Shown here: positions 1-64,000 of the stretch, in pieces
Layout of the letters: every line of letters begins with the position of its first letter
Position numbering within the stretch: the first letter of the stretch is position 1
The notes under the pieces: generated by a model
Told to the model about the DNA's origin: nothing
Databases searched by the model: none
What the model saw: the letters and a program-made list of their open reading frames with translations, nothing else
Assembly (NCBI GenBank): GCA_963777155.1
Contig: CAVZPM010000037.1
Location: forward strand, 1-64,000
Source: Candidatus Bathyarchaeota archaeon
GTDB lineage: Archaea > Thermoproteota > Bathyarchaeia > Bathyarchaeales > Bathycorpusculaceae
Reading direction: 5' to 3'
Length of the DNA: 64,000 nt
Made by a program: the position numbers and the translations under genes

Positions 1-2066
1 CTTGAAATTGTAAAGTTTGGGTGCTTTGTTTATTTTATTTATGGCTTGATTCATGTCGAAGCCTATTGCTTGACCATACCATTCAACAGATTTGAATCGA
101 GGTCTGTTTTCTTCCTTAACAATTTCGAAAGCGTCTTCTCGGGTTAGTTTTCCTTCGCGTATTTGGTGGCTTCTAAAAATATCAAACTCTGTAAACCCAG
201 CCATGGTCAGGTAGATGTAATTGTAGAATGCTGCTGTGCCATCGTCTATGCGCCATGTTGCTATGGTGTCGGTTTCTTTTTCCCAATTAAATTTCTCAGT
301 TATTGTACTTAGAATTGTTTTTTCGTCCCAATCCAAGTAATGGAATAGGTACAGGTAATCATCAGTCAATACATAAGAGGAATAATAGGCGAATAATGTA
401 TCAATTATTGACTTGTTTATGTAAGCAGGATTTTTCACGAATTGCTTTAGGTAATAGTACATTATCTTGAGCTTGTTTGCTCTTGAGATTCCAGTCATTC
501 TCTTCAAAGCGTTTTTGCTGCCTTGGGTTGTAACGTTGCAGAAACCATATTTGAATAAGCCAGTGCCTTCCTCGCCCTCGTAGCCGCCACAGAAAATAAA
601 CAATTTTATGCCTGTTTGTTTGCGGACTTTATGGAAGTAATAGTAGAATTGTTTGTCCCCAGCCATAAGAATAGGAACCATGCCTAAATCAGGTCTTTTC
701 AGCCAAGCCTTAAGGTTCTTGCGAATGTTTGCTCTTTTTTTACGGATGTCAGCGGAAATAACAATGTGTTCAATGCCTAGCTTGCCAACTACTCTTGCTT
801 GGTTTCTACGTGCAAGGTCATTAACCATTCCCCAATCGTAAGTGAAAGTTATAGGATGCAATCCCAGATGATTTTTGATATAATCCAATCCGTATGCGCT
901 GTCTCTTCCACCGCTAAAACCCAAAAGAACATCTATTTCACCATTGGCACTTCGATATTTTGAAACAAACTCTTCGAGCGCTTTTTCACCCTTAAGATAG
1001 CTGCCTCTGGCCTCATAATCTCTGCAAAAGCTACATACGCCTTCTTCGTCAAAGCTTATGTAAGGCATCGTTTCAGGCAAAAGACATCGAGTACACCGCT
1101 TCAGCACTGCGTCACCTGAATAAAGTGTCTCCCAAGTTTCAGTCATGCTTTGCTTAACATCTTCACTTAGAAGATACTGATTTGTGTCTGGAAGCAAGTC
1201 TGCTTGTTGATCATATAATTCAATGATTTGAAGTTTTGACTACTACGAGTTCTGGTGAGCTATTTTCAACTGCATCATCATTCAAAAGAAACATATGCTT
1301 TTTTGACAAGTTAAGATCCACTATGTAACCTTGACCTGCTTTAACCTGAGTTATTGAGCCCCCTACAAACAAATTCTTAAGCAAACCTTGATTGAGAACT
1401 TGTTCAAGGATGTATTTTTCGGAAGCAAAAACCAACATTTTTCCATCTTGACTTGAACTCATATAAAGTGAACCTGTGTTAGTTGCCAAAACAAGAGTAG
1501 TTAGAATCATCAAATTCCACAGCAACAGATGCAGAACCCTCAATATGTTCTAAAAACTGACCTAACTGCTTCCACCATAGATTTTGCCTTGAGCCCTAAA
1601 CATTTGAACAAGACTTAGGAAAACTTCAGTGTCTACATCATATTTCTTCGTTAGAGCTGGGAACGTTTTCCATAATTTTGCGTCATTAACGATTATTCCA
1701 TTATGAATTCCAACGGCGCCATCTTTGACTACTGGTTGATTGTTGGTGTTGATTTCGCTGAGCCCGTTTGTTTGCAGACGAGAATGACCTAAAACAACAA
1801 GTGGAGCCTTAAGTTGATCGCCATCGTATCCCTTGTTCCTTTAGTGTTTGGTTGAAGAGGTGCTTGTACTGTTGAGTTTTAACCAGTTTGGATGAGGTAA
1901 TGGGTTCTTTAAGAACATAGATTGATTTGTCAAATCTTAGCGCTAATCCTGAGGCTTCTTTGCCTCGGGATTCTGAGAGCTTAAACATGCAATTTACGAT
2001 TCGCATGAGCTCCTTGGGTGAGAGCTTTAAGTCCTCACCTATTACTATGCCAAATATTCCGCACAA
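1..2066 (-). CDS. Class II glutamine amidotransferase fused to N-acetyl-sugar amidotransferase (PP-loop ATPase) domain; frameshifted, runs off window
   Basis: N-terminal MCGIFG (Ntn Cys), then GHSRLQTNG/NQP/HNGIIVN motifs (1809..2066 and next frame). Manually translated downstream frame has CxxC..CxxC, FSGGRDS PP-loop and TYDWG. Confidence 0.8.
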
Positions 2067-2105
2067 AACTGTTCGGTTCTCAAATCACTGGTTGGTAAGT
2101 AGCAG

Positions 2106-3108
2106 TTAACTCTTGTATGACGCTTGAATATTTTGCCAGTTTTCAGTAAACCAAGCGTAAACGTTTCTTAGGCCTTCTTTGAAATCCATGTTAGGCGCAT
2201 AGCCAAGAATTTTTTTTGCTTTTTCAATTGAAGCTAAAAGCCTGTTTTTCTTGTCCCAATCTCTTCTTTCCGCATAAACTATTCCAGCTTCATTTCCAGT
2301 TATTTCGTTAATCCATTCTGCAAGGTCACCTATTCGAATTTCTCTGCCAGTTGCAAGGTTAAATGCTTCTCCAATTGCTTCTTTATAGTAAGCCATCGCC
2401 AACAATCCGTTTATGATGTCGCCAACATAGGTGAAGTCTCTTGTTTCATCACCAGTTCCCGTAATTGGCAAGGCTTGCTTGTTCATTGACCAATAGAAGA
2501 AGTTGGGTATGACATTTCGGTATTTTCCTGGAACTTCTCCTGGACCATATGAATTAAAGAATCTTGCATTAACAATTGGAAGATGATAGAGGTTGTAGAT
2601 AGTAATTGGTGTAGAGTTCGCCAAGCATCTTTGTTACTTGGTAGGGTGTGTAGAGCTTCATTGATACGTCGTGTTCTTCAAAGGGCATTTTTGAGTCTGC
2701 ACCATATATTCCGCAGCCAGATGAAGCATAAATGAAACGTTCAACACCAACAAGATGGGCATACTCAAGAACTTTCAAGGTTCCCATTCCATTCACCATC
2801 AAATCTGTTTCTGGGTTATCAACTGAGTTTTGGTTGGCAAAATGTGCTGCAAGATGGTATACTATTTGGGGTTTTTCTTTGAATGCCCATTTCAACTTTT
2901 CATCGTCAAGAATGTTGCCTTTTATGAAGGCAACTTTTGGGTTTGTGGGTATATTCCACTCATAAGATGAAGAGAGGTCATCTATGATTATGATTTTCTT
3001 TGTTTCCAAATTGCTAAGCGTTTTTACTAAGTTTGAGCCTATTGCGCCTGCTCCACCAGTTACTAGCACAGTTTTTCCGTTGAATGCTTCAAGAACTTTT
3101 TTGTTCAA
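2106..3108 (-). CDS. NAD-dependent epimerase/dehydratase (extended SDR), frameshift ~2590
   Basis: VLVTGGAGAIG, YxxxK (PYQVTK), RFFNSYGP, TRDFTYV across ORFs 2569..3108 and 2106..2624. Confidence 0.9.
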
Positions 3109-3123
3109 TCCAAATTCACCTCA

Positions 3124-4051
3124 TTAAGCACTTTGTTTACCATAGAGTTTCTTGAACCATTCAACAGTTCTTCGCATGCCTTCTTCTGGAGCAATTGTTA
3201 ACTTGAAATCCAAATCTTTTCTTGCCTTTGATGCATCTGGAGTCTTTATTTTAGTTGTGAAAGGTTCAGCTTCTTTGTAGGTAACTTTTGAGTCATCTTT
3301 GTTTAGGTTCTTTAGTATTAAATCGGAAACATACTTGATGTCATATTGAGTTTCTCCGCCAAAGTTGTAGATTTCTCCTGGCTTGAAATTATCAATTATG
3401 TTAGCAAATGCTCTGCAGAGATCCTCAACATATTCAAGCGTGCGTTTATGACCCAAGATAAACAGTGTAAGGTTCATCATGCATTGCTTTGTAGATGAAT
3501 TTAGGTATCCAACCACGATAAGGCGTGTAATGTTCACCAACACCATAAACATTGAACAAACGCATTCTAACTGTTTCAGTTCCAAACATGGCTGCTGAAT
3601 TTAGTATCTGCATTTCGTTAACCCATTTGGAAATGGCGTAATCGTTCATCTGCTTAATCGGAATCTTATCCATGACATCTTCGCGCATTACTCCATCATA
3701 ATCGCCGTAGACTTCAGCGCTACCAAAGAAAATCATTCGGAACTTCTTTTTCTCCTGCACTCTAAGAATGTTTTTGGTGCCTATAGCGTTTGTTGCCCAG
3801 AGGTTTTCGTAGTAGTCTTCGCCGTTCCATCTGCCATACTCTGCTGCAGCATGATAAACATAATCGAAATCATGCTCTGCAAACAATCGCTCAACTTGAC
3901 TGAATTTGCTAACGTCACAGCGAACATAATTTGGTTGCCAAGAATGCATCAAATCGCAAGCCCAAGTTTCATATCCACGACTTTTTAGTTCTCGAACTAG
4001 ATTTGAGCCTATAAAGCCCAAACCACCAGTAACCAACACTTTCTTATTCAT
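3124..4051 (-). CDS. NAD-dependent epimerase/dehydratase, frameshift ~3450
   Basis: MNKKVLVTGGLGFIG start at 4051, YAISK, RLFNVYG; C-terminal half in 3124..3585. Confidence 0.9.
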
Positions 4052-5043
4052 TTTACTAACCTCATTCGCTTCATCATTTCTGTAGTTTTGTTGACTAATC
4101 GTGTTATTGCATAGAGTGTTATAGCTGTGGAAATCAAGAAGAACCCAATCAGAATAAACGCAATAGATGCTAAAGCAATGTTTGTTACTATTGCATGCGT
4201 TTGAGCATACAATGTCATCATCCAAACTCCAAAGAACACACCTGCAATTAAAGATAATATTCCAGGAATTCCAAGAAATGGAAGAGGTCTATCTTCAACA
4301 ACAAGTTTAACAATTGACATAATAAGACCCAATTCCATGGGTAACCGGATTTTCAGTTGAAGTCTTCTACTCCAACACTGTTCGCAATATTTGCAGGAGA
4401 TGGGAACTTCACAGACTTTTAAGCCACTTTTGCTTATAGCTCGTAAGAAGTTCAATGCTGGCGCTCATTCCATTCTCCTGATACTGATCAATTGCTCTAA
4501 GGCTGTTTGCTGTAGGCTCTAAAGCCGCTTTGGGAATCGCTTACACCATTTTTGCCTGAGCCGTTAGCTAATTTTGTTATGACTTTTACGCCAAATTGTC
4601 TATATGCAGGCATTTCGGCTGTTCCGTTTTTGATCCATGAATCGGCTGCCTAAAACTACCTCTGCAACGCCTTCTTCAATTGGCTTCACTAACCGTGGAA
4701 TCTGCTCTGGATCATGTTGCCCATCAGAATCCAAAGTAACCAATACATCAGCATTCAACTCACGTGCTCTCTTAAACAAGCTCTGCAGGGCTGCTCCATA
4801 ACCAAGATTTTTTTCATGACAAACAACCACAGCACCAAGGCGCTCAGCAATTTCAGCCGTCAAATCCTGTGAACCATCATCACAAACAACCACAATGTGA
4901 GAGTATTTCTGAGCTCCAAGTACTACTCGTGCAATTGTTTTTTCTTCATTAAAAGCGGGGATACCAACTACAATTAAGGGCTCATGCAAATTGGCAACCA
5001 TTGAATCAGTTAGAGCTGCGTTTGGGTCGCTAGTTAAAACCAA
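4048..5043 (-). CDS. GT2 glycosyltransferase with C-terminal TM helices, frameshifted
   Basis: IPAFNEE, DDGSQD, NLGYG, TLDSDGQH, DSQSGFRA, EVPI...Y, two TM helices. Confidence 0.88.
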
Positions 5044-5046
5044 GTG

Positions 5047-5441
5047 TTAAGCCTCCAATCAAATGTTGTTTTAGTAAAGTTTGTTACCAAAAACCTCGCA
5101 AAGGCACGATCATCAGCCCAAGTTTGGCTAAATGATTTCCCCAACTAACAGCTATGTCACTGATTTTTCGGGCTAAAGGCAATCCAACAGTCCTCACCAA
5201 CTTGTCAGTCAAAGTTCTCCATTGTCTGCTGCAGTTTTTCTATTATGGCCGTCAATACTTTGGCCAGCTTTGTGCTCTTTATGTTGTCTACGTATTTTAC
5301 GGTGAGGTCTATTATGCCGCGTTCAACGCGATTTAGGGCTTTAAACCAGACGCCGCGTCTTAACGCATGTTTTTTGGTTTCGTTTAGTTTTCCAATTGAC
5401 AAAGCACTCAACATGTCTTTGATTGCCTTGCCCTGTCTCAT
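5047..5441 (-). CDS. Small basic hypothetical protein heading the glycan operon (frameshifted)
   Basis: ORF 5205..5441 (RRGVWFKALNRVERGIIDLT) continues in another frame as LVRTVGLPLARKISDIAVSWGN...DDRAFARFL. Confidence 0.6.
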
Positions 5442-5591
5442 GAATTACATCTTTCGACTCGGTATGTATAAAACCTTTGTGTTTTCAAAAAATCACAAAT
5501 TATTTTGAGGTTAATTTTCTTGAAAAGATTTTTTTGTTCTGATACAAAAAAATAGAAAAAATTGATTTCTTTAAAGTTTAGCATAATTGTA

Positions 5592-6215
5592 TTATCTTTC
5601 AACATGGGTGCGTAGACGAGTAAAGGCAAAGACAACTAATATCACAATTACAATTATTGCAACTGCAAGTATTGCCCACGATGTTGCTGAAAACCCTGCA
5701 CCTTCAGCTGCTGTAGTGCCACCGATTGCAAACAAAGGATCATCAATGCTTATAACTGTAACTGTTATGGTCTTGGCGTTAGTGTCTACTGTAGAAGGCA
5801 GAGCAGAATAGCTATTGGTGTCTGCATTGTACTTGTAGATTGTATAAGGCGCTGAGATGCCGTGGACGTCAGAATCGCTGTAGCTTATGACAATTGTTGC
5901 GCTACCGAAGTCATTTGCATTCATGTCAAAAGTGATAACGACAAAATGAGCTAGCGAAATCCCATCTGGAATAGTTGCTGTTGGCTGAGGATTACTAGTA
6001 TAGATGCCTGCAGTCACAGATCCGGTCGCGCCTGGTGTTCCCTGAATTTGATATGAAACCCCAACATCAGGTTCAACGGCAACAAATGTTCCGCTAGAAG
6101 AAATAGCTATGTCGGTTGTTTTTTCAGTTGTATACTGTGCTGCAGCGACAGCCACTGAGTATGAAAGCAATAATACAAAAATAAGCGTAAGTACCCCTAA
6201 CTTCGATTTATTCAT
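5592..6215 (-). CDS. Secreted, C-terminally anchored surface protein (PGF-pre-PGF/S-layer-like beta domain)
   Basis: Signal peptide, IYKYNADTNSYSALPSTVDTNAKTITV motif, C-terminal TM followed by basic residues. Confidence 0.7.
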   Translation of the reverse strand: MNKSKLGVLTLIFVLLLSYSVAVAAAQYTTEKTTDIAISSSGTFVAVEPDVGVSYQIQGTPGATGSVTAGIYTSNPQPTATIPDGISLAHFVVITFDMNANDFGSATIVISYSDSDVHGISAPYTIYKYNADTNSYSALPSTVDTNAKTITVTVISIDDPLFAIGGTTAAEGAGFSATSWAILAVAIIVIVILVVFAFTRLRTHVER

Positions 6216-6326
6216 ACACGTTTCCCTTTAATCTTCACTATATCTTACGATTCCTTAAAAAGCTTTGCTAACTCCAACTAAGCGACATATCAGTGTACAA
6301 CAATAAAACGTGACACAATGAATCAA

Positions 6327-8259
6327 TCACCAAATATTAATATTAAAAAGATAGCGCAAACCATTATTCAAAAGCACCAAAAAGACAAAAGCCAAAACCA
6401 CAAAACACACAAACAAACGCCACCTGCCACCAAAACGATTGGATGCAAACCTCAAAACAGAAAATAAACCCAAACTTGACAAAACCACCCAAGGCATCAA
6501 AAACAGGAACCTATCAAAAACAAAATCCTGAGCAGCAAACAAAATAGACACAGAAGCCACAAAGATCCAAGAGACAAAGAAAGTTGATACCTCCGACCTA
6601 AGCCTAACCAAAACCAAAAAACCAACAATAGAGAGAGCCACAAGAAGCCCATTAGCAAAGACTCCGCCTAAGGCAAAATCAACGGTTTTCTGCATTCCAG
6701 ACAGAAGAAAAGCAACATTTGGAAAACCCAAGCCTGAATGCGCAGCTGCCAAAACAGAACCAGACGATGACACCGAAGACAACATGCTTCTAGCTAGATC
6801 AACCAGCAAACCAACACCAACAGTTGCACCAACCAAGATGCCCTTTTCTTTAAACCGACGCCACAAACCCTTATCGCGAGCAGCTAGCCGCCATTCCACA
6901 AACAGATACACCAAAAGCGAGAGGGCAAAAACAAACCAAGTCCAAGAATGAGACAACAACACAAGCACAGAGGTACCAAGCAAAGCAAAAAAACTCAAGC
7001 TGGACCAAGACCCAAGAACTCTAAAAAACAGAACCAAATAGACAAAAACCAAAATCAAAGCCAACATGTTAGCAAAATAGCCAGCATAAATCAGACCTAA
7101 AGCCTGAAAAGAAAAAGGCACAAGCAAAACGGCAAGCACCCAAACTTCCCGCAAACTGCAAAGCAGCCGTAAAGCCAACAAAGAAACAACACCAAACAAC
7201 GACAATCAGCAAAGCAGCGACAAATTGAATAACAATTAAGGGTGAAGCGACAAAAGACAAAGCATATGCCAAAATCAAGAACAATGCTCGATCATTAGCA
7301 AATGCAAAAGATAAAGCTCCATTGACATCAACGCTGTGCATGTAGGCAATCCATTGATAATAACCAGGGGAATCAACGCTTACCAGCATATTGGTGGGAT
7401 TAGCCCAGGGCAAAACAGTAAAGAGCACAAACAAACAAGAAACCACCGCCCCGACCAAAATAGCGCCAATTAAAACAAGACGTCCCCGCAAAAACTCAAA
7501 TCCAACATCGCTATTCAACTCAAAGATATTCTTAAGGGAAGCAAAAAAAGATGAAAACCGCTTCCACCCAACTTTAGATGCCCATCCATTGGGCGCTACC
7601 TTAACAGCAAAACAGACAATCCCCAACAAAACAAACAACAAATATGCATAAGGCAAAAACGGATAGGCCAAATTCGAAAAAACCAACTCAACATTGTTCC
7701 AATGCGAAGCAACATTCCACAACTGAGGATTCAAATTCAAAACTGCCGGAACATTAAACAAAACCAAAGCAGCCAACTCAACAAACAAAGCAACAAAAAG
7801 GACACAAACAAACAGACTCTTCAAGAGGTAAATGCGAGAAACACCAAACAGACTAAGAGACCATCCAAAACACAAGGCGGCAGCCAGCACAGAAACCAAG
7901 ACTAAAGCAAATACATCAACGAGACCAAAAATAACCAAACCTGTTAAACCAATCAAACCACACAAGACAAGACCCACAGAAACACGGTGGACTCTATCAA
8001 GCTTACTAGAACCTAAACCATAAAAAAGCCCAGCTAAAGCAACAAAGATTCCGCCGCACCAAACAAAACGATCTAAACTCTCCGAAAATAGACTAGTAAC
8101 AGCATTATGCTCAACCATGCCTCTGTTAGTTAGAACATAGAAAGACAAGCCAAAATAACCCGCTAAACTCAGCAACGAATAGATCAAGCATAAAGCAAGC
8201 GAAAACTCAACTGCCAAAACCAACAGCTTATGCTTTTCCAAACGTTCTGACAGCGACAT
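6327..8259 (-). CDS. Large polytopic membrane protein, possibly GT-C-fold glycosyltransferase; frameshift ~7200
   Basis: Two overlapping hydrophobic ORFs (7069..8259, 6327..7205); loop VSVDSPGYY, DRFL motif; next to glycan genes. Confidence 0.6.
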
Positions 8260-8296
8260 ATCACTTACCCAACGAACTAATCCATTATTTATTCAT
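8233..8296. repeat. Direct repeat copy 1 (5' end and promoter of the 8259 gene); copy 2 at 11633-11699
   Basis: cttttccaaacgttctgacagcgacatatcacttacccaacgaactaa vs cttttcaaaacgctctgacagcaacattatcacttacccaacgaactta. Confidence 0.8.
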
Positions 8297-8568
8297 TAAT
8301 ATACCATGACTAGGCGCGCGCTTACGATTAAAGCCTAAACATCAATCACAGATACACCAGCCTTCAATAGCCCCAAATTCGCCAACACTACAGAAAACTC
8401 AACCGCGCGCGTTAATCCTCGAATTAAAGGAAAATAGGAAGAGTAAAAATGCAAAAACTCTTTGATTTGTAGCTTCAAGTTAATTTATCCAGAGCCTACT
8501 CAACCCCATTTTAATCCACTTTTAAATCAAAAAAAGGGAAGGGAGATAGGTTTTATTTGTTTTAACTG

Positions 8569-11374
8569 TTATGGTTTTTTCCTTAGGATTAGCAATGTTA
8601 CTGCAAAGCAGACAACGATAACTAGTATTATGGCGACGATTCCTGGTAGAATGTATTGATCGGCAATTGATTGAGTTGGTGTTGCAGTGGGTGTTGCGGT
8701 TGGGTGTGCTGGTTCTGCTGTGAATGTTGTTTCAGATGATGATGGCCAGTATCCGTTGGTGCCTGCGAATGTTGCGATGACTTTGAAGTCGCCTGGAATA
8801 TCAGGGATCCAGGTAAGGCTGTAGAGTCCTTTTGCATCGGTTGTTGCTGTGCCTATTGAGCGGAAGTTGCCGTTTGAGTCTAAGACGTTGATTGTAACGT
8901 CGACGCCTGTGAAGTTAGAAGGTAAGGGTTTTTGTTGGTAAACGTAGCCCATCCAATCTTTCATGCTGGCGTCAGATGCGACAGGAACTCCGTCTGGGAA
9001 GCGTGCGGCTTGTTCTGATTGCTGTGTGCCGGTTGCAGTATCTGTCACTGTACCTCTAATGACTATCGATGACCCAAAAGCTTGAGCTTCAACGTCCATG
9101 GCGCTGGGTCCTCTACCGATACTGTAGATATTGTTGTCTAGACCGTTCATGAATACACAGAAGCCGTCTGCGGTTGCCCATTGGTTAGCAGCGCTGAAAC
9201 CCCAAGTGCTTGGATATTCTGATAGTTGCCATATTTCTTCTCCGGTGGTAGCGTTAAGTGCGCGTGCTGTGCAGCCTTTGTAGAATGGGTTGGGCATTGT
9301 GTGTTCATCCGTGGCTGTGTAGACTACGCCGTTGGCTATGGATTGTATCATGGTTGGGTAGACTCCGTAGAAGACCTGTAAGCCGCCGTTGGTGCTGTTG
9401 CCTTCGCCGCCGTTGCCGTGTGTCCATAATAGTTCGCCAGTTAAATCATCATAGCAGTAGGTGATTCCTCCGAAGCCAGCATTATAGAAGTTGCCATATG
9501 CTGTTGTGCCTAAAACTGGCTGTCCAGGGTCGAAGTAGTAGTTCCAAACCGATTGGGGTTCGGTTGTCCAAAGAAGGCTGCCGTCCTTCATGCTGTATCC
9601 TTGCCAATTCAGTGTTTCCATTAGTTGTATAATGTAGACATGAGTGTCAAAGTCTACTGCACTCTGTAGCATAGTTACGTTGCCTGGTATCGGATTGTAT
9701 GTTTTGGTCCACAGTATGGAGCCAACTTGTCCTTTGGATGCGTTGAGGTTAACTGCGAAGTAGGTATATGGACTCTGATCTGCGCCGTTCTTGTTTGCTG
9801 CAAAACCTGATGGGTAGGTTGCCGCTTCTAAGGAGCATCATGTCTCCATAGTTTGCTGCTTGTACCGAGGGCGCTGGGGTCATGGTGTTCCGCCAGGGTA
9901 TCGATACGTTCCAGTCATAGGTTGTTAGGCCGTGACTTGGTGCGTTGGGGTTCACAGTGGTTGAGTTTATGGGGATGTCTGCGTTGACTATGATTGTGTC
10001 TGCGTAACTAGTGCTTGTTTGGGGCTGCGGATTGGTTCCTACAAGGGCGTTATTGGTTGAATTCACAAGTGTTGGTGAAAGACTACCTCCACCGGTGAAT
10101 GGATTAATGTCGTACTGCCATAGTTTGGATGAGTTCCACTGTTGAAGATACCATGCTGGGTTTGCGGTTGTGCCCTCATTCTTTATTACGTACCTTACTA
10201 TTTCACCGCTTGGACCCATAACTGCTGTGCCTGATGGGACATTTGTTACGTTGAACATTTGTTCTCCTGTGTATGCATCAAAAGCCCGGGCAAAGTTGGT
10301 TGTAAACAGTATGGGTGAGAAAGTTCCATGTTGCTCTTGATCCCAAAGATTGTATATGTAGCCAAACGAGAGTGCTGGTACATCGTTGCGGGACCAAAGC
10401 ACACGTCCTGTGCGAAGATCTAAAGCGGTAGTTGGTCCACTGGCAGTCCCTGTGATTGCTATTGGCTGCTTGTAGATGAGAATGCCGCCGACTATTATCG
10501 GATTGACGAATCTTGGCAGGTATGCGGTTCCCTCGAAAAATTGGACTCCCTGAACAGCGCCATTTGGATTGTTGCCGCCTTCAACAAACTGGTTTCCGCC
10601 GACAACTCCTCCTAACTGCAATAGTCGTGTCCACATAACGTGGGGAGTTAAAGGTCCAACTGCATCGTTGTGGTAAATTGTTTGGTCTGTGGTGCTTGCA
10701 GCGCCTCCTGAAACTGGAGAACCGGTACCCAGCCAGTTTGATGAGATTTTCCACCAGTCAGTGTTTTCACCGTAGATTGGGTGTGTCCAATACTCCTGTG
10801 GAAGCGGATAGCTAGTTATGGGTGAGGGTATAGAGTCTTGTTGTACGGTTAACGTTGTAGATGCAGAGCTTGCCAAATATTTATCGCCCATCAAGCTTGA
10901 TCTTTCATAGCCGTTTCCGTTCTCACCGTAGATTTGTCCGGGGAAACTGAATTTCAAAGTGTAGGTTCCAACTTGGTCTGGAGTGAATTTGGTGTATTGG
11001 TTTGAGGTTGTATCTGAGATGACTGCGAAGATTTGTGTGGTTGTTGTGCCATCAGGGGCTGTTATTGTCAGATTATAATTGCGGAAGCGGTAATTATTGG
11101 ACAGCAATGCTGCGCTGGCAGTCGAACCGTTGGTTCCAACCGCTGCGGAGGTGCCTCCAGCTGCTCCGTAGACGGGGTCAAGCCACATGTAGACATGGGC
11201 TTCTTGACCGGCACCTATTGGATCAGGTGCTGCTACAACGTAGGCATAAGTTGGGATTTCCCATGGTGGTGAATGTGCACTTGCAAGTAGAGTTAGATCC
11301 ACTGAAGCTGTCATGGATATTGTTAGAATTGCTGCGATCAATATAGTCAGAGTCTTATTTTTTATTTTCTGCAT
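8569..11374 (-). CDS. PQQ-like beta-propeller surface protein, paralogue 1 (frameshift ~9750-9810)
   Basis: Signal peptide, AH.P.W.IPTY, SNWLG, PHVMW, xxTGxxxW repeats, FPDGVP..SD.SM, Ig-like domain, PT linker, TM+RKKP. Confidence 0.85.
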
Positions 11375-11632
11375 TTCTGTTTTTCTCCACTATATTATTA
11401 TTGAACAGTAACAATCTTTCCTAAAAATCTGTAACTGCTCAACGTTTCTAGTTCTGTTGTTATTAGCTTATAATCCTTTTGCGAATTGACAATTGATGAT
11501 GAACTATCTCTATCCATTTTTCAGGTATTTCAACGATTTTTAAACATTCATCAAGTGGCTAAGGTGTGGTTTCAAGCGTTAGCCCTTCTGACATTAAAAA
11601 AGCTGCTGAGTCAGATTCCGCAGGCGCTTCTA

Positions 11633-11699
11633 CTTTTCAAAACGCTCTGACAGCAACATTATCACTTACCCAACGAACTTAATACAAGAATTTATTCAT
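11633..11699. repeat. Direct repeat copy 2; encodes truncated MLLSERFEK* remnant
   Basis: Matches 8233-8296. Confidence 0.75.
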
Positions 11700-11864
11700 G
11701 AGTATCATAGACAATTCAACTCAGTCAAATTATCGGGATAGCGAATAATTGTTGTCCTGCAATTTTCCCTGGGTTTGGAATTAAATTTTAACCTTTCGTT
11801 CTCTAGTGTGTGAACGAATAGAACGACGTGTGCGTTCCAGCTCACTAAATAGCCACTGAGCTCA

Positions 11865-12128
11865 TTAACTGTAAGCTTTTTCCCTAGTGCCCACATAATG
11901 AATCAATATCGTCTTTTGCGTCCACAAAACATCATACACTATTCTAATCGAGCCAACCCTGATCCTGTAAGTGTTATCATAGCCCTTTAGCTTGCAGATA
12001 TCTGTCTTTTTAAATGGAAGAGGATCAGTTTTCAGAAGCAAAATGGTTTCTTTTAGATTCCGTTTCTGTTCCAAATCTATTTTGGCTAGGTTTTTGAGTG
12101 CTTTTCTTTTGATTTTAACGTTAAACAT
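11865..12128 (-). CDS. relE: RelE/ParE family toxin
   Basis: KLKGYDNTYRIRVGSIRIVY...VGTREKAY. Confidence 0.85.
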   Translation of the reverse strand: MFNVKIKRKALKNLAKIDLEQKRNLKETILLLKTDPLPFKKTDICKLKGYDNTYRIRVGSIRIVYDVLWTQKTILIHYVGTREKAYS

Positions 12129-12133
12129 TCATT

Positions 12134-12316
12134 TCAGCCTAAGGTTTGCATTAGCTCTTTCTCGTCTGCTACTTCGTCTTTTTCTTCTATAGCTCTCTTT
12201 TCTTTTTGGGTTGCTTTCTCAACAGGAATAAGTTTGTCTACCAATTCTTTGTAGAGAAGCTTGATTTCCTGCAGTTCTTCTCGAATTTCCTCCAAAACCT
12301 TAGTGCTCAACCACAT
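12134..12316 (-). CDS. Putative antitoxin
   Basis: Small acidic ORF immediately upstream of RelE; EKATQKEKRAIEE motif. Confidence 0.7.
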   Translation of the reverse strand: MWLSTKVLEEIREELQEIKLLYKELVDKLIPVEKATQKEKRAIEEKDEVADEKELMQTLG

Positions 12317-12482
12317 AGCCTCATTGATAGTTATGCAAATTCGAATTTATGTATATTGATAATTTTGCAGTTCCTGAAGCGGTAGAACCGGAATTGATTG
12401 GCACAATACTGTGTTTGCGTTTTTTTGTGGTAAACCAGCAAACCAACGGTTGTCAACATTCGAACACACTTCAAGCATCTAA

Positions 12483-12749
12483 TCATCTGTTGGGTGTTCT
12501 GGTTTCTGCTACTTCTTTTTGGATTTCACTTTCAGAAAGTTTCAGGTTTTTCTTGTCCATGACCTTGAAGATTTCGTTCCATTCTTTCTTCATGTCAGGG
12601 AGCTCGAGCTTTTTCATTATGATAGTGTCGCCTTTGCCGATAACCAGAAACTTGGTTTTGGGCTTTATTCCAAGCTCTTTTCTTATTGATTGTGGGATTA
12701 CTATTTGCCCTTTTTCGCTGATCGTGGTGACTTGAGGTTCTTCTGACAT
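12483..12749 (-). CDS. AbrB/MazE/SpoVT family DNA-binding protein
   Basis: TISEKGQIVIPQSIRKELGIKP. Confidence 0.9.
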   Translation of the reverse strand: MSEEPQVTTISEKGQIVIPQSIRKELGIKPKTKFLVIGKGDTIIMKKLELPDMKKEWNEIFKVMDKKNLKLSESEIQKEVAETRTPNR

Positions 12750-13224
12750 ATCCCATCAGTAAGATTATTTTACTTTCCTACTGTTAAGGGTTCGTCCAAA
12801 ATAATAAGTTGATGCCATAGGGAAAATAGATCCTTTCTTAAAAGAAACACTTACAAGATTTCTTGCCTAAGCATAAATTGAATCGCTGGGGCTTCGTGAA
12901 TTTACCAGTTATCAGAAACTAGTCTATCCTTCAGGAGGTGGCGACTTTTCCTGGTGTTCCTTGAGTTTTCGTTTGTGATAGAATGCACATCATCAGGATC
13001 CAAGAAGACACCTGCACACATGTCTTTGTACACGTCGTTTAGGGCAGGGTTCTTAGGAGGGAACCACAGTGACTACCCATCAATTTAGGTCACTATGAAT
13101 TCAGAGGCAAGATTTCAATGCAGCTTAGAGTCAGCTATTGGAGTGCGTGTTATCTTTATTCTCAATTCAGATTCAATCTTCATAAAACATACTAATCATG
13201 TTTTAAAATAGAGGGTAAGGAAGC

Positions 13225-14283
13225 TTGACAATGAATAGGAGACCTATAAAACTAAACATAGTCATTGTCGTGCTAGCGATATGCTTTATTTTGGCGACTT
13301 CGAAGCCTGTAAACGCTCAAGAAGCTGGCTATTCACATATCTGTTACCAGACTTCTTCAACAACTCTCCCCACGATTGATGGCCAGTGGGGTTCAGAGTG
13401 GAATAGTGGTTTGCAGACCACTTTTGGAACGAACACTAACTTTACGGACGAATGGTACTTAGCCTCGTCTAGTCCGAGTGTTGTTTACTATTATCTCCTG
13501 ATTGAAACTATGGATAATTCGAATGAAACAGGGGATTTTGTTCAAATATGTTTTAACGGTGGCATGACAGCGGATTCCGCGCCTTCATCCACTGATTTTG
13601 CAATTAACTTCACAAGTAATGCAGTCTGTACGTGGTACCGAGGAAATGGAGTAGGATGGACTCAAATAGCCACACCTTCATTATCTGTATTCGAATGGAG
13701 TGAATCGTTTAGTCCTTCGCCCACCAATAGTGCACCGCATTTGATACTTGAAATTATTCTGTTAAAAACCTCGACTGATCTGGGGGGTTCACAGATTATT
13801 GGTTCAGAATTTTGGATGCTTCTCCAAACCTACGACGCACACTTTGCTGGGTCTGCGGTTCAATCGTGGCCAACAGTGCCACCGTCTAGTCCCGACGTAC
13901 CAAAAACCTATGGAGATATACCCTATAGCATGGGCGCAGCCCCTAATTACGCCCAAGGATCAAATCAAGTACCTAACGCAACCCCAACTCCCACACCATC
14001 GTCCACACCTACTCCAACACAAAAAACATCACCTACTCCAACCATAGTTCACACTCCAAACCCCACCACAAACCTAACAGCTACTTCAACGCCTAGCTCC
14101 ACTCAAATTCCTTCGCCTACACCTCAATTCAAAAATGAATCCGCCTTCAGTTCCTGGGATATTCTTTTTGTGCTAGCGATTATCAGCGTTGAATCTGCCG
14201 TTGTAGTTATCTATCGGATAGCTCCTGCAAAAAAAGTATTAATAGGGCACGCAAGCAACGCATCTGACGATAATCTGAATTAG
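13225..14283 (+). CDS. Secreted membrane-anchored protein, DOMON/CBM9-like sugar-binding domain plus PT linker
   Basis: Signal peptide, PTIDGQW..EW, D.VQICF, EI.I motifs, PT-rich linker, C-terminal TM. Confidence 0.65.
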   Translation: MTMNRRPIKLNIVIVVLAICFILATSKPVNAQEAGYSHICYQTSSTTLPTIDGQWGSEWNSGLQTTFGTNTNFTDEWYLASSSPSVVYYYLLIETMDNSNETGDFVQICFNGGMTADSAPSSTDFAINFTSNAVCTWYRGNGVGWTQIATPSLSVFEWSESFSPSPTNSAPHLILEIILLKTSTDLGGSQIIGSEFWMLLQTYDAHFAGSAVQSWPTVPPSSPDVPKTYGDIPYSMGAAPNYAQGSNQVPNATPTPTPSSTPTPTQKTSPTPTIVHTPNPTTNLTATSTPSSTQIPSPTPQFKNESAFSSWDILFVLAIISVESAVVVIYRIAPAKKVLIGHASNASDDNLN

Positions 14284-14617
14284 TACTGTTAACTATCGCT
14301 AAAATTTCATTTGAACTAAAAGAAAAAACATAATTGTTTTTGGAGGGTTGATAATTACTAGTTTGTGCCTTAAGCAAAAACAGAGTCCTTGGGTGGGAGT
14401 GTGGTGTCATTTAGGACACCAGTAGATTCCACCGCCTCCATGTTACCGCAAACATCGCAAGGTTTACTCAGAATGAAATAATAGAAAAAACCCATGACCT
14501 CTGAAGTGTTATAGACACTTTAGAGAATTACTGACAGTAATTCGGCAAAACCCTATTTCTAGTGTCTCAATGTTGGACATCAAGTTCTCTACAGCGAAAT
14601 AACAGATTGTTTATTAG

Positions 14618-14863
14618 TTGTGTGTGCTCGTAAAGAACTTGGGAGCTTTCTTGATTAGAAAAGAAGCAATTTCCTTTCTGAAGGAATTGGCAGAGAACGA
14701 CCTTGTTTTGGCATTTATGGTTGACATTCAAAGAAGAACCCCTAACCATTATCAACTGCGGATCAAAGGCAATTATGAACCTATCGGAATTAGGAAATTA
14801 ATTAAGGATAGGGGTTTTTCGTATGAAGTCAAGCAAGACATGTTAGTTGTTTTCAAGCCTTAA
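14618..14863 (+). CDS. Small hypothetical protein (paralogue of 60580..60828)
   Basis: RKEAISFLKEL...LVVFKP resembles RIQALDLLKEI...LTIYTP. Confidence 0.6.
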   Translation: MCVLVKNLGAFLIRKEAISFLKELAENDLVLAFMVDIQRRTPNHYQLRIKGNYEPIGIRKLIKDRGFSYEVKQDMLVVFKP

Positions 14864-14922
14864 TCCCAACGTCCCAATTTAGCTTCCCAAATCTGTAGTC
14901 GACAGAGCGAGTTATTTTGCAG

Positions 14923-15177
14923 TTATTTGTATATGATTTTGAAAATTAGAATGACTATAGCTTCCACAAGCGCAAAAGAGTTTGCAATTATTAGGGGGAT
15001 ATCTTTAATTAAAATCCCATAGATGAGCCAAATAAAGAAGTCTGTTACAAAGAGTGCAAACATTCCAGCAGAGATATCTTTGGTTGATCGGGTTCTGAAA
15101 GTTTTAATTAGTTGTGGTAGAAGCGTAACAGTTGTAAGTATGGCACCGATCAATCCAAGAGCGATTATTAAGTCCAT
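14923..15177 (-). CDS. SemiSWEET/PQ-loop sugar transporter
   Basis: LLPQLIKTFRTRSTKDIS, WLIYG, PLIIAN. Confidence 0.9.
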   Translation of the reverse strand: MDLIIALGLIGAILTTVTLLPQLIKTFRTRSTKDISAGMFALFVTDFFIWLIYGILIKDIPLIIANSFALVEAIVILIFKIIYK

Positions 15178-15207
15178 TCTATTCTCTCTTCTTGCGAAAA
15201 CAAATAT

Positions 15208-15531
15208 TTACTCTTTTCTTGTCAGCTCCTTTGGGTACTGTTCAAACATTATGCCGCTTTTCTTTCCATTAAGGTAGCTAATTAATGAAAATTGTAGTAT
15301 ACTCCCGGAACCGCTAGCGATTAGCCATGTCCAAGCTCCAAAATACGGAAAAACTAATGCGAGAATAGCGGTTCCTACGAGAAATACAGCGAAGCCGGCA
15401 AAATTGAATTTAATAAATCGTGTTATCCATGTTTTGACTCTTTGTTGTAGTTTAGGCAGTACATTTTGTTTTATTATCAGAGCGGATTCGTAGGCACAAC
15501 CGTTTTCTGGTGATTTCTCCACTCCACACAC
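15208..15531 (-). CDS. Small GtrA-like membrane protein
   Basis: RFIKFNFAGFAVFLVG; 2-3 TM helices; start uncertain. Confidence 0.55.
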   Translation of the reverse strand: MCGVEKSPENGCAYESALIIKQNVLPKLQQRVKTWITRFIKFNFAGFAVFLVGTAILALVFPYFGAWTWLIASGSGSILQFSLISYLNGKKSGIMFEQYPKELTRKE

Positions 15532-15706
15532 AACTCTTTTTTCTTTTTTTTGATATTTGCTTACTATAATCGTTAGTTTAGTTTTGCCGATCGAATCGGC
15601 GACAAAACTGTAATGTTGCTATTATTGCATCGTTCATCTTTAGGGGGTTGACGAAACAATGAGCTCTGGAATCGCAGATGTTTGAGTGGTCATTGCTAAT
15701 CTATCG

Positions 15707-16324
15707 TTATAATTGTTCAGCCATTTTTGCTGTCTTTATCATTCCTTCTTCGAATGAAATTTGTGGTTTATATCCTAAAATGTCCGTTGCTCCGTTAATT
15801 GAAAATTGAAGTGGCAATGTGAAAGTTTTCTCCAACCAAATTTCTGGGATTTTAGGTAATTTCGATTGATCTTGGGTTACTTCGGCTATATCGCAAAGAT
15901 TTGCAGACTCTCGCGATGATCCAGGAGACAGTATAAGAAACTTTGTAGCTTTTGCTCTCTTAATTAATGAAATAAGAATATCCAGACCTTTGCTTTCAGT
16001 TTCTAAATATGGAAGAACAGAAGAAATTTGCATGGGATCGGAGAGCATTTGCTTAATATCTTCAAGTTTCTGCCTTGCTCTTTCGTCTTTGAGATCCCTC
16101 TGAGTTATGCCTAACAAAGAATATAATGTGGGAAGCATTTTTACATAACTTGAGAAAAAAGTCTTCCAACTGATAGCTTTTTCATCTGAGATCGTCAAAG
16201 CGTGACCTATCGCGTTATCTTCTTTAATGGCTAATACGATGGCATCCACCACATTATCGACATAGATAGCATTGGAAGGCGATAGCCCACCGTTAATTAG
16301 AGTATAGCAACCTTGCTTTATCAT
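15707..16324 (-). pseudogene. C-terminal fragment of NAD-dependent epimerase
   Basis: YVDNVVDAIVLA, LGYKPQISFEEG; Rossmann N-terminus absent. Confidence 0.7.
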
Positions 16325-16612
16325 ATTAATAGGCCGGGCTGTCCAACATGTTGAATACGTCGTGAATTAGTTATAATATTAAATGAAGCTGTCTTTTCGA
16401 AAAAAGGAAAAGTGAAGGACAAACAGATCACTATTTTAAAAGATTTTTTTTAAGATTGTTATTTACACTCAAGCCTTTGTTTAAAAAAGTGAGAGAAAAG
16501 TTCCGAAGCGAAAAGTTCCAGTTGAAGGTCGACAAAAAGTTCTTTAACTGTATACTACTCTTGATTTCTGCTTCATAAACGATAAAGCCAATTTCACGCA
16601 AACATTCTCAGG

Positions 16613-16795
16613 TTGATTATGGATAACGAAAAAGGAATTCCCTGCTCTTTCTGCAAGAAACACGATCCAAGAGCGGGAACTTTCACATGTAAACCCCACG
16701 AGTGCCAAAAACTCTCCAATTGGCTTTCAAAAAACTCACAAATAATGCATCCGGAAGACAAGATTGGCTTGCTTCCAATCCCGTATGTAGTTTAA
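16613..16795 (+). CDS. Small Cys-rich (CxxC..C..C) putative Zn-binding protein
   Basis: IPCSFC...CKPHECQKLSNWL. Confidence 0.6.
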   Translation: MIMDNEKGIPCSFCKKHDPRAGTFTCKPHECQKLSNWLSKNSQIMHPEDKIGLLPIPYVV

Positions 16796-16894
16796 CTTCC
16801 AAGTAAACTTCAGGCTTAAAGAAAACAAGTAGCCATCAGGGAAATTCAAATTGAAACCAAGTAACAGTCCCTCAAGGTGAGATGCAAAAGAAAC

Positions 16895-17746
16895 ATGACG
16901 AAAAAAAGAGTACTGTTGAAGAAAAGCATACTCCTCGCTATACTGGTAATGACCCTCATTTTGGGAGCTTCTTTGACGGCGGAAAACACCCATGCCGCAA
17001 CGCCTGCTCCAGGGCCAGAATCAACAGCTACCTCCAAACCCTCCCTTCCGCCAGACGCAACATCCAAGTTCGCCTACGAAGCCCAAGGCAACCAAAAATC
17101 AAGCTTACCAACCCCACAAACCATAACCCTCTGCAACTACACAACACCACCCGACACCGGCACAATCACACAAATCAGCATTCTTCTAACCGGAAACCCA
17201 AAAGGCACCCAAATCAGAGCAATAATCCTACCAAACGACCCCGACTCAAACATGCCCCAAGTAGGAGAACCCCTCCTGCAAACCTACGCCATAAACGCAA
17301 CATCCATATCAGGCGAATGGTACAACTTCAAAATTAACTACACAGCATCTCCAAACACAACATACTGGTTAGGATACTACGCAGACACCCAAACCCAATA
17401 CTTTTATGACACAAACAACGACCACCTCACACTAACCTCACAGACCAAAGACGAAAACTCAACATTGTTCCCAGTATTATCATGGCGCTACCAAGGAAAA
17501 ACGATAATGAGCCTATACGCACAATACACGGTAGCAGACCCCCAACATACCCCAACTCCGACAAACACAACCCAGCATACCCCAAATCAGGCAAACACAG
17601 ATTCCACCATTTCCAATAACCCTGGACTGGCTCAGAGCATCCAAGAAACATTCTTTGTACTACTAATCATGGCTGCCGAAGCCACAATTGTAATAACCAA
17701 CCCAAGCTACAAAAAAAAGAACCCGCCAACAAACAATTCAATTTAG
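16895..17746 (+). CDS. Secreted beta-sandwich protein with C-terminal anchor
   Basis: MTKKRV start, signal peptide, G.ITQISI..., TYWLGY, PT linker. Confidence 0.65.
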   Translation: MTKKRVLLKKSILLAILVMTLILGASLTAENTHAATPAPGPESTATSKPSLPPDATSKFAYEAQGNQKSSLPTPQTITLCNYTTPPDTGTITQISILLTGNPKGTQIRAIILPNDPDSNMPQVGEPLLQTYAINATSISGEWYNFKINYTASPNTTYWLGYYADTQTQYFYDTNNDHLTLTSQTKDENSTLFPVLSWRYQGKTIMSLYAQYTVADPQHTPTPTNTTQHTPNQANTDSTISNNPGLAQSIQETFFVLLIMAAEATIVITNPSYKKKNPPTNNSI

Positions 17747-17800
17747 ATGCCTATTTGCAATAACCCAAACAAAATAAGCTCACGTTTTCGGAATTAAAAC

Positions 17801-17824
17801 CGCAACAACCTTTGTGGTTGTTGC
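17801..17824. terminator. Inverted repeat GCAACAACC-N5-GGTTGTTGC after the 17746 gene (terminator or operator)
   Basis: Perfect 9-bp arms followed by ttt. Confidence 0.45.
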
Positions 17825-17935
17825 TTTGAGCAGAAAAAAACTGGCGGCTAAAAAAGTAATTTCCAAATTCATATTTGCAGTTCATAAATTATTAAAAAGA
17901 GTCCCCTCATAGTGCTAAAACAGTTAGTGATCTAA

Positions 17936-18220
17936 ATGGCAAGTGTAACACTAAAAAAAGAGAACAACTCAAAAGACGAAGATATCCTCAACTCGATCCA
18001 AAGCCTAGAAGTTGACAAAGCCCGTCTTAGTGAACAAAAAGAACACCTAACTGCCCTTCTAAACCAGCTGGAAATCAAAGCCAAAGGAGAATACGAAAAG
18101 AGAAAAGGAAAATTAGAAAAACTAAACTCAGAAGTCGCATACCTAAAACAAAGATGCGCAGAATTCTCAATTTTCGTATACTCCGAATCAACCGTGGAGT
18201 GTACCCAAGCTGGAACCTAA
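17936..18220 (+). CDS. Small coiled-coil protein
   Basis: Heptad E/K/L-rich sequence. Confidence 0.6.
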   Translation: MASVTLKKENNSKDEDILNSIQSLEVDKARLSEQKEHLTALLNQLEIKAKGEYEKRKGKLEKLNSEVAYLKQRCAEFSIFVYSESTVECTQAGT

Positions 18221-18274
18221 AAATACGCTACCCCAACTCTTCCATAGTAAACAAACATACTACCTGCTATTCCT

Positions 18275-18830
18275 ATGGGCACTTACCTGGTTCTCATACG
18301 GATTATTTCTGAAAAACCAAATAAACATTCTAAACATTACTGGCGCTGCTATTTCAGCGAGCTTGATGGTGTTCTTATATTTTTTGCCCTCGCTAAATTT
18401 ATCAACTCGTATAAAAAACAGGAGCATCGCCAAAACCCAGAAAACCCAAACTCAGCAGTTACCAAAACTAAGAAGATATAAAAAAGCACTTCCTCCAACG
18501 CTTCCTCCAACCTTGGCTGATACCTGCATCTCCCCAAGTATTATAAACCAAAAAGAAGAAACCGAATCCATTAAGCAACCCGAATCCACAGAACTAACAA
18601 ACATACCTGAAACACAAGAACCCAACCCCCCACAAGAAATAACAGAAATAGAAACACAGGAACCCGAATGCATAAAATTAGAAGACACCCCCCAGCAGCT
18701 ACCTTCAAAGTCAAATGATTGCCCAAAAAATCTAGACTACTATACCAAAAAACCAAGACCAAAACAAACACCAGAAGAATGCATCACCTGCAAAAACCTA
18801 ATCGATTGCGTTTGTCTTACAAGCAACTAA
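18275..18830 (+). CDS. Membrane-anchored protein with C-terminal Cys cluster (frameshifted)
   Basis: N-terminal TM in 18275..18481; acidic linker then CPKNLDYY...PEECITCKNLIDC. Confidence 0.55.
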
Positions 18831-18936
18831 CACAACTTTTCGCAGGATAAGCTCAGTCAGTAGCTTCAAACTATTTAGCGGTCAACCTAAAATAATACAA
18901 AATGGCTTTTGCGATCTCGCTAAGACAGACAAATTA

Positions 18937-19236
18937 TTATTCTGTGCATTCTGAGATTTCGGGGTTTCGGGTTAATTCATCAAGAGATTTGTTTAGCAGT
19001 ATGTTGTCTCCGATTTGAGAAACTAGTGAGGTAGGCACGCATACCGTTGAGCTTCTGAATCTTTTTTTGAATCCAAGGTCCTCACATGCTAGTTTTGAAA
19101 GCTTGACATGTAAATGGGTAACCTGCCAATTGCTAGTGTTTATTTCTATTCCATTAACATTTCCAAGGTCAAAACCACCTGCACAAATAACAAACATTCC
19201 AGAAAGTTTATCAAAATCCACCAAAATTATCGCCAT
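18937..19236 (-). CDS. PRC-barrel domain protein, copy 1
   Basis: LSGMFVIC..G.DLGNV.GIEI...WQVTHL...IGDNILL. Confidence 0.85.
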   Translation of the reverse strand: MAIILVDFDKLSGMFVICAGGFDLGNVNGIEINTSNWQVTHLHVKLSKLACEDLGFKKRFRSSTVCVPTSLVSQIGDNILLNKSLDELTRNPEISECTE

Positions 19237-19453
19237 TTCAAAAGAAGCAAAATCAGCAATATAATTCTTTCTATAATTACATGTTGCTGTTTAAAATTTT
19301 ATAAAATAATTATTCATAATTTTCTTTTCTATCAAAAGCCAAATCTTTTTCAACCGTCAAAAACATATGTGTGCACTTTTAAGTTTAGACCTCAAAACAG
19401 GACGATTCATCAAGAACCTCAGCTAAATAATAAAAGAGTTGTTGTAAAGAAAT

Positions 19454-19497
19454 GTTGACTTTGCTTATTCAAGAAAGTTTTACGAGAAGTCTTTTAA
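19454..19497 (+). promoter_or_regulatory. TTGACT-N6-ATTCAAG operator plus BRE/TATA block; also at 41414-41457
   Basis: Shared TACGAGAAGTCTTTTA downstream of the palindrome. Confidence 0.55.
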
Positions 19498-19700
19498 CCG
19501 TAAAACCAACCCTAACCTTAAACATGAGCGAAACAAGCAAAAGCTTATTTTACAAATATTAGAAAAATGAGACCCTTTAAATAAATTTGGCGACAACGAA
19601 TTACCTATATGGTCGCTTGTCGGCGTGGTTCTGGAGGTATTTTCTTTCCAAATACTCTATGGGAACCAAATTTTGGTAAGCCTTAGCAGATTGCTCATGA

Positions 19701-20015
19701 CTAACTTACATTTGGCAGATTCATTTTGTTTGCCGCCAACAGAATCTGCTCTGTCAAAAACGCCTCCAATGAGCCAAATTCCAAAAAATCATCCGCGTGC
19801 TTGTGTTCGGCTACATGATTTTTTATGGCGCGGTTCATAGCTTTCAAATCGGGAACTATTAAAATATTTGAGCCGCAAACACATCTGATGGTAGGCATTC
19901 CTTTTTTATGAATCATGGATTTGCTTTTGCTATCTTGGCCCGAAGCGAAGTTAATTTCTTGTTTCTTTGTCATTTCGACCAGCTCTTTGCCAACGCTGTC
20001 TATATCGGTCTTCAA
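19701..20015 (-). CDS. Small zinc-finger-like protein
   Basis: IRCVCG...H...H. Confidence 0.6.
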   Translation of the reverse strand: MKTDIDSVGKELVEMTKKQEINFASGQDSKSKSMIHKKGMPTIRCVCGSNILIVPDLKAMNRAIKNHVAEHKHADDFLEFGSLEAFLTEQILLAANKMNLPNVS

Positions 20016-20029
20016 TTCATATAAAAAGT

Positions 20030-20053
20030 TGTGTTAGGCTAGGCACAATCACA
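20030..20053 (-). promoter_or_regulatory. 24-bp regulon palindrome upstream of TATA
   Basis: Minus strand TGTGATTGT gcctag CCTAACACA then acTTTTTATA. Confidence 0.65.
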
Positions 20054-20620
20054 TGTGGATAATTCTCTTCTTTAATGTAATTATAGATTCATTTTTGAGT
20101 CTAAACAAAAATTTTATTAACAAAAAGCTTGACTTGTTGAATCAAACAATCGCTAAGTAGCTTAAACTACCTTTAAGACATGGCAAGCTTGGGAGACAAT
20201 TTCTAGCAGAAAAACCGACTGAAATCAAAAAGATAATATTCTTTTTTAAATTACCAAAGTACAGTTTTTACTGTCACTCAAACGCGCGTAACCGTATTCA
20301 AGTATTGTCGAGACTCAAACAAGAAATATCTTCTTTAGAAGAAAAATAAAGTCTAGCAATGTCTTCGACGAATCGGGCGCCATAGGACAAATCAACCGCT
20401 ATGTTATAGGTTCTGATTATAAGGTGAAAATCCGTAAGCCTTTCCCACTATAACCCCAGAACTGCATTAGGAAAATCTTGGAAAAAGAATTATTTGATAA
20501 TTTTAAAATCCCCTAATTCGTGTAGTGTACACAAATATTACGATGCACGATATGCTTATATTTCGGTTCTCACATTCTTAAAATATTAAATCGTACGATA
20601 ATCCAGAGGAGAAGTGTTTC

Positions 20621-20758
20621 GTGAAATCATTAAAGAAAATTGAGTGGGGTCTCACTGCACTTGCGTTGACACCATTGTCTGGGCTCGAGAAGAAAGAACG
20701 GAATAGAAGACTCAAAGAGCGATTGAAGCGTACAGAACAAGAACATAGTCACAACTGA
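20621..20758 (+). CDS. 45-aa small protein (not in ORF track)
   Basis: GAGGAG RBS, GTG start, MKSLKKIEWGLTALALTPLSG...EHSHN*. Confidence 0.45.
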   Translation: MKSLKKIEWGLTALALTPLSGLEKKERNRRLKERLKRTEQEHSHN

Positions 20759-20899
20759 AAAGTAAATCTTACTTCTAAAATGCATCTGTAATTTAGATTA
20801 GATTATAAGGGTATTCGTTGGTAGAATCCAATAAATTTTTCATCAATCTGCAAAGAAAAAATACATACTACCACATTTGTATTTCATCAAACCATCAAG

Positions 20900-20990
20900 A
20901 AGAGTAGGAAAAGAGAGAGTAGAGTTAACTTGGGCACAAACATCGGGAAAAGAGAGAGAAATGCCTGCGTCCAAGGTAACTTCTACCTAT
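20900..20990 (-). ncRNA. Candidate small RNA: long hairpin with CU-rich loop
   Basis: Stem 20919-20986 with G-U pairs favouring the minus strand; TATA 21013-21020 and regulon motif upstream; no ORF. Confidence 0.55.
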
Positions 20991-21023
20991 TACGACACAT
21001 GATTCTTAGCAGATAAATAATGA

Positions 21024-21047
21024 TGTGACTGCATACAGACAGCAACA
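21024..21047 (-). promoter_or_regulatory. 24-bp regulon palindrome (sRNA promoter)
   Basis: Minus strand TGTTGCTGT ctgtat GCAGTCACA tcaTTATTTAT. Confidence 0.7.
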
Positions 21048-21167
21048 TTTAGAGTTCATTGAAAAAATGTTTTGCGTTAAGAAGGTACTAAGATTTAAGA
21101 CCTGCTTAGTAAAAGGCATAGCTTCTGTCTTATGAAACAAAAAAGCAAAGAACACTGTAATATTGCC

Positions 21168-21374
21168 TTAGCTTCCTTCAACAACGAAGGCTATTTTGAC
21201 TACTGCTCTGTACTCTGCAATTTTGTTGTTTTCCACTTTTGCCTTGCAGCTTTTAACATAAATAGATTTAATGTTTTTAACTGTCTTTGCCGCTTGTGCT
21301 AAAGCATTCTTAACAGCATCTTCCCAATCATTTGGTGAAGTTCCAATTAACTCAATTATTTTCACAACAGTCAT
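21168..21374 (-). CDS. Dodecin family flavin-binding protein
   Basis: VKIIELIGTSPNDWEDAV..A...A.KTVKNI...EYR..VKIAF. Confidence 0.93.
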   Translation of the reverse strand: MTVVKIIELIGTSPNDWEDAVKNALAQAAKTVKNIKSIYVKSCKAKVENNKIAEYRAVVKIAFVVEGS

Positions 21375-21424
21375 CTATTTTGCTCTCCAACATAATTGTC
21401 AATCAACCAGCGAATAAGAACCTG

Positions 21425-21448
21425 TGTGACTACAAAAGGGACACAACA
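21425..21448 (-). promoter_or_regulatory. 24-bp regulon palindrome (dodecin promoter)
   Basis: Minus strand TGTTGTGTC cctttt GTAGTCACA caggTTCTTATT. Confidence 0.65.
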
Positions 21449-21771
21449 AGTTATCGCCAACAGATTTTTGTTTCATCCTTCTTTAGAGTTTGAAAGTAAT
21501 TCAGAGAAAACTTTGCTAACTCGCTAATAGACTAAGACACTGGTTTTCTGCATGGACAATACATGCTGTGGTTAGATTGCTTATGCTTCAGTTTTCCCTC
21601 TTTAACAAACACCAAATGCCCACAGTTCTTGCATCTTAGCTGAATATCAGGCTTACCCATAGTAACTTGGGTAAGAATTCAACATTCTTTATACTTTTGT
21701 GATTGAGATGACGTACGTATACATGAACTTCTTAACAGTCACCAGACTCTACATAACAGCACCATTGTTTT

Positions 21772-22053
21772 CTATAGTTTTTGGCGTGTTGGTTTTTTCT
21801 GCGTACCATTAAATTGATTTTTTGGAAATGCCGGTTTTGTTTCGTGTTCTAGAAGTTCTTTTAGATGCCAGACTGTTACATCTCGGTCATTAGGTTGCTG
21901 ATTTATCCATAATTCACGGTACTCTCGGAATTGTTTCCCTGTAATTTTGCCCTTTGATTGCAGCTCACTTAGCAATCTTATGAAGGTTCTGAGCTTTATC
22001 TGCTCATCAGTTTCTGTGCTACTCATTTGTTTCTCTCCTTTTTTGGTCGCCAA
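21772..22053 (-). CDS. Hypothetical protein
   Basis: GGAGAG RBS before MSSTET; GKITG.QFREYRE. Confidence 0.55.
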   Translation of the reverse strand: MATKKGEKQMSSTETDEQIKLRTFIRLLSELQSKGKITGKQFREYRELWINQQPNDRDVTVWHLKELLEHETKPAFPKNQFNGTQKKPTRQKL

Positions 22054-22199
22054 TTTCTCTCTGTCTGGCTGCGGATAACCAGTATATAGGAAAAGAGTAA
22101 AAAATGTTATCTCAAGCTCTCTACTATGCTTGGATAAAATTTTCTCTTTACTTGAAGGATTGGAAAAAAAGTTAAACTTTAATGCACAAAAATGTTGGT

Positions 22200-22406
22200 C
22201 TAAGAAGGGGTCTGTTTTATTTCAGACTTTCTTGATTTACGTCTTAAGAAGTAACCAACACCCAATAGAACAAAAGCCGCAATTGCCAATGAAAGGTTCA
22301 CAGTTGCATTTTGTGAAGGTATAAGAAAACCTTGAGCTAATAAAAAAACTAATATTGCAAAAGCTATTGCGTAAAGAATGTATCCAGCTACTATATTGGA
22401 TTTCAT
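22200..22406 (-). CDS. Small 2-TM membrane protein
   Basis: Two hydrophobic helices and a basic tail. Confidence 0.65.
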   Translation of the reverse strand: MKSNIVAGYILYAIAFAILVFLLAQGFLIPSQNATVNLSLAIAAFVLLGVGYFLRRKSRKSEIKQTPS

Positions 22407-22654
22407 GTTTTCACAGACTTGTAGTTGTTTTAACCGTGTTTAAAAGTCTTTAGAATCCAAACAAGAATCTCCAAAAATCAAAGAAAGAAAAAATGGAAGA
22501 TAGCGTGTGTGATTAAATTCTAATCTTTCTCTCTCTCTCGACTCAAACTCACTAACGACTACGACTACTAACTCTCACTCACCCACGCACGCGCGTGCCC
22601 CCGCACCCTGTCAGTCAGTCTGTCAAACTGCCTGTCTCACTGTCAGCGCTCGCT

Positions 22655-22678
22655 TGTAGTTGTGGTTCTACAGTCACA
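22655..22678 (+). promoter_or_regulatory. 24-bp regulon palindrome
   Basis: TGTAGTTGT ggttct ACAGTCACA aatcGTTAAAT. Confidence 0.7.
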
Positions 22679-22725
22679 AATCGTTAAATGACTGTAAGCT
22701 AGTTTTACAAGGTGGTGTTAAAAAA

Positions 22726-22959
22726 ATGAGCTTTTTGCATGCTAAAAACGGTAGTTTAGCTGTGTGGCTTTGTTGTGCTATTTTTGCAATAGTATCACGC
22801 ACAGGCTGCGAATCAGTTATACAAGCAGTGAATAAACAAATGAATATTTGGGATAATAAAAAAGGCGGTTTAGCTGGTTGGCTCTGGTACGCTATTGTAG
22901 TAGTAGTACTAATAATAATTCTTATCCTTGCTTTGAGATTTCTTTTCAACTTGATATAA
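22726..22959 (+). CDS. Small membrane peptide with internal duplication (alternative start 22840)
   Basis: GGTGGTG RBS; AKNGSLAVWLCCAI vs NKKGGLAGWLWYAI. Confidence 0.55.
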   Translation: MSFLHAKNGSLAVWLCCAIFAIVSRTGCESVIQAVNKQMNIWDNKKGGLAGWLWYAIVVVVLIIILILALRFLFNLI

Positions 22960-22985
22960 GACAAGCTGGAAGTAGGAAGATAGAG

Positions 22986-23314
22986 CTAGGGTTTCTTGAT
23001 GAACCGCCCTGTCTTCAAGTCTCTATATCTCGCTTGCTTGGCACCCTTAATGTTGACTGTTTCTATTCTCCAAGTGATAGCTCTCTTTCCAGCATTGTAG
23101 ACTTCAGAATAGCGTTTTCCTAGCATTGCTTTTTTATAAACGTCAGGAACATTGAAACCCAAGTTTTCAGCTTCTCTATTCAAAGCTTCCCATTGTCGAG
23201 TTAAACCTTTCCATCGTTGACCAGCCCACCAGCGAAAAGCAGTGGTAAATTGATGGTAAGACTCAAATCTGCCAATGCCCACATCGTTCTCAAATCTTCT
23301 GGGAACTTGTCCAT
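22986..23314 (-). CDS. Basic hypothetical protein of mobile-element type (frameshift near N-terminus)
   Basis: GGAG RBS and MDKFPE at 23314 joining ORF 22986..23282, which ends RYRDLKTGRFIKKP. Confidence 0.55.
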
Positions 23315-23399
23315 GTCAGTCGTCTCCTATAAGCAAAGAGATACCTCTCTTTTCCAGACCTGTATCGTAAACCACTTTTTCAACAAGGACTTATCATAG

Positions 23400-23548
23400 T
23401 GGATTTGATTGATAATTCTTGGCACCCATTCTTTCTTTTCGGTTCTCAGATATTTAGCAAACAAAAGAGCCTATTCGCTAATCAACGTGTCAATGGTTTG
23501 TCTTTTTCCGACCTTGATTCTTTCAATACTAACTTTGGAAAGAAAATT
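23400..23548 (-). pseudogene. cas1: C-terminal remnant resembling archaeal solo Cas1/casposase
   Basis: Manual translation FLSKVSIERIKVGKRQTIDTLISE*ALLFAKYLRTEKKEWVPRI; resemblance to Bathyarchaeia Cas1 C-termini recalled from memory, not searched. Confidence 0.5.
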
Positions 23549-23649
23549 TTAGCCCTCATGCCGATACTGCAAATGCTGCATAAAAATGGAGAGGGTCGGT
23601 TTTAAGTTTTCTTGGGGCTGGCAAAGTAGGGATGTAGGTGCATTGTCTT

Positions 23650-24069
23650 CTATTGAGTGAGCCGATAACTTGTTTCGTCGATTACTCCATTGTGATATGT
23701 TCCGTGCCACTCAAGGACCGCACCGCCTGAAGTGCAGACAGCCGTTATGGTATAGGTTGGGTCAGTGGCGTCTGCAGGGCGCTGAATGGTTAAGTTCCAT
23801 CCCTGATCTGGACTCGCGTAAAGGTAGGAGTCCTTTCCAGCTTCAAAATTATACCGTATTCCACCTTCCCAAGCAAAATTATGCATCATAAAAGATGTTT
23901 CGGGATGGTTGTCTTTAATATAACTGATTGTAGCTTCACGGGCTTTAATCTCGGGTGGAGTTTGACCGTTGAAAAGAAACAACCATACGCCAATCGTTAT
24001 TAACAGTATAGACGCAACCGCTATCACTAAAACGAATTTCTTCTTCATCAGCCCACCTTCTTTATCCAT
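23650..24069 (-). CDS. N-terminally anchored secreted protein
   Basis: MKKKF followed by TM, then soluble domain. Confidence 0.65.
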   Translation of the reverse strand: MDKEGGLMKKKFVLVIAVASILLITIGVWLFLFNGQTPPEIKAREATISYIKDNHPETSFMMHNFAWEGGIRYNFEAGKDSYLYASPDQGWNLTIQRPADATDPTYTITAVCTSGGAVLEWHGTYHNGVIDETSYRLTQ

Positions 24070-24306
24070 GCGCTAATTCGGTATAAGAAACTTTGCAAGC
24101 TAGAGCATCCACTAACAAAAAAAGCGCATTCCCCAATAATTATCCAGCAAGCACAGGGGCACAGGATAATTCAAAAAAATACTGTGAAAATAGTGGATAT
24201 TTATTTGAGTTTTTGCAATTTAATTTCGGCATCCGCCTCAGAGATAAACGGCAAATGGTTTAGAGAAATAAATGCTGGGCATATTTCTGTGTGAAAAAGC
24301 TCATGA

Positions 24307-24687
24307 CTATTTTTGGTTATCAGGTTTTTGGGGAGACCTCAATTGGTTTCTTATTATTATGAAAAGCGCAAAAAAGAGTATACCTGCTGTGATGCCTGAA
24401 GTGATGCCCATGATGTACAAAGCCTCCCACGCCGGCATAGAGGTGCTCAGGTACTTGAACGACCCGATAAGTATGAACAGGGAGGCTGATCCGATTAATG
24501 AAATTCCCAGAGCCATCAAAACACTGCTAATTATGCTTATTATGAGCAGTCTTTTGAGGCGTTTCTTGAAAGCTGCTTCCGCTTCATTCACGTATTCTTT
24601 GAGGAGAGCTTTTATCTCACTTAGAATTGCCCCGATTATTTCCCTTAATGAAATCTTTTCTGACATTGACAATTTCGCCTCTTCCAA
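24307..24687 (-). CDS. Phage-holin-like/YqjE-like 2-TM protein
   Basis: Amphipathic N-terminus then two TM helices; downstream of CsbD. Confidence 0.6.
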   Translation of the reverse strand: MEEAKLSMSEKISLREIIGAILSEIKALLKEYVNEAEAAFKKRLKRLLIISIISSVLMALGISLIGSASLFILIGSFKYLSTSMPAWEALYIMGITSGITAGILFFALFIIIRNQLRSPQKPDNQK

Positions 24688-24775
24688 AATATCCGCTTGA
24701 TCTCAAATTTTTTGATTTCTTGAAAACTTATTTGGGATGATTATTGAAGCGTTGAATGGCTTGTCTTATGCTTTG

Positions 24776-24940
24776 TTAAGCTTTTCTTTTTGCTTTGCCT
24801 ACTTCTTCCTGGACCTTGCCTTGTACTTGTTGTACTTTGCCCTTAATTTGTTCAGTTTTGTCGCCTGTTATTTTGCCTAAGCCTTCGCGGACTTTGCCTT
24901 CTCCCTGTTTAATTTTACCTTTAGTTTCATCTTTGCTCAT
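24776..24940 (-). CDS. csbD: CsbD family general stress protein (54 aa, not in ORF track)
   Basis: MSKDETKGKIKQGEGKVREGLGKITGDKTEQIKGKVQQVQGKVQEEVGKAK. Confidence 0.9.
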   Translation of the reverse strand: MSKDETKGKIKQGEGKVREGLGKITGDKTEQIKGKVQQVQGKVQEEVGKAKRKA

Positions 24941-24985
24941 AAAAATTCACTACAGACTATTGTCTCACCGTTTTTATTAAACGTG

Positions 24986-25009
24986 TGTGACTGCTATCTC
25001 ACACCAACA
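24986..25009 (-). promoter_or_regulatory. 24-bp regulon palindrome (csbD promoter)
   Basis: Minus strand TGTTGGTGT gagata GCAGTCACA cacgTTTAATAA. Confidence 0.75.
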
Positions 25010-25158
25010 AACAATGCATCTAATCGTGAGAATACACAATCACCTTTATGGTTGCAAAAAACTGGAAAGGAGCCGATAATGAAAAAAATGTGTTCGGGTG
25101 GTAATTTTTCTTAGCGAAAAAGAATACTTTCGTTCACCCCAACGTGCGTCAAGGAGTA

Positions 25159-25356
25159 CTACTTCTTTTGTCTTACGGCGACCTTAGCTTTCAATTCGAA
25201 GATAGTGTCTTCGCCGGTTTTTCCAACACCAAAGTTCCATTCTAATACTTCAACTTCCATGTCTTTGAAGTGTGAAACCCAGGTTTTCTGGAATTCGTCC
25301 CATTTTTCACCCATCTTCTGTATCTGTTCCTTAACGTCTATTTTTTGTTCTGGCAT
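25159..25356 (-). CDS. Small hypothetical protein
   Basis: GGAGGTG RBS, 65 aa. Confidence 0.7.
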   Translation of the reverse strand: MPEQKIDVKEQIQKMGEKWDEFQKTWVSHFKDMEVEVLEWNFGVGKTGEDTIFELKAKVAVRQKK

Positions 25357-25422
25357 AATTTATTACACCTCCTAACTCAACCATTTTTTTGTTAACGATT
25401 TCGGGTAGTATTTTGGCGTATG

Positions 25423-25582
25423 TTATACTCTGCGCCCTGAAAGCAGCCGGACCAATATTATGATGACGGCTATGACAAGCAGTACCCATATGATGGTGCC
25501 AAGGTTGAAGATGAAAAAGCCTAAGAAGCCATAGTATGATAAGAATCACAGCAACCGCGAAAAGAAAATCAAGTGCTCCCAT
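25423..25582 (-). CDS. lmo0937/DUF5670-like small membrane protein (frameshift)
   Basis: Repaired reading MGALDFLFAVAVILIILWLLGFFIFNLGTIIWVLLVIAVIIILVRLLSGRRV. Confidence 0.8.
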
Positions 25583-25630
25583 TTTCAAAAACCTTCACTT
25601 ACCCATAACTCGGTAGCCTATTTTAAGATG

Positions 25631-25654
25631 CGTGACTGTGAATAGACAGTAACA
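25631..25654 (-). promoter_or_regulatory. 24-bp regulon palindrome
   Basis: Minus strand TGTTACTGT ctattc ACAGTCACG catcTTAAAATA. Confidence 0.75.
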
Positions 25655-25787
25655 ACTTCCAAGAGCATCCGCTAAGCCAAGAAAAATAACTGCCTAAAAA
25701 TAGAAGCGAACCTCTCCTCAATATAAGCACACTTTTAGGCTAAAAAACAGCTAAATTTACCCACTAAAAAAGAAAGAAAGATGATGC

Positions 25788-25997
25788 TTACTGCTTGTTG
25801 ACTTTGCTCTTCCAGTAAAGCAGAATCGCACCCGTCACAGTGGATGCTAACGCAGTCGCCGGAGCCTTAATCTCCAGCGGGATCGGCAAAGAAGCAACAA
25901 ACGTAGTAGCAGCGCCCGCAACTGTGCCAGCCAAAACGATCAGGGCTTCCTTATTCTCAGATACCTCTATCTCATCAACCAAACAAATCACCTCCAA
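25788..25997 (-). CDS. Small 2-TM protein (holin- or virion-protein-like)
   Basis: GGAGGTGA RBS; two short hydrophobic helices; next to right element end. Confidence 0.55.
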   Translation of the reverse strand: MEVICLVDEIEVSENKEALIVLAGTVAGAATTFVASLPIPLEIKAPATALASTVTGAILLYWKSKVNKQ

Positions 25998-26166
25998 GAA
26001 GCGTTAACAGGAAAAAATCATTTTGAAAGTATTCAGTGAGAGTAAGAGTAGAGGAGTAGGAGTAGATTTTAGTTGGTAAATCAGAGAGAGAAAGATTAAA
26101 TTCTAATCCAATCAACCAACCACTTCAAAATTAGAGGCAGTTTTAGAAACAAGGAAGCATGAACGT

Positions 26167-26517
26167 TTATACCCACTTTGTTTGAGACTGTGAATATAGT
26201 TTTCTCAGTTGTAGAACCTGCCAAAAAACAGCAATCCACGACAAAATTGTAAGTACAACTAATAGTCCAGACTGGATAACGTATCGGTAATACTGAATAT
26301 CTGTCTGGTTTACTGGAACAAGTACTTGCAATACAACTCCTGTCGGTGTTTTTGGCCATGGAAGAAAAGTGTATCCTGGAGTTGACCATTTGAGGGTTCC
26401 TTCATATTCGTAAATATGAGAGGCTACATAGTGGGCAGAAAAACTGTAAACTGAAATGACCATCGCTACTGAAATTAAAACAGCTAAAACAATCTTCGCT
26501 TTTTTGCTTTTTTTCAT
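26167..26517 (-). CDS. 2-TM membrane protein flanked by two GATTA-N5-TAATC sites
   Basis: ORF track; sites at 26094 and 26582. Confidence 0.65.
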   Translation of the reverse strand: MKKSKKAKIVLAVLISVAMVISVYSFSAHYVASHIYEYEGTLKWSTPGYTFLPWPKTPTGVVLQVLVPVNQTDIQYYRYVIQSGLLVVLTILSWIAVFWQVLQLRKLYSQSQTKWV

Positions 26518-26697
26518 GCTGTTCGATTAACTATTTAAGTTTTTTATGGGTCTTAAATTTTTCTATAGACTGAAAAGTGACAATTAAGATTTAATCCAAC
26601 CAACAAATTAACTTAGTTTTGTAATTCGTATAAGTACCCTTTATTAATAAAATAACTCAAGTTTCATTTAGGTGGGCTCTTCGACAAGTAACTTTAA

Positions 26698-26871
26698 CTA
26701 TTCAAGTTCTTCACTTGAAACAAGAATTACGGGGTACTGTTTTGAACCACCTGATTTGTTACCAGTGTTTTCGTGGCCGTTCATGCATCTCATTCCATAT
26801 CTAGTTTTAGCTGGATTTTCCCACATCTTCTCAGTTGGTCCACCACATATTGGGCACTTAAAATTTTTCAT
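26698..26871 (-). CDS. 57-aa zinc-ribbon protein (not in ORF track)
   Basis: GGTGA RBS; MKNFKCPICGG...RCMNGH. Confidence 0.65.
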   Translation of the reverse strand: MKNFKCPICGGPTEKMWENPAKTRYGMRCMNGHENTGNKSGGSKQYPVILVSSEELE

Positions 26872-27152
26872 TTATTTTCACCAAAACCGAAAAAGTCAAA
26901 AGTAAATAAGTCGTTGCTGTGTTTTTCCAAGTTCTTCCGCTCTGTATGCGTATTGTTGGCTTGTTTCTTTAAGCCTTCCTATCGGTTTTTCCCTCTGCTT
27001 TGTGAGAAGCTCTCCTTTCTCCTCAAACAAAAGGGTGACTCTAAGGCTTAAAGGAATAGTTCAACCTGGAATAAATCAAAAGAAAACAACTTAGTAAGCT
27101 ACTTTCAATTAGTTAGAAATTAATGGAGAATCACACAACAATACACAAGATT

Positions 27153-27536
27153 TTATATGCCTTTGATGGATTCGTTTAATTTCCTAAGTTCTTCTTTCTC
27201 TTCCGCTTCCAACTCTTCCTTTCGCTTTATATCTGCAAGTTCCTTGTTTTTCTGAGCGATACACGCAACGTTGGCTTGCTCCAAGTACTTATCCATCAAT
27301 TTAATGTCGTTTTTGAGTCCATCCATTGTTGACTCAAAATCAAGCGTGTTATCTGACGCAAATCGAGCATTTGATGGATGTGTTTTGTTATGTTGGCTAC
27401 TTATAGGGTTTCTAAAATACTGTAGCCAATTCACATTAGGAGCCGAGCTTAGGTGAATACGAACCCATAAATCATCACCAGTCTTGCTCACTACCTCTGC
27501 TGAACCGACCCGTCTAATGTTTGAAGACTCAGACAT
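27153..27536 (-). CDS. Hypothetical protein with C-terminal coiled coil
   Basis: 127-aa ORF with plausible composition. Confidence 0.65.
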   Translation of the reverse strand: MSESSNIRRVGSAEVVSKTGDDLWVRIHLSSAPNVNWLQYFRNPISSQHNKTHPSNARFASDNTLDFESTMDGLKNDIKLMDKYLEQANVACIAQKNKELADIKRKEELEAEEKEELRKLNESIKGI

Positions 27537-27736
27537 TGCTTGTCATCATTTGAGAATAAACAGTGTACATAATTATAATCTTTCCTTGTAAAATCAACAA
27601 CCCATACTGACTATCCAAAGTTTTGTTCTAGTGGACCGATATACGTTCCTCTTATCTATTTGTCTGAGTTTTAATTTTTTTGGTGCGCTAAAATTTAATC
27701 AAAAAAAACTTGGTGGTGGCTAACATTTTAGTATAT

Positions 27737-27948
27737 TTAGTGGTATTCGTGTGACTTTTGGTCGGAGACGGGTTCGTGTCCTGCTTTTTTGGCTCTGGCT
27801 TTGCCCTCAGCTGCTCGTGCTTTGTTTCGAGCTTTGTCCATTTTGCCTTTGTGTCGCTCTCTCTCAGTGATAGTTGTTTTATCTGCTTTTTCAGAAGTTT
27901 TGCTCTTCTTTTTTCGTCGTTCATAAAATCCCTGATATTTTGCTCTCA
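27737..27948 (-). CDS. Small lysine-rich protein
   Basis: MRAKYQGFYERRKKK...; a competing overlapping frame exists. Confidence 0.4.
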
Positions 27949-28032
27949 TTGTGTTTAATAAAAATATAGGGTGACTCAAATTCTAAATTTGGGCATTTTG
28001 TATTGTTCGGTAGTCCTTGTGTTTTGACGACT

Positions 28033-28215
28033 TACTACTACTCTCTCTAAGACACACAAATAAGCGAATGAACCAAGTCTTTAAAGCTAAATCCTCAATA
28101 AAGAACCCGTAGGAACATTAGCAAAATGGCTAATAAGAGCAATTAGTGCGGACTTCTTAAGACTAAAAAAGGGGAAAGATAGTTTTGTTTGCTTTTTATT
28201 TATGGTTTTTTTCTG
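28033..28215. repeat. Conserved 3' tail class A of beta-propeller genes (also 36746-36928)
   Basis: Near-identical ~180 bp from ctactactctctctaagaca to ...gatagttttgtttgct. Confidence 0.9.
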
Positions 28216-30851
28216 AGCATCAACAGTGCAAGAACTGCGCCGACAAGAATTATTGCGACAATAATGCCGATTATGCCTGGTACAAAGTATAGATCAGCTG
28301 CCGAAGGTGCCTGTGTTGGTTGTGAAGTTGCTGTTGCATGTGCTTCGTCAACGACGAAAGCTGTTTGATCGTATGATCCATAGTATGCTTTGGAGCCTGC
28401 GAAGGTTGCGATGACTGTATATTTACCGGAAATGTCTGGCATCCAACTTAAGCTGTAGCTACCTGAGGAGTCGCTTGTGGTTGTTCCAATTTCACGGAAG
28501 TTTCCGTTTGCATCAACCACTGAGATTGTAACTGGAACACCGGTTGCATTGGTTGGCATCTCGAATTGCTTGTAGATATAGAGCATATATTGGCTTTGAC
28601 TTGCATCAGAGACTGCTGGAACACCGTTGGGGAACCGTAGTGCAATGCGTGAGTCGGTTGTGCCTGGTGAATTGTCGGTTACTCTTCCTGCTATGAGTAC
28701 ACTTTGTCCTGGTGCAGCGCCAAGGTCTGGAGCTGACACAGTGATTTTGCTTGCGCCTTTACCCATTGCATAGATCTGTAAGTCGTATGTATCGTAGCCT
28801 GCGATGATGCTGTCACCCATGACCGGGTTACCACCCCAACGAGTTTCACGCATCAAACCGTTTATGCGGAAGATTTCACTGCCGTCGGTTGCGTTAACAC
28901 AAGCGAATGGTCCGCCTCTTGGCATTGGACTGTTAGCAGAGTGCTCGAGAGTGCCGATGTAGACTTTGCCGGCTGCGATTAGGTCGATCCAGCCCCACCA
29001 GTTTTCACCAGTGACTGGCTCGTTGTACGGATCTTTTAGAGTGTAGGTCCATTGTGTGTTGCCATTTGAAAGATCATATGCATACATGATGCCTGCGAGA
29101 CCAACTGAGTACAGTTTGCCATAGGCAAAGTACCAAGTGTGTTCACCAGCGCCCGAACCGTATAGGTCAAGATAGTTTTCAGGTTCAGTAGCCCAGAGGT
29201 ATGATCCGTCGACAAGGCTGAAGCCGTAATGGGTTCTTAGTTCTTTGCTAAATACTGCCATGACACCGTTGCCATAAGTATCGTCTTTGACGTAGTTTGA
29301 TGCGCCAGTGTAGTAGAGTATGTTTGAACCTTCAAGCCATTCAGAGGGTGCTGCCCAGGTTTTGTCGAATATTGTTCCGATTGATTGTGTGTTTTTGGTT
29401 GCATTGCGAGTTGCAGTTATGCTGTCGATTGGTAGACCCCATAGACGCACCATGGTTTGGTTGTAGGCCATACCGACAACTCTGTCGCCGTAGTAGGCTC
29501 TAATATAGTTTGGTGAAGGCAAGCCTTTGGGTATGGTTACGTTCCATGAGTAGCATTTGGCTAGTGAACCGTTTAGGAATCTTTCAACTGGGAAAGCTGA
29601 ATTTATCTGCTGACCTATAGCGTTAGTTGGGTTTGTAGGGCCACCTGCGTCGCGTGCGCCTCTACCGTTTGCATCCATGCCTAAGACACCGAAGTCCCAG
29701 CTGCCATATGTTGGTTGTCCGAGAACGGCATTTTGTAGACCTGCAAGGGTAGAATTCCAAAGTGCCATCCAGCCGGCGTTGTAGTTGATTTGGTAGATGA
29801 GGATTTCTCCGTTTGGACCCCAGATTCTTGTGCCTGAGGGTACGCTGTGGAACATGAACTGGAATGAGCCATCGTTTGTGCTGTAGGCCGTGTAGTTGTT
29901 GCCGTTTACTGACCAGAGGTAGTTCCATACTCCGTTAACGTTGTAGCTTGGATAGAACATCGTCTGACCAAAATTCAGGAATGTTCCGTTTAAGAACCAA
30001 AGCTTCTCGCCTGTATGCAGATCGATTGCTTGAATGCCTGGTATGCTGGTTTGCGCGTATAAGCCGTTTCCTTGGGCGTTGTAATATAGTACTCCGTTGA
30101 TAACTACCGCGTTTGCGAATCTGCCTTCATATGCGTCGCCACCGTACATATCTGCAATTATATTGTTTTCGCCATCGTACAAACCGCCCGATATGCCACC
30201 TTGCTCATATGGAGTAGCCCATAGGATGTGGGGAGTCTCAGGAGCGTTATCTTGGTACTGTGCAAACGAGTTGAATGGTCGTTCTACCCAGTTGCCTGAG
30301 ATTGAATACCATTCTCTTAACTGTGGATCGATTGGGCGACTCCAATACTCAGTTGGTAAGGCATGACCAGGATAGAATTGTACATCTACGGATTCAACTA
30401 CTTCCAATGTCGTTGATATGGAGCTTGCTAGAAGTATAGTGCCTTGTTGTGTTGGTGCAATTCTTCCAGATACTAAGGCTGTTATTGGAAATGTGTTGTT
30501 AGGGAAGTTTGTTGTTATGGTGTAGTTTCCTATTTGGGTTGGTACATATGTGGTGTAGGTTGAGCCTGTAGAGTCAGTTGTGAATGGACCAAGAGTCTCG
30601 GTTGTTCCGTCTGGTTTTGTGACGGTAATGGTGATTCCACTCCAGCCATAAGATGCTGATGGTGCCGCCTCTGAGATACCACATTTAAGTAGTGTCTCCT
30701 GGCCAACACCGACAGGGTTAGGAATGGCATCGGCAATTGGATAGGTTTTCTGTGTCGCTTGTGCTTTTGCTGGTTGTATAGGTATTGTTGCAATTATTGA
30801 TACTAAGAATGCAACTAAAATCAAAGTAGATAGTATTTTCTTAAAATGCAT
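28200..30851 (-). CDS. PQQ-like beta-propeller surface protein, paralogue 2
   Basis: Intact 883 aa with family motifs, TM+RKKP. Confidence 0.88.
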   Translation of the reverse strand: MHFKKILSTLILVAFLVSIIATIPIQPAKAQATQKTYPIADAIPNPVGVGQETLLKCGISEAAPSASYGWSGITITVTKPDGTTETLGPFTTDSTGSTYTTYVPTQIGNYTITTNFPNNTFPITALVSGRIAPTQQGTILLASSISTTLEVVESVDVQFYPGHALPTEYWSRPIDPQLREWYSISGNWVERPFNSFAQYQDNAPETPHILWATPYEQGGISGGLYDGENNIIADMYGGDAYEGRFANAVVINGVLYYNAQGNGLYAQTSIPGIQAIDLHTGEKLWFLNGTFLNFGQTMFYPSYNVNGVWNYLWSVNGNNYTAYSTNDGSFQFMFHSVPSGTRIWGPNGEILIYQINYNAGWMALWNSTLAGLQNAVLGQPTYGSWDFGVLGMDANGRGARDAGGPTNPTNAIGQQINSAFPVERFLNGSLAKCYSWNVTIPKGLPSPNYIRAYYGDRVVGMAYNQTMVRLWGLPIDSITATRNATKNTQSIGTIFDKTWAAPSEWLEGSNILYYTGASNYVKDDTYGNGVMAVFSKELRTHYGFSLVDGSYLWATEPENYLDLYGSGAGEHTWYFAYGKLYSVGLAGIMYAYDLSNGNTQWTYTLKDPYNEPVTGENWWGWIDLIAAGKVYIGTLEHSANSPMPRGGPFACVNATDGSEIFRINGLMRETRWGGNPVMGDSIIAGYDTYDLQIYAMGKGASKITVSAPDLGAAPGQSVLIAGRVTDNSPGTTDSRIALRFPNGVPAVSDASQSQYMLYIYKQFEMPTNATGVPVTISVVDANGNFREIGTTTSDSSGSYSLSWMPDISGKYTVIATFAGSKAYYGSYDQTAFVVDEAHATATSQPTQAPSAADLYFVPGIIGIIVAIILVGAVLALLMLRKKP

Positions 30852-31030
30852 TTTTTCTTCTCCTTAAAGTTCTGAGGTCTTTAATGTACCAATTTGCTTT
30901 TAAATTTATGTATATTCGCGTAGGTCCGCACCGTTTTGTTCCTGCTAGCTTTAGCTGTACCGTTTCTCTGAAAAGGCAGGTTTCCGTCCTGTTCTATATG
31001 ATGATTCTTTACTTTTAGAATTTGGAAGGT

Positions 31031-31080
31031 ATGGAACCCCTTTATGGCCCCGAGTCCTGAGGGGTGCGTAGGGGTTCCAT
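31031..31080. repeat. Strong GC hairpin ATGGAACCCCT...AGGGGTTCCAT
   Basis: 11-bp perfect outer stem, inner CCCC/GGGG. Confidence 0.75.
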
Positions 31081-31340
31081 GTTCAATTTTTACGAAGCTT
31101 CTAGTTTTTACGTTGCGTGTCTTTCAATCAAAATTTAATCTTTCTCTCTCTAATACACACAAGACAAACAAACAGATAAAAATAAAAAAGTCCAGACATT
31201 GGATTGTTTTTTTGTTCTAAAAGACCGAACGCTTCACAATTGACGCCTACGCTGAGGTGGAAGGTTAATTTGCTCTCATTGAAAGAGTAATTTAAAATAC
31301 TTCAGTCTTAGTGTGTTTTTCAAAAAGAAAGGTGTAACCT

Positions 31341-32609
31341 ATGGCTTTAGATCCAGTTCTGAGGGCAATAGTGACCATATGCATATTGGTTTTCTCAGCT
31401 AAGGTACTGGGTGAAATTTTTTCGTGGAGAAAAATTCCCTCTGTTCTGGGCGAGTTGCTTGCAGGAATCCTGCTTGGACCGTACGCTTTAGGCTCTCTAA
31501 TCGCCATAAATGGAGCACCTGTAATTGAAATAAACGAAATTGTCCGAGCATTCGGAGAGATAGGCGGCATACTAATCCTTTTTGTGGCGGGTTTAGAGAT
31601 GACTTTTAGAGATTTCCGAAAAGTCGGCACAGCAGGATTTGTCATCGGAACACTCGGCGTTATTATTCCGTTCATAATGGGTTACGGACTTTCGATAGCT
31701 CTCGGGTTAGACACAATAACGGGTTTGGTAGTTGGTGCGGCGCTTGTAGCCACAAGCATCTCTATAACCGCTTTGGTTCTGCAAGAACTTAATCAATGCA
31801 GAAAGGTAGAATCAAGAATAATGATCAGCGCTGCGGTTGTTGATGACGTGTTGGGACTGGCAATCTTAGGTGTCATCGTCTCATTCATATCCACCTCAGC
31901 CCCTATTACTCCATTAAGCGTGATTGTCGTAATTTCTACTTCTCTTGCATTATGGTTAACCTTGACAGTTTTTGCAGCGATTATTCTTCCAAAAATAATT
32001 AATTTTACTTCGAAAGGAAAAGAAGGAGTTGTTGAGGCAGCAGCTACGGCATCATGTTTTGGTGCTTCCGCGTTAGCGGCTGTCTTGGGTTTGTCACCTA
32101 TTGTGGGTGCTTTTGCTGCAGGTATGGCTGTTGCGAGTTCCAATGCGATTGAGAAAATACGCGATTACACCAAGAAAATAAGCATTGTTTTTTCGCCTGT
32201 ATTTTTTGCGTTGGCAGGAGCACAATTTGACATTAGGAGCTTTATTACTTCTGACTGGTTCTTCTATCTCTTCTTCATAGCACTCGTTGTAGTAGCTATT
32301 ATTAGCAAAATGATTGGATGTGGAATCCCAGCTGCCTTCTTTTTGAAAGACCGCTCAAAAGGTGCTAAAGTAGGTTATGGAATGATTTCACGAGGAGAAG
32401 TAGGACTTATAGTGGCTGGAGTTGCCATCTCAGCAGGAGCTATTACACAAAGCACGTATGCCGCAATCTTGGGAATGATCATGGTAACGACAGTTTTAGC
32501 GCCCATACTTTTGAGAAGAGCGTACGATAAAGACCCACCTGAAGAAATAACATGCCAAACAGACGAAGACACAAACGCACCCGACTACATGCCCACTTAT
32601 CCACTTTAA
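31341..32609 (+). CDS. Cation:proton antiporter (CPA2, NapA/KefB-like)
   Basis: GELLAGILLGP, ATSISIT, AAVVDD, GMISRGEV. Confidence 0.93.
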   Translation: MALDPVLRAIVTICILVFSAKVLGEIFSWRKIPSVLGELLAGILLGPYALGSLIAINGAPVIEINEIVRAFGEIGGILILFVAGLEMTFRDFRKVGTAGFVIGTLGVIIPFIMGYGLSIALGLDTITGLVVGAALVATSISITALVLQELNQCRKVESRIMISAAVVDDVLGLAILGVIVSFISTSAPITPLSVIVVISTSLALWLTLTVFAAIILPKIINFTSKGKEGVVEAAATASCFGASALAAVLGLSPIVGAFAAGMAVASSNAIEKIRDYTKKISIVFSPVFFALAGAQFDIRSFITSDWFFYLFFIALVVVAIISKMIGCGIPAAFFLKDRSKGAKVGYGMISRGEVGLIVAGVAISAGAITQSTYAAILGMIMVTTVLAPILLRRAYDKDPPEEITCQTDEDTNAPDYMPTYPL

Positions 32610-32864
32610 GCTAAAGTTTCTATGAAATGGTTGTTTCATTTGATTGGCTAAGGGGCTCCATCCATTGTATAAATTTAGCAACAAATGAATGACCCAACGC
32701 AACCAATGAAGCTACAAACAACCCGTTAAAGACACTTAGTATCACCAGTTTCCAAAGTCAGTCCAAACAAAAAAATACTGGAATGTGTTCCATAGGTTCG
32801 TGATTAGGTTTTTTGTCGAGCTAAAACATTTTCGATATTTTTCCGTTTTGCATTTCTCAATTTG

Positions 32865-33080
32865 CTAAACATGATATGCAGAATCTGTCGGAGGATGCAT
32901 CCAGTATATTTTATTTACACTTCCGCAGTTTTTGCACAGGTAATCTACGATTACATGATCTTTTTTAGCTTCCTCTGCAATCATAGTGGCAATTTTATGC
33001 TTGTCATCTGGAGGATAAGCGTCATAGGGAACGCCACATTTTGTACAACTAAAATTTTTGTGTTTTATTTTTTCGCTCAT
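32865..33080 (-). CDS. Small double-CxxC zinc-ribbon protein
   Basis: CTKCG...YPPDD.H...CKNCG. Confidence 0.7.
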   Translation of the reverse strand: MSEKIKHKNFSCTKCGVPYDAYPPDDKHKIATMIAEEAKKDHVIVDYLCKNCGSVNKIYWMHPPTDSAYHV

Positions 33081-33240
33081 TTTATCCCACTTTCTACATA
33101 TCGTGTTACCTAAAAATAGTTTTGTTTTTTGTTGATCTGTTCACCAAAGATTTTTGGGCGTTTCGAAAAAATCATTGTCTCTTTTTTTGAATGGTTTGCT
33201 GGAAGCACCACAGCTTTTTCTGCTTTTCTTTGAGATTGAC

Positions 33241-33482
33241 CTAAAGTAGGTTATGGAATGATTTCCCGAGGAGAAGTAGGACTTATAGTGGCTGGAGCAG
33301 CAATCTCGGCTGAAGCTATCACGCAAAGCACATATGCCGCAATCTTAGGAATGATAATGATAACGACTCTTTTGGCACCGCTACTTCTAAGAAGAGCCTA
33401 CGATAAAGATCCCCCTGAAGAAGCAACATTAACAGAAGACGAAACAAACGCACCCGACTACCTACCAACCTACCCACTTTAA
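33241..33482 (+). pseudogene. Duplicated 3' fragment of the CPA2 antiporter
   Basis: Near-identical to 32365-32609; similarity continues past the stop codon. Confidence 0.88.
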
Positions 33483-33521
33483 ACTAAAGCTTCTATGAAA
33501 ATAGCCGTTTCGTTTCATTGG

Positions 33522-33707
33522 CTAAAGGTGCTCTATCCATTGCTTAAATTTATAGCCAAAAACTAACGACCCAATACTTGCGCTGATTAAGCCAGATATG
33601 ACATAAGGAATACCTAATGCGTTTTGCGCTAAACCACAAGCAGTGACCAAAAAACCCACTAACGCAAGTATTGCCCCAAACACCCAAGTTTCCAAGGCTG
33701 TTACCAA
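33522..33707 (-). CDS. Small 2-TM protein
   Basis: Hydrophobic 61 aa; its 3' end is also duplicated at ~32648-32700. Confidence 0.6.
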   Translation of the reverse strand: MVTALETWVFGAILALVGFLVTACGLAQNALGIPYVISGLISASIGSLVFGYKFKQWIEHL

Positions 33708-33913
33708 TTAATAATTGCCCTTAACTGTTTTAAATATTTCGGATATCCGCTGAATTAATACAGTCGTACAGCACTGAAATTAAAAACTACTAATCAAGCC
33801 TTTTCAATTTTTTTCAAAAATGTCTGCGAAAGAAATAACTATTTCTTGTCTAATTAATTGATTCACCTTTAATTGAAGGATATCTGAATGGGAAAAACTT
33901 GGAGGGAGACAGC

Positions 33914-34938
33914 ATGGCGGAATTACTGGTTACAGACTTCGTTATCAACATCATTATTATCGCTGTCTCTTTTGTTGTGTTGAATTGGGCAAGCAATCTT
34001 GCGATAAAAAATGCACTAAAAGTATCTACTGTAACTCAACTTGGAAAAACCGCTGTTGGGTTCAGTTTGATAGCCTTTTCAACCTCATTGCCAGAATTAA
34101 CGGTTGCATTTATAGCTGCTTTATCTGGTGGTGCAGCACTCTCAGTTGGGAACGTTTTAGGTTCAAACATTGTGAATATTACTGTAATAGTAGGGTTAGC
34201 GGCAATTCTTCTTTACATAAAATCACGTCGAAACCACAATGGGCTAAATGGTTCAGAAGAAGTATGCGTTATTCCAGCTTTTGCCAAATCGGAACTGAGC
34301 AATATTCATTTTGGGCTCTTCATTTCTTCTGTAATTCCAATGATTCTAATCTACATTAGAACTGCAACGTGGATTGTTGGTTTAGTTTTAATCTCTATTT
34401 TCGTTGTTTACATGTATCAACTTTCAAAAATAAGGATGCCCTCTGAAAATGGCGAAGTTACACAAGAAGAGAAAGATAAACTAAAACGCTATTTCCTCTT
34501 CACTCTTTTGGGTGCACTTGGAGTCGTCGTCAGTGCTTATTTCCTTGTTGAATCTGCCGTTGGTATTGCTCAAACTGTGGGGATACCTCAAACGGTGATT
34601 GGCGCAACCATAATTGCTTTTGGCACAAGCCTTCCAGAATTAACGATGGATTTGAAAGCGTTCCTTAGAGGTCACTCAGCACTTGCCTTTGGCGACATTA
34701 TCGGAAGCAGTTTCATAAACATAACCTTGATTTTAGGAGTGACTCTTTTCGTTCCAGCACTTGTCGGTTCGTCGTTCAAATGAATATGAGTGTTTTCCAG
34801 AACCTCATTATCTTCTCGATAATCACAAACCTGTTTTTCTGGTATTTCCTTTCAAGGGAGAAAATCAGTTGGCAAGAAGGTGCTGTTTTCCTCGCTATAT
34901 ACGGTCTATTCTTAGCGACAACTCTTGGGTTCGTCTAG
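33914..34938 (+). CDS. Sodium:calcium antiporter (CaCA/YrbG), frameshift ~34780
   Basis: Two alpha-repeats STSLPEL..GNVLGSN and GTSLPEL..GDIIGSS. Confidence 0.92.
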
Positions 34939-35083
34939 CTTCTACAGTATAAGAATCAGCGCTATTTTCTCAACAAAGTCTTTTCGTGTTTCCCCAAACT
35001 TCGGGAACAAAACTGGTAAGAGCCCAATGCCAAGCACGCTCATCCAAGATATTTTGAGGCATGTTCTCTAAGTAATTTAAATT

Positions 35084-35107
35084 TGTGGTAGCCGTATGCC
35101 AACAACA
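35084..35107 (+). promoter_or_regulatory. 24-bp regulon palindrome (cupin promoter)
   Basis: TGTGGTAGC cgtatg CCAACAACA aagcCTTAACTT. Confidence 0.55.
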
Positions 35108-35165
35108 AAGCCTTAACTTTGTGTTTTCTCGAACCAATAGTCAAGAAAATGAGGTGTTTTTTAGA

Positions 35166-35543
35166 ATGCGAGCTTCAAAAAACGAATTGACTAAGGCTAT
35201 GGATTCCGACGAGTTGGCTATGTATGAAGGAGTTTGGGGTGAAATGCATGTTGAATACGATGTTTTCAAAACAGCAATGGACATTACCCCTTACCTGAAG
35301 GGACTGCCAAATGACAGAGACCCTTGTCCACATTGGGGCATCGTTGTTAAGGGTCAGATAACGATTGTTTATGACGATAGAAAAGAGACTGCTAAAGCGG
35401 GAGACGCCTACTATTTTCCGCCCAGTCACACAGGTATGGCTGAAGCAGGTACAGAGGTCTGGGAATTCAGCCCCAATGACAAACTGCAGAAAACCATGGA
35501 AGTAATAAACCGCAATATGGAAGCAATGATGGCAAAGAAATAA
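35166..35543 (+). CDS. Cupin domain protein
   Basis: GAGGTG RBS; CPHWGIVVKG...GDAYYFPPSH. Confidence 0.85.
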   Translation: MRASKNELTKAMDSDELAMYEGVWGEMHVEYDVFKTAMDITPYLKGLPNDRDPCPHWGIVVKGQITIVYDDRKETAKAGDAYYFPPSHTGMAEAGTEVWEFSPNDKLQKTMEVINRNMEAMMAKK

Positions 35544-35633
35544 TGCAAGCCAAAATTTTTATCATTCAGTTGCTTTAGAAAGTCTTCGGATTTCATCTAA
35601 CCTGAAATTTTAGCTGACTATACAATAGAGAAT

Positions 35634-36149
35634 TTAGTGTCTGATTTTCTCCCATTTGGCAAATATTTCCTTCTTGGCGACTTCTTCTTGTGTCTGCTTT
35701 TTCTTGGAATGAATATCTAAACTAATCATGAATAGGAAAGGTGCTGACAAATAAAATCCTGCAACTATTGGGTTTTCAAGAAGGGTCGCTGCTCCTAATA
35801 CCTGTTCGATTCGAATTCCTGCAATGGTTTGAAGGATATCGGCCATGAAAAAGGCTATCAAAGTTAGTGTTAGAACAACGGCATATTGAATGAGTGTACT
35901 TCTTTGTTTTCCTAATATAGCTGAAGGTATGACTGATGATAAGACGAAAATCCATGTGAAGGCGTAAACAAAGACTATTGTTTGAATATTTGAATTCAGC
36001 CATGAACCAACGTTTGGAGAGATCAGGCTGATATTTGATGAAATTGACTTTGCTGCAGTGTCGGTGAAAAGCTGATAGGTGACAGTGAGAACCCATGATA
36101 CACCGAGATATATTGGGGCTAACAATGTAGCTCTCATCGTCAATGCCAA
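35634..36149 (-). CDS. 4-TM hypothetical membrane protein
   Basis: Hydrophobic helices. Confidence 0.7.
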   Translation of the reverse strand: MALTMRATLLAPIYLGVSWVLTVTYQLFTDTAAKSISSNISLISPNVGSWLNSNIQTIVFVYAFTWIFVLSSVIPSAILGKQRSTLIQYAVVLTLTLIAFFMADILQTIAGIRIEQVLGAATLLENPIVAGFYLSAPFLFMISLDIHSKKKQTQEEVAKKEIFAKWEKIRH

Positions 36150-36316
36150 GATTTAATATATTGTACAACCCCAATAAATATTTTGTGCACAAAACTTTTG
36201 TAATGTTGAAAGCAAGGAGAACGCTACCAAATGGCTACAAAAACGCCATCAAACGATGCTTCAAAAAACGCAAAAAAATTAAAAAACAGTAGATAAAAAA
36301 AATGGCTCGATTTCAA

Positions 36317-36619
36317 CTATTCTTCTACACATTCCGAAATTTCTGGATTCCGGGTTAGTTCATCAAGAGATTTATTTAACAGTATATTGTCTCCGAATTG
36401 AGAAATTAGTGAGATAGGCAAGCATACAGTTGAACTTCTGAATCTCTTTTTGAATCCAAGGTCCTCAGATGCTGGTTTTGAAAGCTTGATACGTAAATGA
36501 GTAACCTGCCAATTGATTGTGTTTATTTCTATTCCATTAACATTGCCGAGGTCAAAACCACCTGCACAAATAACAAACATACCAGAAAGTTTATCAAAGT
36601 TCACCAAAAATACCGCCAT
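36317..36619 (-). CDS. PRC-barrel domain protein, copy 2
   Basis: Near-identical to 18937..19236. Confidence 0.85.
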   Translation of the reverse strand: MAVFLVNFDKLSGMFVICAGGFDLGNVNGIEINTINWQVTHLRIKLSKPASEDLGFKKRFRSSTVCLPISLISQFGDNILLNKSLDELTRNPEISECVEE

Positions 36620-36745
36620 TCTAAAATAAACAAAATCAGAGATTTAATTCTTTCTATGATTCACATATTGCCGGTTAAAAATTTTCCATCTTTCTTTTCT
36701 GTTAGCTGAACACTCTTTCTTTCTCTTAATTTCTACCGCTAATTC

Positions 36746-36928
36746 CTACTACTCTCTCTAAGACAGACAATAAGCGAATGGATCAAGTCTTAAAAGCTAA
36801 ATCCTCAAATAAAGAATCTGTTGGAACATTAGCAAAATGGCTAATAACGGCAATTAGCACGGACTTCTTAAAACTAAAAAAAGGGAAAGATAGTTTTGTT
36901 TGCTTCTTAATTTATGGTTTTTTTCTGA
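36746..36928. repeat. Conserved 3' tail class A, second copy
   Basis: Matches 28033-28215. Confidence 0.9.
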
Positions 36929-39478
36929 GTATAAGCAACCCGACTATAGCTATTGCGACTATAATTGCAATGGTGCTGGCAGCGAAGTACATTTCAGTTG
37001 GAGGCAAAGATGTCACTGGATATGGAGATGCTGTTGGTGCTGGTTCTGTGGCAGTAAATGAGGTTTCAGCTGATGCTGCATAGTACGACTCAGAACCTGC
37101 AAAACTCGCAATCACTGTGTAATCGCCTGTTATATCCGGTGTCCAAGTAAGAGTGAACATGCCGCTGGCATCGCTTGTGGTGGTGCCTATATTGCGGTAA
37201 TTGCCGTTGGAGTCAATGACGTCGATTGAAACTGGAACACCGGTTGTGTTGTTGGGGCGTGGCTGCTGCATGTAAACGTACTCCATAAAGGTCTGTTGGC
37301 TTGCTTCAGAGACACATGGAAGACCATTATGGAAACGCGCGGCTGAAACTTCTTGCGATGCACCTGCTGAAATGTCCATAACTGTACCTCTAATAGTGAT
37401 TGGTGTCAAAGTGGTTACGCCAACGTCAGGGGCAGTAACGGTCATAGTGGTTGGGCCTTTGCCCCATGCATATAGCTGGTTGTCATAAGCGTTTAGTGTT
37501 ACTGCGATGCCGTCTGAGATTGCGGGTGCGCTAGTAACGTCGAAAGCAGTTATGCTCCACACTACTGAGCCATCAGTGATATTGAGTGCCATTTGTTGTG
37601 CGTGGTGGAATAATGGTGGACTGTACATGTGACCCACTGGCAGAAATAGCTTGCCGTCTGCAACCGTTCCAACGCTAAAAGTCCAAAATGGCCAAGTGCC
37701 ATAAGGAGACTCATAACCGCTTGAGGGTGCATGGTATTCCCAGTTAAAAGTGCCAGTTGCAAAGTCAATAGAGTAAGCATCGCCTCCATAAGTCCAAACG
37801 AAGAGTGTATCGTTAGCGGGACAGTACCGCATGCCAAGAGAACTGAATGGATTAACGTTTGGCAGTGGTTTTGGTCCCCATATCTTGTTTCCTGTGGTAA
37901 GACTGTAGCCAGAAGCTGTTAAAGTGGATGAATCAAGCTCTACCCAAACGCCATTACCCATAGTCTCAGCGCTAAGAGAAGCCTTGAATCTTCAACTTCG
38001 GTGTGATTAACTGGTCCCCAAAGTAAATGTCCGTCGACTGCACTGTAGCCTGCTGCAATGATCCAGCCTAGCTGGAAGACGCCAGATCCACCGCTTTGAT
38101 ATGTCATAAGTGCCACATCGTCGGAAACTCCGGTAAGGCTCAGAGATATAGGTTCGCCATTAATGGTGGTATTTATTGGCGCTGACCATTCTATGCCGTT
38201 ATTGAATGCTAGTACTCCGTTTTGTGGTGGAGACCATTGCCAACCGTTCGGATCGCCGGTGCCGCTTGTGCCCCGCATGATTGTTCTAGTAGAGTTCCAC
38301 ACAGTAAGCGAAGTTCGACCTTGACTGCTATTTGTATAGTAGCCTATCAAACCGCCGTGTTCATCCTGAAGAATCTTTGTCAAACCAGTACCATTGACAA
38401 TGCTAAGGATGTACTTGCCCGTCATAGCGTCATACATGCTATAGGTCGTTCCGGTCGAAGTAACTCCAGAAACAGATCCAGTTGCCCACAGGTATGCTCT
38501 AGCTCCGTATTCATTAGGTGATAAATAATTCATTATTTGGCCGCATTTTAGAATTGTTGTGTAATCTTGGGTCCAAATTGTTTCACCAGTGTGCAAGTTT
38601 ACTGCAGACCAGCCTGCTGGATTAGCAGTAGAACCCGGATACATAGTATAGTAGAGTACATCGTTGATGATTATTGGGGCGAACTTTGGTTGATACTGTG
38701 AAGTTGACCAGTAATTGCTTTGTTGAGAATTGCCGACTTCTCCTCCCACTGTACCGCCGAAAGCTACAGGCTTAGTCCACATAATATGAGCACTGTTTGG
38801 CGCAGTAGTATAGGGCGCATAGTCTCCGTGAGAATCATATTGTCCAGTGTTTGCAAATGTTGACACTCCAAGACCAAGCCAGTTGCCGCCTATGGCGTAC
38901 CATAAATCATTGTTCTGAGCATAGATGGGACGAGTCCAATATTCGGTTGGAAGCTGAATGACAGGTGCATAGCTTATTGGTTCCTGCTGTACTGGCAAGG
39001 TGAATACATTGCTTTTGCTAGGTTCAAAGTAATCGCCGACAAATGGGTTAGTTGATGGTAATCCGTTAGGTGTATTTATCCCTAATAATGTGTTTCCGCC
39101 AAAGACCATCTGGAAAGTGTAATTGCCAACTACTGTAGGGGTGTAGACAGTGTGTGACCCTCCTGTGTCATCGGATGTGAATGGTCCTAATGTTTCAGTC
39201 GTTCCGTCTGGATGTGTGACTACTACAGTCATGTTTGACCATCTGTCCCCAGTGGCCATGGCAGCTGTTGGTGGGGGTGCATTAAGCCAAAGGTTGACGT
39301 TAACCTGTTGCCCAACCCCAATAGGGGAAGGAGCAATATTGATGAAACTGTATGTCGGAATTGACCATGCTGGAGTGTGAGCGCTAGCACTTTGCAATAG
39401 TGTTATTGAAGCTCCCATTGAAATTGTTAAGATTGCAGCTATCATAATAGCCATTGATTTATTTTTTAGATTTAGCAT
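36912..39478 (-). CDS. PQQ-like beta-propeller surface protein, paralogue 3 (frameshift ~37970)
   Basis: ORFs 37940..39499 and 36912..37961; GHMYSPPLF, TM+RKKP. Confidence 0.87.
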
Positions 39479-39763
39479 TTTATTTTTCTTTCCTTTCAAT
39501 TTTATTTGCGTTGAGAAGAAGCATCATTAACGCCTTCTCTCAACTTACCTAGGTATATCTTCAGTTTAAGGTTAAATGCTTTGGTACCGTTCTTCTGGCA
39601 GTAAAAACAAAATATGACCTTTGCAATGAAAAAATAAATTTCAATGATTCATGTTATTTAAATTCAGACACAATAGGAAAAGATAAGTGCTTTAATGGAA
39701 TTTTCCTGCGTACTATTATGATATAAGTTTAGGCTTGGAAGTCTCGGAGACCAGTCTTTTTCT

Positions 39764-39880
39764 TCATTTCTGAGATACTTTGAAGAAAAAAGAGTTTGGG
39801 ACTAGAAATATTGAAGTTCCAACTGAAACTAGTAGAATTGCTGCAAACAAAATAGTCAAAGTTTTTTTCATCTTTTCCAT
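39764..39880 (-). pseudogene. 5' remnant (signal peptide only) of another beta-propeller paralogue
   Basis: MEKMKKTLTILFAAILLVSVGTSIFLVP resembles MQKIKNKTLTILIAAILTIS. Confidence 0.5.
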
Positions 39881-40024
39881 TCTTTGTACATGTCGTTTAA
39901 GGCAGGGTTCTCTAGGTAACTGTGAAAATGAACCACAGCAACTGCAACGTCAACGTCCTGATAAAGCAAATCACTGGGCTATTACGCCTTGTGAGAACTT
40001 GATAGAAAACCTTGAAATACTGAA

Positions 40025-40562
40025 TATGATAGAGCAGCCAATCAGTCAAAATTACGAGGCTAACAGTTGCTTGTCTAATAATTTTCTATGGGTTTGGGGG
40101 TTAAATTTTAATCCACCACCACCCCGATTACGTTGTGCATTCAGATTCTTAACAGATTTTATATTCCAAATAGCGAGTGCTTACTGTAGAGCGAGTCTGT
40201 TGATTAATACACAAAGACTATTTTCAGCAACTTTAACTATCAAATTAGCTGTTGTTCTGCTCATAGAACAAATTATAGACCTGGTTAGCACTCAAATCAA
40301 TTTGAGTTTTGGAAGTTACGAAGGAAACCCCATATTGGCAGCACAATTTAATCAAACACATTCAGTTGTTCAGTTTTCGTTGATTGGAAAATTTGTTTTG
40401 CCTTTGCTGCTTTTTCCAATGATATACTTTGTTTTTGTCAACAAAAACAGTGCTCCCAAATTTGATGAATTTGTCAGCAGATTTCTAACAGCATCTATTT
40501 TTGCTATGGTAATTTTTTATGTAATCGTTATAAGTTGGAATATTTTCTTGATTAAATTCTAA
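40025..40562 (+). CDS. Hypothetical membrane protein (start uncertain)
   Basis: Hydrophobic C-terminal half with EGNP motif; stop codon lies inside the 15-bp site. Confidence 0.4.
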
Positions 40563-40564
40563 TC
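40550..40564. repeat. Third exact copy of GATTAAATTCTAATC
   Basis: Right flank caaccaacc, like caatcaacc at 26109. Confidence 0.8.
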
Positions 40565-40679
40565 CAACCAACCAATTTTTTACTTCATTAGCAGTTTGAG
40601 TTGGGGATTAATTATTAGTCCAAAAAAGAAAAGGAGATAAACTGTCGCTCAAGGACTATGGCGTTTGTTAAAGACTTTT

Positions 40680-40943
40680 TCAAAGAAGCTCTACTGCTTC
40701 TTGCCTCGGTATAGCTACAAGCGTTTCTGTGGATACGAACTCCGCCACACCTAAGGAGAATTTTAACGCTTCCTTTTCGTTTGCTGCTTCAAATACAACA
40801 ACTGTATCATAGCGTCCAAGTGTCCAATACCAGTTCAGAATGTTTATTCCCTTCTTCTTAAACTCCGCTACTTTTTCGGTGGCGTTACCAGCCGTTGTTT
40901 TGTCAGGCTTACTCCGCATTTTTCCTAGACTTACAAATATCAA
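40680..40943 (-). CDS. GYD domain protein
   Basis: YWTLGRYDTVVVFEA...TETLVA. Confidence 0.9.
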   Translation of the reverse strand: MIFVSLGKMRSKPDKTTAGNATEKVAEFKKKGINILNWYWTLGRYDTVVVFEAANEKEALKFSLGVAEFVSTETLVAIPRQEAVELL

Positions 40944-40960
40944 TAATTTTCACCTCAATT

Positions 40961-41308
40961 TCATTTCGGGTTTGTTTTAGTCGTGAACCAATAGAAAACT
41001 GCAGGTTCGTTTCCGATGGTCCAGCCATCATGCCCTGGCGGAATATCGACCACGTCGTCTGGGCCGAAATCCATTTCTTGACCATCGTCCGCTCTCACAC
41101 GCAACCTACCTGAAACTAACACCCCGAAATGATGCACTTGACACGAATCTGTTTTAGCGATAGGTTTAATATCTTTTGACCATTGCCAACCAGGTTGATA
41201 AGTCTGCTTTAAAACAGTCATATCGCCAATTGTGATGTTCTCTGTCCTTACGTTAGGAGGTGTCTGAGTCGCATCAGGATTCTGAAAATTCTTTTTTTGT
41301 AGAACCAA
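40961..41308 (-). CDS. Cupin domain protein
   Basis: PGWQWS...CQVHHFG...IPPGHDGW. Confidence 0.9.
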   Translation of the reverse strand: MVLQKKNFQNPDATQTPPNVRTENITIGDMTVLKQTYQPGWQWSKDIKPIAKTDSCQVHHFGVLVSGRLRVRADDGQEMDFGPDDVVDIPPGHDGWTIGNEPAVFYWFTTKTNPK

Positions 41309-41354
41309 CTTTTTTCACCGACAGTTCTTATGGTTCTTTACGGTATTAAGGAAG

Positions 41355-41378
41355 AGTGGTTGTAAGATTACAGTCACA
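41355..41378 (-). promoter_or_regulatory. 24-bp regulon palindrome (cupin-GYD promoter)
   Basis: Minus strand TGTGACTGT aatctt ACAACCACT cttcCTTAATA. Confidence 0.7.
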
Positions 41379-41402
41379 AGAAGCACGTGCTTCAGAAACT
41401 TT

Positions 41403-41457
41403 AGTCAAGAAATCTTGACTTGATTTAGTCAAGAGATTTGTACGAGAAGTCTTTTAT
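41403..41457 (+). promoter_or_regulatory. CTTGACT-N6-AGTCAAG operator plus BRE/TATA
   Basis: Perfect 7-bp arms, an extra half-site, shared with 19454-19497. Confidence 0.65.
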
Positions 41458-41492
41458 CGCCAAAAAAACTGATGGCTAGATTGGCGAACGAA

Positions 41493-43578
41493 ATGCCTAA
41501 CTTATCGAAATTATCAAATAACAAAATTACTCTGAAAAGGGACAGCTTTCTTGTTTGTTTTAGTTTCCACTTTGCTTCTATCAATTGCATTGGGTCTTAG
41601 CCCCAGTAGTGTACAAGGTCAATCTGAGCGTTTTAAAATATCAGGTTATGTCTTAGATTCAAACGGCCTTGGAATTGCAAAGGCAGACGTCATCTTTAAT
41701 GTCCCCTCGATTGTTCCAGGTGTTTATACAGATAATTCTGGTTACTACGAAACTTATGGTCCTTCAGGCACATACCACATTAACGTTTGGCCACCCTACG
41801 ATTCAAACTACATTAACTATGACGAGGCAGGATTTACAGTTGTTTCCGATGTCACAAAGAATATGACCTTGCAGACAGCCTTCAAAATCTCAGGTTACGT
41901 CATTGATTCCACGGGAACGCCGATGGTGGGAGCGGCGGTTTTGTTTAAAACCAGCAGTGGAGTTTATGGTTCAGGATATTTCACTAAAAGCTCAGGATAT
42001 TACTTCATAAATGTAGCTGCTGGAACATATACAATAGACGCTCACCCTCAAACTGCTTTCAACCCCAGCTATACAGGACAATGTACTCCTTTTCCAACCT
42101 ACTATGAATACAACTTTGCAGTTGACGGAAACATGAACAAGAACATCACAGTAGGCGGCACCATACCGACTGCAACCCCTACACCAACAATCCCGCCTTC
42201 AAATGAAGCCAACCCTGATGATTGGTCAATGTATCGCCATGACGTTCAGCGGACAGGATCAACAACCTCCACAGCTTCTAACGGCAATTTACTTTGGCAA
42301 TTCAATACTGGCGACAAAATCCGTTCCTCCCCTGCCATAGTTAATGGTGTTGTGTATGAAGGCTCAAACAACGGCATAGTCTACGCTTTAAATGCCGCTA
42401 CCGGCTCGGTAATCTGGCAATATGATAGCGGCAGTCAAGTAGAGTCCTCAGCCGCCGTGGTTAATGGCGTTGTTTACGTTGGCATCTTGTGGGATGGTCA
42501 CAATGGGTACGTTGTTGCCTTGAATGCCGACACTGGGTCATTGATTTGGCGATTTTCAACAAACAGTGGAATTGAGTCTTCTCCAACAGTGGTTAACGGT
42601 GTCGTTTACATCGGTTCGTATTATGGATACATCTACGCTTTGAACGCAGCCAATGGCGCTCTAATATGGTCATATTTTACGGGTAGCTCCACCTTTTCTT
42701 CGCCCTCCATAGTTAACGGAGTACTCTACCAAGGTGCAGATAACGGTAACGTCTACGCCTTAAATGCAACCAATGGAGCATTAATATGGTCATTTCAAAC
42801 TGGATCCCAAGTCTATTCTACCCCTGCCGTTGTCGATAACGTCGTTTATGTTTGCTCTGACTCTGGCACCGTTTACGCTTTGAAGGCAAGTGATGGCTCA
42901 AAAATTTGGCAAGCTCCTATCGGCAGCGGCACCGACCATGCTGATGATTCTCCAGCAGTCGCAAACGGCATAGTCTACATTGGTGCACGCAACGGCTACT
43001 ACGCTTTAAACGCCACGGATGGCTCACAAATTTGGTTTTTCACATCGCCTTATTCGCAACGCCAACTTCAAGGCTACGTGTATTCATCCCCAGCAGTTTC
43101 GGGCAATGTGGTTTACTTTGGGTCATCTGACAGCTATGTATTCGCTTTAGACGCCTTTAACGGCTCAATGATCTGGTCATATCGTACAGGGGGCTTTCTG
43201 TTTTCATCGCCCGCAGTCGCAAACGGTGTACTCTACATAGGCTCATATGACGGCAACATCTATGCATTGGGTACTCCAACAAATTCACCAGCACCCATCT
43301 CTCAACCAACCCCAGCACCCACAACAACGCCTACTCCTGCACCGACAACTGATCCAACTCCCTCACCCACTCCTCAGCCAACAGTAAATCCAACTCCTAC
43401 CCCAACAACAAACCAAGTGCCAGCTCTATTAATCGAAACTCAACCAACTGCAATGCCTAACCTTAGCGTTGAATCGAACAGAAACGAACCAGGTAACTTG
43501 TTTATATTGGGAGGCTTCATCGCGATAACAGCAATCGCCTTGACATCATTATACGCAACTTACAAAAAAAGCGACTAA
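41493..43578 (+). CDS. Surface protein: two carboxypeptidase-regulatory-like domains plus BamB/PQQ-type beta-propeller, PT linker, TM
   Basis: ISGYV.D repeats; ~8 SSP.V.NGVVY.GS....YALNA..G..IW repeats; probable true start 41493 with frameshift before 41551. Confidence 0.88.
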
Positions 43579-43799
43579 ACCACACTTGATTAACTGAGGT
43601 CCTTCACTGATTTAACAACGAGGAATTTATCGTCATCCTGGATGATTTTGACTACCTTCCAAAACGGCGAAGCCCTGAACAATTTGCCTAATCAAATTAT
43701 TTCACCATAAAATTGTAAAATACTCTACTTTTTCTACCCAGTTGTTTTTTCCCACAAAGCACTTATCTGAACAATTGGGAATACCATTACGGATGGAAG

Positions 43800-44405
43800 A
43801 TGACTGAGAACGGAGAATACTCGATCCACAACGATTACGACAAAATAATCGGAGCAATCAACGAACTCAGGGAAATAGACGACGAGACAGCGAAAAAAAT
43901 TAAAGGGTTTGTCTTGAAAATCAAAGCTATCGACAACAGACTCAAGCCCACAATGAAGAAGCAAACGTTTGGCCAAAATGAACGAGAACTTTGGAAAACA
44001 TACCAAAACCTCCAAGGAGAAAAACTGATCATCCTCGATCTATCCCACGAATGGGATTACATCGCAGAAACCTCACCCGGACTAACAAAGGAAGTCAGAG
44101 TCTTATTTCGCGATGCAATTGAAGAACTGGAAGATCATGTAGCCATAATTGTAGAAACACTTAAAGCACATATTGATATACTCGAAATAAAAAACAGCCG
44201 CCAATTTGGTCTTCTGGCGCTGGTCGTTTCAATTATTATCTCGTATGCTGCAGTCTGGGAGTACTTTGTGCGAGATATAATTGCTGGAGTAGAGTTTCCT
44301 TTTGGCTTAAGTCCAGACCTTAATTTTGCACTATCGATCATTGCGTTGGTTCCTATTTTCGTCATAGTGATCTGGGGATGGCGCCACCGACTAGTAGGAG
44401 ACTAA
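43800..44405 (+). CDS. Helical protein with two C-terminal TM helices
   Basis: 201-aa ORF. Confidence 0.65.
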   Translation: MTENGEYSIHNDYDKIIGAINELREIDDETAKKIKGFVLKIKAIDNRLKPTMKKQTFGQNERELWKTYQNLQGEKLIILDLSHEWDYIAETSPGLTKEVRVLFRDAIEELEDHVAIIVETLKAHIDILEIKNSRQFGLLALVVSIIISYAAVWEYFVRDIIAGVEFPFGLSPDLNFALSIIALVPIFVIVIWGWRHRLVGD

Positions 44406-44901
44406 TAAAACTGCAGCGCGCCTTCTGAATAGGGAAGCAGCTCAAAACATTGGCAAAAATGAAAAGGAAGTATCACCAACCGTACTTTGACCATAATTTA
44501 GCGACAAAGCGGCGAGCTGCTTAATCCAAAACCTTTTAACGCTTCACTTCCAACGAGGATGAATTAAAGGGACAAGAAATGAGCAAACTAGATTTAGTTT
44601 CAAAAAAGAAGAGGCAAATGTTGGAATAATTGCAGTTGCTTGAAGCGTAATAATTGTTGGCGCAGCTTCATCTTGTTGCTTAAGTAGCGCAAGTGAATAC
44701 CCGACTCTGTCAAGTATGGCTGGCAGTGATTCAAACGCATCAACAGGAGCCGCAATAACCTGTATGAGGATGGCTCAGCACTATTTGGCACACATGATGG
44801 CATATGGCACATAGTCAACGCAACAGCTTCGAAGTGCTCATATATTGGGCGTAGCAGGCTTCCGTCCAATAGCTTTGAGATCAGAATTACGAATAACGGT
44901 T

Positions 44902-45246
44902 TCACAGCAATGCCGAAACAGGAGACAGTGCAGATTCAGCAATCACGGTCGTGGGTAACCTGCCAATTCCATAGCCGCCGCGTCCCCAGCATCCACCCCA
45001 TCCACCGTATTGTTGTGGATTGGTGTAGCTTGGCGTGTAGAGCGTTGGCGTTTGCGTGTTAGTTTGAGTGATGGGAGCTAAGATTTGTGGCGCACTGTAC
45101 TGAGGCGTACCTGGTGCGTTTCCGACTACCTGTGGAATGTATGGTGTTTGGGCACCCCATCCAAAGGCTAATGCCGTTGCCACTGTTGCGCCCACGGTTA
45201 TGAGTGCTAAAGCCAATATTGCTCCAACTATTTTCAAAGTTTTCAT
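44902..45246 (-). pseudogene. Secreted Gly/Tyr-rich protein, apparently 3'-truncated
   Basis: GGAGG RBS, MKTLK signal peptide, GGWGGCWGRGGYG then abrupt change of composition. Confidence 0.5.
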
Positions 45247-45310
45247 TTTTTTATTTTTTCCTCCATTTTTTCTTGTTAATATTATACTATTCGAATGATA
45301 TGATAGTTCG

Positions 45311-45355
45311 GTGAAACAGACGTGAAACAGTTTTGAAACGGTTTTTGGAACATGG
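45311..45355. promoter_or_regulatory. Phased 11-bp direct repeats (G/T)TGAAAC
   Basis: gtgaaacagac gtgaaacagtt ttgaaacggtt t ttggaacatgg. Confidence 0.6.
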
Positions 45356-45607
45356 TTTACGCCATATTCAACGTTGATTTCAGCCAAACAAGCACATAAT
45401 TGCATATATTATAATATTCTAATGTTGCTTATAGGCATTGTGGACCGAGACAAGAAAAACAAGAAAACTCAACCGACTGGAAATTCAAACACATGAAAGA
45501 AAACAAAACGGGTTTTATGGGCACTTACCAGAAGCGACTCACATACCAATGCCCATGCCACTGCGGAAATTCGGGCATAAAGATGTCTGACCGATAGATT
45601 CGCGCCC

Positions 45608-46959
45608 TTAAATTGGTTGCCCTAATCCCAAAGCAATAAATTTCATTTTCTTTCCGAAGACTTGAGGGTCATAAATTCTTCTGCCATCAATGAGAACTGG
45701 CTGCTTCATGTTTTTGATGAAGTTTTGCGGTGTTAGCGTTTTGAATTCGGGCCATTCTGTGACGACTATGCAGCAGTCCGCTTCTTTAAGGCAATCAATA
45801 GTTGAGCTGGCGTATTGGATTTTGTCTTTGAATATGGTTTGAGCAGTTGGCATCGCTACTGGATCGTATGCTGTAACGTTTGCCCCTTCCTTAAGGAGCT
45901 GATTTATGATAGGGATGACTCGGGCTTCTCTCATGTCATCAGTGTCTGGTTTGAAAGCCAAACCCAATATCGCAATTCTCTTTCCTTCAAGAGCAGCCCA
46001 GTTGCTGCTTGCAAAATTTAACTGCTTTTAGGGGCTGCTTTTTATTCACAGCCTCAGTGGCATCCAAGAGCTCAGGGGTGTATCCGAAGGCTTTGGAGCA
46101 GGCAATCAACGCTTTTACGTCTTTAGGGAAACAGGAGCCTCCGTAACCTAAACCTGCATCAAGAAAAAGCGAGCCAATCCGCCTGTCAAGTCCCATGGCG
46201 GCTGCAACGACTTTGACGTCGGCTCCGGGGATTTTTTCACAAATGTTGGCAATGGTGTTTATGAAGCTGATTTTGGTTGCAAGCATGGCGTTGCTAGCGT
46301 ACTTTATGAGTTCCGCCGTAGACAATGTTGTTCTGATAATCGGTGGAACATGCCCAATATAGAAATCCCTGTAGAGGTCTTCTACCTTATCGCCTGATTG
46401 CTTATCAAATGAACCCACAACCACCCGGTCAGCATTAACGGTATCCTGGAAAGCGGAGCCTTGCCGCAGAAACTCTGGGTTCATACAGAGCCCAAAATCG
46501 ACACCGCATTTCTTCCTTGATTCTCGTCTCAAGTACAGGTTTAACAACGTCCTGGGTTGTTCCCGGCACAACCGTGCTCTTAATTATTGTAACGTGATAG
46601 GTGTCTTTTTGTTTAAGCGCCTTGCCAATGTTGCTCGCGGCGGATTCAATGTATTGAAGGTCGATGCTGCCGTCTGGCCTGCTAGGAGTACCCACGGCAA
46701 CAAAAGTCAAATCCGTCTCCCCAACTACACGGTCAGTTTGACCAACCACACCTTTGAGATTGCCTTTCGCAAGGCTTTCGGAAAGTTTTTCCTGCAAACC
46801 TGGCTCATGGAAAGGAGGAATGCCCTGATTGATTTTTTCTATCTTGGCTTCATCAACATCGCAGGCTAAAACATTGTAGCCTTTGCTTGCAAAACCCACA
46901 GCGGTGCATAAACCAACATACCCCGTGCCTATGACAGATATTTTAGGTTGTTTCTTCAA
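45608..46959 (-). CDS. ugd: UDP-glucose/GDP-mannose dehydrogenase (two frameshifts)
   Basis: IGTGYVGL, VGTP, KSTV, NPEFLRQG, GYGGSCFPKD, GLAFKPDTDDMRE, DGRR. Confidence 0.93.
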
Positions 46960-47127
46960 AGCCAAACCCGCACTCAAACGATAATTTGGATTAGTTATAA
47001 TATTAAATAAAACTATCTTTTCCCAAGAGTCTTCCGCGTTTGTTTGCATTATAGAGAATTTATCTGTCAGCTTTGAACAGAAAAGGTCATTCATATTTGC
47101 ACCTAAAAAAAGGCAACCACAAACTAT

Positions 47128-47160
47128 TAGTCTATCACTAATAAAACTAGTTATAGACTA
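47128..47160. promoter_or_regulatory. Inverted-repeat operator TAGTCTATCACTA-N7-TAGTTATAGACTA
   Basis: 12/13 arm match, ends 3 bp before the ABC ATPase start. Confidence 0.7.
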
Positions 47161-47163
47161 CTT

Positions 47164-48160
47164 ATGTCAGACATTATTTCTGTGAAAAACCTCGTTGAAG
47201 TTTACTCTGATGGCAACAAAGCCGTTGATGACATATCCTTTAGCGTGAAGGAGGGCGGTTTTTTCGGTTTTTTGGGACCAAACGGCGCAGGAAAAAGCAC
47301 CACCATCAAGATTTTGACTACGCTTCTTCGGAAAACCTCAGGGTCAGTTACAGTCGGAGGGCATGATGTTGCTAGTGGAGCCTCTGAAATACGCAAAATA
47401 ATCGGTGTCCAAAGCCAAGAAACAACCGTTGACGGCGATCTAACGGGCAGAGAAAACCTTTTTCTGCAGGGTCATTTCCAACAAATGGAAAGCGTTAGAC
47501 TCAAGAGAAGTGTAAATGAGCTTTTGCAGCTTGTAGGTCTCGAATCAGCCGCTGATAAACGGGCAAAAAATTATTCGGGCGGAATGAAAAAACGGTTAGA
47601 TTTGGCATCAGCACTTGTTCATGAACCAAAAATACTTTTCTTAGATGAACCAACGACGGGTCTTAGATCCGCAGTCTCGAACTGCCATATGGAGTTATTT
47701 GCAAAAACTAAACAAAGAAGAAGGCAAGACAATATTTCTTACTACACAGTATTTGGAAGAAGCAGATAAATTATGCGACACTTTAGCGATTATTGATTTC
47801 GGCAAAATAGTGGCTAATGGATCACCCCAAGAGCTAAAACGGCAAGTCGGAGCTGATTCTATAAGAATTGGGTTAGAAAACTGCGAACGCGACCGAGGCA
47901 ACGCAAAAAGTCTCATAAAAAGTATGGTTGGCGTTAAAGAAATTCTGGATTCTGAGGAATGCATCAATGTCTATGCTGAAAACGCTTCGTCATTAATTGC
48001 TGATATTGTTCGTGCCTTAGACAGCACTGACATAAGGCTTACTTCTGTTACTTTCTCTCAACCATCATTAGACGACGTATTTGTGAAACAAACAGGCAGA
48101 ACAATACGGTCAGAGGCACTTGTTAAAGCCCCAAGCGCCATGTTTGGCCAGCGGAGTTAA
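47164..48160 (+). CDS. ABC-2 exporter ATP-binding subunit (DrrA-like), frameshift ~47665
   Basis: GPNGAGKST, YSGGMKKRL, LDEPT.GLDP, PSLDDVF. Confidence 0.92.
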
Positions 48161-48166
48161 ACAAAA

Positions 48167-48943
48167 ATGACTTTGCTTTCAGACACTGGATTCATATTTG
48201 TAAGATACCTGAAAAAACTTGTTCGTAATCCTATTCTTCTGTTCTTTTCCCTTGTCCAACCCATAATCTTCTTGCTACTCTTCACACAATTATTAACGAA
48301 GACTTTCTAATTTTCCAGGGATACTACCACCTGGCGTAAGTTATCTACAATTTGCAACAGCAGGTATTCTTCTACAAAATGCATTCGGTAGTGCTCTTGC
48401 AGTCAGGAAACTCGATTGTGGCTGATATAGACTCAGGGTTCCTACAGAAAATGCTTGTTACACCGGTGAGACGATCTGCTATTTTACTGGGTCGGTTAAC
48501 AAGTGACGCTTTTAGGGTAGCAGTCCAATCGGCTATTATTCTGGGTTTAGCTTATGCCTTGGGAGCCTATGTTACCACCGGAATCATTGGAATTCTGCTG
48601 ATCTTCTTTACAATTGCTTTCTTTGGGCTGGCATGGTCTGGAATTTCATTAGCGTATAGGTATGAAAACAAGAAGTTCCGAGACAGTATTTGCAATAGGC
48701 GGATTCCTCACATTCCCACTACTATTCTTAAGCTCAGCTTTGTTTCCAACTAGTTTTCTGCCGACTTGGGTACAAGATGTGTCGAATTTTAACCCGATAA
48801 GCTACGCAGTGAATGCTATACGAGCTTTCATGATTAATGGTTATGACTGGGGCACGATACTTCCTGCTTGGGGTGTAATCGCGTTAGTTGCCGTTGTGAC
48901 TTTAAGCGCTACATTGTACCAATTCCGAAAAGTAGTTAGCTAA
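48167..48943 (+). CDS. ABC-2 permease (DrrB-like), frameshifted
   Basis: LVQPII, G.LQKMLVTPV.R, PLLFLSS, NPISYAV. Confidence 0.88.
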
Positions 48944-48968
48944 AGACAAAGGCGGACATCAATAGCAT

Positions 48969-48993
48969 TGGTACAATAGTGGGATTCGAACCC
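48969..48993 (-). other. tRNA 3'-end fragment (T-arm plus CCA), possible att remnant
   Basis: Minus strand GGGTTCGAATCCCACTATTGTACCA; no 5' half. Confidence 0.5.
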
Positions 48994-49246
48994 TCGCAAA
49001 GTGGAGATATCACCCGCGATTCCCTTTTTTCTATGAAGATTTTACATTTACTCTCTTATTCTATTCAGTTCCAGAGCCTCAGCAAACCCCTACGGGATTG
49101 AGTGTGACACAGGAATTGATGAATAAGGTTTGAGACGAATCCTATGACTCTTTTTTTATATTAGTTTAGTTGGATCCTTATCGGGCTCGAGGATTCACTC
49201 GTAAAGCCCCTTTTCTTTGAGCATATTTTGCTTAAGGTGAAAACGG

Positions 49247-49402
49247 ATGGAATCCGAAATCGTAAATTGGCCACATTTCGGCAAAATTACCTCAAAAACG
49301 AAACAGAACGTCCAAGAATAACGTACCCCTGAGGGCGACAAGCGCAAGGGGAAAAGCCAGAGCTGCTTCTGCTACAAATGCGGCTGCACGTTTTCAGAAT
49401 GA
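49247..49402 (+). pseudogene. Degenerate zinc-ribbon micro-protein
   Basis: GGTGA RBS; MESEIVNWPHFGK...*...CFCYKCGCTFSE. Confidence 0.35.
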
Positions 49403-49440
49403 CTAGCAAAACATAGCTGACTAATCGAGTTTTCCGATTG

Positions 49441-49662
49441 TTATTTTCCCATAACTTTTCTAGCGGCAATTTCAATGTCTTTCGCTTTAATGGTTTTTCT
49501 TCCAGAGTGCATAGAATAATCAAGTGCCTCTTTAGCAATTTTAGTGCCAATCTCATCCAGAACTCTTTCAAGTTCCTTCGCTGCTGCTTCACTTACCCTC
49601 TCAGCTCCAGCTTTCTTACATAATCTATGCATTGGAGCCACAGCTATTTCTAATTCGTTCAT
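49441..49662 (-). CDS. Archaeal histone (HMf-type)
   Basis: IAVAPMHRLCKKAGAERVSE.A...HSGRKTIKAKDI. Confidence 0.95.
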   Translation of the reverse strand: MNELEIAVAPMHRLCKKAGAERVSEAAAKELERVLDEIGTKIAKEALDYSMHSGRKTIKAKDIEIAARKVMGK

Positions 49663-49787
49663 ATAGACTTACTTCACAGCCTCTTTCTATTTTTAAGGCA
49701 ATATTAAGCTTTGTTATCTTTTTCCGCCAATCTTTAGCAAATTATAAATACAAATTACTGCATACATTAAATCCCGAGGTTATTTCA

Positions 49788-49844
49788 ATGGCGAAGAAAC
49801 CAGCTAAAAAAGAAGTAAAAAAAGCCCCAGCAAAGAAAAAGTAA
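49788..49844 (+). CDS. 18-aa Lys/Ala/Pro-rich peptide MAKKPAKKEVKKAPAKKK
   Basis: TTATAAATA box at 49742, GAGGT RBS, T-rich terminator at ~49875. Confidence 0.7.
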   Translation: MAKKPAKKEVKKAPAKKK

Positions 49845-50047
49845 ACCCTCGGGATAGGAATGTTTACCTCACTATTTTTTCTTTTTGTCAATGCACAACT
49901 TAAAGAATTGTTATGGTTTAGGGCATATGGTAAGTGTGCAAAGAAAGTTCAGGTTTGATGTTGCACTAGTTTTCAGACGCACTCAACGTGAGCGCACTAT
50001 TCTCATAGCGGAATAATGTTTTTCTTCCTGACTATTAGAATGTTGAA

Positions 50048-50341
50048 TTGCTATCCATGTTGTCTGAAGATACGAAATTAAGAGACTTGCGAGAGAGAAT
50101 TAGAGACGTTACCATAAACGAAAGAAACGGTTTACTGATAATCATTATGGGCGTGTTTCTCTTTTGTTTAGGTTTAGTTTTCATTGCTATGGTGAACAAC
50201 AGCCTCGTATCTGTTGGAGGAATCTTCAGTTCAGCACTAGGCATTTTTTCGACTTTGTTTGGATTCTATGTGGTAGTGCATTATGCTCATCAATACAACA
50301 ACCTGCAAAAAGAATTGGAGCTTGCGCTATCAGGGTTCTAA
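50048..50341 (+). CDS. Small 2-TM protein
   Basis: ORF track; hydrophobic helices. Confidence 0.65.
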   Translation: MLSMLSEDTKLRDLRERIRDVTINERNGLLIIIMGVFLFCLGLVFIAMVNNSLVSVGGIFSSALGIFSTLFGFYVVVHYAHQYNNLQKELELALSGF

Positions 50342-50557
50342 ATAGAACGATGGGATTTAAACTTGGGACAAGTAGCGAAGTCTCCCGCACAACCCCATTT
50401 TTGCCATTCAACTAGTCTGTTCCAAAAATTTCTAAAGAGATAAAATTTACAATGCCTCTTTGATTTTAGCTTCAACAGTTAAATTTATCCAGAGTCTACT
50501 CAGCTCTGGTCTTAAACATAAATTGAAACTAAAAAAAGGGAGGGAGGTTGTTTTTTT

Positions 50558-53182
50558 TTATGGTCGTTTACGCATCATCATCAATGCCAGTATAGCGCCT
50601 ACCACGATTATTACAATGAATAGGCCAACTGAAACTGGGATGAAGTACATATCGGCTACTGATTGTTGTTGTGTTGTGGGTTCAGCCGTTGGATTTGCCT
50701 GGATGTCGAAGGCTACGGATGTTTGAGCTGATGAGCTATAGTAAGAATTTGATCCACCGAAGGATGCTGTTACTGTATATGTTCCTGGTACGTCGGGTGT
50801 GAAGGTGTATGAGTATTGTCCGTTGGCGTCGGTTGTGGTTGTTCCTATGACAAAGTAGTTGTTGTTGGGGTCAATGTATGAGAGTGTAACTGGAACACCT
50901 GTGGCGTTTGTTGGTTTAGGTGACTGCATGTAGAGGTATTCCATCCATCTGGCCATTGAATCGTCAGAGACTGCTGGTGTGCCTGCCGCAGGGATGCCAA
51001 GACAGGTTTGACCCGGAGACTGGTCTGTGACTGTTCCTGTGATCATGATCTTTGCGTTGTTGTTAATGACTGGCGCTGTCGCGACTGTTGTTGCGGTCTG
51101 TCCTCTGCCGTAGCAGTAGATTGAGTTGTCGTAGCCGTTAAAGGATAGCATGTAACCGTAGACGACCGGTAGACTTGAGCCGCTGGCAAAGTTGAGTATG
51201 TCCCAAACTTTTTCGCCTGTTGTTGCGTTAAGAGCATAGATTTTTGCACCGCTGAATAATGGTGGGCCATAGTCGTGTCCTGTTTCAACGTAGATCATAC
51301 CATCAGCTACTGAAGCTTCATAGTTGCCGATGATCCAGAGTGGGTTTACTCCGTATGGTGTGTCTGGTGTTTCGCCCGTACTCCAGTTCCAGATCTTCGT
51401 GCCTGTTGTCATGTCGAAGCAATAGACTTCTCCGCCGAAAGTCCATGTATAGAGTTTTCCGTAAGCACAGACTGCGCTGGTTTGGTCGTAATAGGCTAAG
51501 GGGTTCTTCATGGCTTCGGTTGGACCCCATACTTTGTCTCCAGTTGCTACACTGAATCCATCGAAAGTGAATGTTTCTTTTGTGTATCTTGCAAATGTGC
51601 CATTTGATGCGCCTGGCATTACCATTGTTGCTGCGAAAGGCGTGTTTGTAATGTTCTTAATCCATGATTGCTGACCATTATCCATGTCAACAGCGACATG
51701 CATTACCCATCCTGGGTTCCACCCATAAGATGCATACATTCCGGTACTGGTAGTCAATATGATCGTGTTAGTATCTGGATCCCAAACAGCGTGACCTGCA
51801 CCATCAAGTATCCAGTTGGGAATCGCATCGCCAGTTGACGTCTGGTTTGGAAGGATCGTTGACCACATTATACCGTCGTTGTATGGGTAGTTGCCGTTCT
51901 GTTGCCAGTTAAAGAATTGACTATTAGCTTTGTTTGTGCATTGGCTTGAATTCCATAAGTTCAGATATTGCCTACTCTTTCCACCGAAAGTAGCAGTGCT
52001 TAGATATAATTGCAGTAAACTACCGTCTTTTCCCATGAATTCCTGTCTTCCAAATGATCCACTGCCGCCGCCTCCCTGTATGCTGTAACAGTAGTTGCCT
52101 GTGGCTGCATCAAAAACGTCAAGGTATGTTACTCCAGATGTAGTTCTGGTTGCCCAGAGGTATGCTTGTCCACCGTAAGTGTTGTATGTCTTGTATATGT
52201 AAATCTGTCCGCAGAGTAGTATATCCTGTGAACCGTTCGAGAAGTAGTTGTTATAATTCTTTGTCCAAAGAGATTTGCCTGTTCTAAGATCGACAGCTGT
52301 GAAACCCTGATCCAACGAGTTGAAGTTTGGCTTTAGATTGTAGTAGAGTATTCCATTCATTATGATTGGTGCGAATTTAGGTTGATACTGAAAGCCTGAG
52401 TAATAGTTAGTTTCCGCGTTTCCTATGCCACCAAATTCGCCGCCTAGCTGACCACCGACATTAGATCCTGGAACGACAGTATCCTTCCAGATGATGTGTG
52501 GAGCTAAGACTGCTTTGGTGTATGGGTTGAAACAACCTGCAAAGGTATAGCCGCCTGTGTTTGCAAATTCAACATCACCAAGTCCCCACCAGTTGCCAGA
52601 GAATTCAGTCCACCAGTGGTTGAAGGCTTGTACGGGGTGTTGCCAATAGTCTGCTGGAAGCGGATTTTCCGGAATTGTAGTGTAGGGTTCATTCACAACA
52701 GTGAAAGTTATGATAGAACTTTCAGATGCTCCGTAGACGTCGCCAATAGAAGGACTAGTGCTGCTGTTGAAGCCGGGGTTTCCTTGAGCACCAGTCATGA
52801 CTTCACCTGGGAATTTCATTTGAGCAGTGTATGTGCCTAATATGCTAGGGGTATATACGGCTGTGTAGCCTCCTGCGTCGTCTGACTTAAATGGTCCTAA
52901 GGTTTCTTTGCTGCCATCGGGCTTAACAATTTCAATTTTCATGTCGATCCATCGGTCACCTAAGACGCCGTTTGCTGTTGGCGGTGGTTTATCAATCCAC
53001 ATTACCATCAAGGCGTTTTGGCCGATACCAACTGTGTCTGGGACTACTTGGAGGTAAGCCCAAGTTGGGATTGTGGTTCCTGGGAATAGAGCTGAGTTCG
53101 AGGGGGATATAGTTGTTGCCGCAATTGAGAATATCAATAGCGTCGTAATTGCAGCGAGAGTTTTTTTAACAATTTTATGCAT
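50558..53182 (-). CDS. PQQ-like beta-propeller surface protein, paralogue 4
   Basis: GGAGAAG RBS before MHKIV; GHDYGPPLF; TM+RKRP. Confidence 0.88.
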   Translation of the reverse strand: MHKIVKKTLAAITTLLIFSIAATTISPSNSALFPGTTIPTWAYLQVVPDTVGIGQNALMVMWIDKPPPTANGVLGDRWIDMKIEIVKPDGSKETLGPFKSDDAGGYTAVYTPSILGTYTAQMKFPGEVMTGAQGNPGFNSSTSPSIGDVYGASESSIITFTVVNEPYTTIPENPLPADYWQHPVQAFNHWWTEFSGNWWGLGDVEFANTGGYTFAGCFNPYTKAVLAPHIIWKDTVVPGSNVGGQLGGEFGGIGNAETNYYSGFQYQPKFAPIIMNGILYYNLKPNFNSLDQGFTAVDLRTGKSLWTKNYNNYFSNGSQDILLCGQIYIYKTYNTYGGQAYLWATRTTSGVTYLDVFDAATGNYCYSIQGGGGSGSFGRQEFMGKDGSLLQLYLSTATFGGKSRQYLNLWNSSQCTNKANSQFFNWQQNGNYPYNDGIMWSTILPNQTSTGDAIPNWILDGAGHAVWDPDTNTIILTTSTGMYASYGWNPGWVMHVAVDMDNGQQSWIKNITNTPFAATMVMPGASNGTFARYTKETFTFDGFSVATGDKVWGPTEAMKNPLAYYDQTSAVCAYGKLYTWTFGGEVYCFDMTTGTKIWNWSTGETPDTPYGVNPLWIIGNYEASVADGMIYVETGHDYGPPLFSGAKIYALNATTGEKVWDILNFASGSSLPVVYGYMLSFNGYDNSIYCYGRGQTATTVATAPVINNNAKIMITGTVTDQSPGQTCLGIPAAGTPAVSDDSMARWMEYLYMQSPKPTNATGVPVTLSYIDPNNNYFVIGTTTTDANGQYSYTFTPDVPGTYTVTASFGGSNSYYSSSAQTSVAFDIQANPTAEPTTQQQSVADMYFIPVSVGLFIVIIVVGAILALMMMRKRP

Positions 53183-53461
53183 TTTTTCTTCTCCTTTGTT
53201 TATTTGGCAAAAATAGCGCTGGCTACTGTTTGCCAACGCTTAAACGGTATCTAATGTTTTATTATAAATAACTTGCTAGAATCGTCAACCAACGTTAGGG
53301 GTAGATTAACCCGATGTTCGGGCTAGGAAAAATCTAAAACCTCTTCGATCGCAGCTTCAATCGCGTAATTTTTAACCGGAGCGTACTCAGCTCATTTTTT
53401 TCTCTAATGTTTGTTAAGGACTAAAAAAAGGGGAAAGATAGTTTTTATGGCTGTAGAGTTT

Positions 53462-56077
53462 TTACGGTCGTTTTCTCTGGAACAATATTATCAAAGCGCC
53501 AACCACGATGATGACAATGATTATAGCAGCGACAGATGGAACGAAATATTGGTCAGTAACAGATGGTGATGCTGTCGGAGCTGGAGTTGCTGTTGGAGCA
53601 GGTTCACTTACTGTGAAGGATGTTTCAGCTGCTGAAGGATAGTAAGATTCGGAACCATCAAAGCTTGCGTAGACAGTGTAATCGCCGGGTATGTCTGGAG
53701 TCCAAGTGAAAGTGTACATGCCGCTGCCGTCGCTTGTGGTGCTGCCGATGCTTCTGTAGTTTCCGTTAGAGTCAAGAACACTGATGTTAACCTTGACACC
53801 GGTAGTGTTTGTTGGGCATGGCTGCTGCATATAGACATACTCCATCCATGCACTCATGCTTTCGTCAGAAACACATGGGACACCAGTTGGGAAGTTTGTG
53901 GCTTGTGCTAGTTGTTTTGTGCCAGCAGAGATATCCACAATTGTACCTCGTATCACCATTTTTGAAACGAAGGGTTGGACTTGAACGGTCATTTGCGATG
54001 GCCCTTTGCTATATGCGTATATTTGGTTATCGTATGCATTCAACGCCATCATGATGTTGTCCACGATTGGAGCCCCATTTGTCACGTCAAAGCCTAGTAT
54101 CTTCCAAATCAGTGATCCGTCTGTAATGTTTAGTGCCAGTTGTTGTGCTCCTCGGAAAAGAGGCGGACTGTACTCATGGCCCACGTTAAGGAAATATACG
54201 CCGCCAGCAATAGACCCACCGCTGAAGACCCAAAGTGGCCAGACACCATAAGGAGTATCAGAGCCAGCTTCGCCGATGAGCGTGTTAGTATTTGTATACC
54301 AGAGTTCTTCTCCTGTCAATATGTTAACAGCCCACACGTCGCCTCCAAAGCCAATTATGTACATTACGCCGTTAGCAAGTTCTGTTTGGTAGCCTCCGAT
54401 GCTGTTGTAAGGATTCGGTACTGGGAAATTGCCGTTGTCGCCTGAAAGCTGTACTGGACCCCATACAAGAGATCCTGTGTTCAAGCTGAAAGCTCTGATT
54501 GTTCCTTGGGTTGCCTCAAGCCTAATTTCTAGTCCATATCCGACTTTTGTGATTTGGTCTCTTACGAAGGCGCCTAATGTTCTGTTGGTTAGCCATAATT
54601 GTGTTCCCGTGTTAGAGTTGAAGCCTGCTTCGATGCCATAGCCAGTGTTGAAAGTTCCAGACACGTCTGGTGAGGGCACTGCAGTCATAAGTACAACACC
54701 GCTGTTGACAGAGTTGATTGCCAGATTCTGCGGTAGTGGAACGCCTGAAAGGTTAGTTGGTAATGGTACTGTCCATACTATTCCCCGCTTGAAGTCAATG
54801 ACGCTGTTTTGGAGAGGTCTCCAATTCCAATTCGCCACTGTTGTTCCAGGTATGAATTGACTGTTGGGGTATAGAATCGCTTGTGTCGAGTTCCACATGT
54901 TCAGTGTCGGTGCAGTTGGAATTGAAGCGTTTACGTAGTAGCCTATTATATTGCCGCTTTGATCCTCTGTAAGCGTCATCGCAGAGCCGTTGACAATGCT
55001 AAGAATGAAATTGCCTGTTGAAGCGTCCCACAGATTCCAAATAGCGCCATTTACGCTTGGACCAGTTCCGAGATTAAACGGATTGATTAAGAGAGGGTTG
55101 CTCCACAAGTATGCTGTTGACCCAAACTGGTTGGGGTTCACCATCTGGAGTAATTGTCCGCACCTTAAAATGTCAGTAGTATTCTTTGTCCATAGAGTTT
55201 GTCCTGTACGTATATCTACTGCAACCCAGCCGCCTGGGGAAACATATGCTCCAGGATAGGTAACGTAGTACATTATGCCGTTTATGATGATTGGTGCCCA
55301 TTTTGGCTCGTATTGCGAAGTTGAGTAGTAGTTGCTTGTGTCGGTGCCTCCGAATTCTCCTCCAACTAAGCCTCCGAATGCAACTGGCTTTGTCCAGAGA
55401 ATGTGCGGCGCCTTTGGCGCGTCAGAGTAAGGATTGTAGTTTGAGGTGATGTTGTATCTTCCAGTGTTAGCAAATGAGTGTGCTCCGAATCCTAGCCAGT
55501 TTCCAGTTATAGAAGACCATACACCGTTTCCTGCTTGTACGGGGCGAGTCCAGAATTGTGTTGGAAGTGGATTTGTCGAAATAGGAGGTATTGCTTCTTC
55601 CTGAACTGTAAGAACAACAGTCGGACTTGTAGATGGTTGGAAGTAATCGCCAATATAGGGGCCAAAACCGCCGTTGGCTCCTAATAGTGTTTCACCTGGA
55701 TAGCTGAAAACAAAACTGTAATTGCCAAGTTTAGTAGGGGTATATAGTGTGTAGGTTCCGCCGGTATCGTCAGAGGTAAAGGGACCTAATGTTTCGGTTG
55801 TTCCATCTGGGTGTGTAACTGTCACTTTAAAATTGTGCCATCTATCTCCAGTTGCTGCAACAGCAGTTGGTGGTGGGATTTGGAGCCACATGCCAATGGT
55901 TACTGTTTGACCAAGACCCGCTGGGTCAGGTGCAACGTTAATGAAAGCATACGTTGGAATTTGCCAAGCAGGTGAATGAGCATTAGCACTTGGTAGTAAT
56001 AGTGTTGAAGTTCCTGTAGATGCCATCAAAATTGTTACAATCAAAATAGCCATAGATTTACTAGTCAGTTTTTTCAT
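53462..56077 (-). CDS. PQQ-like beta-propeller surface protein, paralogue 5
   Basis: GGAGA RBS before MKKLT; GHEYSPPLF; TM+RKRP. Confidence 0.88.
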   Translation of the reverse strand: MKKLTSKSMAILIVTILMASTGTSTLLLPSANAHSPAWQIPTYAFINVAPDPAGLGQTVTIGMWLQIPPPTAVAATGDRWHNFKVTVTHPDGTTETLGPFTSDDTGGTYTLYTPTKLGNYSFVFSYPGETLLGANGGFGPYIGDYFQPSTSPTVVLTVQEEAIPPISTNPLPTQFWTRPVQAGNGVWSSITGNWLGFGAHSFANTGRYNITSNYNPYSDAPKAPHILWTKPVAFGGLVGGEFGGTDTSNYYSTSQYEPKWAPIIINGIMYYVTYPGAYVSPGGWVAVDIRTGQTLWTKNTTDILRCGQLLQMVNPNQFGSTAYLWSNPLLINPFNLGTGPSVNGAIWNLWDASTGNFILSIVNGSAMTLTEDQSGNIIGYYVNASIPTAPTLNMWNSTQAILYPNSQFIPGTTVANWNWRPLQNSVIDFKRGIVWTVPLPTNLSGVPLPQNLAINSVNSGVVLMTAVPSPDVSGTFNTGYGIEAGFNSNTGTQLWLTNRTLGAFVRDQITKVGYGLEIRLEATQGTIRAFSLNTGSLVWGPVQLSGDNGNFPVPNPYNSIGGYQTELANGVMYIIGFGGDVWAVNILTGEELWYTNTNTLIGEAGSDTPYGVWPLWVFSGGSIAGGVYFLNVGHEYSPPLFRGAQQLALNITDGSLIWKILGFDVTNGAPIVDNIMMALNAYDNQIYAYSKGPSQMTVQVQPFVSKMVIRGTIVDISAGTKQLAQATNFPTGVPCVSDESMSAWMEYVYMQQPCPTNTTGVKVNISVLDSNGNYRSIGSTTSDGSGMYTFTWTPDIPGDYTVYASFDGSESYYPSAAETSFTVSEPAPTATPAPTASPSVTDQYFVPSVAAIIIVIIVVGALIILFQRKRP

Positions 56078-56264
56078 TTTTCTTTTTCTCCTTTTTCTTT
56101 CTGGATACGACATCTATAACAAAGTTAATTTAAAACTTACGATAGACCAACAAAAGCATCTGACAAAGAAAACAAATAACTACAGAATAGTCGATATTGT
56201 ACGAAAAAAACACCAAACATAAAACAGGAAATACTTAAATGACGCCCCACAATCAAAATGATAA

Positions 56265-57245
56265 ATGGTTATCTCAACGAAAGAAATTGATCACATTGAT
56301 GCAACAATAATAAAGGAACTACTCATAGATGGTCGAAGAAATTTCACTGAAATTGCAAAACAATGCAAACTATCAAAAAGTGTGATACAGAAAAGATACA
56401 AAGAACTAAAAAACGCAGGCATAATTGTTGGCGCCACGGTTCAACTGGATTACCCAAGCTTCGGCTATAATGCAGTAGGCAACATTCTATTCAAAGTCGA
56501 GCCTCAGCAGGCGGACCAGATCGTAGAGTATGTAAAAAAAATGCCAAATATCCATGCCGCTTGGCGAACTGCCAGAACCTCCGAAATAAATGCTGTAGTA
56601 ACAATGGAAAGTCTCGAAAAACTAGAAAATATCAAAGAAAGCATTAGGAAAATACCGTCAGTTTTGGAACTGAGAACCTATATCTGGACAGGCATAAGAA
56701 ATATCAGAGAAAACTTGGCGATAGCACCTCTAGAAGTGCTGAATAAAACAAATGGACATATAACAAATAAGTCCAGAAGAACGGAAAGTAAAACTGACCA
56801 AACGGATAAGCGTATAATTGAAAAACTTGCAGTCAATGGTCGAATGTCCTTTAGGAAGCTGGCGAAAGAACTGGCGATTTCAACAGATACAGTTGCAAGA
56901 AGATATGAAAAACTGAAGAGAAACGGCACAATTAAGGTTTTAATTCAATTGGATACAGCAAAGATTGGGTACCATGGGTACGCCACTTTCTACATTGCAT
57001 TTGTATCTCAAAGCAGCTTGATTTCAATGGTAGAGAATCTCTGCAAAATCCCCGATATAGTTTTGATTATTCAAACCAGTGGAAGTTTTGACCTCTTGGT
57101 GGAAGCTATGATAAAAGATCTTGATCAATTATTATTCCTTCAAGATAATATTGCAAGTATGCCTGGCGTCGCAAGGAATGAAATGCATTTAAGCAGACCT
57201 ACCGCCGTTTTTCCCACTCCCCGCGAATACATATCAACATTCTAA
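56265..57245 (+). CDS. Lrp/AsnC regulator with two tandem HTH+RAM modules
   Basis: D.ID..II.EL..DGR..F.EIAK and D.TD.RII..L...GR.SF..LAK. Confidence 0.92.
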   Translation: MVISTKEIDHIDATIIKELLIDGRRNFTEIAKQCKLSKSVIQKRYKELKNAGIIVGATVQLDYPSFGYNAVGNILFKVEPQQADQIVEYVKKMPNIHAAWRTARTSEINAVVTMESLEKLENIKESIRKIPSVLELRTYIWTGIRNIRENLAIAPLEVLNKTNGHITNKSRRTESKTDQTDKRIIEKLAVNGRMSFRKLAKELAISTDTVARRYEKLKRNGTIKVLIQLDTAKIGYHGYATFYIAFVSQSSLISMVENLCKIPDIVLIIQTSGSFDLLVEAMIKDLDQLLFLQDNIASMPGVARNEMHLSRPTAVFPTPREYISTF

Positions 57246-57367
57246 AAAATGCATAATGCTTTTTTTCTAAAAAAGAAGCCTCATGCCAGCTAAGTAATTT
57301 CCACAAACGATATGCGAAGAAGATAGTAGAAAAAAGGAGTTTTGCACGTGATATCTTCACATCAAAC

Positions 57368-57391
57368 GAGGTTCAAATCCCCCCGTTCCAC
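57368..57391 (+). other. tRNA T-arm-like fragment
   Basis: GAGGTTCAAATCCCCCCGTTCCAC; no D or anticodon arm. Confidence 0.35.
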
Positions 57392-57609
57392 TTCTCTGCA
57401 TATAAATCTGTATTTTTAAGGGTTTGCTGAGGCTCTGGGGTAGGAGAAAAGAGTAAACACAAACGCTCTTTTTTAACTACAACTATTTTTTTGGACTATG
57501 AAGAGCCTCCATTTAACATCTACTCTCAAACTAAAGTAATGTTCCCTTGATACCCGTGCATTTGCTGAAGTACCAATTATTTTGTCTTTGAAAAAATAGA
57601 CACACCGCG

Positions 57610-57879
57610 TCATTTAATAAAGTAAAAATAGGCTACCAGTAATCCTTGAATGAATAGAAAGATTGGAACTATTAAGAACTTGATTTTACGAGTTTTGTGT
57701 CTAAAAAACAACATACCAGCATAGGCACCAAACGGTCCAAAAAATGCAATCAACAAAAGCCTTGACTCAGGAACCCTCCAACTTCCCTTTTGGCTGTTCA
57801 ACTTGTCTATTCCAAAAACTGTTAAAGAGATAAAATTTACAATCACTAGAAAGATCCACAGGAACAAAACTTGAGTCAT
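57610..57879 (-). CDS. DUF1294 family membrane protein
   Basis: FGIDK...WRVPE..L...G.FGA..GM..FRHKTRK. Confidence 0.92.
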   Translation of the reverse strand: MTQVLFLWIFLVIVNFISLTVFGIDKLNSQKGSWRVPESRLLLIAFFGPFGAYAGMLFFRHKTRKIKFLIVPIFLFIQGLLVAYFYFIK

Positions 57880-58077
57880 ATTACTCCCACAGACAGAAGA
57901 TAGCTATAAGTTTTCTCTGATTACAGAATCGAACTGTTCCAGTTCATCTATTGTAAATGGCCTATATTTTTTTATTTGACCTCTTCATGAATCTACCAAA
58001 TGTAAGTTAGTAAAGAAAAGTCTTCCAAGGTCTTTCAGAATCTGGCCCTACAGAGAAAAAGAGGTTTTTCTGATACA

Positions 58078-58176
58078 TTAATGCACGCTATTATACCATC
58101 TGTTGACTTCTTGGATTGTTTTTTCAGAATATCCGTTTTTTCTTAAAAGAGTCCTATTGGACGAAGTCTTCCTCAT
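58078..58176 (-). CDS. 32-aa small protein (not in ORF track)
   Basis: GAGGAG RBS; MRKTSSNRTLLRKNGYSEKTIQEVNRWYNSVH; regulon motif upstream. Confidence 0.5.
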   Translation of the reverse strand: MRKTSSNRTLLRKNGYSEKTIQEVNRWYNSVH

Positions 58177-58226
58177 TATTTCTTCTCCTCAAGAATATTA
58201 ATACTCACTACTCATAATTAAGAGTG

Positions 58227-58250
58227 TGCAGTAGGCACCACACAATCACA
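58227..58250 (-). promoter_or_regulatory. 24-bp regulon palindrome
   Basis: Minus strand TGTGATTGT gtggtg CCTACTGCA cactcTTAATTAT. Confidence 0.55.
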
Positions 58251-58715
58251 CAGCTGGTTAGGTAGCAGTAAAGTAAAATAAATAAATAAGAAAAATAACC
58301 AAAAAAAGTTAAAGGTTAAGTTTTAATGGGACAAAATCGCGTTTTTGGCTGAAATCCAAACAGTGTTCTCCGGTATGGTCACATTCATATTTATTCAATC
58401 GGTAATTCAAACAACGCCTAAACAGTTTACAGGTCACACTAAAACACTGTGATTGTCAATAAATCATATTCAAGTTAAAAAGGCAAATTTCTAAAACAAT
58501 AATATATCAAAGGATGTAACTCAAGAAGCAGAGGGACGCTAATCAACACGAGCCTAACATCTCTATGGGAGTTAGAGGTCATATTCTTCCAAGTATACTG
58601 GAGCGGTCACTTCCCATCCGCCCTTTGAACGCAGATAGTTTTCTAAACTCAAGATCGATCCACTAATTCTACGCTAGGTTTTTTGTAATTAGTTAGCGTG
58701 CGCTTCTTCGGAAAC

Positions 58716-59993
58716 CTATTTGAGAGCAGTGTTAGTTTCATGGTTTTGAGGGTCATAGGAGCTGGTTGTAGGGTTTGATCTTTCTAGGAGGTCGTCTCGG
58801 CGTTTGAGGAGTTTTTCGAATTGTTCGTCCGTTATCTTGTCGTCTATGAGCATTTTGAAGATGGAGGCGGATATGTTTTTCATTTCTTGTTGAAATTTCT
58901 GGAGGTCTGGGGAGTATAGGTCGTAGATAGTTACCATGGTTTTGAAGAGGTGGTGGTAGAGTTTGTTTCGTCGCCATAATGTTCGGCCTCGAAGTCCTGT
59001 GATGCTGAGCACTAGTAGTGAAGCCAATGCAGCCCAACCAGCTGGAGTAGTAAACCAAAGGCTGGCATCTTTTTGTAAAATTTGTGCTAGAGATTCTGCT
59101 GGTGAACCACTGATGACTGTGTAGTTTGATGGGTATTGGTCGCCTCTTGCTATTGTGAATGTGGCTGTGTTTTCGCTGTGTGTACTTGATGGGAAGGTTT
59201 GTTTTATTTCTGTGTTCGCAGGCATGTTAACGTCGATGATTTGGTTTATTTTGAAGGTGTAACCTTGATAGCTGGTTGAGACTGGAAGGGTGAGGGTGTA
59301 GTTGTCGCCGTGTTGAGATAGGATGCTGGCTGGAGCTTCGAAGTGTAGGCTGTAGTATTGCTCGTCTTCATTGTAGTCCTTGTAGAGTTCCCATCGGCTT
59401 AGACTACCAACTGAGATTGGTGTCAAGTTAAACCCTGTTAACCAGTTTTCTAGGTTTCCCTGTCCAACAAGGTATTCGGGTGTTCGCGTTATATGGAACC
59501 ATATCCATAATTCGGTGGTTGAGTCTTCGGCGTTGAAAGAGAAGGTAACTCGAGTTGTGTTAAAGGGTACGTTGTACCAGTTCGTATCAACGCTCCAAGA
59601 AAAGTTTAGCCATGGACCTGGATCGGCAATAACTCTGTTTTGGAAACTTGAGAAGGAAGCGAAGTTTGCTTCGTACAAGTCTTCCGCGGTCGGCTGCAGA
59701 AGCGACCAGTCGAACATCTCGTAGGTTGAGACGAATATGTCGTTTGGACCAATTAGGCTCTGAGTCATGGATGCTTGGTACCAAGCTCCATCAGATATCC
59801 ACGTTGGTGCTTGGGGTAAGATACCTTCTTCAGACCAACTAACCTGTCCCATTGAAGGGGTGATGATATCGTGTATTTGCCAGACGTCAGTTTCGGCTTT
59901 GACGCATCCCAAGGTGAAAGAAAAAATTAAGATGATAAATAAAATAAACATCGCTGAAATGTGAAGACTATAACGTCCATTTTTTCTCCCCAA
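58716..59993 (-). CDS. Secreted membrane-anchored protein with cytoplasmic helical tail
   Basis: Signal peptide, beta-rich ectodomain, TM, KITDEQFEKL tail. Confidence 0.75.
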   Translation of the reverse strand: MGRKNGRYSLHISAMFILFIILIFSFTLGCVKAETDVWQIHDIITPSMGQVSWSEEGILPQAPTWISDGAWYQASMTQSLIGPNDIFVSTYEMFDWSLLQPTAEDLYEANFASFSSFQNRVIADPGPWLNFSWSVDTNWYNVPFNTTRVTFSFNAEDSTTELWIWFHITRTPEYLVGQGNLENWLTGFNLTPISVGSLSRWELYKDYNEDEQYYSLHFEAPASILSQHGDNYTLTLPVSTSYQGYTFKINQIIDVNMPANTEIKQTFPSSTHSENTATFTIARGDQYPSNYTVISGSPAESLAQILQKDASLWFTTPAGWAALASLLVLSITGLRGRTLWRRNKLYHHLFKTMVTIYDLYSPDLQKFQQEMKNISASIFKMLIDDKITDEQFEKLLKRRDDLLERSNPTTSSYDPQNHETNTALK

Positions 59994-60265
59994 TAGAGCC
60001 CCTCCAAACTGAGTATTTGTTTATTGTTTGTACATAAAAGTTTTTTCAATTGCGAAAGTCGGCTAGCGCGCGATGTTTTATCCTAAAATATCAACGTTTG
60101 GATTTGGATTAAATTTTGGTCTTTCTTACGTCTCAAAAAAATAGTGTCAATTGCATTAATTTTGGAAGGCGTCAACTTTCTTGGACTCGTTCCACCTCTT
60201 TGGTTTTTGCCCCGCGTCGAGCTCGTGATTTCACTCGCAAAACTCTCCTTTTCAAAGCAGCTAAT

Positions 60266-60465
60266 GTTAGGAACCTGTGTTCTCAAAATCAGCAAAATAG
60301 AGTTGGCAAGAGACAAAGGTTTCTTTGCATATTAGCACATCGGGCTTCTTAAGAAGTGTTATTTAGCACTAAAAATAACATGCCATTAGGTTGAGCGCAT
60401 GGAAAACAAATTATTATGGACATATTGCGACTACCCAGAGGAAGCTAAAGCATGAGCAACCACAA
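60266..60465 (+). repeat. ~200-bp duplicated upstream region, copy 1 (copy 2 at 61058-61256)
   Basis: gttaggaa.ctgtgttctcaaaa...gcttcttaagaagtgttatttagca.taaaaataacatgcc...aaagcatgagcaac. Confidence 0.88.
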
Positions 60466-60579
60466 AACTCCCCCTGAAAACAAAAGCTACCATGGTGGCA
60501 TCTACAGCTATTTCATGAATCAAAAACTGCTAAAAGCTAAACAAAGTAATCAAATCAAAAACAATAAGAGGAATATCTA

Positions 60580-60828
60580 GTGGATAGGATTCAAGCTTTA
60601 GATCTTCTTAAAGAAATTGCAAGCAAAATTCCAGAGTTGGGACCGGAAGCTATGTCCATAGTGAAAAGTGAACCCAATAATCCCCAACGGACAGGTTGTG
60701 CAATAACCTTCAAAGGGTTAACAAACGAGTGCATAGAGCAAATTAAGAAAATTGTAGAGAACCATTCTTTGGCAATCTTAGACAATAAGCTTGATTTAAC
60801 TATCTACACCCCAGTGGTTAATGCTTAG
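60580..60828 (+). CDS. Small hypothetical protein (paralogue of 14618..14863)
   Basis: GAGGA RBS; shared motifs. Confidence 0.65.
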   Translation: MDRIQALDLLKEIASKIPELGPEAMSIVKSEPNNPQRTGCAITFKGLTNECIEQIKKIVENHSLAILDNKLDLTIYTPVVNA

Positions 60829-60854
60829 CTGTATTTACTGGAAGTGAACATTTG

Positions 60855-61019
60855 TTGGCATGTCCTAAGTGTGGAAAAAATGAAGTAAAAACAGAAGTAA
60901 ACACAAACACAGGGCAAGTTCTGGTTCTGTGCTCGAATAAGGCTTGTCGTTTCTTGCTTTCGAAAAGCTGGGTTTTAGAAACCGAAATAAAATTATTAGA
61001 AAGGCGTTGCAGTTGTTAA
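60855..61019 (+). CDS. 54-aa zinc-ribbon protein (not in ORF track)
   Basis: MACPKCGK...CSNKAC. Confidence 0.55.
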   Translation: MACPKCGKNEVKTEVNTNTGQVLVLCSNKACRFLLSKSWVLETEIKLLERRCSC

Positions 61020-61057
61020 AAAATTGACAGAAGCATCTCCCCTCTAAAACATCTACA

Positions 61058-61256
61058 GTTAGGAAACTGTGTTCTCAAAATATGCAAAATAGAGTTGACA
61101 ACAAGGCAAAGAAATCTTTGCAGATTAGCAAATCAAGCTTCTTAAGAAGTGTTATTTAGCATTAAAAATAACATGCCGTTGGTTGAGCGCATGGAAAGTA
61201 AGTTATCAAAGACATATTTCGACTACCAAGAGGAAGTCAAAGCATGAGCAACACAA
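61058..61256 (+). repeat. ~200-bp duplicated upstream region, copy 2
   Basis: Matches 60266-60465. Confidence 0.88.
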
Positions 61257-62242
61257 GAGATACGGTTATTAAAGTCAAGAGTTTAGAAGAGGAAAAACAA
61301 AACCTGCTAGCCCAATTTGAAGAGCTCAAAAGGCTGGCTGATATGAAATCTAAGTCTTTAGAAAATGAAATTTCAGCTATAAAAGATCAAATAGAATCGC
61401 TAAAAGCAATAATGGGTCAGGAACAGAACCAGCTTTCAAATCACAAATCGCTTGGAGCAGAGAGTCAAGATTCTGTAATGAGACTAGTGGAAAAAATAAT
61501 TAGTGAATCAAACGAACTTGGAAATCAGATTTTTGAGTTTTCTCCCTATAGCCAATATTTTGACAGTTGGCTTGTTAATCTGCAGCAAATTATTTCTGAA
61601 TTTGAATTAGATTCCAATATAAAGCTGGATGAATTGTTTGTTAAGGATCGTTCGCGGATTTTCCTAGACATTAAACAAACCCTTACTCAAATACGGCTTG
61701 AAGAATCAAAGCTAAGTATTAATGAAAAAGCATTAAAGGACAACAATCAACTTTTGATCGAAATCGAAAAGGACTATAACAAAAAGATAAAAGAAATAGA
61801 TGAAAAGAAAAACTCAGAAATTCCACGCTTAACTAATCGAATTCAAGAACTTGAATACGAAGTAGAAAGTCATGAGGAAATAAAATCCAAGATTCCGAAA
61901 CCATTGGCTAACATGTCAAAACAATTTACTGCTTCGTCAAGAAAAGAATGGAATGAAGAAAGAAAACAAGCGGCGGAAAAACTTGCCCAAACAAAACAAG
62001 ACCTTAAATCAACTAAGAACGAGTTGGAAGCGGTCCAGCAAAGCTTTGATGCTCAGCAAGAAGAGCTGAAAGAAAGTTATGAGAAAAAGAAACAGGACAT
62101 TATGGTAAAGGTAGTAAATTTGCAGAATGAACTTGAAAAGATGAAGACTGATACATCCATAGACGCAAGGCGAGCGACGAGTAAGGCGCTAGTTAATTCT
62201 ATTAATGCTCTAATCCAGAGGACGACGAAATCAAATTCTTGA
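61244..62242 (+). CDS. Long coiled-coil protein
   Basis: 332 aa E/K/L/Q heptads. Confidence 0.8.
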   Translation: MSNTRDTVIKVKSLEEEKQNLLAQFEELKRLADMKSKSLENEISAIKDQIESLKAIMGQEQNQLSNHKSLGAESQDSVMRLVEKIISESNELGNQIFEFSPYSQYFDSWLVNLQQIISEFELDSNIKLDELFVKDRSRIFLDIKQTLTQIRLEESKLSINEKALKDNNQLLIEIEKDYNKKIKEIDEKKNSEIPRLTNRIQELEYEVESHEEIKSKIPKPLANMSKQFTASSRKEWNEERKQAAEKLAQTKQDLKSTKNELEAVQQSFDAQQEELKESYEKKKQDIMVKVVNLQNELEKMKTDTSIDARRATSKALVNSINALIQRTTKSNS

Positions 62243-62372
62243 ACTTAAATCTGTTCTAATAGTTTTTTGAAGAACTACTTTTTTTGTTGGGTTCCCACAA
62301 ACAATACACGCATGAAATAACTAAACTCTTTGCTGCGATTTCAGCAGTCGCTAACAAAGAGGGAATGTTTGT

Positions 62373-62708
62373 TTACGATAGTACGAAGCCGATAACGAAA
62401 CCTACGATGAGTCCTAATCCTAGGGGCAGCACACCCATTAGAAGCACCCCATATTGTATTGCTATAGGGCCATATGTGTCTGCAATTCCTTTCAAGGCGC
62501 CAAGGCTTAATCCGAAAAACCCGAAGTAAGCAACCACGACCAGTATAATCGCCGCTATTATCGCAATCTTTAACATCTTGTGAAATAGGTAACCCACGAT
62601 AAGCCCGATAACAAATGGAATAATCATCAAAACTAATGGTGGAATCCCGCCGATGCTTCCTGTAGTGATAAAATTAATTACTTCTTCTATAGCACCCAAA
62701 ATCAACAA
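62373..62708 (-). CDS. Small membrane protein (FUN14-like)
   Basis: G..G..VGY...K.LKI...; 3 TM helices. Confidence 0.65.
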   Translation of the reverse strand: MLILGAIEEVINFITTGSIGGIPPLVLMIIPFVIGLIVGYLFHKMLKIAIIAAIILVVVAYFGFFGLSLGALKGIADTYGPIAIQYGVLLMGVLPLGLGLIVGFVIGFVLS

Positions 62709-62750
62709 CTCCGACTAATTAGAAGTTATTACAAATTACTATTAAACTTG

Positions 62751-62774
62751 TGTGACTGTGGAGACACATCAACA
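62751..62774 (-). promoter_or_regulatory. 24-bp regulon palindrome
   Basis: Minus strand TGTTGATGT gtctcc ACAGTCACA caagTTTAATAG. Confidence 0.75.
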
Positions 62775-63207
62775 AAGCGACAACTGTGAAAGAAATCACC
62801 TTTCACTTCTTTTCCTTCACTTAAATTAACGGAATAAAGTAACCACAATCATCATGTTGCCTTTTCTTGCGTTCACCTTTCTTTTTGGATGGTGCCTATT
62901 ATGGAAAGAAAGGAACCCTTCAAACAAAAACCCTAAAACAAATATTCCTCAAAATAAGAAATACTAAGCCGAAAGTTGAGTACTCGCAGGATTGTAGGTG
63001 TTATCACACACCAACATTCGTTTAATACTCATGGATGGTTCTATAGTGAACAAGAGAAAGGAAAGGCTTCATTTAATTTGTCAATTTGGAACCAACATCT
63101 GACGTTGCACTCAGCCATTTTTCAAATGGTTCTGTTCCTTTGAACAACTTATTACAGCTTAAATATCTCGCAAAATTGAATTTCCCTAAAAGTATGGAGA
63201 ACCAAAA

Positions 63208-63966
63208 ATGTTCGGACAAAGATATCAACCCATCCACCCCACTAACATATTTATTGCTGCACTCAACGAAGAAGAAGGAGTCGGCGCCACCATATCGGAG
63301 CTTTCAGAGAACATAAATGCTAAACGCATTCTCTTAATTGATGGACACAGCCAAGATCGGACAGTTGAAGTCGCCAAGGAGCATGGCGCAGAAATCTTTT
63401 TCCAAGATGGCACAGGTAAAGGTGATGCGTTGGCCAAGGCGGTGCAATGTATGGGTGAGGATGTTGAGTATGTGGTTATCACTGATGCTGACTTTACTTA
63501 TCCGGCTGAACATGTGCCTGAAATGATTCAGATCCTCGAAAATAATCCTCATGTAGGTATGGTTTGCGGGAACAGGTTTAGTAAACAAGCTGAGGGAAAC
63601 GCTTTTCAAGGTCGATTCACTTTCGGAAACAAACTATTGGCTTTTGCTCATGGTTTCTTTAATGGAATAAATCTGCAAGATCCATTAACAGGATTGAGGG
63701 TTCTCCGCGCAGACATACTCAGGAAATGGGTCATTAAGTCTAAAGGTTTTGACATTGAAGTCGAGTTGAATCATCAGGTAGACAAACAAGGATTTGAGAC
63801 AGTTGAAGTCCCAATTGAATACCGTGAGCGTTTAGGGGAGAAAAAATTGAGGATGAAGCATGGCGCAACTATCCTGAAGAGAATTCTATTCGAAAGCTCA
63901 ATTCGCTTGGATAATTTTAACTTTTTTTCACGCTATTTTCATGGTATAAGGTTCAAGATCCATTAA
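63208..63966 (+). CDS. GT2 glycosyltransferase (Dpm1-like)
   Basis: AALNEE, DGHSQD, GKG.A, TDADFTY, FDIEVE, EVPI.Y..R.G.KKL. Confidence 0.9.
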   Translation: MFGQRYQPIHPTNIFIAALNEEEGVGATISELSENINAKRILLIDGHSQDRTVEVAKEHGAEIFFQDGTGKGDALAKAVQCMGEDVEYVVITDADFTYPAEHVPEMIQILENNPHVGMVCGNRFSKQAEGNAFQGRFTFGNKLLAFAHGFFNGINLQDPLTGLRVLRADILRKWVIKSKGFDIEVELNHQVDKQGFETVEVPIEYRERLGEKKLRMKHGATILKRILFESSIRLDNFNFFSRYFHGIRFKIH

Positions 63967-64000
63967 CAGGATTGCGGGTTGTCCGTGCAGACATACTCAG

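Follow-up and report, generated by a model that had tools for sequence, protein, structure and literature searches.

A 3′ module with an inverted-repeat element behind an expanded family of PQQ-like propeller genes in Bathyarchaeia is probably homogenised by short-tract gene conversion

We found that the 3′ ends of an expanded family of propeller-protein genes in a Bathyarchaeia genome sort largely independently of the proteins that precede them, and we consider it probable that short-tract gene conversion homogenises a 3′ module made of the end of the anchor coding sequence, an oligo-T block and an inverted-repeat element. One of these genes is a mosaic, the element lies behind genes of this family in related genomes, and elements group by genome; gene conversion is the mechanism that we infer from these observations. 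The window, 64,000 nucleotides long, is contig C37 of a genome of 2.29 Mb in 39 contigs. The original prediction had counted five divergent propeller paralogues in it, and all five are found where it placed them, on the minus strand. P1 (8569-11374, EH clade) is split by a frame break in the assembly into two ORFs (8569-9672 and 9749-11374). P2 (28200-30851, EH clade) is intact, encodes 883 aa and has as its sister a frameshifted copy on contig C33 (94% amino-acid identity). P3 (36912-39499, GH clade) consists of two overlapping ORFs with one frame break, and its sister is C1_9574 (63%); the breaks in P1 and P3 may be real or assembly errors. P4 (50558-53236) is intact and forms a deep branch of the GH clade, its true start being likely the ATG at 53182, and P5 (53462-56113, GH clade) is intact, with 883 aa.

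The five genes are members of a large family in Bathyarchaeia whose proteins are predicted to be secreted and anchored at their C-terminus, with a propeller that is PQQ-like by fold and profile. The domain order, as predicted, is a signal peptide, an Ig-like domain, an eight-bladed PQQ-like propeller, a second Ig-like domain and a transmembrane anchor. The fold check that had been proposed gave, for P5, an AlphaFold2 model (mean pLDDT 75.8) with an eight-bladed propeller between two Ig-like domains and a transmembrane helix; Foldseek placed BamB and PQQ dehydrogenase propellers first, the top hits being BamB, tetrathionate hydrolase and methanol dehydrogenase (E 6e-15 to 6e-11); sequence identity to solved propellers is 10-16%. 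The Pfam profile PQQ_2 (PF13360, curated cut-off 27.6 bits) matched P4 (40.0 bits), P5 (42.6) and the C-terminal ORF of P3 (29.1) above the cut-off, and P2 (21.3) and the C-terminal ORF of P1 (25.2) below it. A homologue of P5 is labelled by NCBI 'PQQ-binding-like beta-propeller repeat protein [Candidatus Bathyarchaeia archaeon]'. Collecting paralogues genome-wide, as had been suggested, yielded about 24 family loci. Among them are 19 long ones (8 intact, 10 broken, one of these with 15 stops, and 1 truncated at a contig end) and C-terminal fragments that still bear tails (C18, two on C34, C38_90473). The proposed split by motif, P1 and P2 against P3, P4 and P5, extends to all 19 long loci: 11 are of the 'EH' class and 8 of the 'GH.Y.PPLF' class, and the two classes are clades in the ectodomain tree, with support of 100/99. 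The claimed contrast between a diverged propeller core and a conserved C-terminal Ig domain is likewise real, mean identity among P1-P5 being 31% for the former and 52% for the latter.

No sequencing run contained more than 0.17 of the words sampled from 50100-56200. Contigs from three RNA libraries of three studies (X1, X9 and X11) align, at 90-99% identity, with portions of the coding sequence of P4 and P5, and the tails of the two genes are free of them; as assembled contigs are interrupted at repeats, they are informative neither about transcript ends nor about an absence of tail transcripts. The joints between P4 and P5 have short sides of 22-34 letters at 90% likeness; we take these to be other paralogues or other organisms and not chimeric molecules.

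The common T-rich, terminator-like block that had been predicted is present behind all five genes. The stop codon of P1-P5, and of all the other family 3′ ends inspected, is followed by an A-rich stretch, then a C/T-rich block and a run of six to eight T; in P1, the C/T-rich block and T-run occupy 8529-8540 (minus strand). Oligo-T runs act as transcription terminators in archaea, and the T6-8 run is likely such a terminator. On the two strands of the genome together, there are 10 occurrences of the exact word TTCCC[CT]TTTTTT, 5 of them within 90 nt of a family stop. Beyond the block the tails vary: two tail types had been implied, but most other family loci in the genome carry different, unrelated ones.

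P2 and P3, whose propellers are 26% identical, share the first of these tails (type B). The P2 tail (28032-28201) aligns with the P3 tail (36743-36912) over 171 nt at 89.5% identity (E 1.8e-58); the tail is thus shared as claimed, but 'near-identical' was too strong for sequences that have 18 differences in 171 nt. The common module spans 28032-28264 in P2 and 36743-36975 in P3, both on the minus strand, and comprises in P2 the last ∼62 nt of coding sequence (the end of the transmembrane anchor), the stop, the terminator block and the 171-nt tail. Among the 190 pairs formed by 20 family loci of this genome, it is the sole high-identity tail between non-sister loci and the one clear exchange. 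Upstream of the module, P2 resembles its C33 sister (94.4% nucleotide identity); the homology of these two is limited to the gene, starting 17 nt ahead of the ATG and reaching the anchor, and their flanks are unrelated. A maximum chi-square analysis placed a breakpoint in P2 62 nt before the stop, with 0 of 1000 permutations as high: to its left, 1126 sites agree with C33 versus 45 with P3, and to its right, 3 agree with C33 versus 30 with P3. P2 is therefore a statistically supported mosaic with a C33-like body and a P3-like 3′ end, in line with the recombination at the conserved 3′ end that the original prediction had put forward. The upstream flanks of P2 and P3 are unrelated, as is the sequence beyond +171. 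Either P2 or P3 would have taken over the other's module, from ∼62 nt before the stop to +171; parsimony, applied to the one sister copy, suggests the direction P3 to P2, and at P2 the incoming module probably displaced a family element that is still present in the C33 sister. A weaker case of exchange was seen between C38_32625 and C20/C38_58097 (0.81 identity in the last 123 nt).

The same pattern could be produced by a chimeric join of the metagenome-assembled genome at the repeated anchor and terminator sequence, and an assembly in 39 contigs with many frame breaks lends itself to such a suspicion. However, with 18 differences in 171 positions the tails are not a collapsed repeat; since their identity stops at +171, an artefact would need two mis-joins within ∼230 nt; the longest exact words that the modules have in common are of ∼25 nt; and a like mosaic is present in a relative assembled as a single contig (G003). 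We regard an assembly artefact as extremely unlikely. In 60 relatives, the type B tail finds matches for no more than its first ∼60 nt, which are the stop and the terminator block, and this rules out a conserved element; an exact 25-mer from it is absent from species-representative genomes, a collection that may omit the window's own genome. A structured RNA is ruled out by the fold z-scores of the tail on both strands (0.78, -0.91, 1.0 and -0.46). A shared promoter of a common downstream gene is ruled out too, the ORFs after P2 and P3 being different and without a Pfam family, and opposite-strand ORFs in the tails are not conserved between the copies. Rfam gave no match for either the type B or the element tail.

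The second tail motif, claimed for P1, P4 and P5, was confirmed by alignment: P1 and P4 tails are 77% identical over 106 nt (E 1e-10), and the P4 and P5 tails each match further copies on the contig (E 1e-10 to 5e-9). This tail is a decayed copy of an inverted-repeat element of ∼105 nt, for which we used a covariance model, R1. The P1 copy (8402-8510, minus strand; 36.4 bits, E 1.3e-5) keeps the 5′ arm and two inner hairpins and has a mutated 3′ arm. In P4, only the 5′ half is present (50454-50507, minus strand; 5′ arm and first hairpin), and in place of the 3′ half stands a fragment of 59 nt (50395-50453, minus strand) that is 85% identical to the 5′ coding part (57785-57843) of a DUF1294 gene. 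The P5 copy (53300-53394, minus strand, the lower coordinate being approximate) has lost the 3′ arm, and its 5′ arm and two hairpins can still be made out; R1 does not recover it at E <= 0.01. A further copy (57417-57523, minus strand; 46.2 bits), whose 3′ arm is intact and whose 5′ arm has decayed, sits 87 nt downstream of a DUF1294 gene, which is not a family gene. P1, P4 and P5 would thus keep decayed remnants of an ancestral family element.

A 19-nt inverted repeat with a 2-nt bulge delimits the element and encloses a variable interior. Could the element be a functional RNA, either a small RNA gene or a read-through 3′-UTR structure, with selection keeping the tails alike? Such a small RNA would have its own promoter in the A/T-rich stretch ∼20-27 nt upstream of the element, and the unpaired UUUUCUCC, an invariant part of the element, might bind ribosome-binding sites of the GGAG type by base pairing. 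In 73 distinct copies, 97.4% of the cells of the arms are paired, and the closing stem has 6 compensatory cells at 4 pairs, a value reached in 0 of 500 shuffles. RNAfold gives a mean z-score of -2.9, with 27 of 34 below -2, and in some copies inner stems vary on both sides (AGAGC/GCTCT, AGAGG/CCTCT, AGCGCA/TGCGTT). Upstream, a GGAGA word and an A-rich stretch are conserved, and the layout of gene, terminator and element is kept in another taxonomic family of the order (G052). All of this fits an RNA. Against it, Rfam 15 yielded no gathering-score match for the element in the window and none for 10 element loci at E up to 1, and the inner hairpins are variable and no better than shuffled controls, 31 of 63 second hairpins having stems of 3 bp or less. 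The arms are kept as sequence, with few compensations, which recognition by a protein or as DNA would explain equally well, and the element sits past the T6-8 run that is expected to end transcription. Moreover, selection alone leaves three observations unexplained: the clustering of elements according to genome and not to orthology, the shared tracts that reach into unrelated flanks, and the type B tail, which has no fold signal. We consider a functional RNA as the cause of the likeness unlikely. A three-way junction is not claimed for the element, since the census of interior hairpins did not beat the shuffled controls. K-turn, bulge-helix-bulge, box C/D and H/ACA motifs, an integron attC site and a diversity-generating retroelement were considered by inspection of the sequence and dropped, the motifs expected from their consensus features being absent. 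The only Rfam matches were one to a tRNA and a chance one to a microRNA (E 0.67).

The element is patchily distributed and closely tied to the gene family. R1 finds 13 matches in this genome and 27, 22, 23, 15 and 16 in five relatives; by BLAST, the element is in 36 of 61 genomes of the genus, and by covariance model in 17 of 81 genomes, representing 6 of the 46 sampled genera of the order. A family gene 3′ end lies directly upstream, on the same strand, at 23 of 28 element loci in relatives. In two relatives, G003 and G064, 28 of 40 loci are preceded by an ORF of at least 800 aa, with 60-70 nt between its end and the element; family members account for 27 of these 28 ORFs. One tail type is thus a discrete, conserved element, as the notion of tails as separate elements had supposed. 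The companion idea, a mobilisation element, amounts to a non-autonomous transposon (MITE) that is mobilised in trans and strongly favours the terminator region of the family as its target; tails would then sort independently through insertion or mutual replacement of elements. The 19-nt terminal inverted repeats around a variable interior, the 13-27 copies per genome, the patchiness within the genus, the near-identical, sharp-ended copies behind unrelated paralogues (L071 and L077 of G064) and the copies away from family genes (5 of 28 loci in the relatives and 12 of 40 in G003 and G064) are all as expected of a MITE. By the test applied, however, it does not behave as one: target-site duplications are absent from 64 distinct copies, no k-mer of 2-9 nt at any offset exceeding expectation by more than ∼5 copies. 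Its orientation and its spacing of 60-70 nt after the stop are constant, most copies (23 of 28 and 28 of 40) occupy a single kind of site where a transposon would be found at many unrelated ones, the flank before the element is conserved as well, and the drop of R1 bit scores with host distance fits vertical descent. A MITE is accordingly quite unlikely.

That tails sort independently of protein clade, the central claim of the original prediction, holds in this genome and in two relatives. Of 32 gene-element pairs in three genomes, a single one has its closest element behind the gene of its closest protein. For 25 of the 32 pairs, the closest element comes from the pair's own genome, where set sizes would lead one to expect ∼12; the closest protein does so for 13 of 32. 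Element distances average 0.264 inside a genome and 0.333 across genomes. Protein and element distances are weakly and positively correlated (Mantel r 0.30; 1 of 2000 permutations as high); co-duplication also contributes. Two pairs serve as examples. In G003, L062 and L064, whose proteins are 37% identical, share a tract of 93-96% identity that begins ∼110 nt ahead of the stop and runs ∼130 nt beyond the element. In G064, the 95% identity of L071 and L077 is confined to the element and stops exactly at its ends; for pairs of this type, a mobile or replaceable unit fits as well as conversion that uses the invariant arms as anchors. What is exchanged is short: the last 60-110 nt of coding sequence, the terminator block and the element, with or without ∼130 nt beyond it. 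We propose that the family grew by duplication and that each gene ends in a module of three parts: the transmembrane-anchor codons, ending R-K-[KR]-P; an A-rich spacer with the C/T-rich block and T6-8 run; and, ancestrally, the ∼105-nt element some 60-70 nt after the stop. Being the most conserved DNA common to all copies, this module would be the substrate for short-tract, non-reciprocal recombination within a genome, and tails would therefore mirror recent exchange and not the old protein tree. The accessible text of PMC11276520 documents gene conversion in Haloferax.

A bolder proposal was that the conserved 3′ region anchors a cassette system in which whole ectodomains are swapped between loci for cell-surface variation, as in VSG or pilE/pilS genes. 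The family is secreted and diverse, the P2/C33 homology spans just the gene between unrelated flanks, and several loci are C-terminal fragments with tails, which would all suit a cassette. Against it, the tree of the C-terminal Ig domain and anchor keeps the sister pairs of the ectodomain tree and does not reject the EH/GH split (p-AU 0.35), and most tracts carry the tail only. Orthologues are recognisable between genomes at 60-79% identity, so that the repertoire is stable; the 10 broken copies among 19 long ones, including that with 15 stops, resemble decay and not a maintained archive; and neither an expression site nor a 5′ repeat was found. Surface variation is not needed either, the published reading being enzymatic or redox: the accessible text of PMC11697101 describes an expansion of secreted PQQ-domain proteins in Bathy-6 and proposes that they act on lignin or in electron transfer. 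We therefore hold ectodomain swapping to be very unlikely, and gene conversion of the 3′ module remains our preferred reading.

Bathyarchaeia are among the most abundant uncultured archaea, and a conserved, multi-copy non-coding element with a directly testable function has been identified in them. It is an unlikely but attractive idea that the element is a cis-acting signal dedicated to the family, either a small RNA that couples or excludes the expression of sister genes or a cruciform hot spot of conversion. In the first case, it would be transcribed behind every paralogue, and its invariant, CUCC-containing single strand would pair with the GGAG ribosome-binding sites of sister genes; in the second, the cruciform would start the surrounding conversion tracts, and the element would be the archaeal equivalent of the conserved 3′ ends at which variant surface genes recombine. 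In both cases, the element would represent a new archaeal class, preserved since at least two taxonomic families of Bathyarchaeia diverged, and a regulatory RNA or recombination signal of this kind would be a rare gene-family-specific non-coding partner in Archaea. The host genes matter in their own right, expanded secreted PQQ-like proteins being thought, in the accessible text of PMC11697101, to be central to the use of lignin-like substrates by Bathyarchaeia. Exchange of 3′ modules between distant paralogues calls for caution when 'recent independent expansions' are dated from the similarity of gene ends, and the covariance model may serve as a marker for family members and their 3′ ends in fragmented metagenomes.

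Gene conversion of surface-protein genes with conserved 3′ ends is known from trypanosome VSG, Neisseria pilE/pilS and Borrelia vls. The present family is like these in its divergent extracellular parts and in the conserved 3′ coding and flanking sequence where recombination ends; unlike them, its tracts carry the tail and not the ectodomain, and no expression site, ordered silent archive or evidence of programmed switching was found here. The element itself recalls the ERIC/IRU, REP/BIME and Correia repeats, which according to the accessible text of a review (PMC10969869) are multi-copy, extragenic units of ∼100 nt with terminal inverted repeats; bacterial palindromic repeats, it states, are often in transcribed 3′ flanks, and ERIC at the 3′ ends of Yersinia genes alters transcript levels. 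It differs from those repeats in being archaeal, tied to one gene family in fixed orientation and spacing, placed after an oligo-T run and without target-site duplication, and Bathyarchaeia are absent from the list of archaeal MITE hosts in that text. With the PQQ-domain proteins of Bathy-6 (ISME Commun 2024, PMC11697101, accessible text), the family has in common Sec signal peptides, Ig-like domains, duplication within the genome and many copies per genome, there an average of 24 for a single gene cluster of one clade and 46 PQQ-domain genes in a closed genome. The words 'repeat' and 'recombination' are absent from the main text of that paper, as accessible, and so are 3′ flanks, an inverted-repeat element and mosaic genes. 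A further parallel is concerted evolution of paralogue ends by ectopic gene conversion, in which copies within a genome are likewise more alike than orthologues of different genomes in a short conserved segment; unlike concerted evolution in general, here it is confined to a non-coding 3′ module behind proteins that are 24-47% identical in their propellers.

The five propeller paralogues of the window all lie on the minus strand: P1 (8569-11374, two ORFs), P2 (28200-30851), P3 (36912-39499, two overlapping ORFs), P4 (50558-53236) and P5 (53462-56113). Each begins with a signal peptide; a large propeller then lies between two Ig-like domains, and a Thr/Pro-rich linker leads to a C-terminal transmembrane (TM) helix that terminates in R-K-[KR]-P. 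PQQ_2 of Pfam is above cut-off in P4, P5 and the C-terminal half of P3; the AlphaFold2 model of P5 (mean pLDDT 75.8) has BamB, tetrathionate hydrolase and PQQ dehydrogenases as its top Foldseek matches in the PDB, and a P5 homologue bears the NCBI title 'PQQ-binding-like beta-propeller repeat protein [Candidatus Bathyarchaeia archaeon]'. The paralogues had been described as combining divergent propellers with a better-kept C-terminal Ig domain, and their mean identities (31% for the propeller versus 52% for that domain) bear this out; the original observation as a whole was confirmed. The window is bases 1-64000 of contig C37 in a genome of 2.29 Mb and 39 contigs, across which tblastn detected about 24 family loci, 19 of them long: eight are intact, one is truncated at a contig end, five have one frame break and five have several breaks or stops, the most broken having 15 stops. 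Eleven long loci carry the EH motif (P1 and P2 among them) and eight the GH.Y.PPLF or GH motif (among them P3, P4 and P5), and the two classes form separate clades in a maximum-likelihood tree of the ectodomain (support 100/99). P2 has its sister on contig C33, a frameshifted gene with 94% amino-acid identity; P1, P3 and P5 pair with C16_9281 (63%), C1_9574 (63%) and C4_28254 (66%). The protein family and its expansion are already published: for Bathy-6 genomes, PMC11697101 describes one PQQ gene cluster with a mean of 24 copies in one clade, and a closed genome with 46 PQQ-domain genes; the proteins have signal peptides and Ig-like domains, were detected by proteomics and are proposed to serve lignin redox chemistry.

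Straight after the stop, every copy shows an A-rich stretch, then a C/T-rich block, then a T6-8 run, in line with the T-rich terminator-like block first noticed. Oligo-T runs are termination signals in archaeal transcription, and we infer that the C/T-rich block and T-run are a terminator; its exact form TTCCC[CT]TTTTTT occurs ten times in the genome, five of them by family stops. The tail type assigned to P1, P4 and P5 was also recovered: the motif common to them is the 5' part of an inverted-repeat element of about 105 nt (type A). Intact copies begin with a 5' arm, GGGGCTGAG-NN-GGCTCTGG, continue with a variable stretch and the words TTTGCATT and TTTTCTCC, and end with a 3' arm, CCAGAGCC-TCAGC-AAA-CCC, which pairs with the 5' arm. 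Thirteen copies were detected in this genome with a covariance model, which gives the P1 copy 36 bits; those of P4 and P5 are decayed below detection at E <= 0.01, and their 3' arm is gone. In P4, a 59-nt piece (50395-50453) takes the place of the 3' half of the element; at 85% identity it matches the start of a DUF1294 gene (57610-57879, Pfam E 4e-20; counterpart 57785-57843 in its 5' coding part). An element copy with intact 3' arm and decayed 5' arm (57417-57523) lies 87 nt downstream of that gene, which hints that an element and a DUF1294 gene were separated, or brought together, by a rearrangement.

In five relatives the covariance model finds 27, 22, 23, 15 and 16 copies; by BLAST, 36 of the 61 genomes of the genus have the element, and across the order the model detects it in 17 of 81 genomes, from 6 of 46 genera. 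All nine sampled genomes of one genus of another family have it, again behind a family-like gene and a T-run. A same-strand family gene ends directly upstream at 23 of 28 loci from relatives, and 28 of 40 copies examined in two relatives' genomes, G003 and G064, follow an ORF of at least 800 aa, with 60-70 nt between the end of the ORF and the element; family members account for 27 of these 28 ORFs, with all clades represented. The element is therefore an old, conserved companion of the propeller family, and its copies at P1, P4 and P5 are remnants. At the relatives' loci (for example L024-L048), a GGAGA(A) word complementary to the invariant TTCTCC within the element is kept 15-25 nt before it, and the consensus of 64 copies has an A-rich stretch about 16-25 nt before it; they may act as a pseudoknot partner or as a promoter. 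Some 600 nt downstream of the element that follows family copy C38_32625, the opposite strand has a tRNA gene (1246-1319 of L022, contig C38; 68 bits).

The tail common to P2 and P3 (type B), described as near-identical over about 180 bp, is present, at 89.5% identity over 171 nt. It has no further copy in this genome or in 60 relatives, where matches to the P2 tail are confined to its first ~60 nt, the stop-proximal block (20 of 60); an exact 25-mer is absent from the species-representative collection, and neither strand folds better than shuffled sequences. Different ORFs follow in the two loci. From 17 nt before its ATG, P2 is 94.4% identical in DNA to the C33 copy, and a three-way alignment of P2, C33 and P3 places the switch of partner within the TM-anchor codons. 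In a maximum chi-square scan the breakpoint falls 62 nt short of the stop codon: to its left, 1126 sites join P2 with C33 and 45 with P3; to its right, 3 join it with C33 and 30 with P3, a value reached in 0 of 1000 permutations. P2 and P3 have unrelated flanks upstream and unrelated sequences past +171; given this and the switch of partner, P2 is a true mosaic gene, which upholds the proposed recombination at the conserved 3' end. The simplest history would be that the P3 locus, which lies 8.7 kb away, donated about 230 nt to P2, because the C33 sister of P2 retains the type A element; the opposite direction, P3 acquiring its tail from P2, is also admissible. When 20 family 3' ends of this genome were compared in 190 pairs, P2/P3 proved the sole clear sharing between non-sisters; the last 123 nt of C38_32625 are unusually similar to those of C20 and C38_58097.

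The claim that tails sort independently of protein also held. In a set of 32 gene-element pairs, of which this genome contributed 5, G003 11 and G064 16, the nearest element belonged to the nearest protein only once. It lay in the same genome in 25 of 32 cases (about 12 expected from set sizes), versus 13 of 32 for the nearest protein; mean element distance was 0.264 within genomes versus 0.333 between them, and a weak positive Mantel correlation with protein distance remains (r 0.30). In G003, the proteins of loci L062 and L064 are 37% identical, yet their DNA is 93-96% identical over a tract that starts about 110 nt ahead of the stop codon and extends about 130 nt beyond the element, as ectopic gene conversion would produce; anchor and terminator are nearly the same in four G003 paralogues of different clades. 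In G064, 95% identity between L071 and L077 is confined between the two ends of the element, a pattern compatible both with conversion that is anchored in the invariant arms and with a mobile, replaceable unit.

The further proposal that whole ectodomains are swapped through 3' recombination was not supported. A single case, the gene-sized P2/C33 copy between unrelated flanks, is compatible with cassette-like replacement. The detected breakpoints fall in the last 60-110 nt of genes and not between propeller and Ig domain. The tree of C-terminal Ig domain, linker and anchor (151 columns) is poorly resolved; without rejecting the EH/GH split (p-AU 0.35), it retains the sister groups P2-C33, C20-C38_58097 and P1-C11_68929-C16. 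Orthologues 60-79% identical between genomes show a stable gene repertoire.

Decaying family copies were seen at C20 1891-4467 (15 in-frame stops), C33 54928-57590 (three frame breaks and one stop) and C38 58097-60628; the first and last form a whole-locus duplicate with flanks 89-94% identical. C-terminal fragments comprising Ig domain, anchor and terminator, one with an intact element, stand alone at C18 2597-2957, C34 34585-34845, C34 35690-36049 and C38 90473-90919, with no upstream propeller by tblastn; they may be remnants, or different ectodomains on the same C-terminal module. A 933-aa protein of G064 resembles the family in its last 137 aa only.

Of a 300-nt direct repeat in the window (18932-19231 and 36315-36614, 88% identity), the second copy spans a 100-aa ORF without a Pfam family (36317-36619), immediately downstream of the P3 tail, so the P3 surroundings hold another duplicated small gene. 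The 3' end and downstream flank of a Na+/H+ exchanger gene (31341-32609) recur 876 nt on (32365-32627 and 33241-33500, 84-86% identity) in what looks like a partial duplicate, and upstream regions appear duplicated at two adjacent genes (60244-60460 and 61036-61252; three adjoining repeat blocks, 82-87% identity, 792-nt spacing, ending at ATG). A plus-strand gene (56265-57245), divergent from P5 and 152 nt from its start, encodes a protein with two AsnC/Lrp-type HTH and ligand-binding units, a candidate regulator of P5/P4. Another PQQ-repeat protein, unrelated to P1-P5 (41551-43578, plus strand), combines CarboxypepD_reg domains, a canonical PQQ propeller (220 bits to Beta-prop_ACSF4, blades clearly repeated at the DNA level), a Thr/Pro linker and a TM anchor. 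The best share of the P4-P5 stretch in public sequencing runs was 0.17; three RNA libraries gave contigs that match parts of the coding sequences of P4 and P5, with none matching the tails, and assembled contigs cannot show transcript ends.

As to the nature of the element, it has no Rfam match. Pairing is seen in 97.4% of the cells of its terminal stem, which is mostly invariant, with six compensatory cells at four pairs; the interior forms hairpins in many copies, some with stems altered on both sides, and the hairpin census is no better than shuffled controls. Whole-element folding energy is below that of shuffles (mean z -2.9; 27 of 34 under -2), which the inverted repeat alone would explain. 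No target-site duplication was found across 64 distinct copies, so a defining feature of a MITE is absent, which speaks against the suggestion that the tails are mobilisation elements. Literature searched by full text yielded no mention of 3'-module exchange or of a family-linked element, which does not establish absence from print; the words 'repeat' and 'recombination' are both absent from the main text of PMC11697101. The finding would matter more if the element were a regulatory RNA or a recombination signal. Among known systems, 3'-module exchange is of the kind of ectopic gene conversion among paralogues, and the element is of the kind of ERIC/REP-like extragenic palindromes.

Follow-up and report, generated by a model that had tools for sequence, protein, structure and literature searches.

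The palindrome TGTKRYTGY-N6-RCARYMACA, present at about 40 copies in a 2.29-Mb Bathyarchaeia genome, raises the question of what reads it and which genes it serves. The stretch analysed here in detail (the window) covers 64,000 nucleotides of that genome. An initial annotation had taken ten sites in the window as the mark of a regulon, and the palindrome proves to be real, to reach well beyond the window and to be kept across related genomes. It is very probably the operator of a protein in uncultured Bathyarchaeia of soil and peat. The reading taken whole, in which the palindrome is the operator of one dimeric factor that activates a protective set of small proteins from upstream, is favored on balance, and its parts deserve different degrees of confidence.

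A whole-genome matrix scan, which had been proposed as a check, found 39 intergenic and 5 coding matches of at least 16 bits at a spacer of 6, in a genome whose intergenic share is 20%. The intergenic excess is confined to this spacer: the other spacers from 0 to 14 gave 0–9 intergenic and 0–9 coding matches at the same threshold, and column-permuted matrices gave a mean of 5.4 matches and a maximum of 14. With at most one mismatch, the strict pattern finds 31 sites, against 1–2 for spacers 4, 5, 7, and 8. A matrix made from sites outside the window, applied to intergenic DNA genome-wide at 14 bits or more, gave 45 matches at spacer 6 and 1–10 at other spacers; the matrices trace back to the sites first annotated, which leaves the site lists partly dependent on them, a concern that the spacer and permutation controls answer in part. 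Within the window, the pattern as first proposed gives 13 strand-matches with up to three mismatches, falling at seven of the ten annotated positions, where 100 shuffles lead one to expect 0.99 (largest, 7). The sites at 20030, 35084, and 58227 are matched by that pattern only with more than three mismatches.

Scored with a matrix built solely from 31 sites outside the window, eight of the ten sites are solid, one is borderline, and one is degenerate, and an eleventh had been missed (Table 1).

Table 1. Motif sites in the window, with scores from the outside-window matrix and the features they adjoin
Feature	Position	Strand	Score (bits)	Adjoining features
Motif site	20030..20053	-	17.4	TATA-like TTTTTATA on low-coordinate flank
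Target of the 20030 site	19701-20015			90-104-aa Cys/His-containing protein without known family
Motif site	21024..21047	-	24.2	TCATTATTTAT next; points into ~20800-20990
Degenerate site	21425..21448	-	5.9	Fails outside-window matrix; before dodecin (21168-21374)
Motif site	22655..22678	+	22.8	TATA core 4 nt off; precedes 77-aa membrane protein (22726-22959)
Motif site	24986..25009	-	21.8	Precedes CsbD (24776-24940)
Motif site	25631..25654	-	19.6	Precedes lmo0937-like ORF (25331-25588)
Motif site	35084..35107	+	22.3	TATA-like boxes on either flank; + side precedes cupin (35154-35540)
Motif site	41355..41378	-	22.5	Precedes cupin (40961-41308) and GYD-domain protein (40680-40943)
Borderline site	58227..58250	-	14.7	Left half 1.8, right half 12.9; TATA-like TCTTAATTAT 4 nt off
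Motif site	62751..62774	-	21.8	Precedes 111-aa multi-span membrane protein (62373-62708)
Eleventh site, missed at first	62993..63016	+	17.9	TATA core 4 nt off

The names first given to the downstream genes hold in part. Dodecin (Pfam E = 7e-26), CsbD (46.3 bits), the cupin next to 35084 (Cupin_2, 28.9 bits), and the GYD-domain protein (45.6 bits) all pass their cut-offs. The cupin next to 41355 lies just below (Cupin_2, 24.6 bits against 27.2). The holin-X/YqjE-like membrane protein (24307-24687), the next gene after CsbD on the same strand, is also under its cut-off (Phage_holin_3_6, 22.8 bits against 28.4), and the lmo0937-like ORF has a weak, partial match to lmo0937_fam_TM (17.3 bits against 30), while its paralogue just beyond the window passes with 42.7 bits. 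The 111-aa membrane protein, which had been called FUN14-like, has no match in Pfam or NCBIfam, and neither has the Cys/His-containing protein; the 77-aa membrane protein has only a weak match to DUF996, under cut-off.

Many of these genes have motif-preceded counterparts in other genomes: the homologue of the Cys/His-containing protein in G012, CsbD and the 111-aa membrane protein in G020, the cupin in G150, and GYD genes in G011, G061, and G150. The lmo0937-like ORF overlaps the gene of a 65-aa protein (25159-25356) whose homologues at C7 31703 and in G017 also have the motif in front of them. Even the degenerate site recurs, as a variant (TGTTGTKTC, 5–6 nt, GTARYCACA, 4 nt, TTCTTATT/TTCATAT) kept before the dodecin orthologues of G001, G022, and G015. 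The site at 21024 points into a region with no convincing ORF, which is a candidate small RNA; motif, TATA box, and blocks of downstream sequence are conserved, with indels, in L041, L050, and L052, and a search of Rfam found no family for it. The borderline site has only a 32-aa ORF downstream (58081-58176). The eleventh lies 191 nt ahead of a 252-aa ORF (63208-63966) that is glycosyltransferase-like by eye, and a paralogous ORF at C25 7485 shows the same arrangement.

The palindrome keeps a nearly fixed distance to the TATA box. The sites had been described as ending 3–5 bp upstream of a TATA-like box, which is about right: across the 92 flanks of the 46 genome sites scoring at least 16 bits, the first TATA-like hexamer starts 2–6 nt (0-based) past the motif end in 40, starts 9–34 nt out in 17, and is missing from the other 35. 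Where a called gene start lies 20–120 nt off, as in 24 flanks whose start codons are mostly 37–72 nt from the motif, positions +6 to +9 read T in 18, T in 18, A in 19, and A or T in all 24. The fixed distance is present in relatives as well, where a TATA-like core lies 3–7 nt from the end in 78 of 107 distinct sites, against 11–23 of 107 with the frame slid by 10–60 nt. There, starts of TTAA or TTTA peak at +5, +6, and +7 (42, 40, and 16 starts, where other positions have about 4), placing the TATA core 5–7 nt beyond one end of the motif. The oriented consensus is t-TGT-[T>G]-G-[T>C]-TGT, N6, [A/G]CA-[A/G]-[T/C]-C-ACA, then wA-nn-y-TTAA. Its proximal three bases (ACA) fall at the expected BRE position and the motif ends at the BRE/TATA junction, in keeping with the overlap proposed at the outset. 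TATA-like cores occur on both flanks at 10 of the 107 sites in relatives, and in this genome at 35084 and C37 66881.

These features suggest how the palindrome may work. A single transcription factor of these soil and peat archaea, specific in sequence and probably homodimeric, would bind it, covering the promoter from about -59 to -36; the three proximal bases would run into the place of the BRE, and the TATA core would follow 5 nt on, give or take about 1 nt. Since the sites always lie upstream of the TATA box at a rigid spacing, and some palindromes serve two divergent TATA boxes, the bound factor would be expected to touch TFB/TBP and help them load, as Ptr2, TFB-RF1, and TrmBL1 at its upstream sites do. 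Provided that the palindrome is a protein operator, we consider an activator the fairly probable choice. The same operator could instead be read by a repressor that covers the upstream half of the BRE and blocks TFB until a signal releases it and the small-protein genes are derepressed, a possible but doubtful alternative. Many of the archaeal regulators characterized so far are repressors, and the overlap with the BRE is equally compatible with one that blocks TFB. For TrmBL1, 21 of 28 sites are repressive according to PMC4706686; in the same account, which combines ChIP-seq with in vitro transcription, TrmBL1 activates from sites upstream of BRE/TATA and represses from those downstream. In this genome, no TATA box or start region was found to carry a site. 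Occlusion also needs no spacing fixed to about 1 nt, and one palindrome serving two divergent TATA boxes is natural for recruitment.

The motif is widespread among close relatives. It is present at 17–49 copies in 20 of 24 same-genus genomes (reversed-pattern control, 0–2). Of 150 further genomes from the family, 24, spread over 12 genera, have six or more copies, with related genomes counted as non-independent samples. The conservation upstream of orthologues that had been called for is seen at an 89-aa target, where the motif scores at least 16 bits in 52 of 53 orthologous loci, 59–100 nt ahead of the start. Column entropy at these loci comes to 0.43 and 0.48 bits for the two halves, against 1.67 for the spacer and 1.35 for the flank upstream; the half-sites are constrained and the spacer is free.

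An inverted repeat of 9 + 9 bases could also be read without any protein, as a DNA cruciform, an RNA hairpin such as the terminator of the upstream gene, or a dispersed mobile repeat. Four sites (C8 19921, C8 20092, C36 72018, and C35 1442) do belong to a repeat family with conserved flanks. Beyond the motif and its TATA box, flanking sequence is conserved neither among sites nor among orthologous loci, and position is tied to TATA boxes and gene starts, not to gene ends. Variable positions of the two halves are complementary about as often as independence predicts in this genome (12 observed against 14.2 expected, 18 against 18.7, 21 against 17.3, and 20 against 20.0) and no more often in relatives (35 against 53.4, 37 against 48.2, 44 against 46.1, and 50 against 53.6). 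The halves thus lack co-variation, which argues against a hairpin; taken together, the protein-free readings are highly improbable.

The symmetry of the palindrome makes a dimeric reader probable. The halves are mildly asymmetric (proximal TGTGACTGY, distal TGTTGTTGT), and the first of the relatives' pairs above, position 4/21, is complementary less often than by chance; a simple symmetric homodimer predicts neither. The palindrome could also belong to the promoter itself, as an extended upstream element that a specialized TFB or TBP paralogue reads directly, in the manner of a sigma factor and without a separate regulator. The rigid TATA distance and BRE overlap would suit such a reader, eight TFIIB-repeat matches point to about four TFB genes in this genome, and general-factor-directed stress regulation is reported from haloarchaea (PMC2396416). 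TFIIB-repeat counts do not track the motif, being 4 in motif-rich G005, G007, G008, G015, G017, and G019 as in motif-poor G018, 3 in G006, and 6 in G024, and TFB copy number was rejected as an explanation. A 24-bp dyad found in both orientations and at divergent promoters suits a dimer and not the lone helix-turn-helix of a TFB, and direct reading by a paralogue is improbable.

Several candidates for a separate regulator were considered. A TrmB paralogue beside C37 65349 was rejected, having close orthologues (at least 70% identity) in only 4 of 24 same-genus genomes, and so was the motif-preceded 89-aa target. In relatives, the motif precedes regulator genes of the HTH_45 family (Pfam, 28–72.6 bits), with a profile match to 1r7j_A at E = 5e-11; such genes would suit negative autoregulation by a repressor. 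This motif-preceded Sso10a-like subfamily is only a lead; searches of this genome and of G001, G169, G172, and G173 did not turn it up. Sso10a dimerizes through an antiparallel coiled coil with a winged helix at either end (PMC4941522), and such a dimer (PDB 1R7J, 4HW0) could in principle suit half-sites with centers 15 bp apart. The Sso10a proteins of Sulfolobus are described in PMC4941522 as architectural chromatin proteins without a known specific operator.

The targets, as delimited by our own crude gene caller, are mostly small proteins, among them CsbD, KGG, dodecin, lmo0937, cupins, and GYD. Their median length is 94.5 aa, compared with 192.5 aa for the whole genome; 17 of 24 have at most 130 aa, a size class that makes up 31% genome-wide (Fisher p ~9e-5). 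Relatives add Hsp20, DUF1508, and a DJ-1/PfpI-like gene (the last named by eye), and KGG, GYD/cupin, CsbD, lmo0937, a holin-X-like protein, and a small protein ending in RYE are targets common to several genomes and genera. As small proteins dominate and several are of bacterial general-stress kinds, the regulon, some 40 promoters, may well turn on protective proteins when cells are stressed or stop growing, a role to which we give an even chance. The bacterial-style stress gene set of the initial annotation is supported in part, by an overlap in content with the small general-stress proteins of bacteria: CsbD and KGG here and Hsp20 and DUF1508 in relatives. Many targets belong to no known family, so the general-stress label rests on the minority with a stress-linked family name; others seem unrelated, among them a receiver domain, secreted proteins, and two ORFs called glycosyltransferase-like by eye.

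The initial annotation cited no earlier account of the motif, and literature searches turned up none either. Sites of comparable architecture are known from archaea. Ptr2 of Methanocaldococcus, TFB-RF1 of Pyrococcus, and TrmBL1 at its TGM sites likewise use an inverted repeat right upstream of BRE/TATA. The CRP/FNR consensus, TGTGA-N6-TCACA, shares the dyad symmetry, and its pentamers are the outer ones of many Bathyarchaeia copies. As first pointed out, the spacing is unlike that of CRP, with 14 nt between pentamers instead of 6, and the common half-site variant TGTTGTTGT is unlike CRP as well. According to PMC4706686, Ptr2 recruits TBP and TFB-RF1 recruits TFB. The TGM consensus given there has 19 nt, differing in sequence and geometry from the 9-N6-9 motif, and TrmBL1 binds on either side of the promoter, at distances of up to 156 bp upstream, whereas the Bathyarchaeia sites stop about 5 nt short of the TATA core in every case, a far more rigid distance. 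In gene content the regulon resembles the bacterial general stress regulons of sigma-B in Firmicutes and sigma-S in enterobacteria; in Salmonella, CsbD-like YjbJ and the KGG proteins YciG and YmdF are sigma-S-controlled small proteins (PMC5437024). The mode of selection differs: in bacteria a sigma factor reads the -35/-10 boxes, whereas in these Bathyarchaeia the mark is a palindrome beside an archaeal TATA box.

The 24-bp palindrome TGTKRYTGY-N6-RCARYMACA, a candidate operator next to the TATA box, recurs above chance across the 2.29-Mb genome (39 contigs) to which the window belongs. A symmetrised matrix was built from the half-sites alone of the ten sites proposed in the initial annotation, and the genome was scanned at each spacer length between 0 and 14 nt. 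With a spacer of 6 nt, the scan returned 39 intergenic and 5 coding matches at 16 bits or more, and 34 and 3 at 18 bits or more; the other spacers each gave 0-9 intergenic and 0-9 coding matches at the lower threshold. Thirty column-permuted matrices gave a mean of 5.4 matches and a maximum of 14. The strict pattern, allowing one mismatch at most, finds 31 sites, against 1-2 with spacers of 4, 5, 7 or 8 nt. Because the octamer CAGTCACA alone shows no genome-wide enrichment (72 observed versus 63 expected), the signal lies in the paired arrangement and not in the word. Genes were called with a crude caller of our own (2526 genes, 80% coverage), by which non-coding DNA makes up only 20% of the genome. 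Occurrence above chance with a preference for non-coding DNA, both seen in this genome, is what an operator would show.

Within the window, the pattern of the initial annotation, at up to three mismatches, gives 13 strand-matches against 0.99 expected from shuffles and recovers seven of the ten positions that had been named. The ideal palindrome at the same tolerance is matched at 5 positions, with 0 expected. When the ten sites are scored with a matrix trained solely on 31 sites outside the window, eight hold at 17.4-24.2 bits, one retains a single good half and the site before the dodecin gene falls well below the others (see the table for coordinates and individual scores). This dodecin site is a variant with a 5- or 6-nt spacer, a proximal half (the half near the TATA box) reading GTARYCACA and a TTCTTATT-like box 4 nt further on. 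By eye, a degenerate variant of the same type is kept before the dodecin orthologues of three relatives (G001, G022 and G015), which share no similarity further upstream of it, and the site is, in our judgment, not noise. The dodecin loci of nine relatives, these three among them, hold no matrix match of at least 11 bits. A third group of dodecin paralogues (L085 in this genome, L076 and L077) has another conserved promoter, ATGCAAAAAATAAAAGA ... GCATATAATAT, and no palindrome, so the dodecin paralogues are wired differently.

An eleventh site in the window precedes a glycosyltransferase-like ORF (named by eye), and three more lie just beyond the window end. Twelve of the 46 sites of at least 16 bits sit on this single 99-kb contig; the window holds one motif-dense island, and a second lies at its border. 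One site of the first island has no convincing ORF downstream; sites C25 21009 and C37 67874 are likewise without an ORF. The stretch downstream of the island's ORF-less site keeps sequence blocks at three loci of relatives (L041, L050 and L052), with indels between the blocks, and a putative motif-driven small RNA fits it better than a micro-protein. At L050, which lies at a contig start (G004 C4), a CCTAA pentamer repeat stands at the contig end beside the conserved small-RNA-like locus. The lmo0937-like ORF of the window matches its family only over the first ~30 residues, and its Pro/His-rich tail runs on to overlap the next gene; this ORF may carry a frameshift or have been called wrongly. 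Its paralogue on the same contig is intact.

Coordinates of the motif sites and associated features (genome G000 unless stated; window positions are those of contig C37)
Feature	Contig	Position	Strand	Motif score (bits)
First motif-dense island	C37	19.7-26 kb		
Gene of 104-aa Cys/His protein	C37	19701-20015		
Stretch without convincing ORF	C37	20800-21047	minus	
Site before that stretch	C37	21024		
Dodecin site	C37	21425		5.9
lmo0937-like ORF	C37	25331-25588 (overlapped gene 25159-25356)	minus	
Site of the lowest-scoring Cupin_2 gene	C37	41355		
Site with a single good half	C37	58227		14.7
Second motif-dense island	C37	62.7-68 kb		
Eleventh site	C37	62993-63016		17.9
TrmB-family gene	C37	64453-65268		
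Site beyond window, beside TrmB-family gene	C37	65349		
Intact lmo0937-like paralogue	C37	65418-65576		
Site beyond window	C37	66881		
Site beyond window	C37	67874		
Repeat-family copy	C8	19921		
Repeat-family copy	C8	20092		
Repeat-family copy	C36	72018		
Repeat-family copy	C35	1442		
Site of 89-aa protein gene	C31	56797		
Site of 89-aa protein gene	C18	15618		
Site of stand-alone receiver domain	C33	4367		
Dodecin paralogue of third group (L085)	C30	16449-16646		
Locus L118 (genome G150)	C9	166500-174000		

Two other readings of these recurring sequences were tried and rejected. As a hairpin, the element should have halves that are complementary more often than under independence, and they are not. 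At the variable positions 4/21, 5/20, 6/19 and 9/16, complementarity is seen in 12, 18, 21 and 20 of 41 sites of the genome (expected 14.2, 18.7, 17.3 and 20.0) and in 35, 37, 44 and 50 of 99 sites of relatives (expected 53.4, 48.2, 46.1 and 53.6). A dispersed repeat or MITE is rejected on the flank columns, which hold only 0.02-0.13 bits. The exception is four motif copies that belong to one repeat family with conserved flanks (loci L005, L027 and L024): GATAAAAGAAAA adjoins the motif, a GGTTTGCCAAGCCCTCAAT block recurs, and two units stand in tandem on C8. Because no ORF is conserved among the four copies, this family may represent non-coding transcripts. Rfam places no family on the motif sites or close to them; its sole match in the sources searched was one tRNA in L024. 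Separately, near-identical motif-bearing loci are found on different contigs of the genome (C4/C18, C31/C18 and C23/C32: a C2H2 pair, the 89-aa protein gene and an HTH_45 gene), which could reflect recent duplication, strain mixture or assembly redundancy (contamination estimate 3.79%).

The position of the element in the promoter is nearly fixed. Among the 92 flanks of the 46 sites of at least 16 bits, the first TATA-like hexamer starts 2-6 nt (0-based) past an end of the motif in 40, at offset 4 in 22 of these, and is thinly scattered over offsets 9-34 in 17. A set of 24 flanks chosen by gene calls only, with a called start 20-120 nt away, has T in 18, T in 18, A in 19 and A or T in all 24 at positions +6 to +9. 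The start codons of this set lie mostly 37-72 nt from the motif, a distance that fits transcription presumed to start ~25 nt after the TATA box with short leaders. The oriented consensus of 41 sites reads t-TGT-[T>G]-G-[T>C]-TGT, N6, [A/G]CA-[A/G]-[T/C]-C-ACA, then w-A-n-n-y-TTAA. It is mildly asymmetric: TGTTGTTGT is favoured in the half distal to the TATA box, and TGTGACTGY in the complement of the proximal half. The TATA core begins 5 nt further on, which puts the final ACA of the motif at the expected BRE position.

The same arrangement holds in relatives, for which 111 sites (107 distinct, with full flanks) were collected from G017, G020, G061, G150 and G172 together with one locus from each of about 20 further genomes. 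A TATA-like core lies 3-7 nt from an end in 78 of the 107 distinct sites, against 11-23 of 107 in control frames slid by 10-60 nt. Starts of TTAA or TTTA number 42, 40 and 16 at +5, +6 and +7, versus ~4 per position elsewhere. Ten of the relatives' sites have TATA-like cores on both flanks, and in G017 a perfect palindrome stands between two divergent genes (L087). A fixed position relative to the core promoter elements, as expected of an operator, is thus found in the genome and in its relatives alike.

Conservation upstream of orthologous genes, which the initial annotation proposed to check, is seen in relatives, most fully for an 89-aa protein that has no family in Pfam or NCBIfam and is preceded by the motif twice in the genome. 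A search with a six-sequence alignment against one genome per species returned 53 loci of this protein at 53-83% identity, and in 52 of them a motif of at least 16 bits lies 59-100 nt before the start codon. In nearly all, TA comes after the proximal half and a TTTAA-type box two bases later. Across the 52 distinct sequences, columns are constrained in the two halves (mean entropy 0.43 and 0.48 bits), in the four bases that follow the motif (0.43) and in the TATA box (0.52), and are freer in the spacer (1.67), the upstream 25 nt (1.35) and the downstream sequence (1.23). A protein that contacts both halves irrespective of the spacer would leave such a footprint, and its presence before orthologous genes is again what an operator would show.

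Clustering of the ORFs downstream of the relatives' sites with the targets of the genome identifies further shared targets. KGG proteins are preceded by the motif in the genome, twice in G017, three times in G019 and in G020, and GYD or cupin-GYD proteins in the genome, G011, G061 and G150. A small protein ending in RYE is shared with G061 and G172, a 65-aa protein with G017 and the 104-aa Cys/His protein of the window with G012. CsbD, lmo0937-type, FUN14-like (a label of the initial annotation) and holin-X-like proteins are shared with G020 or G017.

The dyad, the conserved halves, the free spacer, the fixed TATA distance and the occasional two-sided use together point to a dimeric DNA-binding protein, which would be seated just upstream of TFB. 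Because all sites lie upstream and the spacing varies by only ~1 nt, the bound factor would touch the core machinery, through protein-protein contact rather than mere occlusion. As at activator-type sites, the element lies upstream of and adjoining the BRE and TATA box and covers neither the TATA box nor the start site, and no site of at least 16 bits was seen downstream of its own TATA-like box. In the best-mapped archaeal case, TrmBL1, sites upstream of the BRE/TATA activate and sites downstream repress, and Ptr2 and TFB-RF1 act through recruitment of TBP and TFB (PMC4706686). By analogy, and given a protein reader, an activator is moderately favoured. The main rival is a repressor, which would cover the upstream half of the BRE. 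Should the element turn out to serve some lineage-specific regulator as an ordinary repressor site, it would be a useful and unsurprising annotation.

The initial annotation had placed this dimeric activator in charge of a bacterial-style general-stress or stationary-phase gene set. Targets in the genome with a named family include dodecin, CsbD and GYD proteins, three Cupin_2 proteins (two above the family cut-off, the third at 24.6 versus 27.2 bits), a KGG protein (54 bits), a copy of the lmo0937 family (DUF5670; 42.7 bits) just past the window end, a DUF4342 protein with a zinc ribbon, a DUF2769 protein, a stand-alone receiver domain and a stand-alone Lrp/AsnC ligand-binding domain. A further group consists of small C2H2 proteins with a single finger, resting on Pfam for two (L029 and L003) and on BLAST for the grouping of five, some of these being near-identical and located on different contigs. 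Matches below the cut-off add two holin-X-like proteins. In relatives, Pfam assigns genes preceded by the motif to Hsp20, hemerythrin, Rieske and Fasciclin+DUF1508, and weakly to the PRC-barrel (18.6 versus a cut-off of 21.2 bits); a DJ-1/PfpI-like gene (L126) was named by eye. No family was found for about half of the target proteins of the genome that were tested, and an Atlas search with the 104-aa protein matched only unnamed Bathyarchaeota clusters. The target genes encode short proteins: for the 24 called genes whose starts lie 20-120 nt from a strong site, the median length is 94.5 aa, versus 192.5 aa for all calls, and 17 of the 24 are at most 130 aa long, compared with 31% of all calls (Fisher p ~9e-5).

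A study of Salmonella lists the CsbD-like YjbJ and the KGG proteins YciG and YmdF among sigma-S-controlled small proteins (PMC5437024), and a 2026 paper on desert methanogens cautions against over-reading archaeal KGG/LEA-like annotations (PMC12904285). The stress label is supported by CsbD, KGG, Dodecin, Cupin_2 and lmo0937, and by Hsp20, DUF1508 and hemerythrin in relatives; against it, the named targets are a minority. The general-stress flavour appears real, resting on that minority.

The element is patchily distributed among Bathyarchaeia. TFIIB genes confirm the genome as archaeal. Its close relatives derive from soil surveys, Danish ones included, and from surveys of fen, palsa and bog; the label Bathy6 is attached to some of them. 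Within the genus, 20 of 24 genomes hold 17-49 strict sites, with 0-2 for a reversed-pattern control; the exceptions are G011 (58% complete) with 5, G006 with 0, G018 with 1 and G024 with 2. Two more genomes of the genus (G120 and G188) hold 1 strict site each. In a draw of 150 further genomes from this large family, 6-64 strict sites are present in 24, which span 12 genera, and most of the smaller genomes in the draw hold none. Sixteen genomes from eleven other families of the order have 0-3 strict sites each. Motif-rich and motif-poor species stand side by side within four genera (g1, g26, g30 and g45), and the system has therefore been gained or lost repeatedly. The contrasting genomes are G006, G018, G120 and G188 against the rest in g1, G050 against G116, G169 and G186 in g26, G126 and G152 against G069 and G173 in g45, and G054 against G119 in g30. 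In a genome of another family of the order (G040), which has only 3 strict sites, a 25.7-bit site precedes a 128-aa homologue of the 89-aa target (L034), so the system extends thinly beyond the family.

Several candidates for the factor were set aside. The TrmB-family gene next to the first site past the window end has orthologues of at least 70% identity only in G002, G003, G013 and G019 of 24 genomes of the genus, and TrmB-family paralogues do not track the motif (14 in motif-poor G024, only 2 weak ones in motif-rich G017); it was rejected as the common factor. An alternative TFB was rejected on TFIIB-repeat counts, which do not follow the motif. The 89-aa protein as an autoregulated factor was likewise dropped, being not found with the alignment query in motif-rich G017, G116 and G172. 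Its AlphaFold model (mean pLDDT 73.9) has no PDB fold match at E 0.001 or better, an Atlas search gave only scores below 0.9, and it is treated here as a presumed regulon target. The HTH_45 family as a whole occurs in 150 of 151 genomes of this archaeal family and hence does not discriminate.

The best lead is one winged-helix subfamily of HTH_45, homologous to Sso10a (1r7j_A, E = 5e-11). Its genes are preceded by the motif in G017, G171, G061, G116, G063, G134 and G069, as three paralogues in G150, and with a weak site (11.4 bits) in G087. The subfamily was not found in 10 motif-poor genomes, where best matches are 31-37% identical or lacking, nor in motif-rich G000 (the genome of the window; best match 40% identical), G001, G169, G172 and G173. 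None of the 16 HTH_45 matches in G000 has a motif of at least 6 bits within 400 nt upstream, save for one chance-level match of 7.9 bits. Because the subfamily was not found in several motif-rich genomes and the family is ubiquitous, the subfamily may often belong to the regulon without being its master regulator. Sso10a forms a dimer through an antiparallel coiled coil, either end of which bears a winged helix (PMC4941522), a shape that could, by analogy, suit half-sites 15 bp apart. That a single Sso10a-like (HTH_45) coiled-coil dimer reads the 9-N6-9 element through a pair of winged helices set wide apart and recruits TFB, as master activator of a bacterial-style general-stress programme of small proteins, seems unlikely. 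If true, the Sso10a family, hitherto regarded as architectural chromatin protein, would gain its first specific operator and regulon, and sigma-B and sigma-S would have a functional counterpart in archaea.

These Bathyarchaeia show a strong expansion of two kinds of gene, TrmB-like (up to 21 matches) and HTH_45/Sso10a-like (4-21 matches); the second kind is almost missing from four motif-poor species of the same genus. Locus L118 in G150 contains a 3.5-kb island with five motif sites around 89-aa, receiver-domain and HTH_45 genes, in which the receiver and HTH_45 genes point away from each other across an interval that holds two sites. The receiver gene is a motif target in G000 as well (C33 4367).

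Bathyarchaeia count among the most abundant archaea of sediments, peat and soil. They are poorly accessible to cultivation, with one enrichment culture reported (PMC10989822). The motif offers a 24-bp probe for pull-down, EMSA and DAP-seq, and ~40 target promoters per genome for co-expression. Gain and loss within genera give a clear phyletic pattern, from which profiling could trace the factor, and the rigid TATA spacing provides a clean model for the contact of a regulator with TFB and TBP. Should the targets prove to be co-induced, this would reveal how small proteins of a general-stress-like set are coordinated in an archaeon that lacks sigma factors. In the main texts of the literature searched, neither the motif nor any regulon or gene control in Bathyarchaeia was found described, and the hits listed for the motif 9-mer, as far as the listing tells, are only unrelated primers and eukaryotic sites.

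The element differs from the TGM of Thermococcales, the TrmBL1 motif, in that its consensus departs from the TGM as printed in PMC4706686 and in that the neighbouring TrmB paralogue does not accompany it throughout. On the sequence evidence, it is very probably an archaeal promoter-proximal operator with its regulon, a known type of feature; the predicted regulon is unusually large, its architecture unusually rigid and its gene set stress-like. In the CRP consensus, TGTGA and TCACA stand 6 nt apart. Here, as the initial annotation correctly noted, the pentamers are separated by 14 nt, and the excess is confined to the 9-N6-9 geometry.

What the first reader, a model, noticed from the sequence alone, without database searches (positions are those of the whole stretch)
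22511..60126. Dispersed family of GATTA-N5-TAATC sites delimiting gene modules
Seen: exact copies at 22511, 26094 and 40550; variants at 26582 (aattaagatttaatc-caaccaac), 27686 (cgctaaaatttaatc), 31126 (aatcaaaatttaatc-tttctctctct), 40606 (ttggg-gattaattattagtc-c) and 60107 (ttg-gattaaattttggtc-tttct). Flanks fall into recurring classes (CAACCAAC, TTTCTCTCT). Most sites lie at gene boundaries: one gene (26167..26517) sits between two sites, and the 40562 stop codon lies inside one. Inference: recombination or target sites building this accessory island module by module, analogous to pdif modules or integron cassettes. No recombinase gene is present in the window.
Basis: partly seen in the sequence, partly recalled or inferred. 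Interest (0 to 1): 0.75.

Follow-up and report, generated by a model that had tools for sequence, protein, structure and literature searches.

The report
Palindromic boundary sites flanking archaeal gene cassettes
A 15-base AT-rich palindrome with G-rich and C-rich simple-repeat arms recurs between genes in this soil archaeon, its relatives and their viruses, and it marks the exact points where unrelated DNA segments and small gene cassettes are joined.

Summary
GATTAAATTCTAATC occurs 3 times in the window, against 0.08 expected. The consensus GATTAAAWTTTAATC occurs in 62 of 120 genomes of the genus, up to 16 per genome; the reversed control hit 3 genomes once each. It also occurs in 4 families of the order and in head-tailed viral contigs. 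The organism is a Bathyarchaeia MAG.

Each site reads 5'-G-rich simple repeat, palindrome, C-rich simple repeat-3' on both strands. 84 of 86 sites are intergenic, and they show no preference for gene orientation.

Homology between sites always stops at the palindrome: 60 site pairs share one arm and none shares both. Three small genes carry a site on each side in unrelated contexts, one of them in a virus.

Best reading, at 0.45: these are junction sites of moron-like gene cassettes, bound by an unidentified sequence-specific protein.

Against it:
- No recombinase of five families was found in this MAG.
- Related islands shuffle without sites.
- A viral insertion hotspot works without them.

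Main rival, at 0.3: protein-bound transcriptional punctuation. No usable RNA evidence was obtained.

The parts
11779..11793 (.).
   Evidence: nhmmer E 0.02; intergenic.
22511..22525 (.). Exact core GATTAAATTCTAATC. The left flank is gtgtgtg. The right arm is TTTCTCTCTCTCTC followed by a G-poor stretch running to about 22640.
   Evidence: Homology to G002 (L066, 91%) starts at the core and the left side is unrelated.
22726..22959 (+). 77-aa small membrane protein gene, 200 nt beyond the CT arm of the 22511 site.
   Evidence: Conserved together with its arm in G002.
25788..25982 (-). 64-aa membrane protein gene on the CT-arm side of the 26094 site.
   Evidence: Its homologues in L071 and L072 lack the arm and the site.
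26094..26108 (.). Exact core. The left arm is cagagagagaaa (CT-type on the minus strand) and the right arm is CAATCAACCAACC.
   Evidence: It is the downstream boundary of the 116-aa gene cassette.
26167..26517 (-). 116-aa gene of unknown family with a site on each side (26094 and 26582); the clearest cassette in the window.
   Evidence: Metagenome homologues L122 and L123 keep both sites at 61-64 nt upstream and 46-52 nt downstream, with unrelated DNA beyond them. G067 keeps the upstream site.
26582..26596 (.). Variant core AATTAAGATTTAATC with a CAACCAAC right arm.
   Evidence: E 0.02.
27686..27700 (.). Weak variant CGCTAAAATTTAATC with a ttttttggtg left flank and a poly-A right flank.
   Evidence: nhmmer E 0.2-5; membership uncertain.
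31126..31140 (.). Variant core AATCAAAATTTAATC followed by TTTCTCTCTCT and a CA-rich arm. It lies between the 883-aa surface protein gene and the Na+/H+ exchanger gene.
   Evidence: No site within 330 nt upstream of the gene in any of 44 orthologous loci; two weak pattern hits there are not family members.
40099..40113 (.).
   Evidence: It is the upstream boundary of the DUF5658 module.
40269..40562 (+). DUF5658-matching part of ORF 39780..40562. This is a gene module lying between sites 40099 and 40550.
   Evidence: The homologous stretch in G060 also lies between two sites, with different neighbours.
40550..40564 (.). Exact core overlapping the TAA stop at 40560-40562, with right arm CAACCAACCAA. 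About 45 nt of this right flank resembles that of the 26094 site.
40606..40620 (.). GATTAATTATTAGTC; a doubtful relative.
   Evidence: nhmmer E 4.9-8.
60107..60121 (.). Variant core GATTAAATTTTGGTC with a gtttggatttg left flank and a CT-like right flank.
   Evidence: E 0.13.

Best explanation
The sites belong to an order-wide family of double-stranded protein-binding palindromes in Bathyarchaeia. The consensus is GATTAAAWTTTAATC. Each is flanked by simple-sequence arms, so that either strand reads 5'-G-rich, core, C-rich-3'.

The sites act as junctions between independently assorting DNA segments. Each segment, often one small accessory gene with its own promoter (a moron-like cassette), ends in a half-site plus an arm. 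Two abutting segments make the full palindrome.

Shown:
- The family is real.
- It is intergenic and neutral to gene orientation.
- Homology always ends at the core.
- The same gene recurs with a site on each side in different chromosomal and viral contexts.

Inferred:
- An unidentified sequence-specific dimeric enzyme, a recombinase, transposase or nuclease acting in trans, cuts and joins at the core.
- The arms are accessory sequence or by-products of that reaction.

In this MAG the array may be a fossil, or it may be served in trans, as happens with attC clusters that lack an integrase.
For: (1) Enrichment. There are 3 exact copies in the window against 0.08 expected. The 15-mer is in 62 of 120 congeners; the reversed control hit 3 genomes once each. 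At up to 1 mismatch five genomes hold 32, 13, 29, 17 and 11 sites, against 1, 1, 0, 0 and 0 for the control. In the order it is in 26 of 151 genomes and 4 of 12 families.

(2) Clustering. 10 of 17 family sites of the assembly lie on contig C37, which is 4.3% of the bases. The 32 sites of single-contig G065 fall into local groups.

(3) Junction behaviour. Among 84 sites, 60 site pairs share homology in one arm and 0 share it in both; 2 further pairs are trivial overlaps of neighbouring sites. In 30 of the 60 the homology reaches the core. The opposite arms are 26% identical, against 29% for random arm pairs.

(4) Single junctions.
- G002 homology to the window starts at the 22511 core.
- G067 homology to the 116-aa gene ends at the 26582 core.
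- In G013 a roughly 120-nt, 97% inverted repeat starts exactly at two cores 3.1 kb apart.

(5) Cassettes.
- The 116-aa gene carries both sites in the window, L122 and L123, with unrelated DNA beyond.
- The DUF5658 module lies between two sites in the window and in G060, with different neighbours.
- A 140-aa membrane protein gene lies between two sites in G013:C8 and, at 78% amino-acid identity, in a head-tailed viral contig.

(6) Orientation. Neighbouring genes show 87 5' ends and 81 3' ends. Contexts are 48 tandem, 18 divergent and 16 convergent, against a background of 63%, 20% and 17%.

(7) The sites are sporadic next to conserved genes.
- No site upstream of 44 Na+/H+ exchanger orthologues.
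- No site near 5 homologues of the 132-aa gene.
Against: - The MAG, which is 90.6% complete, has no hit to PF00589, PF00239, PF01797, PF07282 or PF01609.
- Tyrosine recombinase counts do not track the sites: 4-22 in five site-rich genomes and 3-13 in five site-free genomes.
- No gene family recurs among 169 proteins within 1.2 kb of sites.
- Homologous small-gene islands L069-L077 (44.9 kb) are rearranged with no site.
- In the related viruses, 6 loci are empty and carry no site that could serve as a target. Of the 10 filled loci, 8 carry three other kinds of insert and have no site. The insert that does carry sites also includes arms outside both of them.
- The conserved core is short for a recombinase core site.
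- Gene calls come from my own hexamer model, so small genes may be miscalled.
Confidence: 0.45

Rival explanations
1. Transcriptional punctuation. A dedicated dimeric DNA-binding protein sits on the palindrome and insulates neighbouring transcription units. It would work as a bidirectional roadblock or terminator, possibly with outward promoter activity that gives G-poor leaders. In this reading the DNA breakpoints coincide with the sites only because whole transcription units are what gets moved.
For: - The core is TATA-like; the canonical boxes here are TTTAAATA and TTTATATA.
- Sites lie closer to stop codons (median 156 nt, 16 of 81 within 60 nt) than to start codons (median 332 nt, 1 of 87 within 60 nt).
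- In 27 sites from other genera and families, 13 lie between convergent genes (background 17%). The median distance is 77 nt to 3' ends and 183 nt to 5' ends.
- In viral contig L143 a lone site lies 4 nt after the head protease gene and upstream of the scaffold and major-head genes.
- In L146 the second site and its CT arm face the downstream viral gene.
- The upstream site keeps its 61-64 nt distance from the 116-aa gene in homologues.
Against: - In the genus the contexts equal the background, including 18 of 82 sites between divergent genes.
- Homology never crosses the core in 60 site pairs, which random intergenic breakpoints would not give.
- Genes facing a site carry a canonical TATA-like word at -70 to -25 as often as other genes, 21% against 19%.
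- The well-covered 883-aa gene ends in an ordinary T6 tract, not a site.
- Hairpin energies of the three exact sites are no better than shuffles.
- The sites are absent from orthologous positions in relatives.
Confidence: 0.3
2. Selfish small repeats, like REP elements or MITEs. In this reading the palindrome and its arms are a non-coding element that spreads through intergenic DNA, and the adjacent genes are bystanders.
For: - The sites are intergenic, orientation-neutral and patchy among species.
- Intergenic regions with a site are long: median 586 nt against 131 nt.
- Core-plus-arm units are duplicated within genomes.
- 13 of the 75 sites listed lie within about 1 kb of a contig start.
Against: - There are no terminal inverted repeats and no target duplications around a defined unit.
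- Arms reassort rather than travel as a fixed left and right pair.
- Copy number is at most about 32 per genome.
- The MAG has no Y1 (RAYT-type) or DDE transposase hit.
- Genes keep a site on each side across contexts.
Confidence: 0.12
3. Ordinary promoters or operators of a stress regulon. In this reading the palindrome is the TATA box or operator of small stress genes such as CsbD, dodecin and holin-like proteins.
For: The neighbours in the window include CsbD-like, dodecin, holin-X-like, GYD and cupin genes. The 5-N5-5 palindrome has the same layout as known archaeal heat-shock operators (recalled, not tested).
Against: - There is no bias toward 5' ends, and only 1 of 87 sites lies within 60 nt of a start codon.
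- Canonical TATA boxes sit at -50 to -41.
- Homologues of the same stress genes in nine other loci have no site.
- Genes near sites share no function or family.
Confidence: 0.06

Closest known systems
Integron attC sites and clusters of attC sites lacking an integrase (CALINs), including those reported in Archaea (Ghaly et al. 2022, PMC9668308; I saw the search listing, and passages via find)
   Same: Arrays of short cassettes, about 0.45-1.3 kb here, are separated by a recurring site. The sites often abut stop codons. Most archaeal cases in that paper are also clusters without a neighbouring integrase.
   Different: - attC is a 55-141 nt imperfect hairpin with RYYYAAC/GTTRRRY boxes, and it is used as folded single-stranded DNA (recalled).
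- Here the conserved part is a 15-bp perfect palindrome that extends by at most 3 bp in 82 of 84 sites and mostly does not fold.
- Cassettes here point both ways.
- Simple-repeat arms are present.
dif and pdif modules served by Xer recombinases (recalled)
   Same: Short inverted-repeat sites flank small accessory modules and use a host enzyme encoded elsewhere.
   Different: - dif-type sites have 11-bp arms and a 6-bp spacer.
- Only 15 bp are conserved here.
- There are many copies per genome.
- No Xer-type recombinase was found in this MAG.
Phage morons (recalled: autonomous promoter-gene-terminator units inserted between phage genes)
   Same: A single small gene with its own canonical TATA box lies in the opposite orientation between two conserved tail genes of a head-tailed virus. 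Related viruses have empty and differently filled versions of the same locus.
   Different: Morons are not known to carry identical palindromes at both ends that are shared with host chromosomal arrays.
REP/BIME elements with RAYT transposases, and MITEs such as the Correia elements of Neisseria (recalled)
   Same: Extragenic palindromic repeats that are orientation-neutral and can influence termination or promoters.
   Different: - Copy number here is much lower.
- There is no RAYT or Y1 transposase.
- There are no terminal repeats or target duplications.
- The arms are simple repeats with a strict G-to-C polarity.
Archaeal BRE/TATA promoters
   Same: An AT-rich core resembling the local TATA words. 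The GA-type arm resembles a purine-rich BRE (recalled consensus).
   Different: The position and orientation statistics do not fit.

Membership tests
Integron attC | Imperfect inverted repeat of about 55-141 nt that folds as single-stranded DNA | tested here: not met
   Perfect symmetry extends 0-3 bp beyond the 15-mer in 82 of 84 sites. The three exact window sites fold at -1.4 to -3.1 kcal/mol, with z-scores of +0.5, +0.5 and -0.2 against shuffles. Only the GGTTGG/CCAACC type folds well, at -12.9 kcal/mol.
Integron attC | Integron integrase (IntI, a tyrosine recombinase) next to the array or elsewhere in the genome | tested here: not met
   No PF00589 match in the MAG, which is 90.6% complete. 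In single-contig G065 the four PF00589 hits are not next to site clusters; the nearest is a weak one 3.5 kb away.
Integron attC | Cassettes co-oriented, each with its site downstream of the ORF | tested here: not met
   Neighbouring gene ends are 87 5' and 81 3'. Arrays contain genes on both strands.
dif/pdif (Xer) sites | A 28-bp site with two 11-bp arms and a 6-bp spacer, and a Xer recombinase present | tested here: not met
   Only 15 bp are conserved and the outer positions vary by arm class. There is no PF00589 in the MAG. The true dif site of this lineage was not identified.
REP elements with RAYT | Hundreds of extragenic palindromes together with a Y1 (RAYT) transposase gene | tested here: not met
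   About 17 sites in this assembly and at most 32 in the genomes examined. No PF01797 hit.
MITE | A defined unit with terminal inverted repeats and target-site duplications | tested here: inconclusive
   No fixed unit was found and arms reassort. Target duplications could not be examined because no clean filled-versus-empty pair was found.
Archaeal BRE/TATA core promoter | Located about 25-30 nt upstream of the transcription start; in this genome about 41-50 nt upstream of start codons | tested here: not met
   The TATA-word peak lies at -50 to -41. Sites lie a median 332 nt from start codons and 1 of 87 is within 60 nt. Transcription starts themselves could not be mapped.
Intrinsic archaeal terminator | An oligo-T tract of 5 or more at the 3' end of genes (recalled) | tested here: inconclusive
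   The core has only T3-T4. Sites are near stop codons more often than near starts, but also lie between divergent genes. No 3'-end data were obtained.

The most novel reading that the evidence does not exclude
Bathyarchaeia and their head-tailed viruses share a previously unrecognised cassette-exchange system that is distinct from integrons.

Small autonomous genes would be bounded by half-sites of a symmetric 15-bp core plus polar simple-repeat arms. An unidentified sequence-specific enzyme would join them in either orientation at the core. The same protein-bound sites would insulate each cassette transcriptionally.
Probability: 0.3. Interest if true: 0.85.

Novelty: new variant of a known kind. 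Interest (0 to 1): 0.68.

Why it matters
Bathyarchaeia are abundant, uncultured soil and sediment archaea, and almost nothing is known about how they organise or exchange genes.

This is a conserved and easily recognised boundary element. It is shared by at least four families and by their viruses, and it marks where accessory genes are joined. That would give a handle on three things:
- how these genomes acquire small stress and membrane genes;
- virus-host gene flow;
- an unknown DNA-binding or DNA-joining protein.

It also offers a sequence tag for finding variable islands in MAGs. If the sites are instead insulators, they would be a rare case of a defined transcription-unit boundary element in archaea.

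Two literature searches found no description of it:
- Bathyarchaeia + promoter + TATA gave 1 paper, which judging by its title and abstract start is unrelated.
- integrons + Archaea + attC gave 113 papers, of which 8 were listed and one was read in passages.

Supplementary tables of the archaeal integron paper could not be seen. They might list Bathyarchaeia attC calls.

Tried and rejected
- RNA evidence. Six metatranscriptome runs held 5-14% of the sampled words. Four were laid, and their contigs cover mainly the 883-aa gene and parts of 36.8-39.5 kb. Nothing covers the sites, so nothing can be said about transcript starts or ends.
- Known RNA families. Rfam gave no match in the window. In 18 related loci it found only one tRNA. 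ARAGORN found one tRNA-Leu near C35:2628. I dropped the idea of tRNA-linked integration.
- Alternative genetic code as the cause of the low ORF density: no sign of one.
- A shared structured leader RNA. Seven CT-type arms align poorly, sharing only blocks of simple sequence. No covariance model was built.
- A methanogen origin: no McrA.
- A 16-nt pattern typed by mistake made the class-level scan uninformative. I repeated it correctly at genus and order level.
- Half-site co-variation. 20 sites have a variant in one half and 6 have variants in both, against 3.2 expected (Fisher p 0.08). This is not decisive.
- Upstream comparison of the two 883-aa paralogues: no homology beyond about 20 nt.
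- A MAFFT alignment of the DUF5658 modules failed because the G060 copy is on the other strand. I used BLAST coordinates instead.
- One paper search failed on term syntax and I did not repeat it.

Full report
WHAT IS IN THE WINDOW

GATTAAATTCTAATC occurs exactly three times, at 22511, 26094 and 40550, all on the + strand. 0.08 matches are expected and none of 100 dinucleotide-preserving shuffles reached three.

The window is the first 64 kb of contig C37 of a 2.29-Mb, 39-contig assembly. The assembly is 90.6% complete. Orthologues of its Na+/H+ exchanger come almost entirely from MAGs titled Bathyarchaeota or Bathyarchaeia. There is no McrA and no sign of an alternative genetic code.

In the whole assembly GATTA-N5-TAATC occurs seven times. 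Five of these share the same wider motif.

ANATOMY

Aligning the sites with their flanks shows a larger unit.
- Seven sites in the assembly carry T[TC]TAATCTTTCTCTCTCT.
- Downstream of that CT tract the strand stays G-poor for about 100 nt. G is 3-14% there, and C is 7% in the 20 nt upstream.

With more sites from relatives the rule became general. On either strand the sequence reads 5'-G-rich simple repeat, core, C-rich simple repeat-3'. The G-rich repeats are GGTTGG, GGGTTT, GTGT or GAGA. The core is GATTAAAWTTTAATC. The C-rich repeats are CCAACC, CCCAAA, CACA or CTCT.

Over 168 arms, the first 20 outward bases hold on average 1.95 G and 6.2 C.

The palindrome itself is short. It extends by at most 3 bp in 82 of 84 sites. 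The three exact window sites fold no better than shuffled sequence. I therefore read it as a double-stranded site for a dimeric protein, not as a hairpin.

A family profile gives these scores:
- 26582: E 0.02.
- 11779: E 0.02.
- 60107: E 0.13.
- 27686: E 0.2.
- 31126: E 0.6, but with a full CT arm.
- 40606: E 4.9.

Matching the core loosely without regard to flanks is close to noise: 21 hits against 11 for the reversed pattern at up to 2 mismatches.

DISTRIBUTION

- Genus. The exact 15-mer is in 62 of 120 genomes, up to 16 per genome. The reversed control hit three genomes once each.
- Five site-rich genomes. At up to 1 mismatch they hold 32, 13, 29, 17 and 11 sites, against 1, 1, 0, 0 and 0 for the control.
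- Order. It is in 26 of 151 genomes, in families f1 (9 of 35), f6 (3 of 25), f7 (11 of 35) and f11 (2 of 34). The arm architecture is the same there.
- This assembly. 10 of 17 family sites lie on C37.
- Contig ends. Many sites in fragmented assemblies lie near a contig start, 13 of the 75 listed.

POSITION RELATIVE TO GENES

These figures rest on my own hexamer-based gene caller, trained on ORFs of at least 300 aa from this assembly. Small genes may be miscalled. Duplicate loci and sites within 60 nt of a locus end were dropped.

In the genus:
- 84 of 86 non-redundant sites are intergenic, although 79.6% of the assembly is called coding.
- Neighbouring genes present 87 5' ends and 81 3' ends.
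- No arm class prefers either kind of end.
- Contexts are 48 tandem, 18 divergent and 16 convergent. The background is 63%, 20% and 17% by count.
- Sites are closer to stop codons (median 156 nt, 16 of 81 within 60 nt, some overlapping the stop) than to start codons (median 332 nt, 1 of 87 within 60 nt).
- Canonical TATA words (TTTAAATA, TTTATATA) peak at -50 to -41 from start codons.
- Genes facing a site carry such a word as often as other genes, 21% against 19%.

In 27 sites from other genera and families:
- 13 are in convergent gaps.
- 3' ends are a median 77 nt away.

THE SITES ARE NOT A FIXED PART OF THEIR NEIGHBOURS

- None of 44 orthologous Na+/H+ exchanger loci has the site within 330 nt upstream. 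They share an ordinary aatttaaata box about 45 nt before the ATG.
- Five homologues of the 132-aa gene next to C35:2628 lack it.
- Homologues of the 64-aa gene lack the arm and site seen at 26094.
- Nine loci with homologues of the window's CsbD, holin-like and other small genes have no site, although the gene order there is also scrambled.

JUNCTION BEHAVIOUR

The 20 kb from 21 to 41 kb has no long synteny with 60 congeners. It has only gene-sized matches of 270-730 nt at 83-94% identity, plus the 883-aa paralogues.

Where such matches approach a site, they stop at it:
- G002 homology starts at the 22511 core.
- G067 homology to the 116-aa gene ends at the 26582 core. Beyond it the window has a CAACCAAC arm and G067 has a CT arm.
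- In G013 a roughly 120-nt, 97% inverted repeat starts at two cores 3.1 kb apart.

I tested this systematically on 84 sites that each had at least 300 nt on both sides:
- 64 arm pairs are homologous, which makes 62 site pairs.
- 60 of these share one arm only.
- 0 share both, apart from 2 trivial cases of sites 22-25 nt apart in the same locus.
- In 30 of the 60 the homology reaches the core.
- The opposite arms are no more alike than random arms, 26% against 29%.

Some of the short core-reaching matches are only the common CT tract. At least a dozen are 70-257 nt long.

CASSETTES

(a) The 116-aa gene, 26167..26517.
- Of 14 metagenome loci, nine are 76-91% identical in protein and show the upstream region.
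- L122 and L123 have scan-detected sites both 61-64 nt upstream and 46-52 nt downstream.
- L128 has the downstream site and a degenerate upstream one.
- L124-L127 and L130 have degenerate upstream versions, judged by eye.
- L134 shows the downstream site.
- The DNA beyond the sites differs among contigs.

(b) The DUF5658 module lies between 40099 and 40550 in the window. In G060 it lies between two sites, with different neighbours.

(c) A 140-aa membrane protein gene lies between two sites in G013:C8. At 78% identity it does so again in viral contig L145, which encodes a major head protein. L143, another contig with a site, encodes portal, protease and major head proteins.

THE VIRAL HOTSPOT

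I fetched 22 related viral loci. In 16 of them both conserved tail genes are visible.
- 6 have an empty gap of about 70 nt with no site.
- 8 carry three other inserts with no site.
- 2 carry the site-flanked cassette. One of these has lost the first site, with the homology break at its edge.
- The insert includes arms outside both sites.
- The cassette gene has its own canonical TATA box inside the insert.

Insertion at this spot therefore does not need the sites. The sites travel with the cassette.

ENZYMES

- The assembly has no six-frame match to PF00589, PF00239, PF01797, PF07282 or PF01609.
- Congeners have 3-22 tyrosine recombinase matches whether or not they have sites.
- Among 169 proteins within 1.2 kb of sites, no family recurs across genomes.
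- One integrase-like gene lies 1.2 kb from two sites at a contig end in G038. I did not follow it up.

READING

Two things point to a DNA-level role for the core as the end of mobile or duplicating segments. One is the strict stop of homology at the core. The other is the recurrence of genes with a site on each side in unrelated contexts. I hold this reading at 0.45.

Several facts keep a protein-bound transcriptional boundary element alive as a rival, at 0.3:
- No enzyme was found.
- Related islands shuffle without sites.
- The viral hotspot works without sites.
- Sites sit close to stop codons, and in other families they are enriched in convergent gaps.

The two readings are not exclusive. 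An ordinary promoter or operator, a plain intrinsic terminator and chance are all poorly supported.

COMPARISON WITH KNOWN SYSTEMS

The arrays work most like integron cassette arrays. Archaeal integrons are on record, mostly as attC clusters without an integrase (PMC9668308, passages read). They also resemble pdif modules and phage morons.

The sites fail the tested defining features of attC, dif, REP and core promoters (see the membership table). I found no description of them in two literature searches.

LIMITS

- No usable RNA data were obtained.
- The gene calls are home-made.
- The relatives are a sample.
- The MAG is incomplete.
- Supplementary files of papers were closed.

Noticed in passing
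window 28200-30851, 50558-53236, 53462-56113 (and C33:54883-57595): There are four paralogous genes for roughly 880-aa surface proteins with PQQ-like beta-propeller and Ig-like matches. The copy on C33 is 94% identical in DNA to 28159-30868. Contigs from four wetland or peat metatranscriptome runs cover 28.2-30.8 kb at 93% or more likeness.
   Followed up: partly
window 28157-28190, 36868-36901, 50523-50556: A conserved 34-nt stretch with a T6/A6 tract lies just past the 3' ends of three surface-protein genes. Metatranscriptome contig cover stops near 28.2 kb. It may be the ordinary terminator of these genes.
   Followed up: no
window 32365-32627 and 33241-33500: The 3' end of the Na+/H+ exchanger gene and about 20 nt beyond it are duplicated 876 nt downstream at 84-86% identity. 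This leaves a 74-aa fragment ORF with a Na_H_Exchanger match.
   Followed up: no
window 18932-19231 and 36315-36614; C35:1853-2119 and window 20509-20776: Two other dispersed repeats, of about 270-300 nt at 87-88% identity, occur within the assembly. Relatives of both also appear in congeners.
   Followed up: no
whole assembly G000: There is no six-frame match to tyrosine or serine recombinases, Y1 transposases, TnpB or DDE_Tnp_1 anywhere in this 90.6%-complete MAG. Ten congeners have 3-22 tyrosine recombinase matches each. Mobile elements may have been lost in binning.
   Followed up: partly
L146-L167 (viral contigs), gap after the matched 140-aa gene: There is a moron-type insertion hotspot between two conserved tail-region genes of a family of head-tailed viruses. 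Six loci are empty. Four kinds of insert occur in the others, including a 444-aa secreted protein, a 286-aa HTH protein and the site-flanked 140-aa membrane protein.
   Followed up: partly
window 31029-31080: A GC-rich inverted repeat (ggaacccct ... aggggttcc) lies upstream of the 883-aa gene. A loosely similar stretch sits upstream of the C33 paralogue.
   Followed up: no
sites listed (13 genomes): 13 of the 75 listed sites lie within about 1 kb of a contig start, and some contigs begin at a site (for example G333:C121:3-17). The sites or their islands appear to break short-read assemblies.
   Followed up: no
L118:5667-5703, L121:2651-2690: Pairs of sites lie only 22-25 nt apart, separated by a short C-rich repeat. 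They look like empty units between two cores.
   Followed up: no
window 22511, 26094, 40550: The three window copies share the derived TTC in place of the consensus TTT, in the same orientation, although their arms differ. No other copy of this variant exists in the assembly. This could reflect local copying or conversion between sites.
   Followed up: no
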